From contig JBFWPC010000011.1 in the NCBI GenBank assembly GCA_050250195.1, positions 8,164 to 72,163 on the forward strand: a stretch of 64,000 nucleotides of DNA, given 5' to 3'. The position numbers and the translations under genes are program-made. The notes under the pieces were generated by a model that saw only the letters and a program-made list of their open reading frames with translations, searched no databases and was not told the DNA's origin. Origin of the DNA: Cyclobacteriaceae bacterium. Its GTDB lineage: Bacteria > Bacteroidota > Bacteroidia > Cytophagales > Cyclobacteriaceae. Below, in pieces: positions 1 to 64,000 of the stretch (within the stretch, counting starts at the first letter, position 1; every line of letters begins with the position of its first letter).

Positions 1-129
1 TTCTTCGGGCACTGACCCAAGGATGGCGACTGCTGCCCGGCCGATTCTCACCACGCCTGCCGTATGCGAACTTGACGGGCCAATCATTATCGGGCCGATC
101 ATATCAAAAACGCTACTTTTTTCAGGCAT
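1..129 (-). CDS. L-serine dehydratase (Fe-S dependent, alpha-chain type), N-terminal 43 codons only; gene continues past the window start
   Basis: Hand translation of the minus strand from ATG at 129 gives [43 protein letters not shown]. [15 protein letters not shown] is the conserved N-terminal motif of serine dehydratase alpha chains. It is absent from the ORF track because it is truncated. Confidence 0.6.
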
Positions 130-308
130 ATTCTAGCTTCAATACGGAATTAGTCGACAAAAGGATGTGGGTACTACATAATTCTGATCCGCGGCTGCGA
201 AAATAGGTCAATACCCTTAGAAAAAGTTACAATGAATGCCAAAAATAAGGTATCAGGGCAAAAATACCCATACCTGAAACTGTAGCACCTTGTACGCGGG
301 GGAGATAC

Positions 309-1103
309 TTATACGGCTATGGGCGCCTTGATCGAAGGGTGGGAACGATAGTTGACAATCTCAAAATCCTCGAACTGGTACCCGAACAACGTGGGCGGCT
401 TCCGCTTGATGATCAACTTCGGCAGCGGGTAGGGAGATCGCGACAACTGTTCTCTCGCCTGTTCAAGGTGATTCGTATACAGGTGCGTGTCACCCCCGGT
501 CCAAATAAATTCTCCCGGTTGCAGATCGCACTGCTGCGCCACCATTTCTGTCAGCAGGGCATAGCTGGCAATATTGAAAGGTACGCCCAGGAAATAATCA
601 GCCGAGCGCTGATACAACTGGCATGATAGCTTGCCATCGGCCACATAAAATTGAAACAACGCGTGGCACGGGGGCAAGGCCATCTGATCGACTTCTGCGG
701 GATTCCAGGCGGTTACAATGTGCCGTCTTGAATCAGGTTTTGTTTTGATTTGCTCCAGCACTTTTGATATCTGGTCGATCGAGCCGCCATTCGGTGCAGG
801 CCAACTGCGCCACTGGCTGCCGTACACCGGGCCGAGGTCGCCATTCTCATCGGCCCACTCGTCCCAGATGGTTACTTTATGATCATTGAGATACTTGATG
901 TTGGTGTCCCCATTCAAAAACCAGAGCAGTTCATAAATGATGGAGCGGAGGTGGAGTTTTTTTGTGGTGACAAGTGGGAATCCCTGAGAGAGGTCGAAAC
1001 GCATCTGACGACCGAAGACAGACAGCGTGCCCGTACCCGTGCGGTCGGTTTTGCGGGTGCCGTTGTCGAGGATGTCCTGCATTAAATCCAGGTATGGCTT
1101 CAT
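309..1103 (-). CDS. thyA: thymidylate synthase
   Basis: 264 aa. Classic ThyA sequence (MKPYLDLM..., [24 protein letters not shown], ends PIAV). Confidence 0.97.
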
Positions 1104-1141
1104 GGGTAGTGGTTGAGCTTAAAAGAACAAATATAATAAGA

Positions 1142-1208
1142 CTGGATACTGGATTCTAGATGCTGGGTTCTGGATTCTGGATGCTGGATGCTGGATGCTG
1201 GTTTCTGG
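1142..1208. repeat. degenerate short-period tandem repeat, CTGGAT(G/T/A)-like units
   Basis: The sequence reads ctggatactggattctagatgctgggttctggattctggatgctggatgctggatgctggtttctgg. It lies in the intergenic gap after the thyA start. Confidence 0.8.
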
Positions 1209-1210
1209 TC

Positions 1211-1320
1211 CGGTTGCTTACACTACTCTGCACGGGTGCTTACTCGCAAAGGTCCGGCTGCCTACACTACTCTGCACGGGTGCTTACTCGCAAAGGTCCG
1301 GCTGCTTAACTCTACTGTCC
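1211..1320. repeat. 44-bp tandem direct repeat, about 2.3 units
   Basis: cggYtgcYtacactactctgcacgggtgcttactcgcaaaggtc occurs at 1211 and 1255. A third partial unit starts at 1299. Confidence 0.85.
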
Positions 1321-1355
1321 CGGCCAGGAGGTTGTGTTTGGTGTGGTCAGATTTG

Positions 1356-2942
1356 CTAATCGCTATGACGAGCACTGACTGGCTCAGGCATCTTCCGCTT
1401 CTTGAGCGGAAATTCAAAGCCGAAGCGCACGTTGAACCGGCTTAAATAAGGGCTGCTATCGCGGTCGTCAAAGACATTGTACGTGAATTGGAAGTTTCCT
1501 TTCACACCCTTCATAAACTGGTAATCCTTCTTGATACCCAGGAAGACGCTCCACACCCAGTCGTGGCGATCCGGGTCGCTGCCTGTGCCCCCCAGCGTGG
1601 GTGGCATATAGGTGTGCAACTGTTCTACGTCTGCACGAAAAGAAATCCCCTTTTTCCAACGGAAGCTCACATAGGTGCGTGGACCGTAAATCCGGTCTGC
1701 CCTGGTGAGGCGTAATTTTTTTCCGATGCCCACACGCTCGTTCCAGCCAAGTCCAGCCGTGAGGCGGCCGCTGATTCTATAGCCTAGCGAAGGACTGTAA
1801 TCCAGAAGCACGCGCTCTGAATTTTGTACCTGAAAAGTAATTCCCGGCACCAGGCGTTCCACAGAAGGCTTTCCTCTCATCTCGTTTGGTCTGCGCTTGG
1901 GAACGTCTTTGAGGCTGGTGAGTTCACTGTACTTCGATTTATATTTCGAAACCTGATCCATTGCCTGCTTGAGAACCGCCTCCTGACCGGCAAAATGGTT
2001 TTTTGCCAACTTGGGAAGTTGTTGTATAGCTTGTTCTTTCAGGGCCTTTGGATCGTTGCCCATGGCTGCCATTTCTTTGTACCCATCCAGTGCCTGCGTT
2101 TGCTCCTGGAAGCCCTGCAGCTCATCCAACTTCATCGCCTGTTGCTCCAATGTTTGAGGCAACTGCTCCACCTGTTCGAGGTTACCACTGGCTATGTTCT
2201 TCACGTCTGCAGAGTACCCTTGTACCTGACCGGTGACCTCGCCAACCTGACCGAGCGTCTGCTGCACCTGTGATAACTCGTCTGCTCCTGGCAACTTTTC
2301 TTTGAGGTTTGGTAAGTCCGGTCCATTCATGCTGAGGTTGGCACTACCTGGTAGCTCTCCATTCAGGTTGGGAACAGGTGTGTTTGGAAATTGATCATCC
2401 ACGCCCGGCAGATCTACATTGCCGGGCAAGTTGGCATCGAATCCACCTTCAGAGCGCATGAGGTTCAACTTCTCATTCACTTCGCTCTCCACGGCATTTA
2501 GGGGTTGATTCAATTTCTGTTGCACCTGAGATACTTTTGACTCGGCTTTTTGCAGCTGCTGCATCGGTTTTGATTGCTTTAGGCTATCCAGCAGGCGAGT
2601 GTAGGCCTCCGTAGGTTGACCGAGCATCGTCAGGCTGTCGATCTTGAATTGTACACGGACAGTGATCGAATCCAACTTAGTGCCGGGAACTTGAGTAACG
2701 AGTGCTATAGAATCGATTTTGTTTCCTGCCTGCGAAACGGCATTTGCAAGGCTGTCTGTTCTTGATTTGGTAAGGGCGGTTATTGAATCAAGGCTCTTTA
2801 ACTCAACTGTCAGGACCGAATCGGCCTTGAGGCGCAAGGTATCGGACTGCCCAGCACCAAGGAAAGGTAGTAACAGGCCTACCCCAACAACCGCTGTCCT
2901 GACTGAGGTCAAAATAGTTGCTAAATTGCCAAGCCCTTTCAC
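1356..2942 (-). CDS. hypothetical secreted protein with a long Q/L-rich coiled-coil region and a C-terminal beta-rich (possibly membrane-embedded) domain
   Basis: 528-aa ORF with a hydrophobic N-terminus. Heptad-like Q/E/K-rich middle region. C-terminal 170 aa show an alternating aromatic/hydrophilic pattern. No family recognised. Confidence 0.7.
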   Translation of the reverse strand: MKGLGNLATILTSVRTAVVGVGLLLPFLGAGQSDTLRLKADSVLTVELKSLDSITALTKSRTDSLANAVSQAGNKIDSIALVTQVPGTKLDSITVRVQFKIDSLTMLGQPTEAYTRLLDSLKQSKPMQQLQKAESKVSQVQQKLNQPLNAVESEVNEKLNLMRSEGGFDANLPGNVDLPGVDDQFPNTPVPNLNGELPGSANLSMNGPDLPNLKEKLPGADELSQVQQTLGQVGEVTGQVQGYSADVKNIASGNLEQVEQLPQTLEQQAMKLDELQGFQEQTQALDGYKEMAAMGNDPKALKEQAIQQLPKLAKNHFAGQEAVLKQAMDQVSKYKSKYSELTSLKDVPKRRPNEMRGKPSVERLVPGITFQVQNSERVLLDYSPSLGYRISGRLTAGLGWNERVGIGKKLRLTRADRIYGPRTYVSFRWKKGISFRADVEQLHTYMPPTLGGTGSDPDRHDWVWSVFLGIKKDYQFMKGVKGNFQFTYNVFDDRDSSPYLSRFNVRFGFEFPLKKRKMPEPVSARHSD

Positions 2943-3146
2943 TCAGTAAAGGTAGTTAAATAACTGCAGTTAAATAGGGGTTTTATATGCCAGCTATTAC
3001 TTCATAGCCATCAAAAGCCAAGCGGTTGGGTTAGTGGAAAAAAATCTTGTTCGGATAGCAACTGCGCACGGATGACCATCCCTCAATCCCTACCCACAAC
3101 ATCCGCGCCAGTGTGGGGGCATCCTTGCAGGACACTCTGCACTGAA

Positions 3147-3758
3147 TTAATGATTAGAAGCCTTAGCTAGTGTTTCGGAGAATGGTATTTGTGAATATTT
3201 TAGAAAGACCTTATCCGGATACGAAAAATTTAGAACGCATTCTGATTCGTTTTTAAGGGCACGACCTTGAACATCTCTCAATTGCTCCTTTTTAAGGACT
3301 GCCCCTCCCTTCTTATCGTAATAAACGACCTTTTCAGATACTAATGGGTCTTCGCTACAGTTGGAGTCGAAAAAAGTAATCTTCTTCTTGTAAGCAATCG
3401 TATTTCCATCTCTGTCAAAATAATGAGAAACTGTGACTCGGTAATCCCCGGATTCAATAAACGGTACTCCAATGAGTGCAATCACTTTATTTTCCCTAAA
3501 AACGACATTATACATATAGTTATACCGTTTGTCATTCATACTGTCCAATGAATAAACTCTTTGAGGCATCGAACTCATTGACGATTGAGTAAATATTTTT
3601 ACAGCACCTAAATCTTTGTTTTGAACTAATTCTTGGGTAAGAGAGATAATTTTATCAGCCTTGTCAATTCTGTTTTGGGAGGAACCGGTACATGCCATCA
3701 AACAAAAACCAAAATGCACGAATACAATAAAGACCCAGTTTCTGCGGCTATTTTTCAT
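3147..3758 (-). CDS. lipoprotein, putative immunity protein for the orphan CT2 toxin
   Basis: 203 aa with signal peptide and lipobox (FGFCLMAC). The start overlaps the CT2 stop by 11 nt. AT-rich composition, typical of Rhs tip/immunity cassettes. Confidence 0.7.
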   Translation of the reverse strand: MKNSRRNWVFIVFVHFGFCLMACTGSSQNRIDKADKIISLTQELVQNKDLGAVKIFTQSSMSSMPQRVYSLDSMNDKRYNYMYNVVFRENKVIALIGVPFIESGDYRVTVSHYFDRDGNTIAYKKKITFFDSNCSEDPLVSEKVVYYDKKGGAVLKKEQLRDVQGRALKNESECVLNFSYPDKVFLKYSQIPFSETLAKASNH

Positions 3759-4524
3759 CCTCTTTCTTCTTGACAGTTATGGTTTCAGTTCTTTTCACTT
3801 TTGTATCATCAACAGTCTTGTTAGTACTACCATCAACCTGTGTTTGATTAGCGTCACGGATTGATTTAAAGTTTTCATCAGTACCCCTCTTGTCGATATG
3901 GACTCTGTCAGGATCATTGAAATCTCCTCCATATCTCCAATCTTTTTCTTTTACTTTCTTGATGAATGCATGATCTGATTTCAGATTCTTATTCTTTGAT
4001 TCTAATCCCTTCGAGACATCGTTATCCGTGTAAATGTTGAAATCTATAGCAAGCCCAGCATTATGGGGACTATTCCCAGCGGAAGCTGGTGTAATCGCAT
4101 CCTTGCTTCCACCCAGTTCTTCTTGCTTTTTATTTGTTCTAAATGAACTATTAATGTGTATATAAGTTCCTGTTTCAACCGCATCCCCAAGTATATCTTG
4201 AACATCACTAAAAATTGTGTGATCAATGTACACTGTACTCTCTCCTTTAATATATCCAGATTCATCATTAATCGTTACTTTGATAAGGCTATCCCCTTTA
4301 TGATCAATAAATATTAATGGATTATTAGCTCCATACTGATAAGGATTAATTGGGTAATACTTTTCTGAGAATCTATCTGGAGTAAAAAACCTTCCGATTT
4401 CTGGTAAATACATCCTAGCCCCGTAGTCTAACCAATCAATTCCTAGCTCATCCTGCTTCTCTTTTCCATTGTAGAGGTATTGATTAGCAACCGAGTTCTC
4501 TCTCTGGTACGAGTTAAACGTCAA
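3748..4524 (-). CDS. orphan (displaced) Rhs C-terminal cassette CT2: RHS-associated core domain plus VanY/M15-like (LAS) peptidase toxin domain
   Basis: It begins inside the conserved Rhs motif (YYPFGL)TFNSYQRENS...YGARMYLPEIGRFFTPD. There is no ATG (TTG in the track). The C-terminal half has SPHNAGLAID (SxHxxGxAxD) and DRVHID motifs typical of M15 D-Ala-D-Ala carboxypeptidase-like enzymes. Confidence 0.75.
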   Translation of the reverse strand: MTFNSYQRENSVANQYLYNGKEKQDELGIDWLDYGARMYLPEIGRFFTPDRFSEKYYPINPYQYGANNPLIFIDHKGDSLIKVTINDESGYIKGESTVYIDHTIFSDVQDILGDAVETGTYIHINSSFRTNKKQEELGGSKDAITPASAGNSPHNAGLAIDFNIYTDNDVSKGLESKNKNLKSDHAFIKKVKEKDWRYGGDFNDPDRVHIDKRGTDENFKSIRDANQTQVDGSTNKTVDDTKVKRTETITVKKKEDEK

Positions 4525-4539
4525 ACCAAATGGATAATA
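4507..4539. repeat. att-like site A (gtacgagttaaaCgtcaaAccaaatggataata); the minus strand encodes YYPFGLTFNSY
   Basis: It differs at 2 positions (4519, 4525) from the identical copies at 12621-12653 and 20735-20767. The element sequence starts at 4540. Confidence 0.85.
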
Positions 4540-4744
4540 AACTACACCACTTTTCCGACACCTTCACAGACCCCCTGCAGCACCTTTTCAAAGAACTTTT
4601 TGCAAGTCATAACTCGCAGGTTAAAGATAGGTTTTTCTTCTTTCAATTGAAAAAAAGAAAGGCCGAGTTCCGAGGCATTTTTGTGGACAAAAATACATCT
4701 TGCTGCTGCCCATTTCCGGCAGCTTACAAAGCAAAAAGAGAAGC

Positions 4745-4924
4745 TCAGGGCTTCTCCTTTATGGACTTCACTTCATCGGCAAAAACGGTTGCTACCTTTT
4801 CGTCCTGCAGGTCGGGGAACTCCTGTTTTACGGCTTCTACTTCCTGGTCATTGAGCAACCGGGCTTCTCCGTTATCATCGTTGTGGATCGCCCATCCGTT
4901 GGAGTACTTTCTGATGTAATACAT
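4745..4924 (-). CDS. small hypothetical protein (59 aa) next to the element end
   Basis: Hand translation gives MYYIRKYSNGWAIHNDDNGEARLLNDQEVEAVKQEFPDLQDEKVATVFADEVKSIKEKP*. It falls below the ORF-track cutoff and runs in the same direction as the integrases. No family recognised. Confidence 0.45.
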   Translation of the reverse strand: MYYIRKYSNGWAIHNDDNGEARLLNDQEVEAVKQEFPDLQDEKVATVFADEVKSIKEKP

Positions 4925-5015
4925 AGCTGATTTGGTTTAGAGTTTAAAAGACATTTCCTAAAAGAAAAAACAGAAAAAAAGAAAGCGCTTCATCCAGGTG
5001 GCGGGGCAGACGGAA

Positions 5016-5660
5016 GCAAGGTTTTTGAAGAAAAAATTTTTACCCCTTATCAATCAAGCACATCAAAAATTTTTTCTTCAAAACCCGCAGGGCTTGACCT
5101 TGCTTGCGGCTGAACCGTCCACCTACCTTTGTGCGTCTTTTTTTGATGTTGTCTTTACCTGTATTTCACTTCCGGCATCCAGCCGGTTTTAACAACACAC
5201 CTGGCTATCCGATGAACTTTCCTACAACGCTCCATCACGGTGAGTACCCATGCGCGCCCGAGCAGGCGTACGGGGGTTGCGGGGGGAGCCTGCGAGGAAC
5301 AAGGCGCGCACGAACAATGGGGCATGGCTGGCGACCGCTTTCCCCCCGCAAAAAATTTCCGCCAGCCATGACCGTGCAAGCACAAGTTGTGAAGCGAGTG
5401 GAATGACTGAGGCACGAAGGAATGGAACGTCCGAGGTACACAAGGCATGACAAAAGCGTAATGGAAGTAGGTAAAATAAATGTTCATCAATCAACGTGGT
5501 GGCGGTGTGACGAAGCAAACACCTTTTTCTTTTTCAACTGAAGTTTACTTTGGCACACGGCCACACCATTCGTCCATTTATTTTACTTACTGTAATGAAG
5601 CTTTTGGCGTGACTTGTGTTCCGAGGCCTGAACAACTTGTGCGCAGCACTCCGCTTCTAC
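5016..5660. repeat. structured non-coding region: nested inverted repeats and GC-rich hairpins (candidate ncRNA, ori or recombination arm region)
   Basis: A perfect 19-bp inverted repeat lies at 5023-5041/5065-5083. An 8-bp GC inverted repeat lies at 5251-5258/5303-5310, with an inner gcaggc/gcctgc pair. An 11-bp perfect inverted repeat lies at 5323-5333/5360-5370. Imperfect 52-nt arms at 5431-5482/5575-5626 match at about 39/52 positions. The outer pair is 5380-5390/5632-5642. Confidence 0.6.
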
Positions 5661-5725
5661 CTTGAGGCATGCCGAAGGATGCCAGGCGAGGGTCGGTATG
5701 TGCGCGGGAAGCAGGGTCGGCCGGA

Positions 5726-6613
5726 TCACTGCAATGGATGGTACTTCCTGAGTTGCTCTTGCAGATCTTCTAAATGGGTGGCCTGATATTTTTCCGTGGT
5801 ACTGACGTATTTGTGTCCGCTCATGTATTGAACGACTCGTATATCATTCTTTCGTGTCCACTCGGCTATCGTGCTGGCTCTGATCTGACTGGCATGTTTT
5901 ACCTTCTCATGTTTCAATCGCTTCATCATCCAACCAACTTCTCCGGCAAGTCTTGTCGCTCCTTCCATACCAATGATCAGTTGTTTGATCTTCTCCGGAT
6001 CAGTCACTTTTGGCCCGTATAAAATCCGGTTCCTTGTCTTGTTCAAGTACTCTTGCAACTCAAACACCTGGCTTGCTTCCAGCTTCAATACCCTTTCATT
6101 CGTCCGGTCTGTCCCAGGGATTTTTATTTTTCCTTCCCGTAAGTTGATGTGCCGTGGTTCGAGTAGTTCAAGTTCTTCTATCGTCACAGCCTGGAAGATT
6201 AGTAAGCTAAGTATTACTTTGTTCCGTTGATCTCTGATATCGGTTACCTGATAATTTTCGTACAACTTCATCAGCTCGTCATACTCAACCAGGTCATGGG
6301 GTAATCTCCTGGCTATGCCTCTGATGTAAACGCCTTGTGCCGGATTGCTTTTTACCTTCCACGTCTTTACCAGGTAATGGAAGTAATGCCGTATCGCCAA
6401 TAACTGATGTTGAACGTTGGTTTTACTTTTACCTTTTTTATGACTGTATTTGATATAGTTCATCAGGTCTGCATAGCGGATGTTCTCGACCGGATAGTGA
6501 TGTTTGTCTATCCACTCCAAAAATTCCTTGATCCCATTCTCGTAAATCCGGATTGTACTTTCTGAGAACTCTTTTCCCGTTAAGTAGTCTTTAAAGCTTT
6601 TCATGGATGACAT
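5726..6613 (-). CDS. tyrosine recombinase/integrase paralog B, with apparently degenerate active-site boxes
   Basis: 295 aa with an N-terminal SAM-like domain. The C-terminus has ...SQIRASTIA...GHKYVSTTEKY. Box I reads AVTIEEL where GLRxxEL is expected. Confidence 0.8.
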   Translation of the reverse strand: MSSMKSFKDYLTGKEFSESTIRIYENGIKEFLEWIDKHHYPVENIRYADLMNYIKYSHKKGKSKTNVQHQLLAIRHYFHYLVKTWKVKSNPAQGVYIRGIARRLPHDLVEYDELMKLYENYQVTDIRDQRNKVILSLLIFQAVTIEELELLEPRHINLREGKIKIPGTDRTNERVLKLEASQVFELQEYLNKTRNRILYGPKVTDPEKIKQLIIGMEGATRLAGEVGWMMKRLKHEKVKHASQIRASTIAEWTRKNDIRVVQYMSGHKYVSTTEKYQATHLEDLQEQLRKYHPLQ

Positions 6614-7487
6614 GGGTATAAATTTGTGTTGCTTCCAGTGAACGGTGTCCTAAAAATTTTGCAATGTGCGCCAGCTTCATTCCGCTTTGCAAAAGATGTG
6701 TAGCAATGCTGTGCCGTAATGTATGTAAGCCGATATCCTTTTCGATCTTCGATAACCTGGCAAGTCTTCTCAACCGGATCAGTAAACTTTGTCCTCGTAT
6801 GCGATAGCCTTTGTCACTGACTAGCAATGCAGGGATTTTGTTTCTGGTCATCAAAAATGGTCTGCTGTGATCCAGGTAATCTTTGATGTGCTGCAGGGTT
6901 GTTTCACCTGCCGGCACGTATCGTTCCTTGTAGTTCTTTCCTTTTCGCACATACACGAGCTGGCTGTTAAAATCTATGTCGCTTACATCGAGCTGCACCC
7001 CTTCATTTCTTCTTAAACCACAACCGTAAAAAATTCCCAGCATCACCTTATCACGCAAGCCAAGTACACTTCCGTCCGTGGCTTTGTAAAGCTCTTTCAC
7101 TTCGGCTGTGGTCAGGATATCAGGCACGTGTCGTTTCTCCGGGAGTCGCTCGGTCTCCACTGTAAAGCTTCCTCGATCGGTTTGTCTCACGAACTGGCTC
7201 AGCAAGACCAGGGCCTGGTGATATTTGTTGATGTGACCAGTGCTTAGCTTTCCGCCATGTTTGGCATGTGGCCGCTTCTTCAGTTGAAAAATAAAATCGT
7301 GAACGTGTTGTGCTGTTATCTCCCGGACTTTCTTGACCTCTTCACTTTCCAGCCAGTGAAAAAATTCGTGCATGTACAGTGGCATGTTGTACACGGTGTT
7401 TTCGGCATAGCCTAACAGTGCAAGCCATTCTTTAAAGTCGAGTTCCAGCTCACGGTATGCATAGGTATTCAAGGGTAGATTTTTCAT
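6591..7487 (-). CDS. tyrosine recombinase/integrase A (canonical catalytic residues)
   Basis: 298 aa with GCGLRRNE (box I Arg), HTLRHSIATHLL, GHRSLEATQIYTH (His/Tyr). It overlaps integrase B by 23 nt. Confidence 0.9.
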   Translation of the reverse strand: MKNLPLNTYAYRELELDFKEWLALLGYAENTVYNMPLYMHEFFHWLESEEVKKVREITAQHVHDFIFQLKKRPHAKHGGKLSTGHINKYHQALVLLSQFVRQTDRGSFTVETERLPEKRHVPDILTTAEVKELYKATDGSVLGLRDKVMLGIFYGCGLRRNEGVQLDVSDIDFNSQLVYVRKGKNYKERYVPAGETTLQHIKDYLDHSRPFLMTRNKIPALLVSDKGYRIRGQSLLIRLRRLARLSKIEKDIGLHTLRHSIATHLLQSGMKLAHIAKFLGHRSLEATQIYTHVIHEKL

Positions 7488-7540
7488 GCTACTTGGTTTA
7501 TGGTTAGTAAAAATTTTGGATTCTCCTTATACACCCTTTC

Positions 7541-7645
7541 TGGGACGCGGGACGCCAGACACGTTTTCTTCATTTGCTGATTGTTCTGGCCGATTCTTGC
7601 CTGTTCTGGCGTCCCATCTGGCGTCCCAGGTGTTTGGGACGCCAA
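7541..7645. promoter_or_regulatory. iteron-like cluster of GGGACGC(C)/GGCGTCCC motifs between primase-helicase and integrase A
   Basis: gggacgc is at 7542 and gggacgcc at 7549. tggcgtccc is at about 7607 and 7618. gggacgcc is at 7636. ttctggc is also repeated. That makes five motif copies within about 100 bp. Confidence 0.55.
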
Positions 7646-7647
7646 GA

Positions 7648-10260
7648 CTAAACTGTAATTAACTCAAGCTGATCAAGCTGGCCTTGCAGGTGTCTCTTTA
7701 CTTTCGCGCGAAGCGCTTGTATGTTGTCCCAGTAAAGTACTTTGTAGTTAAAGCCTCTGTTGATGTATCCTCCGGCCTGCCGGATGTATTCCAGGGCCAA
7801 CAGGTCTTGTATGTAGCGGTGCAACTGGCTCTTGCTGATGTGTAGTGCCTGCCTGATCTCTCGCTGGTTAAACTCGTAGCTTTGGTAATGACTGTTGCCT
7901 TTCGTTTTGACATACTGCTTTAATCGTTCATAAAACTGCCGCAAGCTTCCGTCCAGTTCATCCACCTTCAGCACAATGCTTTCAAACATGATCTCGGCTG
8001 CTATTTGAAGATCTTCTTTCTCGCTGATCAATCGACCTTGTGCATCGGTCTTTCGCTGGTATTGATGTAGTAAAGTGATTTGCTTCACAAACGCCTGGTA
8101 CAAGCCGTTCAGCCTTCTGATCTTGTGCGCTTCTTCCGGAAGATGAACTTTGTCAGCATAGGGATTGATCACCTGGCACGGCTTTAAAAGTCTGATGCAA
8201 TGCTGTAAAAATTCCGTGATCTGCTGCTCTCTCTTTTCATCGATCTGGCCAGCGCTCTTTTTGTTTTGATACTGGATGATCTTAATCGTCTGCTCGTGGC
8301 TTTCATCTACAGCAATCAAAAAACAACGGCTCATGTTGTCTTCGTATATCTCGCCTTTGGTAGTACAAGCCATCGATGCAATCGGGCCGTAAACGATTCG
8401 CTCGTAAGCATTCACGTTGCCGTGTTCGTCTTTGCTGGATGTGCTGCTAATGATCACACCTTTGCTTTGCAGCTCTCTAAAGGCAAGCTGCGCTTCTTCC
8501 TTCATCCCGTCCAGGTCTTCGATGCAGATCAATTGATGGCTCAGGTCATACATGCCGTAATTGTACAAGCTGCCTTCCGTCACTCTTGTAAATGCTTTCC
8601 TGCCTTCCTTCGGTATGAAGCTCGAGACCTTTGCCAGTAGATGTGTCTTTCCCGATCCGCTCGAGCCCTGGATAAGCGCGTGCAGTGTCTCCGGCATTTT
8701 ATAGCTCGATGCAATGCCGAACAAAAAAATACGGTTCGTTTCTTCACCAACTACTCCGGCCTGGCCGATCAGGTCGTTGAGTCTCCTGATCAGGTTGGGC
8801 TTACTCAAAAACTCTTTGCATTTGCCTTCCAGGTGTAACGGTACTTGTATGCCTTGTGAGGTTGCGGGTTCTTTGTTCTGGCTTTGCTTTTCCCGGTGTG
8901 CTTCCAATAAGCTGGTAAGCTCTTCCAAATCGAGTTGTATCATATCGGCACGCAAGCCAAGCTTATCGCTTGCATCCCTGGCCAGCTTATCTACTTGCTT
9001 ATCTTCGTACAGATCAATCTTGCTGCGGCTCTTTCTTCCGTTCTGTGGATGCTCGATATCAAGGCTTACGCGCAGGGATTCAAAGTTGCCGTGCAGCTCA
9101 CCTTTGATGTGATAGTTTGCTGTGGCTGTTCTGTACAAAAAACGATGGGGGAAGATTTCAAGCTTGTAGCTGTTCGTTGGTGTAGCCGTGCTTTTACTTT
9201 CAACTCTCCCTGGGACTCCTTCCGGAGAAAAAATGACAACTCGCTTCTCGATCAGGTGTGTAAAGATTTCTTTCTCATGTGCCTGCGCCAGGCTGTTCAC
9301 ATCTTCACCTTCTGGTGTGTTCACCTGGCTAATCGTGATATCCTTTCTGATCTCCTGGAGCTTTGCTGTTACTTTCTTTGTCCCTTCTCTTCCGGCTTCA
9401 TCACCGTCAAAAAATAAAATCACTTCTTCAAGGTGCTTCAGTTCCCTGATCGCTTGCTCATGTTCCTGGATAAATCCATTCGTTCCATAGCAGGCCAATA
9501 CGGTGTATTCGCTTGTGATCGTTGTTAGCTGATGCAAGGTGGCCGCATCAATGATCGCTTCTGTTAAGATCAGCTTCTTTGTCTCCGCTCCTGGATAAGC
9601 AGGATAAAGGCCCTGGTGTGGACCGGGTAAGTAGTAATGTTTGCCGGTCCCGGGATCCTCACTTACGCTGCGGCCATAGATCCCCACCGTGTGGCCTTGA
9701 ACATTTTGCAGGGCGAACACCAAACAGTTTTTGAAGCGATTGAGGTAACGCCCGTCCTGTGTTTTGCTGATCAATCCAATTGCTGCAGCGCTTTCCTTAT
9801 ACTGCTTGTTCCAGCCCTCCGGTACTTTCTCCCCAGTGAAGCCAAGCTTTAATGTCTGCCAGTCTAATCCTCTTCCAGTGGCGTATACTCTCGCACGTTC
9901 TCCGTTAGACATTCCTTTCCGGCATCCTTCCAGGTAACGGGCAAGAACGGCAACCCTGCTAAGTTCTTCCGGTTGATTTGCTTTCGTTTCAATAAAGCCA
10001 AGCAATGACTTGGCTTTCAGGATCGCTTCACGTTTCGTGCTCTTCTCCATTAACCGGATAAACTCGATCACATCTCCTGTGCCGGCTTTGCAATTGGATG
10101 AGAAGCAACAAAAGGTATTGGTCTGCGGATAGATTTGAAGGGAAGGCGTCTTGTCGTTATGGAAGGGACAGCAAAGCATGTTATTCTTGTCTGTGCTCAG
10201 GCTGTAGTGATCGAGCACCTGGCTGATGGTGAGCTGCTGTTTGATCTCAGCTATTTCCAT
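7648..10260 (-). CDS. DNA primase / P-loop NTPase (helicase-like) replication protein
   Basis: 870 aa. It has an N-terminal CHC2 zinc finger (CCPFHNDKTPSL...CCFSSNC) and a Toprim motif (LFFDGDEAGREG). It also has Walker A (GSSGSGKTHLL), Walker B (LICIEDLDG) and a C-terminal wHTH-like tail. Confidence 0.85.
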   Translation of the reverse strand: MEIAEIKQQLTISQVLDHYSLSTDKNNMLCCPFHNDKTPSLQIYPQTNTFCCFSSNCKAGTGDVIEFIRLMEKSTKREAILKAKSLLGFIETKANQPEELSRVAVLARYLEGCRKGMSNGERARVYATGRGLDWQTLKLGFTGEKVPEGWNKQYKESAAAIGLISKTQDGRYLNRFKNCLVFALQNVQGHTVGIYGRSVSEDPGTGKHYYLPGPHQGLYPAYPGAETKKLILTEAIIDAATLHQLTTITSEYTVLACYGTNGFIQEHEQAIRELKHLEEVILFFDGDEAGREGTKKVTAKLQEIRKDITISQVNTPEGEDVNSLAQAHEKEIFTHLIEKRVVIFSPEGVPGRVESKSTATPTNSYKLEIFPHRFLYRTATANYHIKGELHGNFESLRVSLDIEHPQNGRKSRSKIDLYEDKQVDKLARDASDKLGLRADMIQLDLEELTSLLEAHREKQSQNKEPATSQGIQVPLHLEGKCKEFLSKPNLIRRLNDLIGQAGVVGEETNRIFLFGIASSYKMPETLHALIQGSSGSGKTHLLAKVSSFIPKEGRKAFTRVTEGSLYNYGMYDLSHQLICIEDLDGMKEEAQLAFRELQSKGVIISSTSSKDEHGNVNAYERIVYGPIASMACTTKGEIYEDNMSRCFLIAVDESHEQTIKIIQYQNKKSAGQIDEKREQQITEFLQHCIRLLKPCQVINPYADKVHLPEEAHKIRRLNGLYQAFVKQITLLHQYQRKTDAQGRLISEKEDLQIAAEIMFESIVLKVDELDGSLRQFYERLKQYVKTKGNSHYQSYEFNQREIRQALHISKSQLHRYIQDLLALEYIRQAGGYINRGFNYKVLYWDNIQALRAKVKRHLQGQLDQLELITV

Positions 10261-10429
10261 TGGCTGTCGGTTTAATGGTGATCTCCTGGTCTTTCACTGT
10301 GATCTGAACTTGCTCTCCAATCTTGAAGCCGGATTGTTCCAACCATTGGCCAATCAATCGGACTTCGGGTACTGCTTTCTTGTCGTTGCTGCGGTAAGAG
10401 TGGTAAACTTTCAGCTTGCGGTCTGCCAT
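10247..10429 (-). CDS. SymE/AbrB-fold (SpoVT-AbrB-like) small protein
   Basis: 60 aa. The segment VPEVRLIGQWLEQSGFKIGEQVQITVKDQEITI matches the SymE-toxin/AbrB swapped-hairpin pattern. It overlaps the primase start by 14 nt. Confidence 0.6.
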   Translation of the reverse strand: MADRKLKVYHSYRSNDKKAVPEVRLIGQWLEQSGFKIGEQVQITVKDQEITIKPTANGNS

Positions 10430-10570
10430 GAAAATTTTTTTCTGTTGTGTAACATCTGCAACAAAAGTAGAACTTGTTCGGATTTTTCAAAACGAATACC
10501 TTCTTTTTTTGTAGAACACATTAAACTAAATTCGCCAAAATCAGTTGTAAAACTTAATCTTTAGCAGAAC
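10430..10570. promoter_or_regulatory. divergent promoter/operator region between the SymE-like/primase operon and the XRE gene
   Basis: 141-bp AT-rich gap between divergent genes. GTAGAAC is repeated at 10467 and 10511, with GCAGAAC at 10564. A short inverted repeat ttgttg...caacaa lies at about 10444-10466. Confidence 0.4.
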
Positions 10571-10906
10571 ATGGTCAACATTGGGGAGCGGATTACTGAG
10601 CTCAGGAAGCGGAAAAACTGGTCGCAAAGCGATTTGGCTGAAGCCATCGGGGCTTCCAGGGATATCATTGGCAAGTACGAACGTAATGAGAACAGCCCTT
10701 CTGTGGAGATGGCGGTAAAAATTGCCAAGGCCTTTGATGTTCCGGTGGACTACCTACTTGGTGAAGGTAAGCACGCTTCGTACAGCAAAGAGACTGTGAA
10801 GCGCATTGAGGAAATTGAGTCCATGGATGACAAAACCAGGTCTGTCCTGTTTAATCTCATTGATACTTATATCCGCGATGCAAAGGCGCGTAAAGCTTAT
10901 AGTTGA
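10571..10906 (+). CDS. XRE-family helix-turn-helix transcriptional regulator
   Basis: 111 aa. IGERITELRKRKNWSQSDLAEAIGASRDIIGKYERNENSPSVEMAVKIAKAF is a typical Cro/C1 HTH. Confidence 0.9.
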   Translation: MVNIGERITELRKRKNWSQSDLAEAIGASRDIIGKYERNENSPSVEMAVKIAKAFDVPVDYLLGEGKHASYSKETVKRIEEIESMDDKTRSVLFNLIDTYIRDAKARKAYS

Positions 10907-11121
10907 TGAGCACTGCTTCTCTTGTTAACTCTGCCGGCCTGGTCATTGACATCATCGGTGCGCTGATGATCTTTCTAAATTCTCCCAAGCTGGAAGCCAC
11001 TGCCTTTATCGGTGCCACTGCTGACGATCCTGTTGTCAACCGAAGAAACAAAATCGCTAAGTATGGAATGGGCGTGATTATGATCGGGTTTGCTTTCCAA
11101 CTCGTCAGCAATTTCTTATAA
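10903..11121 (+). CDS. small two-TM membrane protein, translationally coupled to the XRE gene
   Basis: 72 aa with two hydrophobic helices. Its ATGA start overlaps the XRE stop. Confidence 0.55.
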   Translation: MMSTASLVNSAGLVIDIIGALMIFLNSPKLEATAFIGATADDPVVNRRNKIAKYGMGVIMIGFAFQLVSNFL

Positions 11122-11157
11122 AGAAAAAACCTAGCGATTAGGCTGGGCTTCTAAGTT

Positions 11158-11694
11158 TTAGTATGTGTATGTCTTTATGAGCTTACCTTTTTTGCTATAC
11201 TTCTTAACGGTACGTAATTTGCCGTCCGGATAATAAAATTTCAGCTTTCCAATCGGAATACCTTCTTTAAAAAATCCCTCAACCCTCTTATTACCATTTT
11301 CATAGTAATCAATTTGAGTACCCTCGCATTTCTGATCACAGCAACAATAACCAATGAAGTTAGGATGCGATGTTGGTTCAAGGCATGAACTAACTCTTAT
11401 AAGACGAAGTGTGTCACTAAAATTTTCAATTGATTTTACATCAAACTTTTTCCCAAGTTCAGTGCTATCAATTTTTCCAATCACATAAGATAGAACATAT
11501 GTACCAGTATCCTTCAATATGAGAACACCAGTGGTATCTTGGGTATTGAAAGCAATTCCATCCTTTTTTAGTCCAAAAAAATCAATCCTCCTGACCTCCT
11601 TTGAGCAAGGATCATAGCCATAAAGGTTAAAATTTATTTGACCGAAAGCGGAAAAACAGATTATCAAAAAAGTCAAAGTCAAAATGCTTCTCAT
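11158..11694 (-). CDS. secreted MORN/YwqK-like repeat protein, putative immunity to CT1 (copy in element 1)
   Basis: 178 aa with a signal peptide. The C-terminus YYENGNKRVEGFFKEGIPIGKLKFYYPDGKL resembles YwqK-family antitoxin repeats. Its ATGA start overlaps the CT1 stop. Confidence 0.7.
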   Translation of the reverse strand: MRSILTLTFLIICFSAFGQINFNLYGYDPCSKEVRRIDFFGLKKDGIAFNTQDTTGVLILKDTGTYVLSYVIGKIDSTELGKKFDVKSIENFSDTLRLIRVSSCLEPTSHPNFIGYCCCDQKCEGTQIDYYENGNKRVEGFFKEGIPIGKLKFYYPDGKLRTVKKYSKKGKLIKTYTY

Positions 11695-12638
11695 CTATTT
11701 GGTTGGTAGTAGGTAGTTCCATTAAACCTAAATGCCTGTCTCGTTAACCCAGACAATCGAGTCAGCTCGTATTGATTCATTTGACTTAACGGCCTTCCTT
11801 GATAACTATAATTATTTACATCCACGGGGCCGGTAGGCAAACTTTTATATCTATCTGGCAAAGAGTTCACCCCGTTTGCGCCTGGCTCACTACTTCCAAA
11901 AAGTGCTTGTCGTTGATAGCCGGCCACTTCATCATGTTTATCAAGTAAAAAAGGAGCACCAAGTCTACCTTGTGAGCCTAGACTAATTTGTCCGGTCTCA
12001 AACTGATAGCCGTGTTTCAGTTCGTGAGCAAAAAGCCCAAGTCCTGCATTAGATGAGATCGTGATGTCAACGGCACCTGTACCAAAATTAAATGAGGTGG
12101 CAGCTACTGTATTTCCCATGCCCGATATTGGCCCGTTTTCATTTAACGAGGAACTTTCAACTACATTATACACTTGACTTGATGCCGCCATCGTTCCTAT
12201 TTCCCCCCGCGTTTCTTCAAGTGCCTGGTTATTAGATTCAAGTCTACCAATTTGTCTATTGAGGCGATTAGTTTGTTTCTCTGAAAGTCCACCTGCTGCA
12301 AGTGCTTCTCGTTTCTCTCCAATCTTTTCATTGTTCCGTTCCTGTCTGCTGTTGATATCAGCGACCAATCGATTAACCCATGCCCATGCTGCTTCTGTAA
12401 ACTCCATCCCATTGGGGTCTATGTAGCGTATCGGATTGTTTGCCATCGCTACATAAGGAGACATACTGTAAAACTTCTCCGCAAGTGGATCAGGACTCCA
12501 CCAACGACCGTCCGATGGATCGTACATCCTTGCACCAAAATCGTATGTATCCAAGTCAAGGCCATCTTGGATTTCTTTGCTTTGATACAAGTACTTGTTT
12601 TCAGCTGAGTTTTCGCGAGAGTACGAGTTAAATGTCAA
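11691..12638 (-). pseudogene. promoterless orphan copy of Rhs tip CT1 (RHS core domain plus HExxH toxin), identical to the tip of the full-length Rhs
   Basis: The translation is identical to the last 315 aa of the 2477-aa Rhs. The in-frame upstream sequence hits TGA 10 codons before the first Tyr of YYPFGL (L*RCRKSGVVYYPFGL). There is no ATG. Confidence 0.8.
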
Positions 12639-12653
12639 TCCAAATGGATAATA
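12621..12653. repeat. att-like site B (gtacgagttaaatgtcaatccaaatggataata)
   Basis: Identical to site C at 20735-20767. It forms the junction between the two element copies. Confidence 0.85.
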
Positions 12654-12858
12654 AACTACACCACTTTTCCGACACCTTCACAGACCCCCTGCAGCACCTT
12701 TTCAAAGAACTTTTTGCAAGTCATAACTCGCAGGTTAAAGATAGGTTTTTCTTCTTTCAATTGAAAAAAAGAAAGGCCGAGTTCCGAGGCATTTTTGTGG
12801 ACAAAAATACATCTTGCTGCTGCCCATTTCCGGCAGCTTACAAAGCAAAAAGAGAAGC

Positions 12859-13038
12859 TCAGGGCTTCTCCTTTATGGACTTCACTTCATCGGCAAAAAC
12901 GGTTGCTACCTTTTCGTCCTGCAGGTCGGGGAACTCCTGTTTTACGGCTTCTACTTCCTGGTCATTGAGCAACCGGGCTTCTCCGTTATCATCGTTGTGG
13001 ATCGCCCATCCGTTGGAGTACTTTCTGATGTAATACAT
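12859..13038 (-). CDS. small hypothetical protein (59 aa), copy 2
   Basis: Same sequence as 4745-4924 at +8114. Confidence 0.45.
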   Translation of the reverse strand: MYYIRKYSNGWAIHNDDNGEARLLNDQEVEAVKQEFPDLQDEKVATVFADEVKSIKEKP

Positions 13039-13129
13039 AGCTGATTTGGTTTAGAGTTTAAAAGACATTTCCTAAAAGAAAAAACAGAAAAAAAGAAAGC
13101 GCTTCATCCAGGTGGCGGGGCAGACGGAA

Positions 13130-13774
13130 GCAAGGTTTTTGAAGAAAAAATTTTTACCCCTTATCAATCAAGCACATCAAAAATTTTTTCTTCAAAACCC
13201 GCAGGGCTTGACCTTGCTTGCGGCTGAACCGTCCACCTACCTTTGTGCGTCTTTTTTTGATGTTGTCTTTACCTGTATTTCACTTCCGGCATCCAGCCGG
13301 TTTTAACAACACACCTGGCTATCCGATGAACTTTCCTACAACGCTCCATCACGGTGAGTACCCATGCGCGCCCGAGCAGGCGTACGGGGGTTGCGGGGGG
13401 AGCCTGCGAGGAACAAGGCGCGCACGAACAATGGGGCATGGCTGGCGACCGCTTTCCCCCCGCAAAAAATTTCCGCCAGCCATGACCGTGCAAGCACAAG
13501 TTGTGAAGCGAGTGGAATGACTGAGGCACGAAGGAATGGAACGTCCGAGGTACACAAGGCATGACAAAAGCGTAATGGAAGTAGGTAAAATAAATGTTCA
13601 TCAATCAACGTGGTGGCGGTGTGACGAAGCAAACACCTTTTTCTTTTTCAACTGAAGTTTACTTTGGCACACGGCCACACCATTCGTCCATTTATTTTAC
13701 TTACTGTAATGAAGCTTTTGGCGTGACTTGTGTTCCGAGGCCTGAACAACTTGTGCGCAGCACTCCGCTTCTAC
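13130..13774. repeat. structured non-coding region, copy 2
   Basis: Same sequence as 5016-5660 at +8114. Confidence 0.6.
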
Positions 13775-13839
13775 CTTGAGGCATGCCGAAGGATGCCAGG
13801 CGAGGGTCGGTATGTGCGCGGGAAGCAGGGTCGGCCGGA

Positions 13840-14727
13840 TCACTGCAATGGATGGTACTTCCTGAGTTGCTCTTGCAGATCTTCTAAATGGGTGGCCTGA
13901 TATTTTTCCGTGGTACTGACGTATTTGTGTCCGCTCATGTATTGAACGACTCGTATATCATTCTTTCGTGTCCACTCGGCTATCGTGCTGGCTCTGATCT
14001 GACTGGCATGTTTTACCTTCTCATGTTTCAATCGCTTCATCATCCAACCAACTTCTCCGGCAAGTCTTGTCGCTCCTTCCATACCAATGATCAGTTGTTT
14101 GATCTTCTCCGGATCAGTCACTTTTGGCCCGTATAAAATCCGGTTCCTTGTCTTGTTCAAGTACTCTTGCAACTCAAACACCTGGCTTGCTTCCAGCTTC
14201 AATACCCTTTCATTCGTCCGGTCTGTCCCAGGGATTTTTATTTTTCCTTCCCGTAAGTTGATGTGCCGTGGTTCGAGTAGTTCAAGTTCTTCTATCGTCA
14301 CAGCCTGGAAGATTAGTAAGCTAAGTATTACTTTGTTCCGTTGATCTCTGATATCGGTTACCTGATAATTTTCGTACAACTTCATCAGCTCGTCATACTC
14401 AACCAGGTCATGGGGTAATCTCCTGGCTATGCCTCTGATGTAAACGCCTTGTGCCGGATTGCTTTTTACCTTCCACGTCTTTACCAGGTAATGGAAGTAA
14501 TGCCGTATCGCCAATAACTGATGTTGAACGTTGGTTTTACTTTTACCTTTTTTATGACTGTATTTGATATAGTTCATCAGGTCTGCATAGCGGATGTTCT
14601 CGACCGGATAGTGATGTTTGTCTATCCACTCCAAAAATTCCTTGATCCCATTCTCGTAAATCCGGATTGTACTTTCTGAGAACTCTTTTCCCGTTAAGTA
14701 GTCTTTAAAGCTTTTCATGGATGACAT
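13840..14727 (-). CDS. tyrosine recombinase paralog B, copy 2
   Basis: Translation identical to 5726-6613. Confidence 0.8.
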   Translation of the reverse strand: MSSMKSFKDYLTGKEFSESTIRIYENGIKEFLEWIDKHHYPVENIRYADLMNYIKYSHKKGKSKTNVQHQLLAIRHYFHYLVKTWKVKSNPAQGVYIRGIARRLPHDLVEYDELMKLYENYQVTDIRDQRNKVILSLLIFQAVTIEELELLEPRHINLREGKIKIPGTDRTNERVLKLEASQVFELQEYLNKTRNRILYGPKVTDPEKIKQLIIGMEGATRLAGEVGWMMKRLKHEKVKHASQIRASTIAEWTRKNDIRVVQYMSGHKYVSTTEKYQATHLEDLQEQLRKYHPLQ

Positions 14728-15601
14728 GGGTATAAATTTGTGTTGCTTCCAGTGAACGGTGTCCTAAAAATTTTGCAATGTGCGCCAGCTTCATTCCGCT
14801 TTGCAAAAGATGTGTAGCAATGCTGTGCCGTAATGTATGTAAGCCGATATCCTTTTCGATCTTCGATAACCTGGCAAGTCTTCTCAACCGGATCAGTAAA
14901 CTTTGTCCTCGTATGCGATAGCCTTTGTCACTGACTAGCAATGCAGGGATTTTGTTTCTGGTCATCAAAAATGGTCTGCTGTGATCCAGGTAATCTTTGA
15001 TGTGCTGCAGGGTTGTTTCACCTGCCGGCACGTATCGTTCCTTGTAGTTCTTTCCTTTTCGCACATACACGAGCTGGCTGTTAAAATCTATGTCGCTTAC
15101 ATCGAGCTGCACCCCTTCATTTCTTCTTAAACCACAACCGTAAAAAATTCCCAGCATCACCTTATCACGCAAGCCAAGTACACTTCCGTCCGTGGCTTTG
15201 TAAAGCTCTTTCACTTCGGCTGTGGTCAGGATATCAGGCACGTGTCGTTTCTCCGGGAGTCGCTCGGTCTCCACTGTAAAGCTTCCTCGATCGGTTTGTC
15301 TCACGAACTGGCTCAGCAAGACCAGGGCCTGGTGATATTTGTTGATGTGACCAGTGCTTAGCTTTCCGCCATGTTTGGCATGTGGCCGCTTCTTCAGTTG
15401 AAAAATAAAATCGTGAACGTGTTGTGCTGTTATCTCCCGGACTTTCTTGACCTCTTCACTTTCCAGCCAGTGAAAAAATTCGTGCATGTACAGTGGCATG
15501 TTGTACACGGTGTTTTCGGCATAGCCTAACAGTGCAAGCCATTCTTTAAAGTCGAGTTCCAGCTCACGGTATGCATAGGTATTCAAGGGTAGATTTTTCA
15601 T
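14705..15601 (-). CDS. tyrosine recombinase/integrase A, copy 2
   Basis: Translation identical to 6591-7487. Confidence 0.9.
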   Translation of the reverse strand: MKNLPLNTYAYRELELDFKEWLALLGYAENTVYNMPLYMHEFFHWLESEEVKKVREITAQHVHDFIFQLKKRPHAKHGGKLSTGHINKYHQALVLLSQFVRQTDRGSFTVETERLPEKRHVPDILTTAEVKELYKATDGSVLGLRDKVMLGIFYGCGLRRNEGVQLDVSDIDFNSQLVYVRKGKNYKERYVPAGETTLQHIKDYLDHSRPFLMTRNKIPALLVSDKGYRIRGQSLLIRLRRLARLSKIEKDIGLHTLRHSIATHLLQSGMKLAHIAKFLGHRSLEATQIYTHVIHEKL

Positions 15602-15654
15602 GCTACTTGGTTTATGGTTAGTAAAAATTTTGGATTCTCCTTATACACCCTTTC

Positions 15655-15759
15655 TGGGACGCGGGACGCCAGACACGTTTTCTTCATTTGCTGATTGTTC
15701 TGGCCGATTCTTGCCTGTTCTGGCGTCCCATCTGGCGTCCCAGGTGTTTGGGACGCCAA
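15655..15759. promoter_or_regulatory. GGGACGCC iteron-like cluster, copy 2
   Basis: Same sequence as 7541-7645 at +8114. Confidence 0.55.
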
Positions 15760-15761
15760 GA

Positions 15762-18374
15762 CTAAACTGTAATTAACTCAAGCTGATCAAGCTGGCCTTG
15801 CAGGTGTCTCTTTACTTTCGCGCGAAGCGCTTGTATGTTGTCCCAGTAAAGTACTTTGTAGTTAAAGCCTCTGTTGATGTATCCTCCGGCCTGCCGGATG
15901 TATTCCAGGGCCAACAGGTCTTGTATGTAGCGGTGCAACTGGCTCTTGCTGATGTGTAGTGCCTGCCTGATCTCTCGCTGGTTAAACTCGTAGCTTTGGT
16001 AATGACTGTTGCCTTTCGTTTTGACATACTGCTTTAATCGTTCATAAAACTGCCGCAAGCTTCCGTCCAGTTCATCCACCTTCAGCACAATGCTTTCAAA
16101 CATGATCTCGGCTGCTATTTGAAGATCTTCTTTCTCGCTGATCAATCGACCTTGTGCATCGGTCTTTCGCTGGTATTGATGTAGTAAAGTGATTTGCTTC
16201 ACAAACGCCTGGTACAAGCCGTTCAGCCTTCTGATCTTGTGCGCTTCTTCCGGAAGATGAACTTTGTCAGCATAGGGATTGATCACCTGGCACGGCTTTA
16301 AAAGTCTGATGCAATGCTGTAAAAATTCCGTGATCTGCTGCTCTCTCTTTTCATCGATCTGGCCAGCGCTCTTTTTGTTTTGATACTGGATGATCTTAAT
16401 CGTCTGCTCGTGGCTTTCATCTACAGCAATCAAAAAACAACGGCTCATGTTGTCTTCGTATATCTCGCCTTTGGTAGTACAAGCCATCGATGCAATCGGG
16501 CCGTAAACGATTCGCTCGTAAGCATTCACGTTGCCGTGTTCGTCTTTGCTGGATGTGCTGCTAATGATCACACCTTTGCTTTGCAGCTCTCTAAAGGCAA
16601 GCTGCGCTTCTTCCTTCATCCCGTCCAGGTCTTCGATGCAGATCAATTGATGGCTCAGGTCATACATGCCGTAATTGTACAAGCTGCCTTCCGTCACTCT
16701 TGTAAATGCTTTCCTGCCTTCCTTCGGTATGAAGCTCGAGACCTTTGCCAGTAGATGTGTCTTTCCCGATCCGCTCGAGCCCTGGATAAGCGCGTGCAGT
16801 GTCTCCGGCATTTTATAGCTCGATGCAATGCCGAACAAAAAAATACGGTTCGTTTCTTCACCAACTACTCCGGCCTGGCCGATCAGGTCGTTGAGTCTCC
16901 TGATCAGGTTGGGCTTACTCAAAAACTCTTTGCATTTGCCTTCCAGGTGTAACGGTACTTGTATGCCTTGTGAGGTTGCGGGTTCTTTGTTCTGGCTTTG
17001 CTTTTCCCGGTGTGCTTCCAATAAGCTGGTAAGCTCTTCCAAATCGAGTTGTATCATATCGGCACGCAAGCCAAGCTTATCGCTTGCATCCCTGGCCAGC
17101 TTATCTACTTGCTTATCTTCGTACAGATCAATCTTGCTGCGGCTCTTTCTTCCGTTCTGTGGATGCTCGATATCAAGGCTTACGCGCAGGGATTCAAAGT
17201 TGCCGTGCAGCTCACCTTTGATGTGATAGTTTGCTGTGGCTGTTCTGTACAAAAAACGATGGGGGAAGATTTCAAGCTTGTAGCTGTTCGTTGGTGTAGC
17301 CGTGCTTTTACTTTCAACTCTCCCTGGGACTCCTTCCGGAGAAAAAATGACAACTCGCTTCTCGATCAGGTGTGTAAAGATTTCTTTCTCATGTGCCTGC
17401 GCCAGGCTGTTCACATCTTCACCTTCTGGTGTGTTCACCTGGCTAATCGTGATATCCTTTCTGATCTCCTGGAGCTTTGCTGTTACTTTCTTTGTCCCTT
17501 CTCTTCCGGCTTCATCACCGTCAAAAAATAAAATCACTTCTTCAAGGTGCTTCAGTTCCCTGATCGCTTGCTCATGTTCCTGGATAAATCCATTCGTTCC
17601 ATAGCAGGCCAATACGGTGTATTCGCTTGTGATCGTTGTTAGCTGATGCAAGGTGGCCGCATCAATGATCGCTTCTGTTAAGATCAGCTTCTTTGTCTCC
17701 GCTCCTGGATAAGCAGGATAAAGGCCCTGGTGTGGACCGGGTAAGTAGTAATGTTTGCCGGTCCCGGGATCCTCACTTACGCTGCGGCCATAGATCCCCA
17801 CCGTGTGGCCTTGAACATTTTGCAGGGCGAACACCAAACAGTTTTTGAAGCGATTGAGGTAACGCCCGTCCTGTGTTTTGCTGATCAATCCAATTGCTGC
17901 AGCGCTTTCCTTATACTGCTTGTTCCAGCCCTCCGGTACTTTCTCCCCAGTGAAGCCAAGCTTTAATGTCTGCCAGTCTAATCCTCTTCCAGTGGCGTAT
18001 ACTCTCGCACGTTCTCCGTTAGACATTCCTTTCCGGCATCCTTCCAGGTAACGGGCAAGAACGGCAACCCTGCTAAGTTCTTCCGGTTGATTTGCTTTCG
18101 TTTCAATAAAGCCAAGCAATGACTTGGCTTTCAGGATCGCTTCACGTTTCGTGCTCTTCTCCATTAACCGGATAAACTCGATCACATCTCCTGTGCCGGC
18201 TTTGCAATTGGATGAGAAGCAACAAAAGGTATTGGTCTGCGGATAGATTTGAAGGGAAGGCGTCTTGTCGTTATGGAAGGGACAGCAAAGCATGTTATTC
18301 TTGTCTGTGCTCAGGCTGTAGTGATCGAGCACCTGGCTGATGGTGAGCTGCTGTTTGATCTCAGCTATTTCCAT
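15762..18374 (-). CDS. DNA primase / P-loop NTPase replication protein, copy 2
   Basis: Translation identical to 7648-10260. Confidence 0.85.
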   Translation of the reverse strand: MEIAEIKQQLTISQVLDHYSLSTDKNNMLCCPFHNDKTPSLQIYPQTNTFCCFSSNCKAGTGDVIEFIRLMEKSTKREAILKAKSLLGFIETKANQPEELSRVAVLARYLEGCRKGMSNGERARVYATGRGLDWQTLKLGFTGEKVPEGWNKQYKESAAAIGLISKTQDGRYLNRFKNCLVFALQNVQGHTVGIYGRSVSEDPGTGKHYYLPGPHQGLYPAYPGAETKKLILTEAIIDAATLHQLTTITSEYTVLACYGTNGFIQEHEQAIRELKHLEEVILFFDGDEAGREGTKKVTAKLQEIRKDITISQVNTPEGEDVNSLAQAHEKEIFTHLIEKRVVIFSPEGVPGRVESKSTATPTNSYKLEIFPHRFLYRTATANYHIKGELHGNFESLRVSLDIEHPQNGRKSRSKIDLYEDKQVDKLARDASDKLGLRADMIQLDLEELTSLLEAHREKQSQNKEPATSQGIQVPLHLEGKCKEFLSKPNLIRRLNDLIGQAGVVGEETNRIFLFGIASSYKMPETLHALIQGSSGSGKTHLLAKVSSFIPKEGRKAFTRVTEGSLYNYGMYDLSHQLICIEDLDGMKEEAQLAFRELQSKGVIISSTSSKDEHGNVNAYERIVYGPIASMACTTKGEIYEDNMSRCFLIAVDESHEQTIKIIQYQNKKSAGQIDEKREQQITEFLQHCIRLLKPCQVINPYADKVHLPEEAHKIRRLNGLYQAFVKQITLLHQYQRKTDAQGRLISEKEDLQIAAEIMFESIVLKVDELDGSLRQFYERLKQYVKTKGNSHYQSYEFNQREIRQALHISKSQLHRYIQDLLALEYIRQAGGYINRGFNYKVLYWDNIQALRAKVKRHLQGQLDQLELITV

Positions 18375-18543
18375 TGGCTGTCGGTTTAATGGTGATCTCC
18401 TGGTCTTTCACTGTGATCTGAACTTGCTCTCCAATCTTGAAGCCGGATTGTTCCAACCATTGGCCAATCAATCGGACTTCGGGTACTGCTTTCTTGTCGT
18501 TGCTGCGGTAAGAGTGGTAAACTTTCAGCTTGCGGTCTGCCAT
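18361..18543 (-). CDS. SymE/AbrB-fold small protein, copy 2
   Basis: Translation identical to 10247-10429. Confidence 0.6.
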   Translation of the reverse strand: MADRKLKVYHSYRSNDKKAVPEVRLIGQWLEQSGFKIGEQVQITVKDQEITIKPTANGNS

Positions 18544-18684
18544 GAAAATTTTTTTCTGTTGTGTAACATCTGCAACAAAAGTAGAACTTGTTCGGATTTT
18601 TCAAAACGAATACCTTCTTTTTTTGTAGAACACATTAAACTAAATTCGCCAAAATCAGTTGTAAAACTTAATCTTTAGCAGAAC

Positions 18685-19020
18685 ATGGTCAACATTGGGG
18701 AGCGGATTACTGAGCTCAGGAAGCGGAAAAACTGGTCGCAAAGCGATTTGGCTGAAGCCATCGGGGCTTCCAGGGATATCATTGGCAAGTACGAACGTAA
18801 TGAGAACAGCCCTTCTGTGGAGATGGCGGTAAAAATTGCCAAGGCCTTTGATGTTCCGGTGGACTACCTACTTGGTGAAGGTAAGCACGCTTCGTACAGC
18901 AAAGAGACTGTGAAGCGCATTGAGGAAATTGAGTCCATGGATGACAAAACCAGGTCTGTCCTGTTTAATCTCATTGATACTTATATCCGCGATGCAAAGG
19001 CGCGTAAAGCTTATAGTTGA
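18685..19020 (+). CDS. XRE-family HTH regulator, copy 2
   Basis: Translation identical to 10571-10906. Confidence 0.9.
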   Translation: MVNIGERITELRKRKNWSQSDLAEAIGASRDIIGKYERNENSPSVEMAVKIAKAFDVPVDYLLGEGKHASYSKETVKRIEEIESMDDKTRSVLFNLIDTYIRDAKARKAYS

Positions 19021-19235
19021 TGAGCACTGCTTCTCTTGTTAACTCTGCCGGCCTGGTCATTGACATCATCGGTGCGCTGATGATCTTTCTAAATTCTCCC
19101 AAGCTGGAAGCCACTGCCTTTATCGGTGCCACTGCTGACGATCCTGTTGTCAACCGAAGAAACAAAATCGCTAAGTATGGAATGGGCGTGATTATGATCG
19201 GGTTTGCTTTCCAACTCGTCAGCAATTTCTTATAA
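19017..19235 (+). CDS. small two-TM membrane protein, copy 2
   Basis: Translation identical to 10903-11121. Confidence 0.55.
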   Translation: MMSTASLVNSAGLVIDIIGALMIFLNSPKLEATAFIGATADDPVVNRRNKIAKYGMGVIMIGFAFQLVSNFL

Positions 19236-19271
19236 AGAAAAAACCTAGCGATTAGGCTGGGCTTCTAAGTT

Positions 19272-19808
19272 TTAGTATGTGTATGTCTTTATGAGCTTAC
19301 CTTTTTTGCTATACTTCTTAACGGTACGTAATTTGCCGTCCGGATAATAAAATTTCAGCTTTCCAATCGGAATACCTTCTTTAAAAAATCCCTCAACCCT
19401 CTTATTACCATTTTCATAGTAATCAATTTGAGTACCCTCGCATTTCTGATCACAGCAACAATAACCAATGAAGTTAGGATGCGATGTTGGTTCAAGGCAT
19501 GAACTAACTCTTATAAGACGAAGTGTGTCACTAAAATTTTCAATTGATTTTACATCAAACTTTTTCCCAAGTTCAGTGCTATCAATTTTTCCAATCACAT
19601 AAGATAGAACATATGTACCAGTATCCTTCAATATGAGAACACCAGTGGTATCTTGGGTATTGAAAGCAATTCCATCCTTTTTTAGTCCAAAAAAATCAAT
19701 CCTCCTGACCTCCTTTGAGCAAGGATCATAGCCATAAAGGTTAAAATTTATTTGACCGAAAGCGGAAAAACAGATTATCAAAAAAGTCAAAGTCAAAATG
19801 CTTCTCAT
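19272..19808 (-). CDS. secreted MORN/YwqK-like immunity protein for CT1 (copy adjacent to the active Rhs)
   Basis: Translation identical to 11158-11694. A 4-nt overlap with the Rhs stop codon. Confidence 0.7.
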   Translation of the reverse strand: MRSILTLTFLIICFSAFGQINFNLYGYDPCSKEVRRIDFFGLKKDGIAFNTQDTTGVLILKDTGTYVLSYVIGKIDSTELGKKFDVKSIENFSDTLRLIRVSSCLEPTSHPNFIGYCCCDQKCEGTQIDYYENGNKRVEGFFKEGIPIGKLKFYYPDGKLRTVKKYSKKGKLIKTYTY

Positions 19809-22800
19809 CTATTTGGTTGGTAGTAGGTAGTTCCATTAAACCTAAATGCCTGTCTCGTTAACCCAGACAATCGAGTCAGCTCGTATTGATTCATTTGACT
19901 TAACGGCCTTCCTTGATAACTATAATTATTTACATCCACGGGGCCGGTAGGCAAACTTTTATATCTATCTGGCAAAGAGTTCACCCCGTTTGCGCCTGGC
20001 TCACTACTTCCAAAAAGTGCTTGTCGTTGATAGCCGGCCACTTCATCATGTTTATCAAGTAAAAAAGGAGCACCAAGTCTACCTTGTGAGCCTAGACTAA
20101 TTTGTCCGGTCTCAAACTGATAGCCGTGTTTCAGTTCGTGAGCAAAAAGCCCAAGTCCTGCATTAGATGAGATCGTGATGTCAACGGCACCTGTACCAAA
20201 ATTAAATGAGGTGGCAGCTACTGTATTTCCCATGCCCGATATTGGCCCGTTTTCATTTAACGAGGAACTTTCAACTACATTATACACTTGACTTGATGCC
20301 GCCATCGTTCCTATTTCCCCCCGCGTTTCTTCAAGTGCCTGGTTATTAGATTCAAGTCTACCAATTTGTCTATTGAGGCGATTAGTTTGTTTCTCTGAAA
20401 GTCCACCTGCTGCAAGTGCTTCTCGTTTCTCTCCAATCTTTTCATTGTTCCGTTCCTGTCTGCTGTTGATATCAGCGACCAATCGATTAACCCATGCCCA
20501 TGCTGCTTCTGTAAACTCCATCCCATTGGGGTCTATGTAGCGTATCGGATTGTTTGCCATCGCTACATAAGGAGACATACTGTAAAACTTCTCCGCAAGT
20601 GGATCAGGACTCCACCAACGACCGTCCGATGGATCGTACATCCTTGCACCAAAATCGTATGTATCCAAGTCAAGGCCATCTTGGATTTCTTTGCTTTGAT
20701 ACAAGTACTTGTTTTCAGCTGAGTTTTCGCGAGAGTACGAGTTAAATGTCAATCCAAATGGATAATACTCATCACTCTGCACCACCGGGCTTTGCGTGTG
20801 GGTAACGGCCAGATCATCGAAGTAAACTTCCACGGGCGTGTCGTTCTCGTTGGATAGGTAAATATACATATATCCAGGCTCGGTGATGGTGATCGGATCA
20901 AAGTACAGCCTGTCATGGGGGGCATCTTGTCCGTACTCTCTGCTGTTGCTGGTAACGCGCCTGTAGCCAAAATCAAGTACATCGGTCATCTTCTTGTTGA
21001 ACAAAATATAGTTCAAATAGGCCTTCGGTGCCGTGCCCCCTTCGCTGCTGTGGTCGATGGGAGTAAATGGGTACGTTTCGCTGCCGATACTGCCGGGTAC
21101 ACCACCGTCAATCACCGTGCCCGGAGGGGCTGTGCCGCCCGCTACGGCCGCCATGAAACTGGCGAGCGCACCCGTCCAATTCGATTGCTCGGGGTCGAGG
21201 TATTTGGCGTACACTTCCATGCTCACCTGGTCGCCCGGCATCACCTGCAACGATTTCGCCAAGCCATAAATCGAGTTAGTACCCTGGCCTGTCAGTCGTG
21301 TGGAGTACCAGGTACCTCCCTCGTTGGTGTGGTCGAACAAATCGTAGTTGACCTTCACCGCTTCCTCGTAGTACAGGAACTCCCCTTGCTCCTCTGCCGC
21401 ATGAGCTGTTTCCAGGGTGGCCACATCGGTGGTGACAGACTCGCGCGTGGTAAACGTCAATCGCGTGTTGCCCAGGTGGTCTTTCAAATGGTATTGGTAT
21501 TCGGCCTCATTGTTGAGCAACTGGATAACCTCAATATCATTGATATAAAACACCTCTCCTGCCGCTACGGTGTTCCACACCACGCCCACGTCCATCACGC
21601 TGGCACCGGCCGGAACAGTCACGTGCTGCTCCACCCAACTTTCGGAGGCGGCTGTGTTAGGCAGTGTCGCCCCCGGCCAGCCGTTGTCGGCTCCGTTGAT
21701 TTTAACCTGTATGTACACGGGGTTGGTACCTGTTCGGTAGCCCTTCACACGCACTTTGTAACGTTCACCGGGTTGTACGGCTATGTAGTTTCCTATTGGA
21801 AACACCCCTGCACGAGGCGTGGTCCCACTCGATGTTACCTGGACATAGTTCTGGTTGCCATTGAGCGTAGTAATGCCTGCGGTTGCATTCGTGGGCGTGA
21901 AATCATCGAGGGTGTTTGCCTGGTTGCCGTAAATGGGTTCGGTTGCGCTCAATACAATGCGGCCCTCTTCGTGGCTGATAAACTGAAGTTCGTCATTTTC
22001 GTACACCAGCTCACCCAAATAATCGGTTTGCTTTTGGGATAGGCTGTAAGTGGCCACCTGCGCGAGTTTGCGGCCAGTGGCATCGTAGATATAACGCACC
22101 GAGTTACCCGTGCCCCTAACTACCAATTCGGGCAGGTTGAGGAAATTGTAGGTGATGTTGCTGGTAATACCTTTGTTTTGATCTCGTACCATATTTCCAT
22201 TGGCATCGTAGGTGTAATCGTTGCCTGTGTTGGTGCCATCAATGAAGCCGGTCACCTTGTCGCCTGAGTCGGCCACTTTTAACAATTGGTTATTGGCATT
22301 GTAAGTGTAGACCAGGTTATCCATTAAACTTCCTGCGTCACCTCTTCGCAGCAGCGTCTTGATATTGCCATTCTGGTCATAGGTCAACCCATTTTCGGCA
22401 AACCGGCTGTCGGGGTTCGACCAACTGCCGTTGTGTCTGAAATAGTCGGCATTTTGCAGGCGGTTGAGGGGATCGTAGCTGTAACGGTAGGCCTGCTGTT
22501 TTTCGTTACCCAACCCGAGGTTCTTGCTCCACTTGATGGCACTGATGTTTCCGTTGTAAAGACTGGTGTTTCCCAACGCAGCATCGACCTCGTTATAGGC
22601 GATGTTCATGCCCCACAGGTCGTTGCTATCGTCATTGTTGACAGCTACTTGAAGTTGCGCGTTGTTCATGGAAGTGAGCCAGCCGCGAATATTATAACGA
22701 TAATCGACCGACTGTCTGAAGTTGGTGCCATCTGTGCTGTGCAGTTTTTTGTCGACCAACTGACCGAGCTCGTTGTATTCGTTGCGGGTGAGCAGAATCT

Positions 22801-25800
22801 CGGGGGCATCATTTAGACTATGATGCACATCAATCAGCCGTCCGGCATGGTCGTAGGTGAAACGCCTTGTGATGGAGCGGCTCGTCTCCGCAAATGACGC
22901 CACGAGCCCCACCATATTTGCGTTGTTGGTGGGGAATGAGGTATCGATTAGCAGCGCACCAGTAAATGGCGTGACGGAAGTGTATACGAGGTTGCTATTC
23001 CGGTAATACCGAATGGTGCTGCCGGTTCTATCGATCTTCAGCACGTCACCCGTTTTCAAAACGTTGGTCTGCGATAGTTTTTGCACACCATTCTCCCACA
23101 CTTGCAGGGTTGCATTGTTTACCCTGAATGCATAGTTGATGTTGGCGTTCCCCACATCAAGATTGTTGTCATTAAAACCGATGTAATACTGATGTGTAGA
23201 CGATGGGGCAATCAAAAAGAACTCCAGGTAGCCATCCACACCGGCCCCCAGCATTTGGGTAGATGCCGCACCGGCCGTGGCAGTGGAACTGCGAATCAGT
23301 CTGTTTCCGACCAACACCGTCCCCACCTGGTCTTTCCAGGTCACATCGCGGTCGGTATAAGTTGTTTTTGTTTTGAGCACCTTGCCTACAAAGTCATACA
23401 CGTTGGTGGTTCGGTCTTGGCCACCTTTGTAGTTATCGACAATGCTTTGCACCAGCCGATAGCGGTCGTCATAATAAGAGATGGCCTTCAGGTAGGTCGA
23501 TCCTCCGATTACACCTCCGTCCATTACCTTGGTTTTTGTACCTGTTACCTGTCCCTTCAAACGCGTGAACGGTTGCGTAACTTGCTCGCCAGTAAAATCA
23601 CTATCTACAAAGTTGTAGGCAGTGCTGTTGTAGTAGGTTGATTGGAAGTCGTAGTTATCGTAGTAAGTCACCGTGAGGTAGTAATTCGGATCAGCCACAG
23701 CTGCCCTGGTTCTGATGGGATAGGCAAGGTTGGAGTAGCCATGCATGTTGCCCAAAGCATTTCCCACAAAGGTTTCTGAAAAACGAGCCCAAGCCTTTTG
23801 GTAGTGCGAATCTACCACCCCCTGCATTTGCGATTGAGTGAGTCCCACCGTTGTATCCTTAATTCCTGTAACGATCGGTCTGTTGAGTTCATCGTACTTG
23901 GTAAACGTCCAGTACTTGGTGGAGGTGGCGCGTTGCACGCCATCCTGGGTTAGGACCAGTCGATCGCGTGAATCGTATACCATGTAAATCCATGCACCAC
24001 TGGGTACTTTCTTTTCAGACATGCGGTTGCGGTAATCATATTTGTACTGGAAAGCAAAGTTGTTGAGCTGGGTGGTGGTGGGGTTGGTGGTTCCGCTGGC
24101 GTGAAGCGTTTTGCTCAGTTCAGGCTGCAGCACATAGCGAAGCAAGCCACGTTCGTCATAGATGTAGTAGGTTTGTGTCCAGTGATCTTTGTTGGACAAT
24201 ACCGGGCTAGCCACATACTGCACCTTCTTCAAAACAACCTGTCCTTCTTTGTTTTTATATTCCCTGGTCTCATTACCAGCCTCATCCCTTATTGATGAAA
24301 TACTCAATTCGCCATTGGGGTAATAGCCGGCATTTAAGCTTGTGCGCCTCACCGGTAATCCGCTACCGTTCACGTCCCAAACAATCACTTGTTCCTGGCC
24401 TGAACCCGTTCCATGCTGATTGATGAGGTACTCAAACTTTGTGGATCTTGAGTTCGCGTGCCAGTCGGTACCTGCACCAAATTCCTCGACTGGTCGGTTC
24501 AAAGGCGATGCTTCAAAAAACGTCTCCGTGAACGGACGTGCGTCATCGGCAATCTTATCAGTGCCCCCGTTGTTGTAGAAATTATAGTGAATGGAACCGG
24601 AATAGTTTCCGCCACTGCCGGTGGGATTTAAGATCAAAATACCTGTAAAAGAGTCAGAGACATAGGGGGTGTATTTCTTGGCTTGTCGTCCGTATTGGTC
24701 GTAGGTCACATGCTGGACAATATCATTCTTTGACAGTGATCCCTGAGTGACCACAGACTGCCATGGCCGTCCCAGTCCATCCAAATACTGTACAGACTGT
24801 GAATTTAAGGCCACTGGTAAATTCTTAATGTCACCGGCATTGGTAACAGGTGTCTGCAAATTATTGCTCACCACATAATTGTAGTTTAGATTTTCAAATT
24901 GCTCTGTCAGCACAAAGGGAGTTGAAGTACCCGTTGCAGACCCCTGGGTAACTGTGACTGTGTAACTTCCAGGAGCATTTGTGGAGTAATACCTTCCAGA
25001 ACCCAGGCTAGGCCCACCATTTCGCCAATCATAAGATTGATAGCCAGCTCCTGCATCAAGCACCACATCTTTTGCCAGCGCAATTGCGTTCCCTGTACCC
25101 ACGACCATTACATCCGGGTAAACGACCAGGTTGGCCCAAGTTGGGGTGCTGTAGCATCCATTTTCGATTTTCTTGGCATATGCATAATTGGCGGTTGTCG
25201 TGCTAATGACCGGTGTGGTGTAAAGGGCGCTGGTTGACAGCAAAGCATTTGAAGGACTATACCACTCATAAGAGCTTCCGCCCGAAGCAAGCAAATTGAA
25301 AGTGCCGCTTCCGAATCTTTCATGTCCGGAAATGCTCGGGGCAGTGGGAATCGCTTTTACAGTAGCCACAATGGCGACTCTGGCGCTCTCACAAAGCGTG
25401 GAGGAATGATAGCTGCTTATGTAGTAGGTGGTAGAAGAACTAATTGTTGGCGTAACATAGGACAAGCCCGTTGCAAATGGTGCCCCGCCACTGGGCGTTG
25501 CGTACCATCTCACGGTATTGGCATTGGCGCCAAAACTTGCGGATAAAGAAACCGTTCCGGTGCCACAGGTACTTCCATTCACAGGTGTGGGTGTGCCGGG
25601 AATGGCGTGCACAGTTGCCGAAACCGCCACTCGTTGGCTCTCGCAAAGGGTTATGTCGTTATAACTGGAGATATAATAGTTAGTAGATGCACTAATTGAA
25701 GGTGTTGTATAGGAAAGACCCGTAGTTAACAACGTTCCGCCAGTTGGAGCACTGTACCATCTGACATTGTTTCCGTTGCTCCCAAAATTCGCTGAAAGAA

Positions 25801-27238
25801 ACACAGAACCCGATCCGCAAACGCTTCCCCCCATTCCAGATGGAAGGCCCGGAATTGGATTTGTAGACACATTCACCGAGGTTGACATTTGTTGGTAGCA
25901 AAGTCCGGGCCCAACGGCTTCCACAGTGTAGTTCCCTAATGTAGTTTGGTTAGTCCAATAAAGGGGCCCACCGGTTCCCGCAGTTACTCCTTCCGCATAT
26001 TGCCCGTTAATTTTTAGGTAATAATTTACACCGGATTGTGATCCATTGAGGGAAACAGTGACGCCACTGCTTCCCGTGCAGTAAGCACCCCCTCCTGCAA
26101 CTGTGTAACTATTTGGAAGGGGATATACTGTAATCGAAGCGCTTCCGATCATACCATTGACGCAACCGGTAGTTGGATTGGTACCAATCACAGTGTAATT
26201 GCCTGCCGAAGTTAAACCAGTCCACGCCAACTGACTAAAATTGCCAGCTTGCACTCCTCCATAAGGACTTCCGTTCAGATAGAGCTGATAATTGACTGAT
26301 GACTGAGAGTACGACAAGAACACAGCTGAACTTCCACCACTGCAATGGCTTCCCCCTCCAAATACATTGTACTGACTTGGTAAAGAATTAATGTATACAG
26401 ATGCACTGCCAGACATAGCGGAGCTGCAAATACCAGAAGTCGCCACCACCGTGTAGGATCCAGCCGTTGTGAGATTGTTCCAGTTTAACGCGCCACCGGT
26501 GCCACCGATGGCAGCTCCATAGTTGGCTCCATTAAGCTTGAGTTGGTAGCTTACTCCGCTTTGAGACCCGTTGATTCCAACCGTAGTACCGCTACCTCCT
26601 GAACAATATCCCCCACCACCCGTCATTGAATAGGTGACGGGATATTGGTAAACGTTAACAGTTGCGACATTTGACAATGCAAGGCCACAAGAACCAGGAT
26701 AACAGCGATAATAGGTTGTGACTGTTGGATATTGAGTGATCGAAGCACCGAACGTGCCAATCGCATTCCATGTGGTACCATCCGTTGAGTACTCCCAATA
26801 GAATGAAGAGCCCGTATGGCCTGAAAGAAACAGACTTACAGCCCCTCCAGCACAAGTTTGTGTTGTTGAGGAAAGCGTTCCTGGAGTGAGCGTAGTGACA
26901 TATTTTGTGCCAGTGCTAACAAGTAGGCCGTAATTGTAGAGTGTCACTGTAACACTACCATCTGAGGGGAATTTTATCACTCTCGATAGTCCAGAACCGC
27001 TCACAATAATTCCACCTCCGGCCACGCTCCATACTACATCAGTATATTCAACATCATCATAGTATGAGTAGCTGGCATTCTTATTGGGGCATACTTCTTC
27101 AGGCCCGGTAAAACTTTGGCCTATTGACGTGAGGCAAAGCAACGAACTAATTATGAACACACCGAATGACAAGGTATATCTACCACATTGCGGGCGTTTC
27201 AACGCAACATATCTAGTAACAAACCTGTCGTTTCTCAT
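19805..27238 (-). CDS. Rhs/YD-repeat polymorphic toxin with N-terminal Ig-like tandem repeats and a C-terminal HExxH tip (CT1)
   Basis: 2477 aa with a signal-like N-terminus. It has about 90-aa repeats (GGG.YC.G...Y.V.A) and RWY..P.GG repeats. Many YD repeats are present (YDQYGRQ, YDERGLL, YDHAGRL, YDPLNRL, YDANGNM, YDATGRK). The RHS-associated core reads YYPFGL...YDFGARMYDPSDGRWWSPDP...IDPNGM. The tip contains FAHELKHGYQ. Confidence 0.92.
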   Translation of the reverse strand: MRNDRFVTRYVALKRPQCGRYTLSFGVFIISSLLCLTSIGQSFTGPEEVCPNKNASYSYYDDVEYTDVVWSVAGGGIIVSGSGLSRVIKFPSDGSVTVTLYNYGLLVSTGTKYVTTLTPGTLSSTTQTCAGGAVSLFLSGHTGSSFYWEYSTDGTTWNAIGTFGASITQYPTVTTYYRCYPGSCGLALSNVATVNVYQYPVTYSMTGGGGYCSGGSGTTVGINGSQSGVSYQLKLNGANYGAAIGGTGGALNWNNLTTAGSYTVVATSGICSSAMSGSASVYINSLPSQYNVFGGGSHCSGGSSAVFLSYSQSSVNYQLYLNGSPYGGVQAGNFSQLAWTGLTSAGNYTVIGTNPTTGCVNGMIGSASITVYPLPNSYTVAGGGAYCTGSSGVTVSLNGSQSGVNYYLKINGQYAEGVTAGTGGPLYWTNQTTLGNYTVEAVGPGLCYQQMSTSVNVSTNPIPGLPSGMGGSVCGSGSVFLSANFGSNGNNVRWYSAPTGGTLLTTGLSYTTPSISASTNYYISSYNDITLCESQRVAVSATVHAIPGTPTPVNGSTCGTGTVSLSASFGANANTVRWYATPSGGAPFATGLSYVTPTISSSTTYYISSYHSSTLCESARVAIVATVKAIPTAPSISGHERFGSGTFNLLASGGSSYEWYSPSNALLSTSALYTTPVISTTTANYAYAKKIENGCYSTPTWANLVVYPDVMVVGTGNAIALAKDVVLDAGAGYQSYDWRNGGPSLGSGRYYSTNAPGSYTVTVTQGSATGTSTPFVLTEQFENLNYNYVVSNNLQTPVTNAGDIKNLPVALNSQSVQYLDGLGRPWQSVVTQGSLSKNDIVQHVTYDQYGRQAKKYTPYVSDSFTGILILNPTGSGGNYSGSIHYNFYNNGGTDKIADDARPFTETFFEASPLNRPVEEFGAGTDWHANSRSTKFEYLINQHGTGSGQEQVIVWDVNGSGLPVRRTSLNAGYYPNGELSISSIRDEAGNETREYKNKEGQVVLKKVQYVASPVLSNKDHWTQTYYIYDERGLLRYVLQPELSKTLHASGTTNPTTTQLNNFAFQYKYDYRNRMSEKKVPSGAWIYMVYDSRDRLVLTQDGVQRATSTKYWTFTKYDELNRPIVTGIKDTTVGLTQSQMQGVVDSHYQKAWARFSETFVGNALGNMHGYSNLAYPIRTRAAVADPNYYLTVTYYDNYDFQSTYYNSTAYNFVDSDFTGEQVTQPFTRLKGQVTGTKTKVMDGGVIGGSTYLKAISYYDDRYRLVQSIVDNYKGGQDRTTNVYDFVGKVLKTKTTYTDRDVTWKDQVGTVLVGNRLIRSSTATAGAASTQMLGAGVDGYLEFFLIAPSSTHQYYIGFNDNNLDVGNANINYAFRVNNATLQVWENGVQKLSQTNVLKTGDVLKIDRTGSTIRYYRNSNLVYTSVTPFTGALLIDTSFPTNNANMVGLVASFAETSRSITRRFTYDHAGRLIDVHHSLNDAPEILLTRNEYNELGQLVDKKLHSTDGTNFRQSVDYRYNIRGWLTSMNNAQLQVAVNNDDSNDLWGMNIAYNEVDAALGNTSLYNGNISAIKWSKNLGLGNEKQQAYRYSYDPLNRLQNADYFRHNGSWSNPDSRFAENGLTYDQNGNIKTLLRRGDAGSLMDNLVYTYNANNQLLKVADSGDKVTGFIDGTNTGNDYTYDANGNMVRDQNKGITSNITYNFLNLPELVVRGTGNSVRYIYDATGRKLAQVATYSLSQKQTDYLGELVYENDELQFISHEEGRIVLSATEPIYGNQANTLDDFTPTNATAGITTLNGNQNYVQVTSSGTTPRAGVFPIGNYIAVQPGERYKVRVKGYRTGTNPVYIQVKINGADNGWPGATLPNTAASESWVEQHVTVPAGASVMDVGVVWNTVAAGEVFYINDIEVIQLLNNEAEYQYHLKDHLGNTRLTFTTRESVTTDVATLETAHAAEEQGEFLYYEEAVKVNYDLFDHTNEGGTWYSTRLTGQGTNSIYGLAKSLQVMPGDQVSMEVYAKYLDPEQSNWTGALASFMAAVAGGTAPPGTVIDGGVPGSIGSETYPFTPIDHSSEGGTAPKAYLNYILFNKKMTDVLDFGYRRVTSNSREYGQDAPHDRLYFDPITITEPGYMYIYLSNENDTPVEVYFDDLAVTHTQSPVVQSDEYYPFGLTFNSYSRENSAENKYLYQSKEIQDGLDLDTYDFGARMYDPSDGRWWSPDPLAEKFYSMSPYVAMANNPIRYIDPNGMEFTEAAWAWVNRLVADINSRQERNNEKIGEKREALAAGGLSEKQTNRLNRQIGRLESNNQALEETRGEIGTMAASSQVYNVVESSSLNENGPISGMGNTVAATSFNFGTGAVDITISSNAGLGLFAHELKHGYQFETGQISLGSQGRLGAPFLLDKHDEVAGYQRQALFGSSEPGANGVNSLPDRYKSLPTGPVDVNNYSYQGRPLSQMNQYELTRLSGLTRQAFRFNGTTYYQPNR
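20735..20767. repeat. att-like site C, inside the full-length Rhs ORF (encodes YYPFGLTFNSY)
   Basis: Identical to site B. Upstream on the minus strand the sequence is unique Rhs core (..SPVVQSDE). Confidence 0.85.
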
Positions 27239-27245
27239 TGCGATA

Positions 27246-30200
27246 TTAGTTTTGCCCGTTGTAGTGATACTTGTACTCCTTCAGAATGTTTCCATCGTGG
27301 TCACGGATCAAAATAAGCCGGCCAAGCAAGTCATATTCGTAATGCATGCTTTGGTTGTTGGGGTCCGTTACTCCAGTCACACCAAATCCAGGATCATGGT
27401 TTAGCGTTGCCATTTGGGCGCCTTTAGGAAAAGCCCTGATCTCATCTAACTTGGTTCCGGATGTAGTGATGGTAGCGTTGTAAGGAATCTCACCGCTAAA
27501 ATTCCATTTATTGTTTTCCCAATACCAATAGCTCATCAAGATATTGGAGGGATCGGAAGGATTGAAGCTAGCAGGAAACACGTAACTCCCTGAGTTCAAC
27601 ACTCTCATTCCACTTAAAGCCAGGTTGTTGCCGTTGGCATCGCTAAAGAGGACTCCACCGCTTTCGAAACTCGTAAAAAAAATATCCGTTGGTGCGGCAT
27701 TGGATGCTTCAGCCAGCGGGTACATTCCGTCTGAAGTCCATAGGTACGATTTGTTGTCGCCCATGCGCGTGGTGTAGTTGACTACGTTGCCCCAATTGTC
27801 ATATTCATTGTAGGTGACATAGTCCTCTAAGGCATTGTTGCCGGTAGCCGATTGGACTTTGACAAGATCGATTCCATTGTAAATGTTCCGTTTGGTCGAA
27901 TGAAGTTGGCCGTCAACAAAGCTTTGTTGTTCCACCACAGCCGTTTTATTGGGGTGGGCCGTTATGCCGGTGATTTCAGCGGAGGTGAGACCGGCAATAT
28001 CACCTACGTCTTCAATATACTTGAAGGTAGTCTTGAGCTGCTGGCCTTTGCTATTGGTCGTCTCTATCCTAGTCACCCTCAAATGGGCGTCATTTTCATA
28101 GAACATTTCTTGATTTGAGCTAAGGGACTGTTGCTGCCCATCCTTGTAGCTGTACTGGAATTGCTGTTCAGTGCATGGGACCTGCCACCCAGATTGTAAT
28201 TGGTAGGGTGTGAACTCGTAGTCTTGTAAGGTCAAGCTGTACGAGCCGCGGGTATCAAAAGTCTTTTTCAGCTTGAAGGCAATGGATCTGCTATAGTGGC
28301 TGGTAATGCAGGGTGTCGATTCTGAGTGCGACAAGATTTTCTCCTCTGAACCTGCAATTCCAAAATCGGACTTTGATAGCTGAAGCCCACGTTGCCAATC
28401 ATTGGAGGATAATGGGGGAAAGGGATAGCTGGTAATACCTGCATCGGGGTAGTCATCTGGGGCAGTAAAGTGAAATTCCGATCTTCCCTTTGAGCTGTCT
28501 ATTTCTTCCAGAACGTTTACATACTTGTAACCGATCACCGAGCCGGAAGTGGTTGCGATCGGTATTTCACTCTGGGCTGTCAAAATGGAACACATGAAGT
28601 CCACGTAGTTCGTTTGCCCCCCAGCCGACTCGCCATCGAACCTGACCAATTGATAGTGTTGATAAATTGGCGGGTTAACAATCACTCCACTTGATTGATT
28701 GGGGTTCAATGGATCGCGATATGAATAATGCTTTGTTACACAATCGTTCTCGTCATTGCAGTCACGCATTGTTTTCACTCGGTTGCCACCCGCTGTTAGA
28801 TTGGCAGCACCCAAGGAATCTTGAATGATTTGAAAGAGATTGATTCGGGATTTTGTCATCGAGCCGCAATTGTTTTCATTTATCACCCAGGCCCTTATAG
28901 TGTAGTTACCGGGCGATAATGAAAAAAGCTCATTCTCAGCAGCGCCAGAGTCGACATAATCGATGCCCCATTGGTACTTCGTCTGGATATGTTGCATGAT
29001 AGGCGCACCACCCCCATCCATTGTAAGATCCACACCCGCTTCACCGTCAAGGCAAGGGGTCTGAAGATCATAATCAAACTTGATACATGTTGGCCCAGAC
29101 ACAGTAAACGTGAATGAATCGTTCAAGTCTCCTTCACCAATTTCGACTCCGGCCGTTCCTGTTTGTTGAAATTCACCTCCGCAGATATTGAACTCAGGTT
29201 CACCCCAGTAGTCATTTGATTCATACTCAAACTCGGTGAATCCACCAGTTGGGTAAGTGATTCGTTGTAACAATCCAGCTCTTGAGAAGTTGCTGTTTGC
29301 CGTTCTCAAATTGCCCGGGACACTATAAATGATCATAGAGCCATCAGGCTTGGGAATTGCGTTTGTGTAAGGTGGCAACAGTGTAGTTATGGCCTCACCA
29401 TGGATCGATGTACCTAAAAAGTAACCCCAATGATCCTGGTGAAACAGGTTGTACTCATTTCCGATAATAGGAAACAACCCACCCAGGTATTCAAAGCGAT
29501 GGGGCGGCTTAACGGTGGTCCCGTTGATTTCCTGAAAACTCTCGAGTTTCAACCTCGCATTCGACTCAAAATAGTCATAGTTGAAGTTGATTTCCTTCAA
29601 CATTACCCCATCAATCCTGACGCGGACCTTGGAAAGAGATTTGGGTTGCTCGGTGGCTTTGCGTTTTGAGTAATTCCATCCTTCCGAATTCCAATCAAGG
29701 CGCTCGTTTCCTTCTACAAATTCTACACTTCCATTGCGAAAATCGATTCTCTCAAGTATTGCCTCATTGGTTGACGTGCTATTGAAGGCCAAAGTATAAA
29801 GGTCTGTAAATTGAGCATTTGGATCGTTGCTAAAAGGCACAACGCGCCTTTCAAATAAGCTCGGGGGCATATCGAGTACCCTGAACTTATATGTATAGGT
29901 GACTATGTTACCATTTGGAGACTCTATCTTGCTGAGATACCAAGATGTAGCAAAGTCTGCTTCATCCGGGTCGCCCGGTTCGAGGCCGGCTGCCTTTTCC
30001 GTGATGTCGAAAGTATATTGGACTCCTCTCTCATCGATAACCAAGAATTTTTCGATGATTCCAGGTCTGATGTTATAAATACCAGAGTAGTTGAAATACC
30101 CAAACACTTTTAAGTTTTGATGAGGGCTGACAACCGCTTGTTTGACTGTGACACCACATTGGGTCTCATCAAAGAAAAATCTCCCGGAAAGGCCAGGCGC

Positions 30201-30695
30201 ACTTAAAATAAACATATCTGGTTCACCATCCTTCGCTCCATTCATTATCCCCGTCAGATAATTCTCGAAGCCTTGAGGATTGGTTCCATTGCTGACAAAG
30301 TTCACCGCCTTCAACCCATTCTGCTCTGCACCATTGTAACCAGCGGTTGTTTCATCTGGGAGGCCCCTCATTTGACGGCTAATTACTCCTGTTCCACTCA
30401 ATGTCCATCCAGTGCCAACCCAACTTGGGTATTCTTCGACCTTGAGACCTGAATATCCATATGAAAGAGTAATTGGCACCGAAAGATCATTGTACTGAAT
30501 GTTGTAGAGAGGAAAACTGATATTAGGTTGCCCAGTGTATAACCCAATAGGAATATTGCCATAATTCCCCAGGCTAGCAGCGTTAGGCGTTGGAGGAATG
30601 ATTTTCTGTACTTCAATATCCGGCTGTGATTGACTAAATCCGAAGATTGGATAAAAAATGATACAAAGTTTGGCTACGCTGCTGGCAGTCGACAT
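27246..30695 (-). CDS. large secreted Rhs-associated protein (SpvB/Rhs-N-terminal-like start, single C-terminal YD repeat)
   Basis: 1149 aa with a signal-like N-terminus. PTPNAASLGNYGNIPIGLYTGQPNISFPLY...WVGTGWTL resembles the N-terminal region seen in Bacteroidota RHS/SpvB-like proteins (from memory). It ends YEYDLLGRLILIRDHDGNILKEY. The stop is 7 nt before the Rhs start. Confidence 0.65.
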   Translation of the reverse strand: MSTASSVAKLCIIFYPIFGFSQSQPDIEVQKIIPPTPNAASLGNYGNIPIGLYTGQPNISFPLYNIQYNDLSVPITLSYGYSGLKVEEYPSWVGTGWTLSGTGVISRQMRGLPDETTAGYNGAEQNGLKAVNFVSNGTNPQGFENYLTGIMNGAKDGEPDMFILSAPGLSGRFFFDETQCGVTVKQAVVSPHQNLKVFGYFNYSGIYNIRPGIIEKFLVIDERGVQYTFDITEKAAGLEPGDPDEADFATSWYLSKIESPNGNIVTYTYKFRVLDMPPSLFERRVVPFSNDPNAQFTDLYTLAFNSTSTNEAILERIDFRNGSVEFVEGNERLDWNSEGWNYSKRKATEQPKSLSKVRVRIDGVMLKEINFNYDYFESNARLKLESFQEINGTTVKPPHRFEYLGGLFPIIGNEYNLFHQDHWGYFLGTSIHGEAITTLLPPYTNAIPKPDGSMIIYSVPGNLRTANSNFSRAGLLQRITYPTGGFTEFEYESNDYWGEPEFNICGGEFQQTGTAGVEIGEGDLNDSFTFTVSGPTCIKFDYDLQTPCLDGEAGVDLTMDGGGAPIMQHIQTKYQWGIDYVDSGAAENELFSLSPGNYTIRAWVINENNCGSMTKSRINLFQIIQDSLGAANLTAGGNRVKTMRDCNDENDCVTKHYSYRDPLNPNQSSGVIVNPPIYQHYQLVRFDGESAGGQTNYVDFMCSILTAQSEIPIATTSGSVIGYKYVNVLEEIDSSKGRSEFHFTAPDDYPDAGITSYPFPPLSSNDWQRGLQLSKSDFGIAGSEEKILSHSESTPCITSHYSRSIAFKLKKTFDTRGSYSLTLQDYEFTPYQLQSGWQVPCTEQQFQYSYKDGQQQSLSSNQEMFYENDAHLRVTRIETTNSKGQQLKTTFKYIEDVGDIAGLTSAEITGITAHPNKTAVVEQQSFVDGQLHSTKRNIYNGIDLVKVQSATGNNALEDYVTYNEYDNWGNVVNYTTRMGDNKSYLWTSDGMYPLAEASNAAPTDIFFTSFESGGVLFSDANGNNLALSGMRVLNSGSYVFPASFNPSDPSNILMSYWYWENNKWNFSGEIPYNATITTSGTKLDEIRAFPKGAQMATLNHDPGFGVTGVTDPNNQSMHYEYDLLGRLILIRDHDGNILKEYKYHYNGQN

Positions 30696-30897
30696 AGGTT
30701 AGTGCATTTTTAAGGGATAATAATAGCAAATTTGAATAATGAACTTTGTGGGAGTTGGCAGGCCTGTTGCCCATCAGCAGGAGTCCAAATCTAGTAATCA
30801 CCAAATGATCAGGCGATTAACTTTGCATACGTGCAAAAAATAAGTATCTAACGGCTAGGGGAAAACCCCTATTGAAAATCAGGGACTTCTTACAAAA

Positions 30898-31566
30898 TCA
30901 GTTGCTAGAATCGAGCGACAGGATACCTTGCTCGTAGGCAAACTTGATGAGCCCCACCGTGTTGCGTACTCCTACCTTCTTCAAAATGCTGATGCGGTGG
31001 TGTTCGACTGTTTTCGGACTGATGTGAAGGTCTTCGCTGATCTCACGTGAAGTCTGCTCGGAACAAATACGGACGAGTATTTCCAACTCGCGCGCACTCA
31101 GGTTTTGCCTTTTTGGTTGGACGGCTGCTGATTTTGTTTTTGCAGCGAGTCGCAAGGCACCAGCGGTAAGCTCGTTATGATAAAAATCGTTGCGATAAAC
31201 TCCCTTGATCGCCTTTTCAACCTCCGCTGGATCAACGTTCTTATTCAAGTAACCATGCACACCCATTCGCATCAGATCGAGGATCACCGGGGGCGAATCG
31301 TTCATGCTTAACACGACCACCTTTGCATTGGGATGGTTTTTTAATATGTGCCCGGCCGCTCTTTTTCCATCCATCACCGGCATCGACAAATCGACAACAA
31401 CCACATCATAGGTATGTCGGGTCATCAAATCCAACAGCTCCTTGCCGTTAGATGCCTCGCCAACTGCAGGGTCAATACCATCAAACTTGGAGATCATGTC
31501 GGAAATCAACCTGCGAAACAGCGCATGATCATCAGCCACACAAACACGAATAGACATCATCAACAC
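30898..31566 (-). CDS. NarL/LuxR-family response regulator
   Basis: 222 aa with a receiver domain (VADDH...VVVDLSMP) and a C-terminal LuxR HTH (LSARELEILVRICSEQTSREISEDLHISPKTVEHHR). Confidence 0.9.
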   Translation of the reverse strand: MLMMSIRVCVADDHALFRRLISDMISKFDGIDPAVGEASNGKELLDLMTRHTYDVVVVDLSMPVMDGKRAAGHILKNHPNAKVVVLSMNDSPPVILDLMRMGVHGYLNKNVDPAEVEKAIKGVYRNDFYHNELTAGALRLAAKTKSAAVQPKRQNLSARELEILVRICSEQTSREISEDLHISPKTVEHHRISILKKVGVRNTVGLIKFAYEQGILSLDSSN

Positions 31567-31920
31567 CCATTTTCCGGGGCTACTAAAGTTACGGGGTTGA
31601 TATCATCCAAAAAGGTCAATTTCAGGGAAAAACTTGCGTGAAGTAGACTATAAAAAACGCAGCCTAAACCCGGTCCTATCATTGAATCCACTCAAAAGGG
31701 AAGGCTGACAGCGCCTCGTAGCACTCCCGCGTCAACTTGCCGCCTGCAAACCTGGCATGACATACGTCAGCGGGGCCATGAATCCGCGTCCGGGCCTGGG
31801 AACCATAAAGCTCCCACCCATGCTGTTCATGCAACCCCCGAATGAGCCTTTTCGGGAAATCAGGAAAGCCCGCGTCAAAGGCACTTTAGGTATTTGCCTT
31901 GGGTTGGGATGATTTGGCAA

Positions 31921-33998
31921 TCAGTAGTTGACAATTACCTTCTCCCCCATGGCCGACCGGGCGCCCGTTCGAAACACGGCAACAACCTGGTAGGTATAGA
32001 TGGTATTAACGGTAAGTCTCTTGTCCACAAACTCCTGTTGACTCGCATCGATCGTTTGATATAATTTCAACTTTTCACCTTCTGCTGCCCGGTATACCTG
32101 GTATCTCATCACACCCCCGGGTTCATAACGCCAGGTCAGTCTAATCAGCTTTTGCTCGCGATCAATAGTCGGCTTGCCAATGGTCACAGCTTCTTTAACC
32201 TGAGTCGGGATTTTGGCCGCCACGATTGGACTTACAGGGTCCGACCGAAGTCCACTTTCGTCTACGGCAAACAAGGTGTAAGCATATCGCATGCCCTCCT
32301 CGCCTGTGCGATCCAGGAAATGAAACGCAGTGTCGCTTGTATGTTCGACCCTCGTCAAGAAGATCCACTCCTGTCCGGACAGTGGCTTTCGGAATACTTC
32401 ATAAAATTTTACATCATCACTGCTGCTTTGCGTCCACTGCAGCGCAACACCTTCGGCATCCGCCTTGAACGGATAGAAGAATGGAGGCACCGGCTTCACC
32501 TTGTCGGGAAGCTTTAAAGTGAGCACCTCTGAAAAAGCGGATTGATTCTGACTTTGGTCGACCGCAATTACCCGGTAGTGAATTTCCCTGCTCAGTGTGT
32601 TCACGTTCACCCGATCGCGAAGCTCACGTTCTTTGATCGTTGCCGGTGTGATTTGGGCGAACTCTTCGTTCACGTTGTTCGCTTTAAACACCTTGTATCC
32701 ATACATATCAGCCTCCCCATTCGCATTCCAGCTAACGGTAACGATGCCTTCGTCATTCACGCTCCCTTTTAAATCACGGGGCGGCAGCGGTGGTATGCTG
32801 TCCACAAGTTGTACATACCGAATGGGAGATTTGTATTCCCTGCCTTGCAAATCGATGGCCACTACCTGGTAATAATTTGTATGACCGGGAGCACCATCGA
32901 CATACGAGCGATCCAACGCTGAAATTCCCTGCCGATTTACTTTCATGCAGGCCTCGGCAGGTGATGTCGCCCTTCTCACCTCAAAACCCCTGATGGCTTT
33001 TTCCGATTCCGCGGGAAACTCCCAGCTCAAATGCACCGACTGATTGTCGGGGCTCTTGCCTTCTGTGAGGTATGGCACTGAAGCCACTGTCTCGCCACCC
33101 AGCACGGCCAACACTTCACTGGGTGGGCCATAGTCGCCAAAGGGAGATAGCCCTCGCACGCGATAGTAAAAAACCTGCGATAAGGATGGTAGCGAATCGG
33201 TTGCCATTTGGAACCGTATCTCCCTGCGATCGGACGATGTGAGGGTGACCTGCGGTTCATCCGACAAGGGCATAAAGTTCTTGCCATCGGCAGCGCGCTC
33301 CACCCTGTAGGACGAATAAATGCCGCGATGGAATGACTGGTCCCAGCGCAGGTTCACAATGCTACCGTCTACCTGTGCTGTAAAATCCACCGGTGGCGGC
33401 AACTCATACTTTTCCGGTGCCACAAATACGCTGCCCCTGATGGTATCCATCCCCGACTGCGTGGAAATCCGGTACAGGTATTTCTCATTTGTTTTCACAT
33501 CGCTGTCGCGGAATCTCAACCCAAGCGCCCTGGAAGTCTGCGTGGACAAATCTGCAGCTAGCAGCGCGAATGCAAAACGCATTTCGTTCTCTTTCACTTT
33601 GTTCACGATTTGAAACACGTCTGTGCCTTCGGTGGTCAGCTCAAACGAATCGCCAAACAAGGCCTGCGCTGCAATGGCGGTATACTTGTCGGTTGACACA
33701 ATCGAAGCCCAGCGGGTTTCTTCCCATGGCATGATGGGAAGGGGCGTCAGCGTTTTTTTTCAGGCAAATCCAATAGCTTTCCATCCCTCAGCAGGGTAAA
33801 TCTTTCTACCTGGTAGCCATTGCGGTTCCCGGCAAGCCACGACTGCACATCAGCCGGTGCCCACCTGAGCACAATCGAGTCGGTTGAGGTTCTCGCAAGC
33901 ACTTTTAGTTCGAGCCCCAACGTGTCCAGGTTCTGCGACCCTGCGGACAGGCAGGATGCGCCCAAAAGAATGAAGACAAGAGCAAACCTGGGTTTCAT
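31921..33998 (-). pseudogene. FN3-rich secreted protein split by a frameshift in an A8 (minus-strand) homopolymer
   Basis: An 83-aa ORF (signal peptide, 33747-33998) and a 603-aa ORF (31921-33732) are separated by the T8 run at 33753-33760. Adding one A on the minus strand fuses them (..LPEKKTLTPLPIMPWEETRW..). There are five FN3-like modules (L.W....Y.V.R pattern). Confidence 0.6.
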
Positions 33999-35695
33999 CG
34001 ACTGAAGGAGTAGCTATACGTTACGGTGCCTGTGAATTCGGTAAAGGTAGTGTCCCCCTTTTCACCTCCGGTTGTCCGGTTCAACGCAGTGAGCCCCACT
34101 GAAAAGTGATGCTGTTTCTTTGCCACATACCCCGCGGAGGTCCTCACGTTTACAATCCGGCTCAGGGAATTGCCCTGGGCGGAAGTCATGTTATGGCTTG
34201 CGGCCAAACTCAACCGCATCTTCCGATCCAGCAACGATTTATTCAAAGAAGCTGTTGGGCCATGCGTGAGCACTTGTATTAAAGGTGATTGATTCTCATT
34301 TAGGTTATACGCGAACATCAACATCAAATTGCGTGGCACAAAATTTACTGAGTAAGAAGCGTTCACATTGTAGAACCGCGAGCCACTATTCTCGGAAACC
34401 TGGCCCTGGCGCTCTGCGGCATCCTGCACAGAAAAGTTGACCAGGATGGTTTGCTGTTTTTCTCGATTTTGGCTTAAAATATAATTCGCACCCAAATTCA
34501 GGTTCTGTGCAATTTGCGTAAACTGCAAGGTATCCAGGTTATCGTAGGGTGTCAACTGATTGATGTTGACAAACTGCGATCGGATGTTCGTGTACGATTG
34601 AAAGTTGGAATAGTTGAGATTCACCGAAAGGCGTTCGGTTGCCGAGAGGCTGGCATTGATCGAGCCGACCGCCCTGTTCATGGTACTCATCTTTGAGTTG
34701 TCGAGATTATCCCTCTGCACACCCACGCTCGCGCCCACGCTCAGCCGGGCGTCCAACAGCATGGAAGACGCATTTATAGTAAAGTTCTCCAGGTCGTTGT
34801 TGAAGTAATAGGCACCATGAGTCCTATAGCCGGGATCAATTCTCTCATAAGCTACGCCCACACTTGTTTGTTGGTTTTGATAGCTTAACGAAGCCTTCCA
34901 TGCATCATAAAACGAAGTAGACGCATTGCCGTCAAAACCCAGTTTTGAAAAGAGATTGTCGACCGCACCGCTTTCATCACGCATGTCGCGGGTAAGGGCG
35001 CTGGATGCGTAATCAACCATGACAGAGAAACGTTCAAGCACCTGCTTACCCAAAGAAATACCCAACACCAGGTTTTCCTCAGGCAAGGGCGGTTTGTCCT
35101 GCGGAAGCATTCGCAAAGAACTTTCCTCATCCTTGCCATAAAACATGGAGACTTCCGCTACGTCACCTCCGCTTCGATAGCCGGTTTTGAAGCCAAAACC
35201 ATTTCTTTCGTAGGCGGGAGTTGTATTGCGCAGGGTATCGGCCTCCACTGCACGCCTCAGTTGACCATACATCGCACTAAACGTGAACTTTTCCGGTTTG
35301 AGCTCTACCCCCGCGCCCCTAAAAATATGACCGGACAACGTGTAAGGTGAAAAGGTCATCGATGCGTACCCAAGGTGCGCAGTCGCCCACTTGTAGGTAG
35401 GATGAAGGCCATATTGATTGAAGGGCTGCTGGAACGATTGGTTTTGGTTGGAAACTGCAAACGACAACGGTACACTCCAGCCGTATAGCGAAAGGTTGAG
35501 GTTTCCTGAGAGGAAATACGAATAGGGATCCCGCCTGCTTTCGATGCCGTTTACCCCATAAAATATCTGATTCAGGGATAACCCTCCCGAAAGCTGCAAA
35601 GGGTCCTTTTTCCCAATGGTTTCCAGGTCTTGTGCCAGGGTGAGTTTGCCCGCCAGGGTGAGGGTTAGCAGAATAATAATCCTAGTCCGATACAA
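33995..35695 (-). CDS. putative outer-membrane beta-barrel protein
   Basis: 566 aa with a signal peptide and alternating beta-strand-like segments rich in Y/N/S/G throughout. A 4-nt overlap with the downstream FN3 gene. No family recognised. Confidence 0.6.
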   Translation of the reverse strand: MYRTRIIILLTLTLAGKLTLAQDLETIGKKDPLQLSGGLSLNQIFYGVNGIESRRDPYSYFLSGNLNLSLYGWSVPLSFAVSNQNQSFQQPFNQYGLHPTYKWATAHLGYASMTFSPYTLSGHIFRGAGVELKPEKFTFSAMYGQLRRAVEADTLRNTTPAYERNGFGFKTGYRSGGDVAEVSMFYGKDEESSLRMLPQDKPPLPEENLVLGISLGKQVLERFSVMVDYASSALTRDMRDESGAVDNLFSKLGFDGNASTSFYDAWKASLSYQNQQTSVGVAYERIDPGYRTHGAYYFNNDLENFTINASSMLLDARLSVGASVGVQRDNLDNSKMSTMNRAVGSINASLSATERLSVNLNYSNFQSYTNIRSQFVNINQLTPYDNLDTLQFTQIAQNLNLGANYILSQNREKQQTILVNFSVQDAAERQGQVSENSGSRFYNVNASYSVNFVPRNLMLMFAYNLNENQSPLIQVLTHGPTASLNKSLLDRKMRLSLAASHNMTSAQGNSLSRIVNVRTSAGYVAKKQHHFSVGLTALNRTTGGEKGDTTFTEFTGTVTYSYSFSR

Positions 35696-35888
35696 GGAGA
35701 AATGTTTAGGGTTTTACCAAAATAGCAAAATCTCACAATAATTAGCGGGGTCGAAGGGAAATTATATGATAAACAGGCAGAGGTGGGCCTGGCCGGGCTG
35801 CCTCAAGGCTCAAAATGGAGGGTCTGCCGCTCTACATTGCTCCTGCCGCCCGTTACGCCCAAGGATTCTGGTCTCGCAACCCGCGGGA

Positions 35889-37367
35889 CTAAACTGATTC
35901 AAATCTTAGCTTTCCTTCTTTTGGTTCTTTGAAGGCGTCACAGGATATTAAGTATTGCTCCATTTCATCCAAATTCTCATGTTTTAAGGTTGCGCTGAAG
36001 TCATATGCCCTCAGCATCATTCCGATGAAAGGATCTGCGATTTGCTGACGTGTTAACTTGCGCAATGCTCCCATGTAATCCTCAAGAAACACCGTAGGAA
36101 TAATAATCTTAACATAGCCTTTTGAAGAGAGTTCTGCATTCATCATCACTCTCGCAATTCTACCGTTTCCATCCAAAAAGGGATGTACTTCACTTACTAA
36201 AAACATCATGTATACCGCTTTTGCAAATGGGTCCCTCAATAAGAAATACCATTCAATTCCTTTCTTCAAAGTTCCATTGACCAAACTCCAGTCTACAAAT
36301 TCGGTGCTACCAGCCCGGTTGTTTTTGTCTTTGAACTCACCGGGCTTTTTTGATTTACGGGATTGTAACAATACAGCATGGCGATTTCGCATCAAGTCGA
36401 GAAATACATCTGCAGAGGATGGACATAAGCCCATTTCTTTTTTATCTGAGACCATTCTGTAGGTTCCGAGTATATCATGCGAATCTTCGTCACGGGTCGG
36501 CAATGGCGTCTCTGTTCGCACGATCTCCTTTGCTTCATTAACCGTAAACTCAGTTCCTTCAATGTAGTTTGAGAAATAACCTTCGAAAAATGCGAATGTC
36601 CTATAGTTGTTTAGTGAACCGGATGCCTTGCGCTCGGGAAATACCTTGCCCGCTAATTCTTCATACAAACTCTCAAATAATCTGATTCGGGCAGGATCAA
36701 CTGGTTGACCAAGTGAGCGCGCTACTGCAATTGGCGAGGTTAAGTTTCTTAATTCTCCCGTGGCCAATAAAGTGCTGATCAACTGATTCAGTTTTTTGAA
36801 TTCCTTCTGCATCTCCAAGCCTTGGGAGATAGCCCCGGCCTGGTCTCGCAGCGCATTCAAAGCCTGCCCGCCTCTGGCTCTTATGATGGTCTCTAACTTT
36901 TCTTCAATTACTGATATGGGCAAGGTTTTGGATTCCTCACCCTTCTTTCTTGTCTCCTGAAGGTTTTCCAAAAATGCTCTTGCTTCTTGCGAGGCAAAAA
37001 GATTTTCAAAAAATGGAGCATCACCATCAAGTGGTTTTGGACCTTTTAACAAATGGATGGTAAGTCCTGGAATGGAAATGTTTGAAGTATAGGAATAGGT
37101 TAGAAAAATGTGTCCCTTAGGTGTTGGTTTAAATTCCAGCGCACTTCGATGACTTAATAAAGCTTCTGGAAATTGGTTAGCCAGGATGCGATACCAATTT
37201 CTTTTGATGATCAAAGCCGGGTCCTCCTCCAAGTTGGAGGTATAGATACGAGGAGCAATTTTTCGAATTAACTTCTCTTTTAATAACCCGGTAATGCGTC
37301 TTGACTCTTTTTTTTCAGAAGAGGCAAAAATGATTTCCTGAACGTTTGAACGGGTAATTTTTCCCAC
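35889..37367 (-). CDS. Fic-domain protein (AMPylase family) with a long N-terminal extension
   Basis: 492 aa with a GTG start. It carries the canonical Fic motif HPFLDGNGRIARVMMN. Confidence 0.88.
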   Translation of the reverse strand: MGKITRSNVQEIIFASSEKKESRRITGLLKEKLIRKIAPRIYTSNLEEDPALIIKRNWYRILANQFPEALLSHRSALEFKPTPKGHIFLTYSYTSNISIPGLTIHLLKGPKPLDGDAPFFENLFASQEARAFLENLQETRKKGEESKTLPISVIEEKLETIIRARGGQALNALRDQAGAISQGLEMQKEFKKLNQLISTLLATGELRNLTSPIAVARSLGQPVDPARIRLFESLYEELAGKVFPERKASGSLNNYRTFAFFEGYFSNYIEGTEFTVNEAKEIVRTETPLPTRDEDSHDILGTYRMVSDKKEMGLCPSSADVFLDLMRNRHAVLLQSRKSKKPGEFKDKNNRAGSTEFVDWSLVNGTLKKGIEWYFLLRDPFAKAVYMMFLVSEVHPFLDGNGRIARVMMNAELSSKGYVKIIIPTVFLEDYMGALRKLTRQQIADPFIGMMLRAYDFSATLKHENLDEMEQYLISCDAFKEPKEGKLRFESV

Positions 37368-37629
37368 TAACTGATCTATTTTTTTACAAATTGGGTAATT
37401 TTTCAGATTAATTAACTACCAAATGGGTAAAATATTGTATTATAATAAGGCAATGGTAAAAATCTATATTAATAGGGGCGCCCTGCTATGCACATGGGTA
37501 AAATCTCCGATTAGTTCGAAGGCGCCAAATGAAGAGATCATTTCCAATCAAAAAGGGTAGCTTTTAGGCGTCAACAATACCCGTTTGCTGGCCATCCAAT
37601 TGCAAAAGCCAGCCTGATAATGGATTGTT

Positions 37630-37900
37630 TCCCGATGTCCGGCTTCCGCTCGTGATCCGTGCCATGGAGGCGTCAAACAAACCGCGCAACCATTCGCAGC
37701 GTCAGCGTTTCTTTCGGAATGATTCATTCAAAACCTAACCCCGGTTCTGTCCTCACGAACCCGGCAACAAAAAAAGGATTAACGCTCGCTGCGCTCGCGT
37801 TGATCCGTAACATGGACGCGTCACACAAAACCGACCAAGTGCTGGCTCCGCCAGCGTTTTTTCTTTTTGGAATGATTCATTCAAACCTTATTTCGACTCA
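37630..37900. repeat. two diverged direct repeats of about 100 bp, spaced about 155 bp apart
   Basis: The two copies are gctcgtgatccgtgccatggaggcgtcaaacaaaccg...agcgtttctttcggaatgattcattcaaaacct and gctcgcgttgatccgtaacatggacgcgtcacacaaaaccg...agcgttttttctttttggaatgattcattcaaacct. The second copy ends in a 12-bp hairpin ttttggaatgat/atcattccaaaa. Confidence 0.7.
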
Positions 37901-37905
37901 TCATT

Positions 37906-37937
37906 CCAAAAAAGAAAAAGCCCGACATTCTGTCGGG
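37906..37937 (-). terminator. rho-independent terminator downstream of tRNA-Cys
   Basis: Stem cccgaca/tgtcggg (37921-37927/37931-37937). On the minus strand it is followed by ctttttctttttt. Confidence 0.6.
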
Positions 37938-37957
37938 GCCTTTGTCGGATTTGTTTG

Positions 37958-38028
37958 AGGTCTCGAGCGGATTCGAACCGCTGTACAAGCTTTTGCAGAG
38001 CTCTGCCTAGCCACTCGGCCACGAGACC
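37958..38028 (-). tRNA. tRNA-Cys (anticodon GCA)
   Basis: The minus strand reads ggtctcgtggccgagtggctaggcagagctctgcaaaagcttgtacagcggttcgaatccgctcgagacct. It folds as a cloverleaf with a 7-bp acceptor stem, a ttcgaat T-loop and anticodon loop ctGCAaa. No encoded CCA. Confidence 0.85.
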
Positions 38029-38075
38029 TTACTATTATCTCTCTGTTGCGAAATTAGGAAAATGAATTCTCAAAA

Positions 38076-38100
38076 GTAAGAAGGTGACTCATCGTCACCT
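38076..38100 (-). terminator. putative terminator after rpsA
   Basis: Stem aggtgac/gtcacct (38082-38088/38094-38100). A T-rich tract follows on the minus strand. Confidence 0.45.
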
Positions 38101-38131
38101 CCTTTTCTTTATCGTGTATTCACCGATGAGG

Positions 38132-40156
38132 TTACTCCTCTGCCTTTCCTTTGCCCGCCATTTTCTCCTTCAGTGCACTCAACGCTTCCAAATCTCCCAG
38201 TGTCGACTTCTCTGACTCCTGGTTGATCTTGTCGATGGTCTTGCCCTTGGAAGCAGGACGTGCCTTCTTCGCAGTAGGCGTCTTGTCTTCTTCAGCAGTA
38301 GACCACATGGCCTTGTGACTCAATACAATCCTGCGATCATCTTTCGAGAACTCCAGTACTTTGAAGTCCAGCGCTTCGCCCGGCTCGATCTTGGTGTTGT
38401 CTTCTTTCACCAGGTTCTTCGCAGAGCAGAATCCTTCGATTCCGTACGGAAGTTCCAGGATCGCGCCCTTGTCATTCTTATTGATCACCGTACACTTGTG
38501 CACAGAGCCAGGGGTAAACACGGTCTCAAAGGTATCCCAAGGATTCTCCTCCAGGTGCTTGTGGCTCAACGCCAGCCTCCTGTTGGTTGCATCCAGTTCC
38601 AGCACCACCACTTCCAGGGTCTCCCCAACTTTAGTGAACTCAGAAGGATGCTTGATCTTGCGTGTCCAGCTCAGGTCAGATACGTGCACCAGGCCATCGA
38701 TGCCTTCTTCCAACTCGATGAACAAGCCGAAGTTGGTCAGGTTGCGCACGATACCCTTGTGCTTGGTACCGATGGCGTACTTGGTCAACACATCCTGGCG
38801 AGTCCATGGATCTTCGGTAAGCTGCTTGATGCCCAGTGACATCTTGCGCTCCTCGCGGTCGATCGTCAATACCACCGCATCCAACTCCTGACCCACCTTA
38901 ATGAAGTCCTGAGGGTTGCGCAGGTGCTGTGACCAGCTCATCTCCGACACGTGGATCAAACCTTCCACCCCAGGCTGAAGTTCGAGGAAGGCGCCATAGT
39001 CGGCCACGTTCACTATCCTGCCTTTCACTTTCGATCCCACATTAATATCGGCAGGAAGTGAATCCCATGGATGAGGCGTCAACTGCTTCATGCCCAAAGA
39101 AATCCTCTTCTTGTCTTCGTCAAAGTCGAGCACCACCACCTTCACCACCTGGTCAAGCTTCAACACCTCTTCCGGATGGTTGATCCGGCCCCAGGAAATG
39201 TCGGTGATATGCAACAAACCATCCACACCACCCAGGTCGATGAACACACCAAAGTTGGTCATGTTCTTGATCACACCCTCCAACACCTGACCTTTTTCCA
39301 GGTTGTTGAGGATCTCGGCCTTCTGCTGCTCGAGGTCTTTCTCGATGAGTACCTTGTGCGATACCACCACGTTGTCGTTGAGATAGTTGATCTTGATGAC
39401 CTTCACCTCGATCGACTTATTCACATATACATCGAAGTCGCGAATGGGTTTCACATCGATTTGTGAACCCGGCAAGAATGCCTCGATGCCGTACACATCC
39501 ACGATCAAACCACCTTTGGTTCTGCGTTTCACGAATCCTTCAATTACACTGTCATTGTCAAGGGCTGACTGTACCTTCTCCCAGCCTTTCAACAACTTGG
39601 CCTTTCTGCGGGATAGGATAAGCTGACCCATGGCGTTCTCACGCTCTTCGATAAACAAGTCCACCTTGTCACCGATCTTGAGCTCAGGCATGTCTTTGAA
39701 TTCTGCCAAAGGCACGAGTCCGTCAGATTTAAATCCAATGTTAAGGATCACATCACGATCGTTGACTCCCACCACAATACCTTCCACCACTTCACTCTCG
39801 TTAACAGAGGTAACGGTGCCAGAGTATTTGTTGGTCATGGCTTCGCGCTCACTCTTGGAATAGCCTTCGCCAAATCCTTTGGTTTCGAATGCATCCCAGT
39901 CGAAGTTTTCGGTAGAAACAGGAGACACGGATGCGCCTCTGCGTGCAGTTACATCTTTGATGATGCGGGCCACGCCTTCTTCACCTAATTCTTCGTGCTT
40001 GCGCTGTTGTTTGAAGGTCGCCAGTTCGTCACCTTCCAGGATTTCGGTTTCGTCAATTTCCTTTTCGTTGGTTGACTTTGCCGCCTTCTTGGGAGCTGAT
40101 TTTTCGTCAGCTGCTTTGGCTTTAGGCTTACCTTCCGGTTTTTGAGATTTTGTCAT
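38132..40156 (-). CDS. rpsA: 30S ribosomal protein S1
   Basis: Six S1 domains (repeated G..V.G.V......G.F....G..GL.H.S). I place the start at the internal ATG (MTKSQKPEGK) rather than at the track's 40201. Confidence 0.93.
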   Translation of the reverse strand: MTKSQKPEGKPKAKAADEKSAPKKAAKSTNEKEIDETEILEGDELATFKQQRKHEELGEEGVARIIKDVTARRGASVSPVSTENFDWDAFETKGFGEGYSKSEREAMTNKYSGTVTSVNESEVVEGIVVGVNDRDVILNIGFKSDGLVPLAEFKDMPELKIGDKVDLFIEERENAMGQLILSRRKAKLLKGWEKVQSALDNDSVIEGFVKRRTKGGLIVDVYGIEAFLPGSQIDVKPIRDFDVYVNKSIEVKVIKINYLNDNVVVSHKVLIEKDLEQQKAEILNNLEKGQVLEGVIKNMTNFGVFIDLGGVDGLLHITDISWGRINHPEEVLKLDQVVKVVVLDFDEDKKRISLGMKQLTPHPWDSLPADINVGSKVKGRIVNVADYGAFLELQPGVEGLIHVSEMSWSQHLRNPQDFIKVGQELDAVVLTIDREERKMSLGIKQLTEDPWTRQDVLTKYAIGTKHKGIVRNLTNFGLFIELEEGIDGLVHVSDLSWTRKIKHPSEFTKVGETLEVVVLELDATNRRLALSHKHLEENPWDTFETVFTPGSVHKCTVINKNDKGAILELPYGIEGFCSAKNLVKEDNTKIEPGEALDFKVLEFSKDDRRIVLSHKAMWSTAEEDKTPTAKKARPASKGKTIDKINQESEKSTLGDLEALSALKEKMAGKGKAEE

Positions 40157-40235
40157 AATAATAAATCGCCCTGTCGATACATGCGGCCCCGGGGCGTGCA
40201 AGGCAGCACTTTTTGGTTAAACAAGCCCTTTTTTG

Positions 40236-40267
40236 GTCAAAAAAAGAGCCCCGACACTTATCGGGGC
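40236..40267 (-). terminator. rho-independent terminator after the TolC-family gene
   Basis: Stem gccccga/tcggggc (40248-40254/40261-40267). On the minus strand it is followed by ctcttttttt. Confidence 0.6.
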
Positions 40268-40318
40268 TGCAAATGTAAGCAAAAATAGCTGCGCTTGGGG
40301 GTGTTAACCCCGCAATTG

Positions 40319-41692
40319 TTAAGGGATATCTTCGAATTTGAGCGTTCCAGCAGCATAGTTGATGAGCAGCTTTTGGAACATGAGGGTGTACTTGGCACTC
40401 TGAAAGTCGCTTTGCGCCTGGGTGAAGTTCTGGTTGGCCTGCGTCAGGGCTACGATATCAGAAATCCCCAGCCGGTAACGCTCCTGTTCCAGTTGATAGG
40501 AAAGTTCTGCAGAACGCAATTGCGATGAGGCTGACTCAAAGCTGGTGCGGGCATCGCGGTAGTTCTGGTAGGCACGCAGCACATCGCTCTTTACGGTGAT
40601 TTCCGCATTCTCCCGTGTTAACTTCGAATTCTCATACAAAGCCTTGTTGCGTGCCACATTTGCCCTCGTATTAAATCCTCCATAAATAGGAATGCTGAAG
40701 GTGACACCGTAAGTAAGCTGGGTATTGTCATTAAAAAACTGTTCGTCAAATCCACGATTTTGAGGCGTAAATGTTTCGGAGGCGTGAATGTAGTTGTAAC
40801 GTGACCCGTATTGCGCGAAGGCGGTGACACTCGGAAAGTAGATTCCCCGCGTTGCCTGAAAGCCAAATTCGTTTGCCTTCTCAGTATACTTTGCGCTGGC
40901 AAGGTCACTCCTGCTTTCGATGGCCGTTTCATTCAGCGACTCCAATGCGGGCACCTCGGCATCCTCCAGATTAACATCCCATGTGGGTTCTTCCAAAGTG
41001 ATCTGCTGAAGCGGATCAATTTGCAATGTCTGCGCGAGCGTAGCCACGTCATTGCGGAGTGTGATGTTCGCACGCAACAAGGTGAGTTCGGCATTCTTCA
41101 CCTGGAATTCCTGATTCACCATGTCCACTTCGGCACGACTGCCTGCAGACACCTGTTCGCTGATTTGTTCATACTGTTGTTCTTGTGTCTCCAGGTTTTT
41201 CTGTCTGATCTCTACGATTTGCCTGTCCAACAAACACTGCAGGTACTGGCTCGCCACATTTCGGATGACATCCTGGGTAGACCGCTTCACCAGGTGCAAC
41301 TGCGCTTCGTACAAGTTATTTGCAGCACGATAGTTGTTGAAATTGTTCAATCCTTGAAATAGCGGTAGCTGGGCGCTGGCGTTTGCCCCAATGAAGTCGA
41401 CCACACCGTTCACCACCTGACCCTGTTGCTGATTGAATGAGTTACCATCCTGCCGCCCCGCGTTGCCATTGATGGATACGGTTGGTGTCATCCCCATAAT
41501 GCCAGCGGTTTTGGCTACCCTGGATGATATCAGAAGGTTTTCTTGTTGATTCAAAGCCAGGTTGTTATCCAAGCCAATCTTCACAGCTTGCTGAAAGGTG
41601 AGCACCTTGGGGTCCTGCCCAAGGAGACTGGCCGCAAAAAATAAAAACGTGATCGGTAAACCTATTCTCTTCATATTCAAATTGTGTATCAT
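40319..41692 (-). CDS. TolC-family outer-membrane efflux protein
   Basis: 457 aa with a signal peptide and two internally repeated coiled-coil/beta halves typical of the OEP/TolC family. Confidence 0.85.
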   Translation of the reverse strand: MIHNLNMKRIGLPITFLFFAASLLGQDPKVLTFQQAVKIGLDNNLALNQQENLLISSRVAKTAGIMGMTPTVSINGNAGRQDGNSFNQQQGQVVNGVVDFIGANASAQLPLFQGLNNFNNYRAANNLYEAQLHLVKRSTQDVIRNVASQYLQCLLDRQIVEIRQKNLETQEQQYEQISEQVSAGSRAEVDMVNQEFQVKNAELTLLRANITLRNDVATLAQTLQIDPLQQITLEEPTWDVNLEDAEVPALESLNETAIESRSDLASAKYTEKANEFGFQATRGIYFPSVTAFAQYGSRYNYIHASETFTPQNRGFDEQFFNDNTQLTYGVTFSIPIYGGFNTRANVARNKALYENSKLTRENAEITVKSDVLRAYQNYRDARTSFESASSQLRSAELSYQLEQERYRLGISDIVALTQANQNFTQAQSDFQSAKYTLMFQKLLINYAAGTLKFEDIP

Positions 41693-42385
41693 CTATTTCG
41701 CCTCCTGACGTTCCACAAGTGTGTCGCTCTCCACGGCACCATCCACGATCTTCACCACCCGCTTTCCCCGGGCCGCATTCTCTTCCGAGTGAGTCACCTG
41801 TATGATGGTCATCCCCTCTTTATTCAATTGTTCGAAGATGTCCATGATGTGTTTGCCTTGTTCGCTATGGAGGTTACCAGTCGGCTCATCGGCAAGCAAT
41901 AACTTGGGTTGGCCCACAATGGCCCGCGCCACGCCCACCAACTGCTGCTGGCCACCAGAGAGTTGTTCCGGGAACAGGTCTTTCTTCGCCACCATATTAA
42001 AGCGGTCGAGCAGTTCGGCCACCATGCTCTTGCGCTGACTGCCGCTTACTCCCTTATAAAGAAGCGGGGTTTCAATGTTTTCATATACGGTCAGCTCATC
42101 AATCAGGTGATAAGCCTGAAAAATAAAGCCAATATAGTTTTTGTGCATGTCTGACTTTTGCCGCTCCTTCATCTTGTGAACCGGCTCGTCAAAGAAGAAG
42201 TACTCTCCGGCCGAGGGTTCGTCCAGCATGCCCACGATGTTCATCAGCGTGGATTTACCCGCGCCACTGGGCCCCATAATCGTCAAAAACTCACCTTGCT
42301 GAACGGTAAGATCAACGCCTTTGAGGATGAACGTGCGCTGAAACCTTGAATCGACATATTTGTCGATATCCTTTAATTGAATCAT
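41693..42385 (-). CDS. ABC transporter ATP-binding protein (MacB/LolD-like)
   Basis: 230 aa with Walker [10 protein letters not shown], signature LSGGQQQ and Walker B LLLADEPT. Confidence 0.93.
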
Positions 42386-42525
42386 GAAATAGTAATTTCG
42401 TTTGCGTTTATGCCAAGAATAATGCCAACGGCAAATCTTCCATTAAGACGCAGGCCACAGGCAAAAGTTGCAAAGAATTCGTCCGCTGGCGAAAAAAGGT
42501 GTCCTAATTCGGACGCAAAACAGGC

Positions 42526-42927
42526 CTAAAATACAATGGGGTGCAAAATCACGTCTACCCTGCGGTTGAGCGCCCGCCCGCGGTAGGAGTCGTTGCGATA
42601 AACGGCATTTTCATAATCCCAGTCTTTCACGGTGATCATTTCCTCGGGCACGCTGTGTTCCACTAAAATCTGTAAAACGGCCCGGCTTCGCATCTTCGAA
42701 AGCCACTCGTTAAAATCTTTGCCGCCCACCGGATCGGTGTGACTGGTAAGCTGGATTTGGTATTTCTGAAGCAGGTTGGGGATGGAGTCAATCCAATGGG
42801 TGAGTTCGGCCATCTGAAATTCATCTACATAGTAGCTGCCCCCACCAAAGTAGATGCTTTTGCGCAGCTCCTGTGCCGAAGCGATGCCGGCTGCGAATAT
42901 CAGCAGGATGGCCACTCCCCGATTCAT
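42526..42927 (-). CDS. small OmpA-like domain protein
   Basis: 133 aa with a signal peptide. HTDPVGG...NRRVDVIL is an OmpA C-terminal-like peptidoglycan-binding motif. Confidence 0.7.
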   Translation of the reverse strand: MNRGVAILLIFAAGIASAQELRKSIYFGGGSYYVDEFQMAELTHWIDSIPNLLQKYQIQLTSHTDPVGGKDFNEWLSKMRSRAVLQILVEHSVPEEMITVKDWDYENAVYRNDSYRGRALNRRVDVILHPIVF

Positions 42928-42999
42928 TGCTAAACTTACATGAAGATAACGAAGAATCGAGGAAAAGGATCCGCCATCCCAAATGGAATTCCGGGTGAT

Positions 43000-43509
43000 T
43001 TATTTGGAAGGCGCCCCGTAGTTGAGCCAGGTAACGGTCGCTTGCCCTTTCTCAACCACGGTAAGCACCAGCACGTTGTCATAGTCCGAATCTTCGAATG
43101 TGCTGAATCTCTCATTTCCAAGGAAATAGTTTGCAATCCAGGGGGTTGTGTTGGAATGTCCGCAGATGACCACGGTGCCTCCCCTGTATTTCCCGAGCAA
43201 CTCATCCATCTGTTCCGCCTTGTTCGGTGTGTACGCCAGCAGGGAGAGGCCTTTAAATTCCGCCAGTGGCTGCACGGTACCGCGTGTGCGCTTGTAAGGT
43301 GTACTGTAGATGGCGTTCACGGGTGTCTCGCGCAACAATTGAACAAGTGCTGCTGCCCGGTCCTCACCCGCCTTGGTAAGCGGTGGATCGTTGGTGCCAT
43401 CGTCAGCTTTTTCGGCATGGCGTACCAGGATGAATGTAGTGATGCCGTCCTGCGCCTCGGCAAAGGCCGCGCTCAGCGACAACACCAACGGAAGGATGAA
43501 CTTTCTCAT
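43000..43509 (-). CDS. histidine phosphatase family protein (phosphoglycerate-mutase-like)
   Basis: 169 aa with a signal peptide. It has the LVRHAEK catalytic RHxE motif and a later GHSN. Confidence 0.8.
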   Translation of the reverse strand: MRKFILPLVLSLSAAFAEAQDGITTFILVRHAEKADDGTNDPPLTKAGEDRAAALVQLLRETPVNAIYSTPYKRTRGTVQPLAEFKGLSLLAYTPNKAEQMDELLGKYRGGTVVICGHSNTTPWIANYFLGNERFSTFEDSDYDNVLVLTVVEKGQATVTWLNYGAPSK

Positions 43510-44003
43510 TTGTATCGTGCTTTGATTTCAGTGGGCACATTGCAACCCTCGGTTTGCCGGGTGTCAACCAGGTTGAAGATTTTCCAACCGTCAGGTGTTT
43601 TTATCAGATGAAAGGCATCGACCCCGCAATGATGAAACTCCTTCCCAAGGTAGAATGCGTAGCTGGCCCACACTTGTGCGAAGTCTCCGTCTACGGCAGT
43701 CTTCACATTCCAAATCGGTTCATCCCATGCCGGCTCGTGGGGAGTACCAATGGCTTTCATAAATCCGTCAAGGTCTCCGGTCCTAAGCACCACATTGCCC
43801 TCCTTGTCTTTGGTCACCGTTTGCAGATTTACATTCTCGTAAAAAGATTGGCGGGCCAGGGCACTATCGCCTTTGTTCATGCCTTTAAACAAATTGACGA
43901 TAGGATGCAGGATGGCGGGCTCTTCGGGCGACCGCTGTGCCATCAACGCGATGGGCAAGCAAAACAAGAAGGGTAACAGTTTTCGAGTCATGGTTTGATG
44001 CAT
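43506..44003 (-). CDS. NTF2-like (lumazine-binding/SnoaL-like) secreted protein
   Basis: 165 aa with a signal peptide. The size and W/F pattern suggest an NTF2-like fold. A 4-nt overlap with the downstream gene. Confidence 0.55.
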   Translation of the reverse strand: MHQTMTRKLLPFLFCLPIALMAQRSPEEPAILHPIVNLFKGMNKGDSALARQSFYENVNLQTVTKDKEGNVVLRTGDLDGFMKAIGTPHEPAWDEPIWNVKTAVDGDFAQVWASYAFYLGKEFHHCGVDAFHLIKTPDGWKIFNLVDTRQTEGCNVPTEIKARYK

Positions 44004-44131
44004 TGAGCTCCGAAGGTAAGCGAAAATCGAACCAACCTGGCAATGGCGCCTGATCGAGATGGCACCGAACGGACCGGCAATCAGGCAATCTTTTGGGTTT
44101 AAATCTTTATTTTAGGGTCAAATTTTGCCAA

Positions 44132-45280
44132 ATGAAATTGACATTAGGCCTTTGTCTGAGTTTGCTTTTGGTTGTTTCTGTGCCGGCACAAGAAACGGAT
44201 AGTTTGATGCGTGCGCTGGAGACTGCCAAAGGAGACCTGAAAGTAAAAACCCTGAATGAGCTCTTTAGGGCCTACATCAACTCCGACCCGGTAACGGCTA
44301 TCGGCTATACGCGCGAAGCGCTCACACTCGCCACGGAAATAGAAGACCAGAAAGGCATGGCGGCAGCCTATAACAACCTGGGTGTGGCCTACCGCAATCA
44401 GGGTGCGCTCGACAAAGCGCTTGAATACTACCTGACTTCTCTGCGCATCTATAACACCCTGGAAAATGACGAGGGCATCGCGACTACCAAGAATAACATA
44501 GGTACCATCTATAGCCTGGAAAAGGATTATGGTCAGGCAATGAAATATTTTGAAGAGGCCTACGAGATGTTTAGCAAGATCAATGACGAAAGCCGCATCC
44601 TGGGAACGATGAATAACCTCGGTAATCTGCATAGCGATCTTCAGTTGTATGAGCAGGCTTTGAAATATTATTCACAGGCCTACCAACTCAGTGAAAAAAT
44701 TGGAAAACCCTATTCCGATCCGCTTTCCAATATTGGCAACCTGTACTACAAGCAAGGAAACCTCCAGCGGGCTGTGGAATACTATGAGCGCGCCCTGACG
44801 TTGGCTGAGAAAAACAACAACCGCATCAATTTATTAAACATCACTGCAAACCTGGCCCAGGTGTATGTGCAAGCAGGCCAGACGGCCACGGCACAGAAAT
44901 ATATCGACCAAGCTACCGCGCTCAGCAAAAACCTCAAGGCATTCATTTTTGAACCGGACTTGCTGAAGACACAAGCCACCAACTACTACAAACAAGGCAG
45001 AATGGCCGAGGCATATCAAACTTTACTTAAGTACGACCAAGCCAAGGAGCGAATCCACAGCGAAGAGAGCACGCGCAAGATCGCCCAGATGGAGATGGCC
45101 CTGCAGATGGCTGAAAAAGAAAAGGAGCTCGAACAACTCCGCAAGGATGACGAAATCAAAACCCTGCAGCTAAGAAACACGCGCATGGTCATTACCATCA
45201 TCGTGTTAACGATTGTGGCTGTGGTGGGCATCACCAACCTGTTCTACACCCGCAAAAAAGCCAAGCGCATCAACGCCTAG
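44132..45280 (+). CDS. TPR-repeat protein with a C-terminal coiled coil and TM anchor
   Basis: Repeated A..YNNLG..Y...G....A..YY..A TPR units. C-terminal hydrophobic helix VITIIVLTIVAVVGITNLF. I place the start at MKLTLGL, which gives a signal-like N-terminus. Confidence 0.8.
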   Translation: MKLTLGLCLSLLLVVSVPAQETDSLMRALETAKGDLKVKTLNELFRAYINSDPVTAIGYTREALTLATEIEDQKGMAAAYNNLGVAYRNQGALDKALEYYLTSLRIYNTLENDEGIATTKNNIGTIYSLEKDYGQAMKYFEEAYEMFSKINDESRILGTMNNLGNLHSDLQLYEQALKYYSQAYQLSEKIGKPYSDPLSNIGNLYYKQGNLQRAVEYYERALTLAEKNNNRINLLNITANLAQVYVQAGQTATAQKYIDQATALSKNLKAFIFEPDLLKTQATNYYKQGRMAEAYQTLLKYDQAKERIHSEESTRKIAQMEMALQMAEKEKELEQLRKDDEIKTLQLRNTRMVITIIVLTIVAVVGITNLFYTRKKAKRINA

Positions 45281-45286
45281 TTATTC

Positions 45287-45826
45287 ATGACCAGATCAGA
45301 GGCGAAAGCCATCCTCACGTCCCTAACACAAAGTGCCAGCCTCCTGCGACATATGCGCACCGTGGAACTGGTGATGGAAGCCTATGCATTGAAATATGGT
45401 GAAGATCCCGAAGAGTGGGCCATTGCCGGGATGCTGCATGATGCGGACTACGAAGCCTACCCCGATCAACACCCGCAGGTTATTGTGAGGCAACTACGCG
45501 AAAGGGGACTTGAAAAGATTGCCCACGCCATTTCGGCTCACTACACAAAATGGAACGTGCCTTATGAAACGCTGCTCGACAAGGCGCTGCTTGCCACAGA
45601 TGAGTTGACCGGCTTTATTGTGGCCTGCGCGCAGGTTCGGCCGGAAGGAATCAGTACCCTTGAGACCAAATCAGTGATCAAGAAGCTGAAGGACAAGAGT
45701 TTTGCCGCCAAGGTAGAACGGGATGAGGTGTATAAAGGCGTGGAACTGCTTAGCGTGGACCTGAAGGAGCACATCGCTTTTATTATTGACGTACTGCGCA
45801 AACACAAGGATGAGCTTGGGATCTGA
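45287..45826 (+). CDS. HD-domain phosphohydrolase
   Basis: 179 aa with the GMLHDADYE H-D motif. The size is consistent with the HDIG family. Confidence 0.75.
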   Translation: MTRSEAKAILTSLTQSASLLRHMRTVELVMEAYALKYGEDPEEWAIAGMLHDADYEAYPDQHPQVIVRQLRERGLEKIAHAISAHYTKWNVPYETLLDKALLATDELTGFIVACAQVRPEGISTLETKSVIKKLKDKSFAAKVERDEVYKGVELLSVDLKEHIAFIIDVLRKHKDELGI

Positions 45827-45899
45827 AATTTTGGAATTTGAGGGTTTCCGATTTTCAAGTTTAACATTACCTTTGAAGCAACCTAAATGAGATCCCAAT

Positions 45900-46031
45900 A
45901 TGTTTGATCAAGTAATTGCCAACGGAGCCAACATTTTCATCATCATCGTGGCCGTATTGATCGGTTTTGCGGCTGCCCTGGGATATGTTGACTACCAAAA
46001 GACCAAGAAAGAAGAAAACGACCAGGCTTAA
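45900..46031 (+). CDS. small membrane protein (43 aa)
   Basis: Hand translation gives MFDQVIANGANIFIIIVAVLIGFAAALGYVDYQKTKKEENDQA*. It is followed by the hairpin gagcccat..atgggctt plus a T-run at about 46058-46088. Confidence 0.35.
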   Translation: MFDQVIANGANIFIIIVAVLIGFAAALGYVDYQKTKKEENDQA

Positions 46032-46103
46032 GAGCTTTGTTATTGCCGATAAACAAAGAGCCCATCTCGTGAATGGGCTTTTATTTTTTATGACAGGCCA
46101 CCC

Positions 46104-46661
46104 TCAATAGGGTGACTGATACACTTCTTGCCAATCCTTCCACTTCATCTTCCTGTAGTGGTCTTGCCCGATGAATTGAATGATTTTGTGAAACTCTTCC
46201 GGCTTCTGGTACCCCTGCAGCGGCTGGATCATCTCAAATTCCTCATTGAGAAACACGACTGACGGGTAGGCAAGTTGATTGTTCAGCAGCGCCATGGCCA
46301 GTTGATGCGTGCCTTTACTACCATAAGGTACGAACTTAAATGTGGTTCCCCTGAATTCCACATCCGCTGTCTGTTCTGCATCAAACTTTACCGGATAGAA
46401 GTTTTCATTTAGAATCCTGGCAATGAGAGGTTCACTAAAGGTGTTCTTGTCCATCACCTTGCACCACCCGCACCATTCAGTGTACACATCAATGAAGATC
46501 TTGCGCTTTTCTGTTTTCGACTTTTCAACAGCTTCCTCAAAAGTCAGCCAATGAACAGCCTCGGAACCGACCGTTTCGGACGTCTGCGCCTGCACAGGAA
46601 TGGCATTGGCGCAAATAACCGCTGCGAAATAGTACGACCAGCGTGTAATTTTCTGAACCAT
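46104..46661 (-). CDS. thioredoxin-fold protein (DUF255/thioredoxin-like)
   Basis: 185 aa with a signal peptide and the WCGWCKVM CxxC motif. Confidence 0.8.
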   Translation of the reverse strand: MVQKITRWSYYFAAVICANAIPVQAQTSETVGSEAVHWLTFEEAVEKSKTEKRKIFIDVYTEWCGWCKVMDKNTFSEPLIARILNENFYPVKFDAEQTADVEFRGTTFKFVPYGSKGTHQLAMALLNNQLAYPSVVFLNEEFEMIQPLQGYQKPEEFHKIIQFIGQDHYRKMKWKDWQEVYQSPY

Positions 46662-47084
46662 GTGTCTACAAATGTAACAGAATCAAGCCATGATGACGTT
46701 TGAACCGAATACGTGCAAAACCGAGAATTGCGAAATCTATAGAGCGGGTAACCTTGCCCAAATCCCGAAGTATGTACGGATATATGGCGGAATTGTCCGA
46801 AAGTGGGCAAAAAATAACGGGCTAAAAACCAAAATTACCGCCAAATGGACGATTTCAAGTGTGGCACCCAGTTTGGTAAATTGAAACGGCATGAAGATCT
46901 CCTATAAAGACTGGCTCCTCTTTTTTGGTATCCTTGTGGCAGTGGTCATTACCCTTACTACCCTGGTTTACCGGGATCAGCCCGTGAAGTCGAAGGCCAA
47001 TGAAACGGAGGTCGCACCCAGGACGGGCCTGAGTGTACCCGGGGAGATCAGGAAAACGGTAGGAAAAGTACTTTTGCCTGTCTT

Positions 47085-47669
47085 TCAAACCGCTGCCGCT
47101 TCGGCATCCTCGCGATAGGCATAGTAGCTCAACACCATTTCAATCGCCTTTCGAATCGCTTTGTTGATGGGAAAGAACTCGCGCCCCAACTCACCATCTA
47201 TGGCACGAAGCTGCATGTAATAGTTGCTCATGACTGGCACGGTGATGCCTGCGGCAACCTGGGTTGCGGCTGATTGGAACTTTTCAGCTTGCCCGGTCTT
47301 GATCGTGGAACAGGTTACAAGTTCCCTGGCACCGTGTTTATTGACCCTTGCCGTATAGCCAAATAGCCGGCAAACCATCCCTCGCTGGGCATACATCCCG
47401 CAGCGCCCACCTTCCACATCCAACATCTTACAGAATGAGCCTTCGTTTTGCTTCAGGGTCTCAAGGATTTCGTACGCTTTGCCCTCGCGATAAAATTTTA
47501 GCGCCAACGGAAGAAACTCCAAGGCGGTAGCCTCGATGTCCGGCTTCAGGCAGCATTTGATGCAACCCACATTGCATTGCAGGCCAGACCATTGTCTAAA
47601 ATTACTGATTTCAACGTCCAGGCCGCGGTAAACTTCCTCGACTTCCTGGACCAGGTGTTCGATGCTCAA
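47085..47669 (-). CDS. YkgJ-family cysteine-cluster protein
   Basis: 194 aa with an N-terminal Cys cluster (CNVGCIKCC) and later C..C pairs. Confidence 0.65.
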   Translation of the reverse strand: MSIEHLVQEVEEVYRGLDVEISNFRQWSGLQCNVGCIKCCLKPDIEATALEFLPLALKFYREGKAYEILETLKQNEGSFCKMLDVEGGRCGMYAQRGMVCRLFGYTARVNKHGARELVTCSTIKTGQAEKFQSAATQVAAGITVPVMSNYYMQLRAIDGELGREFFPINKAIRKAIEMVLSYYAYREDAEAAAV

Positions 47670-47777
47670 GCAAAAGGTGCAATCACGGGAACAAAGTTAG
47701 ACCAAAAAGAATCACACTTTTTTAGCAGCCGGCATAATATTTTTAGGGATATGGCTAGGCCTTAATTTTCGATAAAT

Positions 47778-48290
47778 TCAAGGCTGGTCGTGGTATTTCA
47801 CCTCATAAGCCAGGGAAACCAGGCCGGTGGAATAGGCCTTTTGAGAAATAAGCCGGGTGTGGATTCGGCCCGGGAGGCCCTGGAACAACAGCTTGCCTTT
47901 TCCCAACAAGAGGGGGTGTACGGCAAGCCATAGTTCGTCTACCAGCCGTCCGTTCAGCAGGCTGGTGGTTAACTCCGCTCCTCCAAATAACCACATGTCT
48001 TTTCCAGGCTCCGCCTTCAGGCTGGCCAGTGCGGTAAGCGCGTCACCTTGCAGTAGCCCTGCTCCCTCGGTTTGACCAAGCGTATTGGAAAACACGTAGG
48101 CCTTTTTATCGGGGAACACATTGCCACCCGCCATCTCAAAGCTCTTTCGTCCGTACAAAACCGTGTCGATCCTTTTCAGGAAATCCTTCATGCCGTAGTC
48201 CTGGTCGGTGAAGCACCAATCGTACTCGCCATTGGGTCCTTCAATAAAGCCATCCAGACTCACTGCCACACCAAGGATTACCTTTCTCAT
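47778..48290 (-). CDS. dihydrofolate-reductase-family (RibD C-terminal domain) protein
   Basis: 170 aa. MRKVILGVAVSLDGFIEGPNGEYDW...LWLFGGAEL...DELWLAVHPLLLGKG is the typical RibD_C pattern. Confidence 0.8.
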   Translation of the reverse strand: MRKVILGVAVSLDGFIEGPNGEYDWCFTDQDYGMKDFLKRIDTVLYGRKSFEMAGGNVFPDKKAYVFSNTLGQTEGAGLLQGDALTALASLKAEPGKDMWLFGGAELTTSLLNGRLVDELWLAVHPLLLGKGKLLFQGLPGRIHTRLISQKAYSTGLVSLAYEVKYHDQP

Positions 48291-48775
48291 GTCATCATCA
48301 GTTTGGCATCCTCGCCTACGCGCGGTTTGGAATGGACGCTTTCCGCCTTTTCGTTGTCGCTGTCAATAATGGCCTTTAGCTGCAGCAGATTCAGTTCACA
48401 GGTTGCGCGCAGCCATTCCGCAAATCGTGGACTGGCCATCGTTCGTCCCGCCCTAACTTCCATCTTAAATAATGTGCTTGCTCCGCGGTCAACAAAGTGA
48501 TAGACCACGTCAATACGCACCCCGGCTGACGTTGTAACAAACGCCCTCCGCGCCAAAGGCCAGAACAAGCTTTCATTGAATTGCAGTTCTACCTCCTCAT
48601 TGCCCAACAACCAAATCTCCTTGTATGCTGAATCCGTGCGCTCTTCGGATTTGTCGATCCATCTGGAATCCAGGACCTGCGTTTGCCAGTCCACGTTATT
48701 CTCAATGTCAGCCAGGTAGTTGAAAAGCGGCTGGCGTGGCCATGCCAGTTCCATCTGCAAAATAAAAGTTTCCAT
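48287..48775 (-). CDS. SRPBCC-superfamily protein
   Basis: 162 aa. The size and pattern are consistent with a START/Bet v1-like fold. A 4-nt overlap with the downstream gene. This call is tentative. Confidence 0.5.
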   Translation of the reverse strand: METFILQMELAWPRQPLFNYLADIENNVDWQTQVLDSRWIDKSEERTDSAYKEIWLLGNEEVELQFNESLFWPLARRAFVTTSAGVRIDVVYHFVDRGASTLFKMEVRAGRTMASPRFAEWLRATCELNLLQLKAIIDSDNEKAESVHSKPRVGEDAKLMMT

Positions 48776-48864
48776 TTGAGCCGTTTTGATTACGAATTAA
48801 GACACCCACACTGTCAACGGTATGTCAACAGCGGACTCGAGGGCAATTATTTTCAATAAAAAAT

Positions 48865-49818
48865 TCAGGCGGGCTCGGCCGTGAGCGAATAGTGTTGATG
48901 CAACTGGGTAGCCAGTTCTGCCATGAGCGGTTTCAGTTCTTCCGGTTCCTCAATTTCCACCTTGGTGCCAAACATGAGCAACCAATGGGCGATAAAAATG
49001 AGTTTATCAATCAGGAATTCGAATCGAACCTTGTCTCCCAAATCGGTCTCAGCCACCGATCCATACACCGGCCGCGCGCTAATCAACGACTTATCAATCA
49101 GCACTTTTACACGGATCAGGTCTTTGTTGTGATGGACGTGTGTCTTCAAATACTCCTGAAGTGAGAGAAGCTTGTCGCTGTCAAACTTCTTGTCGATGGT
49201 CTTCAGGTCTTTGATCCGATCCGCCCGGAAATCCCGATATCCTTTCCGCAACTGGCACCAGGCAATTAAATGCCAGGCGCTGTTGTAGTAGAAAAGGCCT
49301 ATGGGCTCCACATCGCGGAGCGTGTCTTCTTCCTTGTTGCTGATGTAGGTGAGCCGCAACACCGACTTTTGTGCCACCGCACTCTGTATCTGCGTAATGA
49401 AATGGTCCGGAAGGTCGGGCTTTCTCCATTGCCGGATCTGCACCTCGATGTGATCGTCCAGGTTCTCCAGGTGGTCTTTTTCCGATTCGTTGAGGACGGC
49501 TTTGATTTTCAACATGGCCGATTCGTAAGCCTTGCGCACCGATTTGTCGGTCATCTTATCTACCAACTTGCCCGCCAATAACAACGCGCTGGCCTCATCC
49601 TGGCTAAACATCACCGGTGGCAAATGGTAGCCATCAACAATGAAGTAGCCCTTGCCCGCTTCTGAACCGATCGGCACACCGGCCTCCATCAGCGCGCGTA
49701 CATCGCGATACACGGTTCTTAAGCTGATTTCAAACCGGTCAGCGATTTCCTCCGCCTTCACAATGCGTTTGGTTTGCAATTGTATCAGCGTGGCGGTGAG
49801 TCGATCGATCCGGTTCAT
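48865..49818 (-). CDS. YafY-family transcriptional regulator (HTH plus WYL domain)
   Basis: 317 aa. It has an N-terminal MNRIDRLTATLIQLQTKRIVKAEEIADRFEISLRTVYRDVRAL and a central WYL-like region (AWHLIAWCQLRKGYRDFR). Confidence 0.85.
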   Translation of the reverse strand: MNRIDRLTATLIQLQTKRIVKAEEIADRFEISLRTVYRDVRALMEAGVPIGSEAGKGYFIVDGYHLPPVMFSQDEASALLLAGKLVDKMTDKSVRKAYESAMLKIKAVLNESEKDHLENLDDHIEVQIRQWRKPDLPDHFITQIQSAVAQKSVLRLTYISNKEEDTLRDVEPIGLFYYNSAWHLIAWCQLRKGYRDFRADRIKDLKTIDKKFDSDKLLSLQEYLKTHVHHNKDLIRVKVLIDKSLISARPVYGSVAETDLGDKVRFEFLIDKLIFIAHWLLMFGTKVEIEEPEELKPLMAELATQLHQHYSLTAEPA

Positions 49819-49853
49819 AAATCAAATTTACGAATAACGGTCTGATAAGTTGC

Positions 49854-51512
49854 CTACCAAAAAATGAGGTATATCGCACCAATGATGCCTGACAACAAAA
49901 GCGCCCCAATCGCAAAAGGGGTAGATACCTTGAACATGGAACGGTCTACTTCAATGACACCTCGATCGTCCTTCTTCGGTTTGATCAGGCTTACGACAAT
50001 CATCAGCGCCACAAGAATCAAGAAGACATAGCCCATCCGGTGCAAGAAGGGCGTGCCCGGCAGCCATTCATTAAAAGCAAGCCCGAGCGGCAACGTACCC
50101 AAAGCCGCCAGCAATGCCGACAAACCCGTGGCCCGCTTCCAAAACATACCCAATAAGAAAATGGCTACCACACCCGGGGAAATTAATCCCGTAAAATCCT
50201 GAATGAACTGGAATGCCTGGTCGAAACGCCTGAGTTGAGGGGCCGTGACGATCGCAATAACCATGGCCACCACGATGGCAATCTTACCCACCCAAACCAG
50301 GTGTGCCTCGGTGGCATCTTGTTTAAAATATTTCTTATACAGATCGAGGGTGAAGATGGTGGATATGCTATTCGCCTTACCTGCCAGGGAAGCCACGATG
50401 GCCGCGGTTAGAGCCGCAAAGGAAAGGCCCTTCAAACCCGTGGGTAGCAAGTTAAGCAACACCGGATAGGCTTTGTCCGACTTCAACACTTCCTTGACCA
50501 CGCCATCTACGTTCACCGTTTCCATCATCTCTTGCTGGAAAAATCCATTTTTGTAAAGCACGTAAGCCGCAATGCCCGGCAGCACCACGATTACCGGCAT
50601 CAACAATTTGAGAAACGCGGCAAACAAAAGACCCAACCGACCCGTACGAAGATCTGCGCCCAGGGCACGCTGGGTAATGTACTGATTGCAACCCCAGTAG
50701 TTCAGGTTCGCAATCCACATCGCACCGATCAGCACCGCCATCCCCGGCAGCATCTGATAGGCGTCCTGCTCCCCGCCTTTCCCATCCGGGATCATCATTT
50801 GCCCCTGGTTGAGGATCATATGGAAATGATCAGAGGCATTTTGTTTTACATAGCCCAACGCACCCCACACATCTCCCCCACCCAATCGCTGGCTCACCAA
50901 CTCAAGCGCAAGGTAGGTCGTTGCCAGGCCACCCATCACCAACACCAACACCTGGATCACGTCTGTATAACCAATTACTTTCATGCCACCCAGCGTGATG
51001 AAGATGGCGAAGATCGCCAACCCGATGATGCAGGTCGTGAAACCAATGCCACTGATGGTATCCACGGCCAACGCCCCTAGGTAAAGAATGGAAGTAAGGT
51101 TCACGAAGATGTAGACAAGGAGCCAAAATACCGCCATGATGGTGGCAACCAGCGGATTGTATCGCTGCGCCAGGAATTGCGGCATCGTGTAGATCTTATT
51201 TTTTAGATATATGGGAAGGAAAAAGATCGCCACCACCAACAAAGTGGCAGCCGCCATCCACTCGTAAGATGCAATGGCCAGGCCCATCGCAAATCCCGAT
51301 CCTGACATGCCAATGAATTGTTCTGCGGAAATGTTCGAAGCAATCAATGAAGCACCGATCGCCCACCAGGTGAGTGAGCCTTCCGCCAGAAAAAAATCCT
51401 TCGAATCAACCTCTGATTTTTTCTTGCGCGTGTAGATCCAATAGCCATAAGAGGCCACGACTACAAAGTAGATCAGGAAGATGACGTAGTCAGCAAGCTG
51501 GAGTTGTTGCAT
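49854..51512 (-). CDS. sodium:solute symporter (SGLT-like sugar transporter)
   Basis: 552 aa with about 14 TM segments and SSF motifs. It is adjacent to galK. Confidence 0.85.
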   Translation of the reverse strand: MQQLQLADYVIFLIYFVVVASYGYWIYTRKKKSEVDSKDFFLAEGSLTWWAIGASLIASNISAEQFIGMSGSGFAMGLAIASYEWMAAATLLVVAIFFLPIYLKNKIYTMPQFLAQRYNPLVATIMAVFWLLVYIFVNLTSILYLGALAVDTISGIGFTTCIIGLAIFAIFITLGGMKVIGYTDVIQVLVLVMGGLATTYLALELVSQRLGGGDVWGALGYVKQNASDHFHMILNQGQMMIPDGKGGEQDAYQMLPGMAVLIGAMWIANLNYWGCNQYITQRALGADLRTGRLGLLFAAFLKLLMPVIVVLPGIAAYVLYKNGFFQQEMMETVNVDGVVKEVLKSDKAYPVLLNLLPTGLKGLSFAALTAAIVASLAGKANSISTIFTLDLYKKYFKQDATEAHLVWVGKIAIVVAMVIAIVTAPQLRRFDQAFQFIQDFTGLISPGVVAIFLLGMFWKRATGLSALLAALGTLPLGLAFNEWLPGTPFLHRMGYVFLILVALMIVVSLIKPKKDDRGVIEVDRSMFKVSTPFAIGALLLSGIIGAIYLIFW

Positions 51513-51530
51513 AGAGGAAGCGAGGTTGGG

Positions 51531-52697
51531 TTAGGAGACTTCAGAGGTTGTCAGTTCATGCACGCCCTCCGAAGGCTTAACCAAATAAAAATCAGCTTCT
51601 TTTCTGAACTGGGCAAAATATTTGGATCGGACGGCATCCGTAAACGATTGCACTTGTGTTTTTTGAACGATATTGAGGGTGCAGCCGCCAAAGCCTCCAC
51701 CCATCATGCGGGCTCCGACCACACCCTTGTGTTGTCTCCCGAGCTCAACCAGAAAATCAGTTTCCGGGCAACTCACATCATACTCTTTGCTGAGTCCGTG
51801 GTGGGTTTGAAACATCAAGGCTCCAAAGCTCTCAATGTCTTTTTTGTTCAGGAATTTGGTCGACATGATCACCCGATCGATCTCACTGATCACAAACCGG
51901 CACTTGCGAAAAGTGTCAGGGTTCATCTGGTTTTTCACCTGATCGAGGTGCTGCAATCTGGCATCACGGAGTGAGTTTACCTCAGGAAACGTTTTGTGCA
52001 ATATGGAAACACCCTCTTCGCAAGCTGCCCTGCGGTCGTTGTAGGCTGTAGAGGCCAATTGATGATCCACGTTGGAGTTGATCAATAGCAATTGGTAATC
52101 GCCCAAGGCAAGCGGCAACGTCTTGTGGGTGAGTGTCCGGCAATCCAGCAAAAGCACGTGATCTTTTTCTGAAAACAGTGACGCATACTGGTCCATGATC
52201 CCGCATTTAACCCCCGCAAAATGGTGCTCCGCCTCTTGCCCGACAATGGCAATCGCCTGCCGGTCGTGGTTGAGTTGAAACAACTGGTTCACGCCCCAAC
52301 CAAATCCGCAACACAATGCAGCTGATGATGAAAGTCCGGCCCCTTGAGGAATATTTCCACCAAAAACACAGTCAAGACCACCGATAACGCTTCCACGCTC
52401 CCTCAGTCCCGCCAGTACCCCCATGAGGTAGTTCGACCAATGGTGGCCCGGTTTGAAATCCGGATAGCCAAATGAGATTTCTTCCTCACGATCCAGCGAA
52501 TAGCAGCTGAACACACCGGAGTCGTTGGCAGCTAACGCAAAAACGATTTGGCGGTCGATGGCCGTAGGAAGCACCAACCCTTCGTTGTAGTCGACATGCT
52601 CGCCAATCAGGTTGATGCGACCCGGTGCAAGAAAAAGCCGCGGAGTCTGGCCAAATCCTTTTTTGAAGGCGTCCCGCACGGCTTGCTGAATGATCAT
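51531..52697 (-). CDS. galK: galactokinase
   Basis: GRINLIGEHVDYN signature and GHMP motif PQGAGLSSSAA. I place the start at MIIQQAVRDAF (ATGA overlap with the upstream stop) rather than at 52760. Confidence 0.92.
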   Translation of the reverse strand: MIIQQAVRDAFKKGFGQTPRLFLAPGRINLIGEHVDYNEGLVLPTAIDRQIVFALAANDSGVFSCYSLDREEEISFGYPDFKPGHHWSNYLMGVLAGLRERGSVIGGLDCVFGGNIPQGAGLSSSAALCCGFGWGVNQLFQLNHDRQAIAIVGQEAEHHFAGVKCGIMDQYASLFSEKDHVLLLDCRTLTHKTLPLALGDYQLLLINSNVDHQLASTAYNDRRAACEEGVSILHKTFPEVNSLRDARLQHLDQVKNQMNPDTFRKCRFVISEIDRVIMSTKFLNKKDIESFGALMFQTHHGLSKEYDVSCPETDFLVELGRQHKGVVGARMMGGGFGGCTLNIVQKTQVQSFTDAVRSKYFAQFRKEADFYLVKPSEGVHELTTSEVS

Positions 52698-55129
52698 TTG
52701 GTGAATTCTTGTCGTATTGTCCAACCCACGCAACCAAGCAGCACCAAAGCCATCAGCCACGAGGATGCAAATGTCACCTTATTGCCGATGGTGTAGGCCT
52801 TCGGTTCGAACCTGAACTCTATTGCATGCTCCCCGGCCGGCACCTCCAGCGCGCGCAGCACATAGTTCACTCTTTTAATAGATGCCTCCTGCCCGTCAAT
52901 TGTTGCACGCCAGCCTTTCGGATAATAGATTTCCGAAAACACGGCAAGCCCTGCTTCTGCGGACCTGGACTGATACCTCATCACAGGTGGTGACATCTCC
53001 TGCAGTTCAATCGTTGCCGCGCTATCATAACCAAACGAGGCAACGTTGAATTTTGATTCATCCATCACGGCCGCATTCTTGGTGTCCAACTCACACACCC
53101 GCTCCAGTTCTTCATTGGCGGAGGTCACTTTTACCAAATCCTTTACAAACCAGGCGGGGCCGTTTGCCTCCGGGTTCGTAACAAAATTATCTTTATCCGG
53201 ACCGTACAGCAGGTACCTGACATTAAGCATGTTGATGATCCCGTAGTTTTCAAACCTGGGGACGCCTTGTCGGAAATCGCGAATCATTTCATTTGTTTCA
53301 CGGAACAAACAGGAGTCATACAGTTCCTGGTATCGCCTGAGCTTTGCCCCGTGGTAGCCACCCACGGAGTGATGAAAATACGATGAGCTGCCGTCTATCG
53401 AGAAAGACTCTTGCAGGTTATAAACCCGATAGTAGGATTTGTCCTTTAGAATCTCCTCATCGGCCGCGCTGGCCACATGACGGGACGCCCGCTTTCGTTG
53501 ATAGTTATCGGTTGAGATATACCTTCTATCTACTACCGTGAGGTCGATGGCGATCAGGAAAATGAGCAATGCAAAGAATCCAAAAGAAGAAATGCGCTTT
53601 TGCACTTCGAAATAGAGGAGAGCAAACACGATGGCGATAAACGCGAACGAACGGATGGCATCGCCACGGAATAATTCCTGACGGTCGGCCTTTAACGCAT
53701 TCAGGAACCACGCGGGAAACTGGGATTCCCCCTCCGCCACAAAACCCATCATCCCTGCACCCAACCAAAGGACAAGGCATAGTCCACCCGTTGCACCGAA
53801 AGCAATCAGCAATCTCCTTTTGAATTCCGGTGTCAAACCCTTTTCCAGTAATTGCTCGAGGCCAAGCATTCCCAACAAAGGCATGGCGAAGAGGATGATG
53901 ATGAGGGCGAAAGTCACCGAGCGGAACTTGTCATAGCCCGGAAAGTAATCGAACATCAGGTAGTTGAACGAAGGGAAACTGCTACCCCAACTCAACATGA
54001 TGCTAAGGGCTGCCAGCGGCACCAGCCAATACACATATTTTCTTTCTGCCAGCAGTATCCCCAGCACAAACAGGAACACCACAATGGCCCCGCCATAATA
54101 CGGAGACGCCAGGGATTGCGGACCCCAGTAGGCACGTGTATAGGAAGCCAGCTGATTGGCCAAATTATTATCACCCGACTGAACGAGCGCACGATAGGTG
54201 TTGCTCTCCTCATCCTGAACAAAAAAATCACCGCTACTACCACCATAGAAGTTGGGAATCATCAGCGTCATTGGTTCACCGATGCCATTGCTGTAGGCAA
54301 AAGCATATTCTTTGCTCAGCCCACCCACCTGCGCGTTCGGATTCTTCAGGTCTGACGGACCACGAATGGAATACCTGCTGTATTCTGTAATAGCCCAGAA
54401 TTGACCGAAGAAGGTGGCCGCAGCAATCAAGGCAGCCGGAACGAGCAAGCCCACCGTTTTGAAAAGCTCACCAAGCCTTTTTTCGCGGGCGGCAATGATC
54501 AGTTGCATCAATCCATAACCAAGCACGATCAACACGAGGTAGTATGTCATTTGCAGGTGATTTTCGCGCAAGTGAAAAGCCAGTCCACCGGTGGTCACCC
54601 CAAAACCCAGTATTTTCTTACCTGAGAAGGTCAGGTGAATGCCCGCCATCACCAGCGGCATGAATGCGATGGAACCAATCCTGGCGTTGTGGCCAGCCAG
54701 CAGTCCAATAATCAGATAGGATGATAATCCAAATGCCAGTGCTCCGGCAATCGCGAGCATGGGACGCATGCGGAAGGCAAGCAACATGATGTAGTAGCTG
54801 AGAAAAGCCCAATAAATATTGACTACGGGATGAGGCAAGCCAAACGACAACGCTTTCTTCATTCCCACAATCACACCATCGCTCCAATCCAGGTTAACCA
54901 AATAGGCGGGCATGCCACTAAACATCGAGGGCGTCCACAGTCCTTCGTTTCCTGTGGCTGCACGATAATCTCTTAACGCTTTGGATGAAGCCTCCCACTG
55001 TGCAATATCGTGTTGGCCAAGGGTGCGATTGTCGAAGAAGACCGGATTAAAAAACAAAATGGTCACCAACAGGAAGACCAGGATAGCCAGGATGTGAGGG
55101 AGGATATGATCTTTGAAACGAATCTTCAT
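52694..55129 (-). CDS. large polytopic membrane protein, YfhO-like
   Basis: About 811 aa from MKIRFKDHILPH. It has many TM helices in the first 550 aa and a soluble C-terminal domain ending with a final TM. The family call is from overall architecture. Confidence 0.6.
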   Translation of the reverse strand: MKIRFKDHILPHILAILVFLLVTILFFNPVFFDNRTLGQHDIAQWEASSKALRDYRAATGNEGLWTPSMFSGMPAYLVNLDWSDGVIVGMKKALSFGLPHPVVNIYWAFLSYYIMLLAFRMRPMLAIAGALAFGLSSYLIIGLLAGHNARIGSIAFMPLVMAGIHLTFSGKKILGFGVTTGGLAFHLRENHLQMTYYLVLIVLGYGLMQLIIAAREKRLGELFKTVGLLVPAALIAAATFFGQFWAITEYSRYSIRGPSDLKNPNAQVGGLSKEYAFAYSNGIGEPMTLMIPNFYGGSSGDFFVQDEESNTYRALVQSGDNNLANQLASYTRAYWGPQSLASPYYGGAIVVFLFVLGILLAERKYVYWLVPLAALSIMLSWGSSFPSFNYLMFDYFPGYDKFRSVTFALIIILFAMPLLGMLGLEQLLEKGLTPEFKRRLLIAFGATGGLCLVLWLGAGMMGFVAEGESQFPAWFLNALKADRQELFRGDAIRSFAFIAIVFALLYFEVQKRISSFGFFALLIFLIAIDLTVVDRRYISTDNYQRKRASRHVASAADEEILKDKSYYRVYNLQESFSIDGSSSYFHHSVGGYHGAKLRRYQELYDSCLFRETNEMIRDFRQGVPRFENYGIINMLNVRYLLYGPDKDNFVTNPEANGPAWFVKDLVKVTSANEELERVCELDTKNAAVMDESKFNVASFGYDSAATIELQEMSPPVMRYQSRSAEAGLAVFSEIYYPKGWRATIDGQEASIKRVNYVLRALEVPAGEHAIEFRFEPKAYTIGNKVTFASSWLMALVLLGCVGWTIRQEFTK

Positions 55130-55218
55130 TGCCCAAAAGGTTGACCGTGCAAAATAGCAAGTAATATCCTTAAATTCCCATTTGCTTATCTTTAAGCCAT
55201 ACCGCAGTAACTCAATCA

Positions 55219-57618
55219 ATGATCATGAAAAAAGTATTGTCGCTTTCGTTGTTCGCCTCGATAGCCGCTTTCCTTTTTGTTTGCAAGTCCCCTGACCGAC
55301 CGGCTGAGTCCCTCCAACTTCTGCTGGACGATTGTCCTTCCATCACCGGCAACGGTGATTATCTGGGGACGCCTTACGTAACCGCTGGTGATCGTTTGTA
55401 TTTGGTCGGACATCAGGATGGTACTTTCCCCGACCTGGGCTGGCATATCGAAGGCGAAATGGGCGGCATCTGGGATCACCCGATCAAACTCATGGATGGC
55501 TTTTCCATAGGTATTCTTGAGCAGGATAAAATGACATGCCTTGATCGCGCGAAGACTTTCATCAACTACCCGGTTGGCAATAAGTTGGTCTACAACCTGG
55601 ACGCAGATCAAATCACGATTGCCAGAACACAGTTTGTACCGGACGGAATGGAGGGCGTGGTGATCGAACTGCAAATCCAAAATCACCGCGATGAAGCCCG
55701 GGAATTCACTTTGGTATTCAGTGGCATGGTTGACTTGCGGCCTACCTGGCTGGCCGATAGCCTGGGCATAGTCGATGGTCCCGATTTGTATGCGTGGGAA
55801 GAGGAATCCAATGCCATCGTAGCCAAGGATTCACTCAATGATTGGTTCGTGGTATTTGGCGCAAACCGGCAATCACAACCCACGGAATCTTCCGGTTGTA
55901 CACAACAGCGCAAAGGCAAACGGCCAGACGCATCATTCAGTTCCAAAACATCGGTGAAGGCGCACGGCACTGCTACAATCCGATATTTTATTTCCGGATC
56001 GCATGAAAGCCAGGACGATGCCCTCGCCACGATGAAGCGTCTGAAGGATCACGCCACCGAATTACTAAACGAGAAAATAGAGCGCTATCGGAGCATTGAA
56101 AGTCAAGCCAAGCTTTCTGTTCCCGATACCGCCATCGCAAAGCTCTACGAGTGGGTGAAGTACAATACCGATTGGCTCATTCGCGATGTGGAGGGCGTAG
56201 GCCGCGGACTGTCTGCCGGGTTACCCGATTATCCCTGGTGGTTTGGTGCAGACAATTGCTATGCGCTGCAAGGATTGTTATCCACCGGCCGGTTTGATGA
56301 AGTAAAGACAACCATTGACCTGATCTATCAATTATCAGAGAAAAGAAATGGAAATGGCCGCGTAGTTCACGAGGTATCGACCAATGGTGTCACCTACAAT
56401 CCCGGCAACTTGAATGAGACACCACATTTCGCTGTGCTCATCTGGCAAACCTATGCCTGGACCGGTGACCGCGAGTTTCTGGAAAAATACTATCCATTTG
56501 TAAAGAAGGGACTTGACTGGCTGGAATCGCAGGATCATGATGGAAATGGATATCCCGATGGGGCGGGCATGATGGAAATTCCAGGGTTGCACAGCGAGAT
56601 GATCGATGTGGCGGTATACACGCAGCAGGCATATCAGGCTGCATCGCTGATGGCCAACCAATTGGGGGACAGCAAATCGCAACAGGCATTTGAAAAAAAG
56701 GCCAGCGAGTTGCGCCAGGAGATTAATGAAAATTGGTGGAGCGAGGGCGCCATGTCGTTTGTTGACTTCAAGTCTACCAAACAAGACGCGCTCACACTGA
56801 TCGACCAGGCGATTGTCCGCGCAGACACGTTAAAAAAGCCCTGGGCGGTGGATGAGCTTAAACAAACCAGGCAGCGGGTGCTGCACAGCACAGGCCAGAA
56901 TGGATTTGTCGTTCATCACAATTGGGTGGTAAACACGCCCATTGAAATGCGCGTGGCCGATGACACAAAAGCACAACAAGCACTAGCTACAGCCCGTAAA
57001 TACACCAACCGATTTGGCATGTATGTAACAGGCATCGACCGGGATGAAAATGTTTCGTCAACCGAAAAATGGAAGTCATTCAGCTACGTGGGAGCGGTGA
57101 TGACCTTACCAACAGGAGTGCAGGCCATTTCGGAAGCATCCTATGGAAATCCAGACCAGTCCCTCGACTACCTGAAAATGCTAAACAACTCCTTTAGTTA
57201 TGCTTTGCCCGGTTCGCTTTACGAAGTAAGTCCCGACTACGGCATGTTTGTTCAGGCTTGGACGATCTACGCAGTGGCTGTACCGATCATAGATCATTTC
57301 TTTGGCATCAAGCCTGCGGCTTATGAGAAGCGAATCATCATCCAACCGGATATGCCAGCTTCCTGGGACAACGCTTCTTTATCAAACGTAGCGGTCGGAG
57401 AAAACGCAATTGGTGTTGTGAAGACCACCAGCGATCGCGTGGTCCAATATTCCGTGCGCCAGTCGGTGGCAGATTGGACGATCGTGTTTAGAACCGGGGC
57501 GCAGACTGGTGCCTCCTACGAGGTAAATGGCAGCGTAGTGGAACCCACCGTTGATGGTCAGTTTCACGAACTGCTTCTCACCGGTATAGAAAACAACATT
57601 AAAATATTAGTTCGATGA
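55219..57618 (+). CDS. secreted glycoside hydrolase-like protein ((alpha/alpha)6 barrel, GDE_C/GH15-like)
   Basis: 799 aa with a signal/lipoprotein-like N-terminus (FVCKSP). The central region has DYPWWFGADN and a W/Y-rich six-hairpin-like pattern. The exact family is uncertain. Confidence 0.6.
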   Translation: MIMKKVLSLSLFASIAAFLFVCKSPDRPAESLQLLLDDCPSITGNGDYLGTPYVTAGDRLYLVGHQDGTFPDLGWHIEGEMGGIWDHPIKLMDGFSIGILEQDKMTCLDRAKTFINYPVGNKLVYNLDADQITIARTQFVPDGMEGVVIELQIQNHRDEAREFTLVFSGMVDLRPTWLADSLGIVDGPDLYAWEEESNAIVAKDSLNDWFVVFGANRQSQPTESSGCTQQRKGKRPDASFSSKTSVKAHGTATIRYFISGSHESQDDALATMKRLKDHATELLNEKIERYRSIESQAKLSVPDTAIAKLYEWVKYNTDWLIRDVEGVGRGLSAGLPDYPWWFGADNCYALQGLLSTGRFDEVKTTIDLIYQLSEKRNGNGRVVHEVSTNGVTYNPGNLNETPHFAVLIWQTYAWTGDREFLEKYYPFVKKGLDWLESQDHDGNGYPDGAGMMEIPGLHSEMIDVAVYTQQAYQAASLMANQLGDSKSQQAFEKKASELRQEINENWWSEGAMSFVDFKSTKQDALTLIDQAIVRADTLKKPWAVDELKQTRQRVLHSTGQNGFVVHHNWVVNTPIEMRVADDTKAQQALATARKYTNRFGMYVTGIDRDENVSSTEKWKSFSYVGAVMTLPTGVQAISEASYGNPDQSLDYLKMLNNSFSYALPGSLYEVSPDYGMFVQAWTIYAVAVPIIDHFFGIKPAAYEKRIIIQPDMPASWDNASLSNVAVGENAIGVVKTTSDRVVQYSVRQSVADWTIVFRTGAQTGASYEVNGSVVEPTVDGQFHELLLTGIENNIKILVR

Positions 57619-58058
57619 GCAGGTTAATCATTGGCTTGTGCTGGCTTGGCGCGATGATGGCAAGCCATGCGTTCGCTCAAACAAAAGATCGAAAAGGCGC
57701 TGTCACCATCATCAAGTCGATCATGAGCGCCCAGGAAGAAGCCTGGAATCGTGGCGATCTTGAAACGTTCATGGAAGGTTATTGGAGATCAGACTCGCTG
57801 CAATTCATTGGCTCGCGAGGCATCAACCGGGGTTGGCAAAACACATTGGATGGTTACAAGAAGGGCTATCCTACCCGTGAAGCCATGGGCACGCTGCGAT
57901 TCGAAATTTTGCAGTACAAGCCGATCGGCAATAAGGCCGTGCTGGTAACAGGGAAATTCTTTCTTAGTCGATCCATCGGAGATCTTAGCGGAATCTTCAC
58001 GCTGCTGTTTCAGCGCAAGAAAGGAAAGTGGGTGATTGTCTATGATCACACCTCATGA
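57615..58058 (+). CDS. DUF4440/SnoaL-like (NTF2 fold) protein
   Basis: 147 aa with a signal peptide. AWNRGDLETFMEGYW...KGKWVIVYDHTS is the typical pattern. Confidence 0.65.
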   Translation: MSRLIIGLCWLGAMMASHAFAQTKDRKGAVTIIKSIMSAQEEAWNRGDLETFMEGYWRSDSLQFIGSRGINRGWQNTLDGYKKGYPTREAMGTLRFEILQYKPIGNKAVLVTGKFFLSRSIGDLSGIFTLLFQRKKGKWVIVYDHTS

Positions 58059-60242
58059 CTCGTCTTCGGGCATCTGCACCTTAATCTCAGCCCGTCTGTT
58101 GTATTGATGCTCGGTTTCGTGGCATTCCACGCCATCGCTGCAACGGTTGAGTAACAGCTCTTCCCCGAAGCCAATCGCTTCAATGCGGGAGCTCGCAATA
58201 CCTTTAGCAACAAAATATTTTACCAACTCTGCCGCACGCCTGTTACTCAGCCTCAGGTTGTATTCGTTCGTTCCTTGTGCATCGGCATGCGCTCCAATGT
58301 AAAGGGTTGCCGCAGCGTTCTTCTTCAATGTGTAAACCAGTTGATCCAGTTCTGAGAAATAGTTCTTCTCCACCCGGTGTTTGTTCAACTCAAACAGCAC
58401 CAGCGCCTTTTCCACAAACCGTTCCTCCATCAGGATGTCGTTCTTTAAGTCTCCGGAGTAGATGCCTTTCGTATTCAAATTAAATCCATTGTCCAGAAAG
58501 CCGTGTTTGGTGGCCGACAGCACATAACGCCTTTCGGGAATCAACTTGAATTGATAAGTTCCCGTGGAATCGGTAGTGATCGAGCGCTCCGTGCCATCAC
58601 TCAAATTCTTCAAAACCAATGCAGTACCCGGCAAGAGTTGCTGGCTTTCATTGCTGAACACGCGCCCAGAAAGTTGAAGGTTCTGTCTCCACAGGGCAAT
58701 CTTGAAACTGTCCACCCCCATCGCTCGCGTCCATGTCGAGTAGCGGACAGGCGCGATCATTTCGTGGTTTTCTTTCTCGGCCGTGAACACATAATCCTGA
58801 TCAAAATCAAGGTCCTTGCTGAAATAGCCCTCATCGTCAGCGTTGAGCGTAAAGAGTCGATTGCCCAAGGTATCGCTCACATGAATAATGGCGTTGGGGA
58901 TCCCCTTCGTGGAATCATTGCGATCGATGGACCGCCCGACCATGAAGAATGACTTCACTTTGAAACTGTAGATATCGTCATAGCCTTTTCCACCGGCACG
59001 ATTGGTAGAGAAGTAGCCGGTGCGTCCCGACTGGTCCGCGATCAACGCAAAGTCATCGTGGCTTGAGTTGAGCGGATATCCAAGATTCTCCGGAAAGCTG
59101 AACTTTCCATCCCTGAATTCGCTCACGTACAAGTCCAGTCCACCCAGACCACCGTGCCCGTTCGAGGCGAAGTACATGGTGCTGTCGTTCACCAAGTACG
59201 GGTAAAACTCATTGCCAATGGTGTTGATGTCATTCCCCAGGTTCGTGGGTTTAGACCAGCTATTTCCGTCTCGCTTGCAGAAATAAATATCGGTACCACC
59301 GTAGCCGCCAGGCATGTCCGACACGAAGTAAAGCATACTCCCATCTTCTGATACCCAGGGGTGGCTGATCGAATAATCATCGTGGTTGTATTGAAATGAC
59401 TCAACAGGCCCCAACTTGCCATCGTTGCGAATCCGGGCAAAGTACAGCTTCAGGTTAACCCTGCCCCGCCCACTGGCCACTGCTTTCTTGCCTTTCATGT
59501 TGCTGCGTGTGAACACAACTTGTTTCTCCCCGTCAAAGAAGGCCACAGGGCCATCGTGATAGGCCGTGTTGAGTTCTTCGAATTCAAGCGGCTCCGCGTC
59601 ATCACCTTCGGGCGTTGGCGAACTGTAGTACAAATTCAGCATCGCCTCATTGTCATTCAAAGCAGTGGTCGGACGCTTCTTGATAAACAGATCGCGGTCA
59701 CGGGCTGACATAAAGACCACTCCATTTTTATAGTAAGTTGGGGCAAAGTCCGACTGGTCTGAGTTGAAATATTGATTCTCAATATTATAGAGCAGGGAAT
59801 CCCGGTAGTAGTAGCTGATATAAAAAATGAAGTCGTGCTTCATCTGCGCCTGGGGATTATCGCGTTCAGCTGCCATGTATTGAGAGAACCATTGTTGGGC
59901 ATCGGCATACTTACCCTGAATGCTGAGCACCTGACCATAGTGATACTTGTGAAGCGGTGTTGATTGCGGGTTGTTGGCCAGCAACCCATACCAACGGGCC
60001 GCCTCGTCTATTTGCCCCAGTCGCACGTAACAATCTGCAATGCGATCCTGAATCACCAAATTGGCTGGATCTTTTTCCATGGCATACAAATACAATTCGA
60101 GGGCATTTCGATAAGCCAAATGCTCATATTGGATCTCAGCCTTTTCGAATGGACTCTTGAACAACGAAGCGATATTCGTGCTTTGAGCCCAAACCAGTTG
60201 AACTGACACACATAAAGAAAATATCAAAACCTTCCGCATCAC
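58053..60242 (-). CDS. OmpA-family protein with TPR, beta-propeller-like and CarboxypepD_reg-like regions
   Basis: 729 aa. C-terminal OmpA domain (GHADAQGTNEYNLRLSNRRA). This architecture is typical of the OmpA partner found next to PorP/SprF genes. Confidence 0.85.
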   Translation of the reverse strand: MMRKVLIFSLCVSVQLVWAQSTNIASLFKSPFEKAEIQYEHLAYRNALELYLYAMEKDPANLVIQDRIADCYVRLGQIDEAARWYGLLANNPQSTPLHKYHYGQVLSIQGKYADAQQWFSQYMAAERDNPQAQMKHDFIFYISYYYRDSLLYNIENQYFNSDQSDFAPTYYKNGVVFMSARDRDLFIKKRPTTALNDNEAMLNLYYSSPTPEGDDAEPLEFEELNTAYHDGPVAFFDGEKQVVFTRSNMKGKKAVASGRGRVNLKLYFARIRNDGKLGPVESFQYNHDDYSISHPWVSEDGSMLYFVSDMPGGYGGTDIYFCKRDGNSWSKPTNLGNDINTIGNEFYPYLVNDSTMYFASNGHGGLGGLDLYVSEFRDGKFSFPENLGYPLNSSHDDFALIADQSGRTGYFSTNRAGGKGYDDIYSFKVKSFFMVGRSIDRNDSTKGIPNAIIHVSDTLGNRLFTLNADDEGYFSKDLDFDQDYVFTAEKENHEMIAPVRYSTWTRAMGVDSFKIALWRQNLQLSGRVFSNESQQLLPGTALVLKNLSDGTERSITTDSTGTYQFKLIPERRYVLSATKHGFLDNGFNLNTKGIYSGDLKNDILMEERFVEKALVLFELNKHRVEKNYFSELDQLVYTLKKNAAATLYIGAHADAQGTNEYNLRLSNRRAAELVKYFVAKGIASSRIEAIGFGEELLLNRCSDGVECHETEHQYNRRAEIKVQMPEDES

Positions 60243-61147
60243 TAAAAATAACGTGGCGTTACTATGCCCCTCATGTTGAATTTGAATCGATAATTAATCA
60301 ACAACTCGTGCGAACCAATTTCTGCTGTTCGCACCGTGCCGGTATTGAGTGTATAGGAATAACCAATTCTAATTTGATCGGTTGCCTGAAGTTCGGTAAG
60401 CAATGTGATGGCATTGGAAAACCGATACGATAAGCCTGCCCACAAAACCTCATCGAAAAGCATGTTGGCATTCAATTCAAACTCCACGGGCCGGTTGTCT
60501 GCAAACTTGAACAAAAAGTTAGGCTTGAGCTTGATCATCTCGTGCAGGGTAATCACATAACCGCCAGTGAGGATCACCGGTACACTCTGATAGACCGTTC
60601 GGAAATTTGTGCTGCGACTGAAAACATTGTTAACGATGTGCGGCATCGATATGCCCGCATAGAACAAGTTGGTACTATAAAAAAGACCTGCGCCAATGTT
60701 GGGTCTTGTTTGCGTTACGTCTTCGTTAAAGAGCACATCGGGTTGATAAAGCTCGAGCTGTGAGTACGATGCCCGGTAAGAACTAAAGCCCGCCTGGATT
60801 CCCATGGAGAGCTTGGCCCCATTCGGCATGGGCAGCCGATACACGTACATGCCATTCAGACCCGTCTGGCCAATTACGCCAATCTTATCATGCACTACCA
60901 AGAGACCAACCGCCACCCGCTCATTGGGCAGGGGAGAATGAATGGCGAGCGACTGGGTATTTGGTGCACCACTGAGGCCCACATTTTGAAACCGCGCCAG
61001 TGCACTCACACTCAACGCTTCATGGGTGCCCGCATACGCAGGATTGATGGCCACTGCATTGAACATGTACTGCGCATAGGTTGCCTGTTGCTGTGCTGCT
61101 ACCTTGCCAGCAATCAAAATCAACACGATGACAACGCTCTTTTTCAT
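60242..61147 (-). CDS. PorP/SprF-family type IX secretion membrane protein
   Basis: 301 aa. N-terminal YAQYMFN..AINPAYAG motif and beta-barrel pattern, directly downstream of a T9SS type-B cargo gene. Confidence 0.88.
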   Translation of the reverse strand: MKKSVVIVLILIAGKVAAQQQATYAQYMFNAVAINPAYAGTHEALSVSALARFQNVGLSGAPNTQSLAIHSPLPNERVAVGLLVVHDKIGVIGQTGLNGMYVYRLPMPNGAKLSMGIQAGFSSYRASYSQLELYQPDVLFNEDVTQTRPNIGAGLFYSTNLFYAGISMPHIVNNVFSRSTNFRTVYQSVPVILTGGYVITLHEMIKLKPNFLFKFADNRPVEFELNANMLFDEVLWAGLSYRFSNAITLLTELQATDQIRIGYSYTLNTGTVRTAEIGSHELLINYRFKFNMRGIVTPRYF

Positions 61148-61151
61148 CGAA

Positions 61152-64000
61152 TTACTTTCTCTTCAGCATGACGAATCCAGTCACGGGTGCCTTTCCATCA
61201 TTCAGTTTGATGCTGTAGAAATAGGTGCCTTCAGCAAGTTGCCCTCCTGCTCCTTTGTTGGATTGTCCGGTCCACACCACATTCTCATTGTTATAACCAG
61301 AGATCTCGAACACCAGGTTGTTCCACCGATCAAAGATTCGGACCTGGTTATTCAGGTAGTAGTCAATCCCATCGATTCGCCAGTAGTCGTTGTTACCATC
61401 TCCATTGGGTGTAATGCCCTCGTACGCTTTCAACGGGAGGTCATCCACATTTATCCACAACACAGCCTCACTGCATGCACTGGGAACCCCATCATCACAG
61501 AGGCTGTATCGAACGGAATCCAATCCCCGGAATGTAATTCCTGACCGGTAGGCAAAGACACCGTCCACATCCAGCGTGATGTTCCCGTTAAATGGCCCCG
61601 CTACAGGCAACGTTTGGATGCTGATGGCATTGCCTTCTTTGTCAAAGTCATTGTCCATCACGTTGCCAAAAAACTCAACATAACGCAACACCGTGACGGT
61701 GTCGTTGCGGGCGGTGGGCGCATCATTGACGGATTGTACGTCAATCAAAACCACCAACGAGCTGCACAGCGATGGAGAACGATTGTCGCACACCTCCAGA
61801 CTCCAGATCGAGTTGCCAAAAAAATCTTCAACGGGCGAAAACCCGAAACAAAAAGCACTGGGGTCTGCCTGATTGAGCGTGCCACCACCTTCGTTGTTCG
61901 ACACCAGTAATAAGGTAACGGGGTCGCGATTGGGATCTTCGACTTGAAAGCAGAAGTCGAGGTTTGTGTCTTCGAGAGTCGTTAAGAACAGGGTGTCAAT
62001 CTTGGTTCCGTTGACCAAAAAATCAGGTGGTAGATTGACAGCCGGAATAACGTAAACGGGCTGCACACCCGTGGTGCAAACCGTGGCGTCATTCTCATCG
62101 CAAATGGTCACATCAATGGTGGTGTTGCCATTGAAGAATGCGGTTGGCGTGAAATCAAAGCAGGCACCGCCAGAAGGCCCGGCTGCCGTGGTACCATTGG
62201 CCGAAAGGCCGGTAGAAAATGCAGCATTATTATTTTCCACATCAGTGTAGGTAATGCAAATCTCCTGGGTCGTCCCCTCCAACACATCAACAGGTGTAAA
62301 GGTGAGCACTGGAGGATCATTAACTGGAGTTACCTCGATGATCATAACCACCCGGCTGCACAGGGCGGGCGAACGGTCATCGCAAACATCGGCAGTCCAG
62401 GTGGCGAACCCGTTGAAATCAGGCGTGGGCGTGTACTCAAAACAAAACTCAATATTTGCATAAGTCAATGTACCGTTGGCAACCACCGGATCAAACGAAA
62501 GCAATGTCACGTCATCGCCATTGGGGTCAATTGCTTCAAAACAAAAAACCAGGGTGCTGTCTTCGGGGGTGCTTACCCGCAGTGTATCGCCCAATATTCC
62601 ATTGATGAACAAATCGGGTGGTTTATTGGGGAGTGGAATCACCGTAACATTAATCTCACCGGTGGAGCATACGGTGGGGTCATTGGCATCACATACCGTC
62701 ACATCTATTTTGGTATCGCCCAGATAGCCGTCATCTGGTGTAAAGTCAAAACACAGATCACCCGTGTCCGGATCGATGACAGTCCCTTCTGCAGAGGTTC
62801 CGTCATTGAATACGGCCGGATCGCCCTCTTTATCGGTGACGGAGATACAAATCTCGGTGGTGGACCCCTCGTCTACCTGTACCACCTGCACATCGATAAC
62901 CGGAGGATCATTGACCGGCTGCACGGTAATCACCACTTCCACCTGGTCGCACAAACTCGGTGTGGTTTGGTCACAAACCTCAATGGTCACCCGATCTTCC
63001 CCGAAAAAGTCGGCATTGGGTGTGTAAGTAAAACAGAGCCCACCCGTGAGCACAAACGTTCCATTGTCTGTAATCTTGGTGATGTTTGTGATGTTCACAA
63101 TATCGCCATCGGGGTCAATGACAGTCAGGCATGCATTCAGGGGCGTGTCTTCCAACGTGTTGAAGTTGACAACATCAACAGGGTTGTCCAGGTCATCAAC
63201 CACGACCGGTGGGCCATTGGATGCCGTGAAATCAACAAACAACGCAAATGCCGCACTGTTCAAAGCGCCATCGTTGGCTACCACGTCAATCCTCCGGGTC
63301 AGCTGCGAGGCGGCCGTGCTTGAGAATTCAATGCTTGCCAGTGCGGTGGTGTAATCGGCCAAGGAGGCTGTGCCTGTAAGTGTGAGTACACCGGTATTCG
63401 TATCATAAGTTCCGGTAATTCCATTTTGATTTGTGAACGTCAAAATGTCTTCGGTCGCTGCAAAATTCTGTGCAATCGTGAGCGTGGCACCCGCCAACTG
63501 TGTATTGTCAGGGTCCGTCACGTTTAAGGTATTGTCCAGCACAATGGGGCCTGCCAGGTAGGCAATTTGATTGGTGGTGCCGTTCACGACCGGAGGGTCA
63601 TTGACGGGCACGATATCCACCTGCACATTGATCGCGTTGCTGCTAAGCAAGCCATCCGTAACCGAAACAGAAATTACCCTGGGTGTGGTATTGGGATTAT
63701 CACTGTTGTTTCGATACCGGATCGATTGAACGAATGTCTGGTAGTCAGCGAGCGATGCCGTTCCCGTGACAGTTAGTTCTCCTGTGGCAGCGTTGTAATT
63801 GGCTGTTGCACCTGGTGGCGCGGTGAACAGCAACGCATCCTCCCCGCTGGCAAAACCAGATTGAAAAGTGACCGTAGCACCGTCCATCTCTGTGTCATCC
63901 GGATCGGTGATGGTGACACCTCCAAAAACAGTGAGGCCCGCATCATTTTCAGTATAGGAAATCGGACTGGCGGCCGCGCTCAGCACCGGTGGTTGATTTT
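61152..64000 (-). CDS. giant adhesin-like protein with cadherin/Ig-like repeats and a T9SS type-B (gliding-motility C-terminal) sorting domain; N-terminus lies outside the window
   Basis: Repeated VNDPPV and DPNGD/DPDGD modules. The C-terminus ITPNGDGNNDYWRIDGI...GTYFY...GFVMLKRK matches the CHU_C/type-B CTD. The ORF is open to the window edge. Confidence 0.88.
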   Translation of the reverse strand, partial: NQPPVLSAAASPISYTENDAGLTVFGGVTITDPDDTEMDGATVTFQSGFASGEDALLFTAPPGATANYNAATGELTVTGTASLADYQTFVQSIRYRNNSDNPNTTPRVISVSVTDGLLSSNAINVQVDIVPVNDPPVVNGTTNQIAYLAGPIVLDNTLNVTDPDNTQLAGATLTIAQNFAATEDILTFTNQNGITGTYDTNTGVLTLTGTASLADYTTALASIEFSSTAASQLTRRIDVVANDGALNSAAFALFVDFTASNGPPVVVDDLDNPVDVVNFNTLEDTPLNACLTVIDPDGDIVNITNITKITDNGTFVLTGGLCFTYTPNADFFGEDRVTIEVCDQTTPSLCDQVEVVITVQPVNDPPVIDVQVVQVDEGSTTEICISVTDKEGDPAVFNDGTSAEGTVIDPDTGDLCFDFTPDDGYLGDTKIDVTVCDANDPTVCSTGEINVTVIPLPNKPPDLFINGILGDTLRVSTPEDSTLVFCFEAIDPNGDDVTLLSFDPVVANGTLTYANIEFCFEYTPTPDFNGFATWTADVCDDRSPALCSRVVMIIEVTPVNDPPVLTFTPVDVLEGTTQEICITYTDVENNNAAFSTGLSANGTTAAGPSGGACFDFTPTAFFNGNTTIDVTICDENDATVCTTGVQPVYVIPAVNLPPDFLVNGTKIDTLFLTTLEDTNLDFCFQVEDPNRDPVTLLLVSNNEGGGTLNQADPSAFCFGFSPVEDFFGNSIWSLEVCDNRSPSLCSSLVVLIDVQSVNDAPTARNDTVTVLRYVEFFGNVMDNDFDKEGNAISIQTLPVAGPFNGNITLDVDGVFAYRSGITFRGLDSVRYSLCDDGVPSACSEAVLWINVDDLPLKAYEGITPNGDGNNDYWRIDGIDYYLNNQVRIFDRWNNLVFEISGYNNENVVWTGQSNKGAGGQLAEGTYFYSIKLNDGKAPVTGFVMLKRK

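Follow-up and report, generated by a model that had tools for sequence, protein, structure and literature searches.

A giant Rhs toxin reading frame of a Cyclobacteriaceae bacterium appears, on the greater part of the evidence, to have received an 8.1-kb element twice in tandem. The element is probably (at a probability of about 0.8) a replicon that encodes its own integrases, targets Rhs genes and carries an Rhs tip. A preliminary description of this DNA had proposed such an element, with a conserved Rhs coding motif as attachment site and with a tip and its immunity gene as cargo; synteny and short crossovers agree with that proposal, whereas the exact position given for the site did not hold. 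The window, i.e. the whole stretch of DNA that was analysed, is 64,000 nt long (GCA_050250195.1, contig JBFWPC010000011.1, positions 8,164-72,163 of the forward strand) and comes from a metagenome-assembled genome (MAG); the region under study spans window positions 3,147-27,238.

Repeat structure and junctions of the Rhs locus

At an offset of 8114 bp, positions 4526-12653 and 12640-20767 are 100% identical, with zero mismatches over 8128 bp, and when the similarity is extended to the third site (4507-12653) mismatches occur only at 4519 and 4525. The degenerate pattern YYPFGLTFN has exactly three matches (4513-4539, 12627-12653 and 20741-20767), all on the minus strand, where shuffled sequences are expected to give 0. 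The repeated 8,114-bp unit, the three copies of a 33-bp YYPFGLTFNSY site and the slight divergence of the third copy were therefore found as first described, and the ORF and domain calls (ORF list, Pfam and profile searches) agree with the gene list given then.

The Rhs ORF (19805-27238, minus strand, 2477 aa) passes through the first site copy into tip CT1. Alignment of the junctions showed that the frame at J1 is open from the Rhs shell through the site into CT1, as had been claimed. At J2 the element end, which contains in-frame stop codons, is followed by the identical site and CT1; at J3 the same element end is followed by the changed site and CT2, and the crossover is limited to the first 14 bp, TATTATCCATTTGG.

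An independent check came from a Logan assembly made separately from run SRR27751815, in which the contigs are broken exactly at the branch points predicted from the window. Contig L001 (8128 bp) starts with TATTATCC and ends with ...CCATTTGG, ends that confirm the J2 branch point, while L075 begins within the element end, 16 nt in, and runs via the variant site into CT2. Since these breaks and paths match the window, J1, J2 and J3 are all present in the reads; the proposed boundaries are borne out by the agreement of the offset alignment with the contig ends.

It is possible, though rather unlikely, that the dimer in the window is an outcome of assembly, in which one integrated copy together with free circles (or a mixed population) led to a loop being threaded twice. 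The de Bruijn graph is the same for one copy plus circle and for a tandem dimer, the Logan contigs fit both, the two copies are 100% identical and the source is a MAG. Against this, two complete isolate replicons, Aureibacter tunicatorum pAT2 and an Aureispira plasmid, have a window-like layout of two identical tandem units followed by a different orphan tip, and the two-unit pattern recurs in six other MAG or draft-genome loci. Because diverged tandem copies (96.5% and 98.3%) also exist, the arrays are real genomic states. J2 is real under either reading, and therefore misassembly would change the copy number of the element and not its nature.

The empty site (Rhs core fused to CT2), for which the preliminary description had suggested a search, was not recovered: shell homologues, the best of which is only 59% identical, hold no such allele, an exact-match scan of metagenomes for the shell-CT2 junction gave nothing and the Logan graph has no shell-CT2 path.

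Table 1 Features of the Rhs locus and of the two element copies (window coordinates).
Feature	Position	Strand	Description
Rhs shell, residues 1-2157 of 2477-aa ORF	20768..27238	-	DUF6443 and Ig_7 (Pfam); resident delivery scaffold
J1 (attL-like)	20735..20767	-	33-bp site TATTATCCATTTGGATTGACATTTAACTCGTAC (YYPFGLTFNSY); shell 5', CT1 3'
Tip CT1 copy A, fused in frame to shell	19805..20767	-	TIGR03696 core (20519-20767), IDPNGME, HELKH toxin
Imm1 copy A	19272..19808	-	Signal peptide, MORN repeat
Backbone copy A	12654..19271	-	100% identical to copy B; XRE 18685-19020 (+), TM ORF 19017-19235 (+), SymE-like 18361-18543, primase-MCM 15762-18374, IntA 14705-15601, IntB 13840-14727, spacer and attP-left arm 12654-13839
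J2 (attP-like, between two units)	12621..12653	-	Element end, identical 33-bp site, CT1
Tip CT1 copy B, orphan	11691..12653	-	Stop codons in frame upstream
Imm1 copy B	11158..11694	-	ORF and domain calls as copy A
72-aa membrane ORF copy B	10903..11121	+	ORF call
XRE-family HTH regulator copy B	10571..10906	+	Pfam HTH_3, 1.8e-17
SymE/AbrB-fold small protein	10247..10429	-	Pfam SymE_toxin, 5e-16; 14-bp overlap with primase start
Replication protein copy B	7648..10260	-	CHC2 zinc ribbon, Toprim, P-loop; MCM-like module
Iteron-like repeats GGGACGCCAGA	7541..7645	-	Four copies (two direct, two inverted) between primase and IntA
IntA, Xer-like tyrosine recombinase copy B	6591..7487	-	Complete R-K-H-R-H-Y set
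IntB, Xer-like paralogue copy B	5726..6613	-	Degenerate active site; 23-bp overlap with IntA
131-nt hairpin	4995..5125	-	AT-rich 22-bp arms (TTTTGAAGAAAAAATTTT...), kept in close relatives
59-aa ORF copy B	4745..4924	-	No family match; weak relatives limited to four metagenome loci
attP-left arm	4540..4665	-	Palindrome TTTTTCAATTGAAA, TATCTTTA, GTTCTTTGAAAAGGTGCTGCAGGG, then GGAAAAGTGGTGTAGTT adjoining Rhs homology
J3 (attR-like)	4507..4539	-	Element end, site with 2 changes (4525, 4519), CT2
Displaced tip CT2	3748..4539	-	TIGR03696 core domain and Peptidase_M15_4/VanY toxin
Imm2	3147..3758	-	Lipoprotein-type signal (LMAC)

Cargo, backbone genes and non-coding features

Homologues of the shell are 45-59% identical and are named RHS repeat-associated proteins. 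Copy A of CT1, in which the HExxH motif described earlier is present as HELKH, would be the expressed copy by virtue of its in-frame fusion to the shell. The site marks where the TIGR03696 Rhs-associated core domain begins, at Rhs residue 2158; the autoproteolysis motif DPxG, which in CT1 reads IDPNGME, lies ~80 aa downstream. The putative attachment site is thus a conserved Rhs coding motif, as proposed, but it is not at the core/tip junction where it had been placed. As it lies at the start of TIGR03696, the cargo is the whole terminal core domain together with the toxin. The M15-type tip read beyond the third site was matched by Peptidase_M15_4/VanY; the lipoprotein signal of its immunity gene was likewise found, and a family search with Imm2 gave no match.

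The replication protein is predicted to be a DnaG-type primase fused to a helicase that is MCM-like by fold. Residues 1-340 contain the CHC2 zinc ribbon and DnaG-type Toprim primase and residues 360-870 an MCM-like OB/AAA+/winged-helix module; the top Foldseek PDB matches of the AF2 model (pLDDT 72.9) were all MCM (E 6e-10). The primase of the primase-helicase originally read here was confirmed, and its helicase part has been refined accordingly. Both of the proposed tyrosine recombinases are Xer-like, with their best profile scores against XerC/XerD models, but the full catalytic set belongs only to IntA, where it is complete in 58/58 homologues. In IntB, Arg-I is changed to Thr and Lys to Asn, His-II is lost, and Arg-II, His-III and Tyr are kept; Arg-I, Lys and His-II are missing family-wide. 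The XRE gene is a core gene of the element family and its orientation, from synteny, is always opposite to that of the primase. Family searches with the 72-aa membrane ORF gave no match, and the 59-aa ORF is doubtful as a gene. No mobilisation, conjugation or virion genes were detected among the element genes by domain and family searches, and no relatives of the element in IMG/VR.

The iterons reported near the primase were located as iteron-like repeats and are a candidate origin or operator. The spacer, described as structured, contains long inverted repeats including the 131-nt hairpin (z = -7.3), another candidate origin. The attP-left arm is kept across the family and adjoins the edge of homology whichever Rhs motif is targeted. 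A TTCAATTGAA palindrome is present upstream of 63% of orphan fragments, compared with 8% of random windows and 1/33 shell-fused copies. The attB side has little in common with the arm, and only Aureispira shows a clear pair of putative inverted binding sites.

Conservation of the arrangement and crossover windows

Related elements would behave likewise across the phylum Bacteroidota, a view that is largely supported. One order is conserved in the 151 related loci (73 genome and 78 metagenome loci; primase identities of 38-87%), namely (Rhs shell), core fragment with tip, immunity gene, XRE, primase, IntA, IntB and next core fragment. Without exception the core fragments share the strand of the primase (196/196; 99 genome and 97 metagenome). 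Element homologues and Rhs core fragments are adjacent in the same orientation in 42/45 and 31/34 cases in genomes and in 25/27 and 23/24 in metagenomes; among the apparent exceptions looked into, with L175, L183 and L196 left out, the core fragment of L040 is very short, L046 has an IS insertion, L064 is a decayed remnant and L008 is a copy whose IntA is split. The preliminary description had named homologues never near Rhs genes, and tip-less elements in unrelated loci, as contrary to its reading. A core fragment was found just upstream of 67 of the 72 testable primase genes, and no intact tip-less homologue in an unrelated locus was found among the homologues looked into, the same three loci being left out. 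In 27/33 full-shell loci the shell-fused tip is the tip preceding the element.

It had also been asked whether homologous elements in other Bacteroidota are flanked by Rhs core motifs and carry different tips; this is largely the case in the related loci, and 80 non-redundant tips have very diverse, in many cases unrelated, toxin domains. The start of the Rhs fragment differs by lineage (YE.SNHLGN, EVYFDD, YYPFG, YRYGFNGKE, DYGARFYDP or LYGYVGD), and IntA clusters track the position of the targeted motif.

Crossover windows were taken from four complete J1/J2/J3 triads. They measure 14 bp in this window, 8 bp (TATGGATT) in pAT2, 6 bp (TACGAG) in the plasmid of Aureispira sp. CCB-E, despite ~300 bp of 85-90% similarity next door, and 20 bp in a Saprospiraceae MAG built from long reads, and all four are at the very 5' edge of the Rhs homology that the element carries. 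RecA recombination is disfavoured because such windows (6-20 bp) are too short. This makes it unlikely that a small plasmid with an orphan tip/immunity cassette recombined with a chromosomal Rhs core in a RecA-dependent manner, the Xer-like pair only resolving multimers. That explanation builds on the circular-intermediate model of Jackson et al. 2009 (PMC2935791), in which an incoming circle with core fragment and tip recombines with the resident core by a single crossover, the old tip is left downstream as an orphan and arrays arise from repeated displacement events. The same topology is predicted by it, the XerC/XerD scores of IntA and IntB suit it and long similar stretches are common to some tip pairs (L122, L068, L044). 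J1 and J3, however, often share only ~30 bp of imperfect similarity (L003, L042, L063), the conserved non-Rhs arm adjoins the boundary in all lineages and IntA clades co-vary with the targeted motif. An Rhs-targeting replicon would share outcome and topology with the Jackson model, but differ in that the circle has its own recombinase pair and crosses over within 6-20 bp at a fixed edge.

Ten contigs are of circular type, having terminal overlaps, which a tandem array can produce as well as a circle. One of them is L123, closely related (primase 87% identical) and with another tip, whose overlap stops at the same 14-bp position. A domesticated, non-mobile recombination platform, integron- or rAID-like, that shuffles resident tips within one genome is very improbable, even though XerC/D-like recombinases have been noted beside polyimmunity and orphan arrays (PMC3482391; rAID, PMC12247911) and the element is without transfer genes. 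A replication protein and recombinases are encoded in every unit, in contrast to a single platform that would serve many cassettes, and closed 8-11 kb contigs occur without any shell. Unrelated tips accompany close backbones (80-87% primase identity) from different samples, members of the family come from at least five orders and many copies are on short contigs binned into unrelated taxa.

Relation to known systems and proposed mechanism

Phage 21 and e14 in icd, tRNA-targeting islands and Bacteroides NBU1 insert in the 3' part of a gene, supply a replacement 3' end and restore the same gene product. The Rhs element resembles them in its tyrosine recombinase, a short identical core within a conserved gene and a distal gene segment, supplied by the element, by which the reading frame is preserved after integration. 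Unlike them, it swaps in a functionally different toxin with the matching immunity gene, and has an MCM-type replication module and no Mob/oriT genes. IMEX elements (CTX phage) form tandem arrays by Xer recombination at dif; frequent tandem arrays of identical units and probable Xer-type recombination are shared, but IMEX use host XerCD at chromosomal dif whereas members of the Rhs family come with a recombinase pair of their own and have Rhs coding sequence as their target. In the R64 shufflon, Rci swaps PilV C-termini by inverting resident segments; here too a tyrosine recombinase would exchange the C-terminal segment of a surface/delivery protein at a conserved coding repeat, but as part of a mobile replicon that integrates. 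BIM and RIT elements, reportedly described by Van Houdt et al. in 2012, have tandem tyrosine recombinase genes and, compared by description only, resemble the two adjacent, overlapping genes found here; they are not known to have a replicon or to target Rhs.

Integrons, as the Rhs element would, have circular promoterless cassettes inserted by a tyrosine recombinase next to a resident expression signal, with the newest cassette closest to it. The recombinase of the Rhs element, however, travels with each cassette, its identity as an integron integrase was rejected (120 bits against a model cutoff of 265), and insertion would result in an in-frame protein fusion rather than in a transcriptional one. 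Xer-like tyrosine recombinases are linked in Bacteroidota to arrays that contain orphan immunity genes, toxin fragments and conserved intergenic motifs (PMC12247911; Zhang et al. 2012, PMC3482391), features shared by the Rhs element; in rAID, set apart here by description, one recombinase heads a defensive short-gene array (PMC12247911). No description of a tip-carrying, Rhs-targeting element of this kind was found in the literature.

In the proposed mechanism, the 8,114-bp unit would be a small integrative replicon with a circular form. The circle would carry a replication module (DnaG-type primase/MCM-like helicase, iteron-like repeats and hairpin-rich non-coding region), a regulatory pair (XRE and the SymE/AbrB-fold protein) and the Xer-like pair, with IntA catalytic and IntB its degenerate partner. 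The right half of its one attachment site would be the first codons of the Rhs terminal core domain, which runs on into the toxin and then the immunity gene. Once excised, the element would integrate by IntA/IntB recombination of this site with the identical short sequence in the resident Rhs gene (TATTATCCATTTGG, YYPFG codons). Because the crossover is in frame, the host shell would be fused to the element core domain and toxin; the immunity gene would arrive with the incoming tip, and the old pair (CT2/Imm2) would be shifted downstream as an orphan. The left junction would again be target-like, and therefore further copies or other elements could insert there, repeated insertion building tandem units and orphan arrays. 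The element thus points to a dedicated mobile-element route for the diversification of Rhs weapons.

Tandem repeat and target Rhs gene

Comparison of the window with itself at an 8114-bp offset gave a perfect match of 8128 bp (4526-12653 = 12640-20767), in agreement with the tandem repeat of the preliminary description, and the similarity reaches 4507 with two mismatches (4519 and 4525). The site said to occur three times was also recovered, as a degenerate pattern for YYPFGLTFN has three matches, all on the minus strand, versus none by chance. They lie at the junctions of the Rhs shell with the element-borne toxin tip CT1 (J1), of the element end with CT1 (J2) and of the element end with the displaced tip CT2 (J3). 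J1 and J2 are identical over the entire site. J3 departs from J2 at positions 15 and 21 of it, which places the exchange that generated J1 and J3 within its first 14 bp, TATTATCCATTTGG. In gene content the window agrees with the list drawn up previously.

Contigs of an independent assembly (Logan, run SRR27751815) end exactly at the branch points expected from the window and the reads therefore contain all three junctions; the empty site (shell joined to CT2), which the preliminary description had proposed to look for as well, left no sign there. An empty-site allele was not found among relatives either: the closest shell homologue is 59% identical, and a scan of the metagenome contigs did not recover the exact pattern of the shell end. 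The exact Imm1, Imm2 (immunity proteins of CT1 and CT2) and primase sequences, when looked up elsewhere, were found in the source sample only.

Positions of junctions, repeats and selected genes in the window
Feature	Position	Strand	Description
J1	20767-20735	minus	Rhs shell, site, CT1; frame open
J2	12653-12621	minus	Element end with in-frame stops, identical site, CT1
J3	4539-4507	minus	Same element end as J2, site with A->T and A->G, CT2
Iteron-like repeats	7541-7645		
Hairpin	4995-5125		131 nt; conserved in close relatives
Replication protein genes	7648-10260, 15762-18374		
1149-aa ORF	27246-30695		Its end is 8 bp upstream of the Rhs start codon
Tandem copies of a 44-bp unit	1207-1294		Two copies, 95% identical, flanked by the thymidylate synthase gene and a 528-aa ORF
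Fic/DOC-domain protein gene	35889-37367		Near the tRNA gene; no link to the element seen
tRNA gene	37958-38028		

DUF6443 and Ig_7 domains are present in the 2477-aa Rhs-type product of the target gene, and the model of the RHS repeat-associated core domain, TIGR03696, matches its residues 2158-2240 (51.7 bits, cutoff 32.5). Residue 2158, where the match begins, is precisely the first Tyr of YYPFG, and both orphan ORFs match the same model from residue 1. RHS/YD repeats were not detected in the 2477-aa protein at E ≤ 1e-3 (Pfam, NCBIfam); PF05593/PF25023 do occur in shell homologues of 45-59% identity, which are annotated as RHS proteins. Behind a DPxG(L) autoproteolysis motif come a variable toxin and, further downstream, the immunity gene; CT1 has NNPIRYIDPNGME (motif IDPNGME) and CT2 has, in the same position, the degenerate NNPLIFIDHKGDS (IDHKGDS). 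The site had been assigned to the core/tip junction, a placement that is corrected here, as it coincides with the start of TIGR03696, ~80 residues before the DPxG motif. The element thus supplies the whole terminal core domain together with the toxin, and not merely the post-cleavage tip. CT1 contains an HELKH motif and has no family match, CT2 is an M15/VanY-type peptidase, and both Imm1 and Imm2 carry export signals.

The 1149-aa ORF upstream of the Rhs gene has one C-terminal YD/RHS repeat. A stop or frameshift may have cut it off as the N-terminal part of an even larger Rhs protein; alternatively, it may be a partner gene in its own right. Large ORFs are also found directly upstream of the Rhs gene of Aureibacter.

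Recombinases, replication protein and known element classes

IntA, the first of the two tyrosine recombinases, has the full R-K-H-R-H-Y catalytic set when aligned to XerD (1a0p). The R, H, R, H and Y residues are invariant in 58/58 homologues and the Lys position is occupied by K (39), R (15) or S (4). In IntB Arg-I is replaced by Thr, Lys by Asn and His-II is lost, with Arg-II, His-III and Tyr kept, and this degenerate pattern is maintained in 55-58 homologues. The best-scoring models for both are XerC/XerD, far below their cutoffs. Assignment as XerC/XerD dimer resolvases was rejected, since IntA scores 177 bits against an NCBIfam equivalog cutoff of 329.6 (XerD) and IntB 115 against 335 (XerC). 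IntA is likewise not an integron integrase, with 120 bits against 265 (TIGR02249) and 68 against 435 (PRK15417).

The first 340 residues of the 870-aa replication protein are a DnaG-type primase. No sequence-level match to the PDB was found past residue 344. The AlphaFold2 model of the remaining 511 residues (pLDDT 72.9, pTM 0.62) gave, in Foldseek, top 50 PDB matches that are all MCM subunits (best E 6e-10, TM ~0.4), and the C-terminal part is predicted, with moderate confidence, to adopt an MCM-type helicase fold (OB-fold N-domain, AAA+ core and winged helix). A bacterial DnaG-type primase (zinc ribbon and Toprim) would thus be fused to a fold like that of archaeal/eukaryotic MCM. This is an unusual fusion in a family with thousands of members: at E < 1e-20 it comprises more than 3,400 proteins, and many of these are encoded on contigs of ~8 kb.

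The spacer following IntB is not a known RNA, as Rfam at gathering thresholds gave a distant tRNA as its sole match and relaxed thresholds on the spacer yielded nothing but spurious miRNA-hairpin matches.

Other classes of element were considered. No relaxase was detected among the unit's nine candidate genes (CT1, Imm1, TM ORF, XRE, SymE-like, primase, IntA, IntB and 59-aa ORF), and an NBU-type mobilizable transposon, which would carry a Mob relaxase and oriT in addition to integrase and primase, was rejected on this basis. A phage or phage satellite was rejected because there are no virion or packaging genes (PHROGs matches are to the primase, integrase and regulator only) and no relatives among IMG/VR viral contigs, in which only distant DnaG-type primases with 24-28% identity occur. 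Chance insertion was rejected as well.

Related loci, cargo and arrays

The proteins of the window and an HMM of the core fragment were mapped onto 73 relative loci from one-genome-per-species contigs and 78 from metagenomes. The order is conserved: (shell), core fragment/tip, (immunity gene), XRE gene on the opposite strand, (SymE), primase, IntA, IntB, spacer and the next core fragment. All core fragments (196/196) are on the primase strand. In the genomes a core fragment lies within 4.5 kb upstream of 42/45 primase genes (counting only those with at least 4.5 kb of upstream sequence) and downstream of 31/34 IntB genes. In the metagenomes, where at least 3 kb of flank was required, a core fragment lies upstream of 25/27 primase genes and downstream of 23/24 IntB genes, the exceptions being L175, L183 and L196. 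The genome exceptions are explicable: a very short core fragment at a further target motif (L040), an IS insertion (L046), a split IntA (L008) and a decayed remnant that retains an att-like scar (L064).

Cultured carriers include Aureibacter tunicatorum NBRC 107587, Aureispira sp. CCB-E, Chryseotalea sanaruensis Ys and several Chitinophaga. The targeted Rhs gene is on a large plasmid, not the main chromosome, in Aureibacter (L076; pAT2, 295 kb) and Aureispira (L122; 77 kb). Short element contigs also occur in MAGs labelled Proteobacteria, Nostochopsis, Luteolibacter, Desulfobacteraceae, Bifidobacteriaceae and Microcystis (L006, L009/L010, L056, L066, L072, P0119). These are probably mis-binned contigs of a multicopy or mobile Bacteroidota element and not true hosts.

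The core domain is the sole part common to 80 non-redundant tips, which include HNH/AHH/GH-E nuclease domains, NucA/NucB, an EC869-like CDI toxin, a colicin-type cytotoxic domain, a glutamine deamidase and M91, M23 and M15 peptidases. The CT1 toxin was found in none of the relatives, including those with close backbones (78-87% primase identity).

Ten contigs (3 genome, 7 metagenome) close on themselves by terminal overlaps, which could result from either circles or tandem arrays. They hold the whole unit without a full-length Rhs shell, and 2/10 keep short shell-like fragments only. One of them, L123, carries a different tip on a backbone whose primase is 87% identical to that of the window, and its overlap ends at the 14-bp position of the window. 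The J2 junction seen in the reads would likewise be given by a circle or a tandem array, and the source MAG may contain one copy plus episomes instead of a true dimer. Outside the window 16 adjacent pairs of units were found, seven identical, two diverged (96.5% and 98.3%) and seven of different elements; arrays are therefore real and persistent.

The newest element often occurs as a tandem of exactly two identical units, or sometimes of three (the window, L076, L122, L061+L065, L029, L011, L045 and L071). Dimer integration, re-integration of an episome, or a state that releases a circle while one copy stays are possible explanations. Some arrays in L025, L005 and metagenome loci (e.g. cx<PABcccc) consist of orphan tips and XRE genes without primase or recombinases, and in others several successive orphans separate the shell from the element. 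Such arrays suggest in situ decay of elements or additional ways of inserting tips.

Crossover position and interpretation

Short identical cores with a sharp boundary, as expected of a site-specific integrative element, lie at both ends of the inserted DNA in four junction triads. The layout of the window (full Rhs gene, two identical units and a different orphan tip) recurs in two complete isolate replicons, A. tunicatorum pAT2 (unit 8169 bp, identical run 8177 bp, core 8 bp, TATGGATT) and the Aureispira sp. CCB-E plasmid (unit 7652 bp, run 7658 bp, core 6 bp, TACGAG); the core is 14 bp in the window and 20 bp in a long-read Saprospiraceae MAG. In each triad the crossover falls at the very 5' limit of the Rhs homology that the element carries, adjoining a conserved non-Rhs arm. 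RecA-mediated exchange would scatter crossovers along the available homology, which in Aureispira extends to ~300 bp directly downstream of the core with 85-90% identity between incoming and displaced tips, and the observed cores do not fit this.

The non-Rhs arm (…TTTTTCAATTGAAA…TATCTTTA…GTTCTTTGAAA…GGAAAAGTGGTGTAG) recurs across lineages, independent of which Rhs motif comes next. Its palindrome is upstream of 63% of orphan fragments, compared with 8% of random windows and 1/33 shell-fused copies. Depending on lineage the Rhs fragment starts at YE.SNHLGN, EVYFDD, YYPFG, YRYGFNGKE, DYGARFYDP or LYGYVGD, and the start position is tracked, with few exceptions, by IntA clusters. The short cores at the edge, the conserved arm and the match between IntA and position are together consistent, at the level of sequence, with tyrosine-recombinase exchange across a short overlap.

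Symmetric inverted repeats for recombinase binding around the core were seen at the Aureispira site alone (TAGAACA-TTACGAG-TGTTCTA), so no general core-site structure is claimed. Nor is a promoter claimed in the arm, where the spacing, judged by eye, does not match the Bacteroidota consensus. A Tyr codon followed by GG or CC occurs in 3/4 resolved cores (the window, L076 and the relative locus L061), as TATCC in YYPFG and TATGG in YRYGF and DYGAR, with the Aureispira core as the exception. This hints at a common overlap preference, which could explain how lineages hop between Rhs motifs.

Tip gain and the accumulation of orphans have since 2009 been explained by homologous recombination with hypothetical circular intermediates, and no integrase-bearing circular intermediate was known for Rhs (Jackson et al., 2009, PMC2935791). 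XerC/D-like genes have been noted beside polyimmunity loci (Zhang et al., 2012, PMC3482391), and the rAID systems of gut Bacteroidales are another of the nearest published ideas (PMC12247911). No description of such an element was found in the full-text literature covered, which excludes most subscription journals. Three candidate reports were set aside: in Bryopsis/Tydemania chloroplast genomes rhs, primase and integrase are unrelated genes in separate regions, the Ornithobacterium hominis RHS array paper describes tip sharing and no such element, and the Neisseria T6SS paper mentions XerCD only for the dif sites of the gonococcal island.

The original observation is confirmed, and its interpretation as an integrase-encoding, Rhs-targeting replicon with tip and immunity cargo appears, with the corrections made here, to be supported by the comparisons. 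The kind of mechanism, an integrative element replacing the distal part of a gene, is already known; the target, cargo, consequence and replication module are new. We give a probability of roughly 60% to the following reading. Integrative replicons of ~6.5-11 kb, distributed across the phylum, would be a dedicated engine of Rhs tip displacement and orphan arrays in the Bacteroidota, hijacking the host toxin-delivery shell by site-specific in-frame fusion. Carriers would attack siblings that lack the immunity gene of the element, enforcing its maintenance, and the recombinase would have co-evolved as lineages shifted their attachment site between at least six conserved Rhs core motifs. The element would then be the integrase-bearing circular intermediate of which, according to Jackson et al. 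(2009), no example was known for Rhs.

What the window locus and ~150 relatives suggest is a concrete molecule: a circle that replicates itself, encodes its own recombinases and integrates at a small number of conserved codons. As cultured strains carry the element, the model is directly testable. If confirmed, it would offer a compact system for programmable in-frame C-terminal swaps, the order of orphan arrays would be a readable record of past invasions, and selfish mobile elements, borrowing the delivery machinery of their hosts, would be the driver of toxin diversification in the Bacteroidota.

What the first reader, a model, noticed from the sequence alone, without database searches (positions are those of the whole stretch)
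4507..4539. Crossover region can be narrowed to a 14-bp core inside the YYPFGL codons
Sites B (12621-12653) and C (20735-20767) are identical. Site A differs at 4519 (c vs t) and 4525 (a vs t), both on the tip-proximal side. All three share ccaaatggataata (4526-4539). Immediately after this the sequences split into element end (aactacacc...) or Rhs core (ctcatcactc...).

This is the pattern expected for attL/attR hybrids after site-specific exchange within a core of 14 bp or less (minus strand tattatccatttgg = Y Y P F G). The two mismatches would be inherited from the original chromosomal CT2 side.

The swap point lies about 75 codons upstream of the IDPNGM (DPxG-type) motif. Each cassette therefore brings its own RHS-associated core domain rather than only the toxin.
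Basis: seen in the sequence. Interest (0 to 1): 0.7.

Follow-up and report, generated by a model that had tools for sequence, protein, structure and literature searches.

The report
Toxin-swapping element's crossover site in Rhs
An 8.1-kb mobile element with its own recombinases has plugged a new toxin tip into a bacterial Rhs toxin gene by exchanging DNA inside the codons for Tyr-Tyr-Pro-Phe-Gly, and relatives do the same across the phylum Bacteroidota, which would give a concrete mechanism for how these toxin genes swap their warheads.

Summary
Sites A, B and C exist as described. A differs from B and C only at 4519 and 4525, and all three share CCAAATGGATAATA, which occurs nowhere else in the window.

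The identity of B and C is trivial. Positions 4526-12653 and 12640-20767 are a perfect tandem repeat with an 8,114-bp period. The unit is an integrative element carrying:
- an Rhs-core tail plus toxin;
- an immunity gene and an HTH regulator;
- an 870-aa primase-helicase;
- two Xer-like tyrosine recombinases.

A is attL (old tip | core | element end). C is attR (new tip | core | Rhs body). B is a reconstituted attP at the dimer junction. Homology is one-sided: 28/30 bp, then about 55% for about 240 bp, and none on the Rhs-body side. This argues against RecA.

Related recombinase loci from genomes and metagenomes show the same attR/attL layout at YYPFGL codons, always co-oriented with the recombinase. 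Tandem dimers recur in finished replicons. Comparing partner sites suggests the homology-sensitive part is smaller than 14 bp, around CCNTT.

YYPFGL is position 1 of the RHS repeat-associated core domain (TIGR03696). I found no published description of this system.

The parts
4526..4539 (-). Core of site A (attL): displaced tip A | core | element end.
   Evidence: Bases 4519 and 4525 are tip-A type. The sequence right of 4539 is identical to that right of 12653.
12640..12653 (-). Core of site B: attP-type junction (tip B | core | element end) between the two tandem copies.
   Evidence: The left flank is identical to C and the right flank is identical to A.
20754..20767 (-). Core of site C (attR): tip B | core | Rhs body. 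It lies in frame inside the 2,477-aa Rhs ORF.
4540..12653 (-). Element copy 1 (8,114 bp). The boundary within the core is arbitrary.
   Evidence: One search shows the perfect repeat. One search shows a Logan unitig of 8,128 bp that equals 4526-12653.
12654..20767 (-). Element copy 2 (8,114 bp), whose tip B is fused in frame to the Rhs body.
19805..27238 (-). Rhs gene (2,477 aa; DUF6443, Ig_7). Its last 320 codons (YYPFGL to the stop) are element-derived tip B.
11691..12653 (-). Internal, promoterless second copy of tip B: RHS-associated core domain plus a toxin with an HExxH motif. Stop codons from the element end precede it.
11158..11694 (-). Candidate immunity gene for tip B (178 aa, MORN-like). 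The second copy is at 19272-19808.
10571..10906 (+). HTH_3 (Cro/CI-type) regulator. The second copy is at 18685-19020.
7648..10260 (-). 870-aa primase-helicase-like protein (DnaG zinc ribbon, Toprim, weak AAA and wHTH matches). The second copy is at 15762-18374.
6591..7487 (-). 298-aa Xer-like tyrosine recombinase with the complete R-K-H-R-H-Y set. The second copy is at 14705-15601.
5726..6613 (-). 295-aa divergent Xer-like paralog. R-II, H-II and Tyr are kept, but Arg-I, Lys and His-I are not conserved. The second copy is at 13840-14727.
4540..5725 (-). 1.2-kb mostly non-coding end of the element. It holds long inverted repeats, a 59-aa ORF, and the conserved end motif GGAAAAGTGGTGTAGTT abutting the core. 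The second copy is at 12654-13839.
3748..4539 (-). Displaced tip A: RHS-associated core domain plus an M15/VanY-type peptidase toxin. It is now an orphan.
3147..3758 (-). 203-aa ORF directly after tip A, a candidate immunity gene for tip A.
   Evidence: Function is inferred from position only.

Best explanation
The three sites are the attL (A), attP (B) and attR (C) junctions of an 8,114-bp integrative element present as a head-to-tail dimer inside an Rhs toxin gene of a Cyclobacteriaceae MAG.

Proposed mechanism:
- The circular element carries an attP made of its own end (GGAAAAGTGGTGTAGTT), followed by a promoterless Rhs tail. That tail starts at the YYPFGL codons and comprises the RHS-associated core domain, a new toxin and an immunity gene.
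- The element's Xer-like tyrosine recombinase recombines attP with the identical YYPFG codons of a chromosomal Rhs gene. This is done by the 298-aa protein with a complete catalytic set, probably together with the 295-aa divergent partner.
- The Rhs body becomes fused in frame to the incoming tail. The old tail (M15 peptidase toxin plus immunity) is pushed downstream as an orphan.

In this window the exchange is bounded to 4526-4539. Family comparison suggests that identity matters mainly around CCNTT (the Pro-Phe codons), with wobble-position heterology tolerated.

The dimer, with attP at its junction, would arise from integration of a second circle or from attL x attR exchange between sister chromosomes. 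The primase-helicase suggests that the excised circle replicates.

Shown: anatomy, junction pattern, recurrence across taxa, and catalytic residues. Inferred: which protein cleaves, the exact cleavage positions, excision, replication, and the origin of the dimer.
For: Junction pattern and reading frame:
- Junction logic and one-sided homology.
- In-frame fusion through attR into tip B, with stop codons ahead of the B and A copies.

Element proteins:
- Two Xer-like recombinases and a primase-helicase sit in the unit.
- RKHRHY is invariant in 159/159 relatives of the 298-aa protein. The partner gene is present in 147/159 loci.

Recurrence of the layout:
- 74 genome loci and 80 metagenome loci hold related recombinases.
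- 62 sources (60 related loci, plus the window and its own Logan unitig L001) carry YYPFG-codon sites, all co-oriented with the recombinase and none on the opposite strand.
- At least 17 sources (16 related loci plus the window) have an Rhs-type site upstream of the recombinase pair and an element-end-type site downstream.
- Element ends share a GAAAAA..G..AY motif that is absent from the Rhs side.

Tandem copies and circles:
- Finished replicons show Rhs, two identical element copies, then a displaced tip. Examples are Aureibacter tunicatorum pAT2 and an Aureispira sp. CCB-E plasmid.
- Near-perfect tandem copies also occur in the Aquimarina sp. W85 complete genome, an Ekhidna MAG chromosome and others.
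- Circularly closing 8.1-kb contigs carry an Rhs_assc_core ORF plus the recombinase pair.

Cargo and core:
- Cargo tips are hypervariable: 72 unique tips fall into 63 unrelated clusters.
- The wobble base of the Pro codon matches between partner sites in 11/14 pairs against 0.37 expected (P = 0.002). The other wobble positions are at chance.
Against: - No experiment or read-level data are available. Excision, circle formation and cleavage sites are inferred.
- The window comes from a MAG, and a short-read graph cannot resolve a perfect 8.1-kb tandem. Copy number here could therefore be an assembler's choice.
- The Logan unitig carrying tip A runs 16 bp into the element end without a branch. 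So no empty attB junction is visible in that sample.
- Identity blocks from different loci have no single common interval (for example 1-8 in L079 and L113, against 10-15 in L059). The narrower core therefore relies on assuming tolerated heterology or later drift.
- The partner pairs used for the wobble test are few and not phylogenetically independent.
- No transfer functions (relaxase, capsid) were found, and nothing related turned up in IMG/VR. How the element moves between cells is unknown.
Confidence: 0.85

Rival explanations
1. RecA-dependent homologous recombination or unequal crossing-over between homologous Rhs tails produced the displacement and the duplication, as in Salmonella main/orphan rhs. 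Under this reading the 14 bp is only the last stretch of homology.
For: Tips A and B share an 82-codon homologous region (59% aa identity; about 55% DNA identity over about 240 bp) next to the core. Published models for Rhs C-terminal displacement invoke homologous or homology-facilitated illegitimate recombination (PMC2935791; PMC5361080).
Against: - The longest exact match is 14 bp, and there are 2 mismatches in 33 bp. There is no homology at all on the Rhs-body/element-end side.
- The junction falls at the very edge of the homology, at the same codons, in at least 17 sources (16 related loci plus the window) whose recombinases are only 41-86% identical to the window's.
- The element carries its own recombinases and a conserved end motif.
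Confidence: 0.04
2. The tandem dimer is an assembly artefact. On this reading the chromosome holds one copy, and site B comes from reads of a free circular (attP) form that the assembler threaded into the contig as a second copy.
For: The source is a MAG. A short-read unitig of the same sample collapses the repeat into one 8,128-bp piece whose ends are exactly the branch points. Circular-looking 8.1-kb contigs of relatives exist.
Against: - Identical tandem copies are present in finished isolate replicons: Aureibacter pAT2 and the Aureispira plasmid, each with a displaced tip after the second copy. They are also present in the Aquimarina W85 genome and in several long MAG contigs, including an Ekhidna MAG chromosome.
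- Whichever is true, the B junction must exist in the reads and is an attP junction. The crossover inference from A and C is therefore unaffected.
Confidence: 0.2
3. The 14 bp is a target-site duplication made by a transposase-type insertion rather than a recombination core.
For: A short direct repeat flanks the element.
Against: - No DDE or other transposase is present. The unit has two tyrosine recombinases.
- The tandem junction holds one copy of the 14 bp.
- The element's own sequence beyond the repeat continues the homology to the target (28/30 bp) and keeps the reading frame.
- The same conserved codons are used in many taxa.
Confidence: 0.01
4. The unit is a domesticated, host-controlled switch that toggles the Rhs gene between tip B (integrated) and tip A (excised), rather than a selfish mobile element.
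For: The direct-repeat att sites mean that excision would restore an intact Rhs-tip A gene. An HTH regulator sits in the unit. No transfer genes were found.
Against: - The unit has its own replication protein.
- It occurs patchily across Cytophagia, Flavobacteriia, Chitinophagia, Saprospiria, Bacteroidia and Balneolaceae, and on plasmids, with unrelated tips.
- Stacked arrays of different elements occur (L066, L067, L062).
- No attB junction is visible in the sample's unitigs.

This reading is not exclusive of the main explanation.
Confidence: 0.1

Closest known systems
Rhs C-terminal displacement and orphan toxin arrays (Jackson et al. 2009, PMC2935791; Koskiniemi 2014, cited in PMC5361080)
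   Same: A new tip plus immunity gene replaces the expressed 3' end of an rhs gene. The old tip and its immunity gene remain downstream as an orphan.
   Different: Published models use homologous or homology-facilitated illegitimate recombination. PMC5361080 states that there was no evidence of an integrase-driven insertion of effector-immunity modules. Here the incoming tip rides on an 8-kb element with its own tyrosine recombinases, and the junction is a 14-bp-or-shorter core with one-sided homology.
Integrative elements that insert into the 3' part of a gene and carry a replacement 3' end (tRNA-gene islands; e14/phage 21 in icd; from my own knowledge)
   Same: attP contains a copy of the target gene's 3' portion, so integration leaves an intact gene. 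Short identical core, with attL/attR hybrids.
   Different: Those elements restore the same product. Here the replacement encodes a different toxin and immunity, so integration changes the gene's function.
XerC/XerD and Xer-exploiting elements (IMEX such as CTX phage; from my own knowledge)
   Same: A pair of adjacent Xer-like recombinases, with XerD (1a0p) as the best structural-sequence match. Simple core site. One partner may be non-catalytic.
   Different: Both scores are far below the XerC/XerD equivalog cut-offs. The proteins are element-encoded, and the target is a protein-coding motif rather than dif.
rAID / polyimmunity loci with XerD-like recombinase in Bacteroidales (described in PMC12247911; Zhang et al. 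2012, PMC3482391)
   Same: A tyrosine recombinase is associated with toxin-immunity material in Bacteroidota, with integron-like accumulation of older cassettes.
   Different: rAID loci are arrays of orphan immunity genes next to one recombinase. They are not inserted in an Rhs ORF and have no primase-helicase or second recombinase.
CTnDOT IntDOT (PMC2034462, PMC2817482)
   Same: A Bacteroidota tyrosine recombinase that tolerates heterology in part of the overlap region. This would explain the wobble-position mismatches between partner sites.
   Different: IntDOT is a large heterobivalent integrase of a conjugative transposon. No sequence relationship to it was tested here, and the heterology tolerance is only inferred.
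Tandem integration of SGI1 (PMC2297512)
   Same: An integrative element found as a head-to-tail array with an attP-type junction between the copies.
   Different: Different element family, target and cargo.

Membership tests
Tyrosine recombinase (Xer-like) site-specific integration system | Recombinase with the R-K-H-R-H-Y catalytic set | tested here: met
   The 298-aa protein aligns to XerD with all six residues. These are invariant in 159/159 relatives.
Tyrosine recombinase (Xer-like) site-specific integration system | attL, attR and attP related as reciprocal hybrids around a short identical core | tested here: met
   A = tipA|core|end, B = tipB|core|end, C = tipB|core|Rhs, with a 14-bp core. 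The same pattern appears in at least 17 sources, 16 related loci plus the window.
Tyrosine recombinase (Xer-like) site-specific integration system | Staggered cleavage 6-8 bp apart with covalent 3'-phosphotyrosine | not testable with these tools
   Needs suicide-substrate or marker-mismatch experiments. Comparative data only suggest CCNTT as the homology-sensitive part.
Bona fide XerC/XerD | Score above the NCBIfam equivalog cut-off (about 330 bits) and action at dif | tested here: not met
   Scores are 177 and 173 bits (298-aa protein) and 108 and 115 bits (295-aa protein), against cut-offs of 329.6 and 335.15. The target is an Rhs codon motif.
Integron | Integron integrase (IntI) and attC-bearing cassettes | tested here: not met
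   The integron-integrase model scores 120 bits against a cut-off of 265. The inserted unit is an 8-kb element, not an attC cassette.
Rhs polymorphic toxin | RHS repeat-associated core domain (TIGR03696) preceding a variable toxin | tested here: met
   Both tips score above the cut-off (55.6 and 61.9 bits against 32.5). Residues 1-83 align to model positions 1-76 of 76 for tip B (1-75 for tip A).
Rhs polymorphic toxin | DPxG-type autoproteolysis motif at the end of the core domain | tested here: inconclusive
   Tip B has IDPNGM. Tip A and all its M15-type relatives have ID(H/F)(K/N)GD instead. Cleavage was not testable.
RecA-mediated orphan/main rhs recombination | Extended near-identical homology on which crossovers are distributed | tested here: not met
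   The longest exact match is 14 bp. Homology is one-sided and about 55% identical beyond 30 bp.
rAID-1 system | Single recombinase followed by an array of short co-oriented orphan immunity genes with conserved intergenic motifs | tested here: not met
   The gene content of the unit is tip, immunity, HTH, primase-helicase and two recombinases. rAID is defined in PMC12247911.

The most novel reading that the evidence does not exclude
A phylum-wide, apparently undescribed family of self-replicating integrative elements is the engine of Rhs C-terminal displacement in Bacteroidota.

- Each element carries a promoterless Rhs tail (core domain, toxin, immunity) and a Xer-like recombinase pair that uses conserved Rhs codons as attB.
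- Different clades are retargeted to different conserved motifs: YYPFGL, YGFNGKE, DYGARxYDP and HLGNV.
- The elements typically sit as tandem dimers and stack into arrays, leaving orphan tips behind.
- Strand exchange tolerates wobble-position heterology, so one element can enter many Rhs alleles.
Probability: 0.55. Interest if true: 0.85.

Novelty: new variant of a known kind. Interest (0 to 1): 0.75.

Why it matters
How polymorphic toxin genes acquire new C-terminal warheads and leave orphan tips behind has been explained only by homologous or illegitimate recombination. At least one paper noted explicitly that no integrase-driven route was known (PMC5361080).

This locus and its relatives offer a defined, testable route:
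- a short att core inside conserved codons;
- a small set of element proteins;
- predicted attB and attP sequences.

If confirmed, this would explain orphan arrays in Bacteroidota. It would show a mobile element that hijacks a host delivery scaffold and uses toxin plus immunity as its own retention device. It would also provide recombinases that recognise a conserved coding motif with tolerance at wobble positions.

Tried and rejected
- **Literature.** None describes recombinase-borne Rhs tips. A hit combining rhs, primase and tyrosine recombinase in algal chloroplast genomes (PMC4487195) proved unrelated.
- **RNA families.** An Rfam scan of 3000-13000 gave nothing at E <= 0.1.
- **Viral contigs.** An IMG/VR scan with the recombinase alignment found no relatives, so there is no support for a phage or satellite.
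- **A single common crossover interval.** I tried to define one by intersecting identity blocks of partner sites. It fails: blocks such as 1-8, 4-11, 7-17 and 10-15 have no shared interval. I replaced this with a per-position matching test.
- **Dyad symmetry.** I looked by eye for symmetry of the arms around the core. Only 4/11 matches appeared at best, so I dropped the idea.
- **Empty attB.** A search with tip A returned almost only short orphan-type ORFs. One relative has an Rhs-body N-terminus (P0122), but none has this Rhs body. The Logan unitig with tip A shows no attB branch.
- **Other copies in the window.** There are no further Rhs core-domain copies, element ends or recombinase genes elsewhere in the window.

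Full report
**1. Observation**

The three sites are as described (alignment with flanks).
- B (12621-12653) and C (20735-20767) are identical.
- A (4507-4539) differs at 4519 and 4525. Both differences are synonymous third-codon positions on the minus strand.
- All three share CCAAATGGATAATA. This 14-mer, even with one mismatch allowed, occurs only at these three places in the window, against 0.02 expected.
- On the minus strand it reads TAT TAT CCA TTT GG, the YYPFG codons.

Positions 4526-12653 are 100% identical to 12640-20767, a perfect tandem repeat with a period of 8,114 bp.

**2. What the repeat unit is**

In the coding (minus) orientation each unit carries, in this order:
- an Rhs tail beginning at YYPFGL, made of the RHS repeat-associated core domain plus a toxin with an HExxH motif;
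- a 178-aa MORN-like candidate immunity gene;
- an HTH_3 regulator on the other strand;
- an 870-aa DnaG-zinc-ribbon/Toprim primase-helicase-like protein;
- a 298-aa Xer-like tyrosine recombinase;
- a 295-aa divergent Xer-like paralog;
- a 1.2-kb mostly non-coding end.

The 2,477-aa Rhs ORF (19805-27238) reads through site C into tip B without interruption. At sites B and A the YYPFGL codons are preceded by element-end sequence containing stop codons.

Downstream of site A lie an M15/VanY-type tip (tip A) and a 203-aa ORF. Together these form the displaced toxin-immunity pair.

So, on the plus strand:
- A = tip A | core | element end (attL)
- B = tip B | core | element end (attP type)
- C = tip B | core | Rhs body (attR)

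**3. Bounding the crossover in this window**

Site A carries tip-A bases at 4519 and 4525, and element bases from 4540 onward. Site C carries tip-B bases to the left and Rhs-body bases from 20768 onward. If nothing changed after integration, the exchange occurred within 4526-4539.

Going into the tips, identity is 28/30, then 13-19 of 30 for about 240 bp, then random. This reflects 59% amino-acid identity over the 82-codon core domain. On the other side, Rhs body and element end are unrelated. The longest exact match is 14 bp. This is far from what RecA-type exchange needs; my own knowledge puts the minimum at roughly 25 bp of identity. The crossover also sits at the extreme edge of the weak homology.

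**4. The swap point in the protein**

TIGR03696 (Rhs_assc_core) aligns to residues 1-83 of both tips. It covers model positions 1-76 of 76 for tip B and 1-75 for tip A. YYPFGL is therefore the first residue of that domain. IDPNGM starts 77 codons later.

**5. Relatives**

The 298-aa recombinase is annotated in NCBI as coming from a Cyclobacteriaceae MAG on a 132-kb contig. It has thousands of relatives, and many of the closest sit on contigs of about 8-9 kb.

Scans with an alignment of the recombinase returned 74 genome loci and 80 metagenome loci. The genome loci span Bacteroidota and include Balneolaceae. A few records are binned under other phyla.
- 62 sources (60 related loci, plus the window and its own Logan unitig L001) carry YYPFG-codon sites followed by a tip ORF. 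All are co-oriented with the recombinase and none lies on the other strand.
- In at least 17 sources (16 related loci plus the window), a site preceded by a long Rhs ORF lies upstream of the recombinase pair. A site preceded by an element-end sequence lies downstream.
- Element ends share GAAAAA at -16 to -11, G at -8 and AY at -2 to -1. The Rhs side has a different consensus that reflects its coding sequence.
- The partner recombinase gene is present in 147 of 159 loci.
- Cargo tips are extremely diverse: 72 unique tips fall into 63 unrelated clusters.

**6. Tandem copies are a family trait**

The primase-helicase finds two finished plasmids: Aureibacter tunicatorum pAT2 and an Aureispira sp. 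CCB-E plasmid. In both, the record's annotation shows an Rhs gene, then two element copies with identical protein accessions, then a displaced tip with small ORFs.

Near-perfect tandem copies also occur in the Aquimarina sp. W85 complete genome, an Ekhidna MAG chromosome and several long MAG contigs. SGI1 is a published precedent for tandem integration of an integrative element (PMC2297512).

This makes the dimer in the window plausible. But the window is from a MAG, and a short-read unitig of the same sample collapses the repeat to 8,128 bp. Copy number here is therefore not proven. Whichever is true, junction B must exist in the reads and is an attP junction.

Two 8.1-kb contigs of relatives close on themselves and carry an Rhs_assc_core ORF plus the recombinase pair. 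They are either free circles or collapsed tandems.

**7. Other targets**

In more distant clades the junction lies at other conserved Rhs motifs: YGFNGKE in Aureibacter, Y-E-C-S-N-H-L-G-N-V in Aureispira, and G-W-Y-D-Y-G-A-R in a Bacteroidales MAG. The principle of using a conserved Rhs coding motif as attB appears general.

**8. Narrowing below 14 bp**

I number TAYTAYCCNTTYGG as positions 1-14. Identity blocks between partner sites are bounded by wobble-position differences:

| Locus or loci | Identity block |
|---|---|
| window | 1 to 14 |
| L003 | -2 to 11 |
| L064, L132 | 1 to 11 |
| L048 | 4 to 11 |
| L005, L142 | 4 to 14 |
| L040 | 7 to 17 |
| L067 | 7 to 26 |
| L079, L113 | 1 to 8 |
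| L059 (Aquimarina, three-way) | 10 to 15 |
| L002 (Chryseotalea isolate contig; starts TTTGG, ends ...CCGTTTGG) | 10 to 14 |

No single interval fits all of these. So either mismatches inside the exchanged segment are tolerated, or sites drifted afterwards. Tolerance of this kind has been shown for the Bacteroides integrase IntDOT (PMC2034462, PMC2817482).

A per-position test on 14 partner pairs gave the following. The Pro-codon wobble base (position 9) matches in 11 of 14 pairs, against 0.37 expected (P = 0.002). Positions 3, 6, 12 and 15 match at chance. I infer that identity matters around CCNTT, and that the overlap lies roughly within positions 4-11. This inference rests on few pairs that are not fully independent.

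**9. The recombinases**

Both best match XerD (1a0p), but both score far below the XerC/XerD equivalog cut-offs.
- The 298-aa type has the full R-K-H-R-H-Y set in all 159 relatives.
- The 295-aa type keeps R-II, H-II and Tyr. Its Arg-I column is variable (Thr in the window), as are the Lys and His-I columns.

The 295-aa protein may be a non-catalytic DNA-binding partner. If so, only one pair of strands might be exchanged, and the junction would then be resolved by replication, as in Xer-exploiting elements (my own knowledge). This is speculation.

**10. Limits**

- No empty attB was found. Tip-A relatives in the protein database are almost all short orphan-type ORFs. One has an element-end N-terminus like the window's and one has an Rhs-body N-terminus.
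- The Logan unitig carrying tip A extends exactly 16 bp into the element end, as expected if no attB branch exists in that sample.
- No transfer genes were found, and nothing related is in IMG/VR.

**11. Literature**

Ten searches found no description of this system. The closest ideas are:
- C-terminal displacement (PMC2935791);
- effector displacement in Vibrio, where the authors state that no integrase involvement was known (PMC5361080);
- polyimmunity loci next to XerC/D (PMC3482391);
- rAID (as described in PMC12247911).

**Verdict**

It is refined in three ways: site B is an attP junction of a tandem dimer, the phenomenon is family-wide, and the homology-sensitive core is probably shorter than 14 bp.

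Noticed in passing
window 5002-5622 (second copy 13116-13736): The 1.2-kb non-coding end of the element holds long inverted repeats. Arms 5435-5482 and 5575-5622 are 79% complementary. Arms 5020-5041 and 5065-5086 form a 22-nt, 95% complementary A/T-rich palindrome. A 59-aa ORF with a terminator-like hairpin lies in the same end region, at about 4745-4924. This could be a replication origin or an RNA. Rfam gave no match.
   Followed up: partly
window 5726-6613: The second recombinase lacks the first catalytic Arg (Thr in the window), and its Lys and His-I columns are not conserved across 139 relatives. R-II, H-II and Tyr are kept, and an invariant Gln replaces the residue three positions before Arg-I.
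   Followed up: partly
L156/L158 (Aureibacter pAT2), L157/L159 (Aureispira plasmid), L016, L121: Other clades of the same element type use different conserved Rhs motifs as the junction: YGFNGKE (or YGMNGME in L121), HLGNV, and WYDYGAR.
   Followed up: partly
L066 and L067 (Balneolaceae chromosomes), L062/L029, L005, L040: Stacked arrays occur, with two or three different elements, or element-end scars, in series behind one Rhs gene, each followed by a different tip. The pattern resembles an integron-like history of successive insertions.
   Followed up: partly
window 3748-4539 and proteins P0121-P0132: M15/VanY-type tips consistently have ID(H/F)(K/N)GD, YLPEIG and PDRF where other tips have DPxG-type motifs. 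This looks like a tip-family trait rather than decay of the orphan.
   Followed up: partly
window 19805-20520 (tip B toxin part): Tip B matches no Pfam or NCBIfam toxin family, but it contains FAHELKHGYQF, an HExxH motif suggesting a metallopeptidase.
   Followed up: no
window 4548-4556 vs 20777-20785 (minus strand): The element end contains GTGGTGTAG 4-12 bp from the core. The Rhs body contains GTGGTGCAG (the Val-Val-Gln codons) 10-18 bp from the core. That is 8/9 identical but offset by 6 bp. It could be chance or a vestige of an ancestral Rhs sequence. It was not seen in L064.
   Followed up: no
window 27238-30695: A 1,149-aa ORF ending with an RHS repeat stops 7 bp before the ATG of the 2,477-aa Rhs ORF and is in another frame. 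These are either two adjacent genes or a split gene.
   Followed up: partly
window 1207-1294: Two tandem copies of a 44-nt unit (95% identical) lie between the thymidylate synthase gene and a 528-aa ORF that has no family match.
   Followed up: no
one search hit list: All of the 120 best database relatives of the tip are proteins of 153-461 aa that start near YYPFGL. No full-length Rhs protein is among them. This suggests that cassette-type or orphan tails are very abundant in metagenomes, or that contigs tend to break at these sites.
   Followed up: no
L160 1-30 and L001 ends: The ends of the Logan unitigs fall exactly at the de Bruijn branch points predicted from sites A, B and C: 16 bp of element end before the core in the tip-A unitig, and a 14-bp terminal overlap in the element unitig. 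This gives read-level support for junctions A and B and shows no sign of an empty site.
   Followed up: yes

Follow-up and report, generated by a model that had tools for sequence, protein, structure and literature searches.

We are confident, though not certain, that the 8,114-bp unit repeated in tandem in the 64,000-nucleotide stretch of Cyclobacteriaceae DNA analyzed here (the window) is a site-specific integrative element which swaps the tips of an Rhs-like toxin, and that the window contains two copies of it in tandem; the copy number itself was not verified with reads. The first-pass annotation had reported a perfect head-to-tail duplication, and pairwise comparison bears this out: positions 4540-12653 and 12654-20767 are each 8114 bp long, contain no N bases and have 0 differing positions. 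An exact 8-kb repeat cannot have a chance origin. The range of 4540-20767 given for the repeat is correct at its right end but not at its left, as identity at a period of 8114 begins at 4526, and the full repeated stretch is 4526-20767, or 16,242 bp (2 x 8114 + 14). The unit borders are marked by a 14-mer, CCAAATGGATAATA, which is present three times (at 4526, 12640 and 20754). On the gene strand the 14-mer reads TATTATCCATTTGG and codes for YYPFG.

The 14-mer is positioned at the joint of the conserved shell (20768-27238) and the current variable tip, CT1 (19805-20767, minus strand), of an Rhs-like polymorphic toxin gene (19805-27238, minus strand; 2477 aa) with matches to DUF6443, Ig_7 and Rhs_assc_core. 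The Rhs_assc_core (TIGR03696) match covers residues 2158-2240 of the 2477-aa protein, YYPFGL starts at residue 2158, and TIGR03696 also matches both orphan tips. CT1 bears a HELKH (HExxH) motif. Directly upstream of the toxin gene lies a gene for a 1149-aa RHS/YD-repeat protein (27246-30695, minus strand; RHS_repeat, YD_repeat_2x). The 14-mer falls exactly on the YYPFG codons of both the toxin gene and a displaced orphan tip, CT2 (3748-4539, minus strand), a peptidase M15/VanY-like toxin of 263 aa from YYPFG, which would continue the reading frame of the Rhs shell if both element copies were removed. Small overlapping ORFs follow both CT1 (178 aa) and CT2 (203 aa), and immunity conferred by these adjacent genes is inferred. 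The putative imm1 protein after CT1 has only a faint MORN_2 match, and the putative CT2 immunity protein, encoded at 3147-3758 (minus strand) with an 11-nt overlap with the CT2 end, had no match in the family search. Delivery of the fused toxin is likewise inferred.

Judged from stop and start codons alone, the sequence fits a silent middle CT1 copy (11691-12653), although its expression can only be inferred. The middle CT1 and CT2 are alike in having a stop 9 codons upstream of YYPFG and no in-frame ATG, GTG or TTG between the two, which agrees with the missing ATG noted earlier; the distance from the TGA to the first Tyr of YYPFGL had been given as 10 codons, and in the orphan copies it is actually 9, with 8 between. 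The first candidate start in the orphan copies is a TTG, the Leu codon of YYPFGL. With an Rhs core before a variable tip and startless orphan tips at the motif, the locus fits an Rhs/YD-repeat polymorphic toxin locus with orphan modules in these two respects, while its immunity genes are putative.

The anatomy and borders of the element were observed directly. The attL core, the 14-mer at the Rhs shell/CT1 joint, occupies 20754-20767 (minus strand) and is followed by the element copy adjoining the toxin gene (12654-20753, minus strand), whose CT1 is fused to the shell. This copy contains putative imm1 (19272-19808), a 71-aa ORF (19020-19235, plus strand), an RstR-like HTH gene (18685-19020, plus strand), an AbrB/SymE-like 60-aa ORF (18361-18543), a primase-helicase gene (15762-18374), genes for recombinase A (14705-15601) and recombinase B (13840-14727), and then a non-coding right arm. 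At the middle, attP-like junction (12640-12653, minus strand) its right end meets the beginning of CT1 in the distal copy (4540-12639, minus strand), which is identical and contains orphan CT1 (11691-12653), putative imm1 (11158-11694), the HTH gene (10571-10906, plus strand), the AbrB-like ORF (10247-10429), the primase-helicase gene (7648-10260, minus strand), recombinases A (6591-7487, minus strand) and B (5726-6613, minus strand) and the right arm (4540-5725). The attR core (4526-4539, minus strand) joins the element right end to displaced CT2. The HTH protein scores above the NCBIfam RstR cut-off, and the 870-aa primase-helicase comprises a CHC2 zinc finger, Toprim, a P-loop region and, at its C terminus, a winged HTH; that it replicates an excised circle is an inference.

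Recombinase A is a XerD-like protein of 298 aa (E = 6e-31 to the XerD structure 1a0p) in which all six residues of the R-K-H-R-H-Y set are present, and these catalytic residues were observed to be unchanged in 63-65 of the 65 members of the family. Recombinase B is a divergent XerC/D-like protein of 295 aa which retains Arg-II, His-III and the Tyr nucleophile; its Arg-I position is Thr and varies across the family, and the first catalytic arginine is missing in most family members. The pair scores below the XerC/XerD equivalog cut-offs. No experiment ties these recombinases to the junctions, and their catalysis of integration and excision is inferred.

The right end carries a pair of motifs of ~15 nt each, AAAAGGTGCTGCAGG and GAAAAGTGGTGTAGT, spaced ~33 nt apart (4541-4588, minus strand; repeated at 12655-12702). 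These motifs are conserved across subfamilies whose target motifs in Rhs genes differ, are retained in Aureispira as well, and are candidate recombinase-binding sites. The non-coding right arm also contains a long conserved hairpin (4975-5125, minus strand; second copy at 13089-13239), which is 83-86% identical to relatives, compared with about 73% for the coding backbone, and has a DNA fold z of -5.2 with ~60 predicted pairs, several with compensatory changes. A replication origin and a small RNA are both candidate roles. A PHROGs search of the element matched only primase, integrase and regulator families, and no transfer or packaging genes. The gene content leaves the route from cell to cell unexplained.

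The element belongs to a family that is widespread in Bacteroidota. Homologues of the primase number more than 3,700, mostly on 5-9 kb contigs, and the family was surveyed at 71 GTDB loci in six orders of the phylum. The synteny and position of the family are direct observations: 55 of 62 elements are preceded, at a distance of 1.6-3.6 kb and in the same orientation, by an Rhs-associated core segment, another Rhs-core segment follows the element in 34 of 38, both recombinase genes are kept in 54 of 55, and open frames of 800-2600 codons cross the left border in relatives. Cargo diversity was also observed, with unrelated toxin tails in 64 of 66 pairs despite backbones that are 71-84% identical. 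The attachment motifs of relatives are other conserved motifs in the same Rhs-core region that here supplies the YYPFG codons. Circle-like contigs with terminal overlaps were observed in Flexithrix dorotheae (L023), Belliella filtrata (L021), L028 and L073, and in L073 the overlap is 141 bp and the contig includes an attP junction. No relative of the element was found in IMG/VR, and a literature search found no description of the family. Three features of a tyrosine-recombinase integrative element are present, namely an intact recombinase A site, a short core (14 bp here and 6-8 bp in relatives, with target-like sequence on only one side and non-homologous shell-side flanks) and a recurring target across hosts. 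The attP-like junction in the reads, the circle-like contigs of relatives and one locus that varies between monomer and dimer bear on a circular form, which is inferred, as is recombinase-dependent integration and excision.

Evidence for the junctions in the source sample came from the Logan short-read assembly of SRR27751815, which is independent of the MAG contig. Three Logan contigs represent the locus (window positions 1276-4555, 4526-12653 and 20738-38016), with overlaps of 30 bp (k-1) that fall exactly on the borders of the unit. The branching of the graph at these points indicates that the reads contain a junction from unit end to unit start, which could reflect a copy number of 2, a higher number, or one copy plus a free circle. 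The Logan graph of this sample has no branch for an empty-site junction. As no empty attB allele of the window's Rhs gene was found either, mobility at this locus is inferred from relatives.

These data leave room for the possibility, an assembly artefact having already been named as a caveat in the first-pass annotation, that the duplication is a matter of assembler representation, in which one integrated copy plus free circles (or an array of unknown length) was walked once around the loop to give two perfect copies. The source is a 132 kb MAG contig, and the Logan topology (flank, unit and flank, plus a loop from unit to unit) is equally compatible with a dimer, a longer array, and a monomer with a circle. 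In addition, relatives have circle-like contigs, every near-perfect dimer that was found proved to be exact, and for one locus a MEGAHIT assembly (L008) gives a monomer where a scaffolded one (L006/L007) gives a dimer, at 99.7-99.96% identity. However, eight further perfect dimers were observed besides the window locus, for nine independent cases in total. Of the eight, two lie in finished replicons of isolates, namely Aureibacter tunicatorum pAT2 (2 x 8169 + 8) and a plasmid of Aureispira sp. CCB-E (2 x 7652 + 6); the others are L002/3, L006/7, L025, L038, L054 and, on a 5.6-Mb contig, L080. Divergent tandem arrays at 89-99.8% identity, found in a complete MAG chromosome and, in a Chitinophaga pinensis isolate, on a contig with a 'tig' name, are impossible as loop artefacts. 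Active excision should also give an empty-site branch in the Logan graph, where there is none, unless circles far outnumber excisions. For these reasons we consider an assembly origin unlikely, and even if it were true the biological picture, an integrative element and its attP junction, would not change. With nine independent perfect dimers, including the two in finished replicons of isolates, the perfect dimer appears to be a state that is formed repeatedly or maintained, and zero divergence need not be the sign of a one-off recent accident.

The position of the borders bears on whether the host could have produced the repeat without the recombinases, by unequal crossing-over or replication slippage between the YYPFG-coding sequences of the main gene and orphan CT2. 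The borders do lie within sequence common to CT1 and CT2 (33 bp with 2 mismatches, the 14-mer included), and both duplication of Rhs loci and recombination between their main and orphan copies are known (PMC3967940). However, CT1 and CT2 DNA outside the 14-mer is only about 58% identical, the 14-mer is the longest exact run, and the Rhs shell bears no relation to the right end of the element (19 of 80 positions identical in an ungapped comparison). Relatives have crossover windows of only 6-8 bp (TTTGGG, TATCCATT, TATGGATT and TACGAG), against the 522 bp at 95% over which homologous recombination rearranges and duplicates main and orphan rhs copies in Salmonella (PMC3967940). RecA-type main/orphan recombination on the Salmonella model was rejected, since 14 bp in tips that are 58% identical does not meet its long-homology criterion. 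Furthermore, the junction is always at the end of a recombinase-bearing element with the conserved right-end motif, the same junction is found in circle-like contigs, and nine independent perfect dimers of different elements would not be expected from rare microhomology events. A host-driven origin is therefore improbable. Shuffling of resident tip cassettes by resident host recombinases, as in an integron, a shufflon or an rAID, can be dismissed almost entirely: XerC/D-like recombinases do lie near toxin/immunity arrays in Bacteroidales rAID (10.1101/2025.05.03.651265) and polyimmunity loci (PMC3482391), and the elements lack transfer genes, but no unit lacks a recombinase pair, a primase-helicase and a repressor of its own. 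Units also come out of assembly as separate contigs, 5-9 kb long or circle-like, and the Rhs genes that precede related backbones differ, across six orders of Bacteroidota and on plasmids.

The preferred reading remains integration of an element at an attachment site that would lie inside the Rhs-associated core coding sequence, here the YYPFG codons. Recombination of the circular element with the resident Rhs gene would fuse the host shell in frame to the element's CT1, and the former tip/immunity pair, CT2 and its partner, would be pushed downstream as a promoterless orphan, preceded by the element right end, which would provide the stop codon. The element family suggests a route by which Rhs toxins acquire new warheads. 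The order seen in the window is attL, element, attP-like junction, element and attR, with the two identical copies head to tail. The tandem copies were most likely made by the same recombination system, either by a second integration into attL, which still resembles an attachment site, by integration of a dimeric circle, or by attL x attR exchange between sister chromosomes. Double integration, a dimeric circle and exchange between att copies had been put forward in the first-pass annotation, and as a class they are supported by the borders in the Rhs core, the two recombinases and primase-helicase of each unit, the relatives and the other dimers. A single fixed overlap of 6-8 perfectly identical bp does not explain all the junctions without heteroduplex resolution, because the identity windows of three close relatives have only 'TT' in common.

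A broader proposal is offered only tentatively, as we think it may well prove wrong. The tandem dimer would be the working state of the element and not an accident, and the family would be an undescribed, widespread Bacteroidota class which arms Rhs shells by in-frame site-specific integration, the mechanism of Rhs C-terminal displacement in the phylum. Excision of a single copy would then be suicidal, because the installed toxin kills cells without the matching immunity gene. If so, the dimer would permit copy-out, in which one copy leaves as a circle and the other retains the toxin-immunity pair, analogous to the tandem arrays needed by CTXphi.

Several known systems share features with this element. 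Jackson and colleagues reportedly described Rhs C-terminal displacement and orphan rhs-CT/rhsI arrays in 2009, a subject also treated by Koskiniemi and colleagues in 2014 (PMC3967940). Such systems likewise have a constant shell, a variable tip and an immunity gene, with older tips kept downstream as promoterless orphans starting at a conserved motif and tip exchange accompanied by locus duplication. However, the new tip here comes on an element that also encodes recombinases and a replication gene, and the crossover is limited to 6-14 bp. Integrative elements that target gene 3' ends (tRNA-gene and protein-gene integrases, streptococcal IMEs) carry a replacement 3' end which restores the same product. 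They resemble the element in having an att core in a gene, a downstream frame given by the element, flanking direct repeats and a tyrosine recombinase, but here the C-terminal domain is swapped for a different toxin with a putative immunity gene, and there are two recombinases, not one.

CTXphi and the Vibrio IMEX use host XerC/D at chromosomal dif; they are filamentous phages with rolling-circle replication and the RstR repressor, and tandem CTXphi prophage arrays are frequent and functionally required. Xer-type recombination, frequent tandem arrays and an RstR-scoring HTH protein are common to both, but our element brings an Xer-like pair of its own along with a primase-helicase, has an Rhs gene as its target and lacks virion genes. 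Identity as an IMEX was rejected on account of this pair and of a site in the Rhs gene, not dif. Phage-inducible chromosomal islands are 8-15 kb integrated elements with an integrase, a cI-like repressor and a primase-helicase. The element is similarly small and integrated and has this module, but no packaging or capsid-remodelling genes were detected, and its attachment is inside a toxin gene. A PICI-like satellite identity was also rejected, as PHROGs gave only primase, integrase and regulator and IMG/VR contained no relatives.

In rAID, one recombinase ends an array of small cassettes, with no replication gene and with cassettes unfused to an active toxin (10.1101/2025.05.03.651265). Like rAID and polyimmunity loci (10.1101/2025.05.03.651265, PMC3482391), the element occurs in Bacteroidota and links a tyrosine recombinase to putative orphan immunity genes and toxin remnants. 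Unlike rAID, it has two recombinases, a replication gene and a tip fused to the toxin shell. Lastly, shufflons and the Gin/Cin tail-fibre switches are resident invertible segments. These systems also recombine a constant/variable boundary site-specifically and exchange a C-terminal domain, but in the element described here the exchange would occur through integration of an autonomous circular element.

The repeated units at 4540-12653 and 12654-20767 are both 8114 bp long and were identical at all positions in a pairwise comparison, which bears out the apparently perfect 8,114-bp tandem duplication proposed in the first-pass annotation. The start given for the duplicated region, 4540, did not hold, as identity at a period of 8114 already begins 14 bp earlier at 4526, and the full repeated stretch is 4526-20767, or 2 x 8114 + 14 bp. 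The extra 14-mer, CCAAATGGATAATA, is found at 4526, 12640 and 20754, and its minus-strand sequence, TAT TAT CCA TTT GG, supplies the codons of YYPFG.

In gene orientation, the repeat starts inside an Rhs-like toxin gene on the minus strand (19805-27238). The encoded protein of 2477 aa matches DUF6443, Ig_7 and the RHS-associated core TIGR03696 (residues 2158-2240). YYPFGL starts at residue 2158, the beginning of the core domain, and the rest of the protein belongs to the repeated unit. The constant part is referred to as the shell. The toxin gene is preceded by a gene for an RHS/YD-repeat protein of 1149 aa (27246-30695). The Rhs machinery thus comprises two neighbouring genes with 8 nt between them, a pairing also seen upstream of the toxin in relatives. 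Further upstream, a 492-aa Fic-domain protein is encoded at 35889-37367, near tRNA-Cys (37957-38028). This tRNA was the only match in a tRNA scan and an Rfam search (gathering thresholds) of the window, and the element is not located at a tRNA gene.

Each unit encodes the current toxin tip, CT1 (320 aa, with a HELKH motif), an overlapping putative immunity ORF of 178 aa, an RstR-family HTH repressor and a 71-aa ORF in divergent orientation, an AbrB/SymE-like ORF of 60 aa, a primase-helicase of 870 aa and two XerC/D-like tyrosine recombinases, A (298 aa) and B (295 aa). In gene orientation, the last part of the unit is about 1.2 kb of non-coding DNA. The HTH protein (10571-10906 and 18685-19020) scores 97.6 bits against an NCBIfam RstR cut-off of 80; this family includes the repressor of Vibrio CTXphi, another Xer-linked element, which is noted for tandem arrays. 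Recombinase A aligns with XerD (E = 6e-31), and the residues of its R-K-H-R-H-Y set do not vary across 63-65 of 65 family members. In recombinase B, Arg-II, His-III and the Tyr are retained in 61 of 61, and the Arg-I position is variable, with Thr in the window. Both recombinases score well under the XerC/XerD equivalog cut-offs.

Beyond the repeat, a third Rhs-core segment (3748-4539) carries CT2, the displaced older tip. It starts with YYPFGLTFNSY, runs into a peptidase M15/VanY-like domain and is followed by an overlapping 203-aa ORF. A 528-aa ORF without a family match (1356-2942) lies between this CT2 immunity candidate and thyA (309-1103). An identical element end stands ahead of both orphan tips, the middle CT1 and CT2. 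This end supplies the upstream TGA noted earlier for the middle CT1, at 9 codons before the first Tyr rather than 10, and contains no in-frame start, in line with the lack of an ATG noted there. Removal of both units would join the shell to CT2 in frame. A search with a synthetic shell plus CT2 protein found no empty-site allele of this Rhs gene above 59% identity.

The unit is most likely a site-specific integrative element with its attachment site within the Rhs gene. Integration would fuse the host shell to the tip of the element and displace the earlier tip as an orphan, and the window can be read as attL (core 20754-20767), element, attP-like junction (12640-12653), element and attR (core 4526-4539). 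The att-based origin of the tandem suggested by the first-pass annotation is supported by the att-like borders in the Rhs gene, the recombinases of the element itself and the recurrence of dimers. The dimer was most likely produced by the element's own recombination system. It could have arisen by a second integration into attL, by integration of a dimeric circle or by attL x attR exchange between sister chromosomes, and sequence does not distinguish between the three. By inference, a cell that excised a lone copy would lose its immunity gene while its siblings went on deploying CT1, and a dimer would let one copy leave safely.

The unit-to-unit junction that the first-pass annotation proposed to look for in reads is supported by the Logan short-read assembly of SRR27751815. 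Three contigs correspond to window 1276-4555, 4526-12653 and 20738-38016, and they share 30-bp (k-1) overlaps located exactly at the unit borders. The graph would branch there only if reads hold the junction of unit end and unit start, and thus this junction is present in the reads. The Logan graph of SRR27751815 contains no empty-site junction, since both flank contigs extend 16 bp beyond the 14-mer unbranched. Either a tandem array or an integrated copy with abundant circles would give this topology, which carries no information on copy number. It remains possible that the assembler walked a loop and wrote an integrated monomer plus circle as a dimer in this MAG contig. Such an error would leave the identity of the element unchanged.

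The tandem dimer state is common among these Rhs-tip-delivering elements. Perfect dimers, with 0 mismatches over the comparable part, were found at six related loci (L002/3, L006/7, L025, L038, L054 and L080), of which L054 is in a Chitinophaga filiformis isolate (ZLX-1) and L080 is on a 5.6-Mb contig. In addition, two finished replicons of isolates carry perfect dimers. For example, on pAT2 of Aureibacter tunicatorum NBRC 107587, an Rhs gene is followed by a dimer of 2 x 8169 + 8 bp and then by an orphan tip that carries the annotation polymorphic toxin type 47. The other is a plasmid of the isolate Aureispira sp. CCB-E (2 x 7652 + 6 bp). Two metagenome assemblies represent one locus differently, as a monomer and as a dimer, at 99.7-99.96% identity. 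Perfect dimers in nine lineages are probably regenerated or maintained rather than nine recent accidents. Divergent tandems (89-99.8% identity, up to 3 copies) occur in the complete chromosome of a MAG and in a Chitinophaga pinensis isolate, on a contig with a 'tig' name, which indicates that different elements stack at one Rhs gene. The short cores, the fixed ends of the element and this recurrence make homologous or microhomology-mediated duplication by the host an unlikely source of the tandem.

The borders of the integrative element were compared with those of its relatives. In three close relatives, the three-way border identity measures 6 bp (TTTGGG), 8 bp (TATCCATT) and no fewer than 5 bp, and in each case falls within the YYPFG codons. 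Other subfamilies target other conserved motifs of the region: YRYGFNG, ENKYLYNGKE, YDYGARFYDP, VDPL and YExSNHLGN. The right end, on the non-coding side, carries a pair of conserved motifs of about 15 nt (consensus near GAAAAAGTKGTGYAGG) irrespective of the target motif that follows. A dif-like symmetric 11-6-11 site around TTTGG seemed possible in three elements; it was unsupported by Chryseotalea sanaruensis L005, which has a different CT start, and no claim is made about cleavage positions. Elements of the YYPFG subfamily end in about 70 nt (4541-4610 and 12655-12724) that resemble a decayed, frame-broken shell end (VYFDD...SPVVQ). The right end of a Bacteroidales relative (L017) retains 109 codons of shell as a 360-bp direct repeat with 92% identity, a hint that the attP of the element may be derived from an Rhs gene. 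On the 5.6-Mb Cytophagales contig (L080:1740-1800), KRCIEYYPFGM is an element end of the YYPFG type located 18 codons ahead of a YRYGFNG-type dimer border, and thus a single Rhs locus can accumulate elements that target different motifs. Some orphan tips (L013:1000-4030 and L007:17829-20400) are preceded by true shell fragments of 40-80 codons and not by an element end, which indicates that a second, perhaps homologous, route of tip displacement coexists with the element route.

The non-coding right arm also contains a long conserved hairpin (4975-5125 and 13089-13239) with about 60 predicted pairs, a DNA fold z of -5.2 and compensatory changes at several pairs. Its conservation is 83-86%, against about 73% for the coding backbone. 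The loop is variable, with a 45-nt insertion in L006, and a T-rich run follows. The hairpin has no match in Rfam and is a candidate replication origin or small RNA.

The element belongs to a large family that appears to be undescribed and widespread. More than 3,700 primase homologues were found, mostly on 5-9 kb contigs, and a primase-profile scan of GTDB species genomes gave 71 loci in Cytophagales, Chitinophagales, Saprospirales, Flavobacteriales, Sphingobacteriales and Bacteroidales. Synteny was counted from 77 primase copies, and Rhs-core segments were located by tblastn with the shell end and tip head of the window. An Rhs-associated core segment lies 1.6-3.6 kb upstream on the same strand in 55 of the 62 copies with sufficient sequence, two recombinase genes follow the primase in 54 of 55, and a further Rhs-core segment lies 2-5 kb beyond in 34 of 38. 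Open frames of 800-2600 codons cross the left border. Eleven contigs start less than 100 bp from the left border, and the ends of four (L021 from Belliella filtrata DSM 111904, L023 from Flexithrix dorotheae DSM 6795, L028 and L073) overlap in a way typical of circles or unresolved tandems, with L073 including a right end linked to the start of a tip. The backbones of close relatives are 71-84% identical, but conservation is absent from the first 2.2 kb. Tips are homologous over their first 95 residues in 66 of 66 pairs, and the toxin tails are unrelated in 64 of 66. A resident cassette-shuffling system is unlikely, since replication and recombination genes are carried by every unit and units are found behind different Rhs genes across the phylum.

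A near search with the whole unit gave no match in E. coli genomes, the primase profile found no relative in IMG/VR, and a phage collection gave only partial primase matches below 30% identity. Short element contigs also occur in bins from unrelated phyla (Microcystis, Nostochopsis, Proteobacteria, Bacillota and Micrarchaeota). The simplest explanation is that small contigs of differing coverage were assigned to the wrong bins, and this may reflect an element copy number unlike that of the chromosome.

Since about 2009-2012, tip acquisition and orphan arrays of Rhs and other polymorphic toxins have been put down to recombination that is either homologous or unspecified. A concrete agent open to testing is suggested by this locus and its many relatives: an element of 8 kb that carries its own two recombinases and a replication gene, integrates at a conserved motif within the toxin gene and brings a new toxin-immunity pair in frame. 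If confirmed, this would tie mobile-element biology directly to interbacterial warfare, as the element acquires an addiction module and the host acquires a weapon and retains its old immunity. It would also account for many unexplained 5-9 kb Bacteroidota contigs and contig breaks at Rhs genes, provide a natural system for in-frame domain swapping via site-specific recombination and identify culturable strains for testing the model. Full-text literature searches turned up no account of an element of this kind; subscription journals were poorly covered, and an earlier report is not excluded. A comparative survey of polymorphic toxins ascribed tip replacement to recombination with cassettes and mentions XerC/D genes only beside polyimmunity loci (PMC3482391). 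The rAID systems of Bacteroidales link one tyrosine recombinase to immunity arrays (10.1101/2025.05.03.651265). In Salmonella, homologous recombination between main and orphan rhs rests on 522 bp at 95% identity (PMC3967940). The similarity of CT1 and CT2 DNA in the window, 58% identity over 330 nt with the 14-mer as the longest exact run, falls far short of the Salmonella case.
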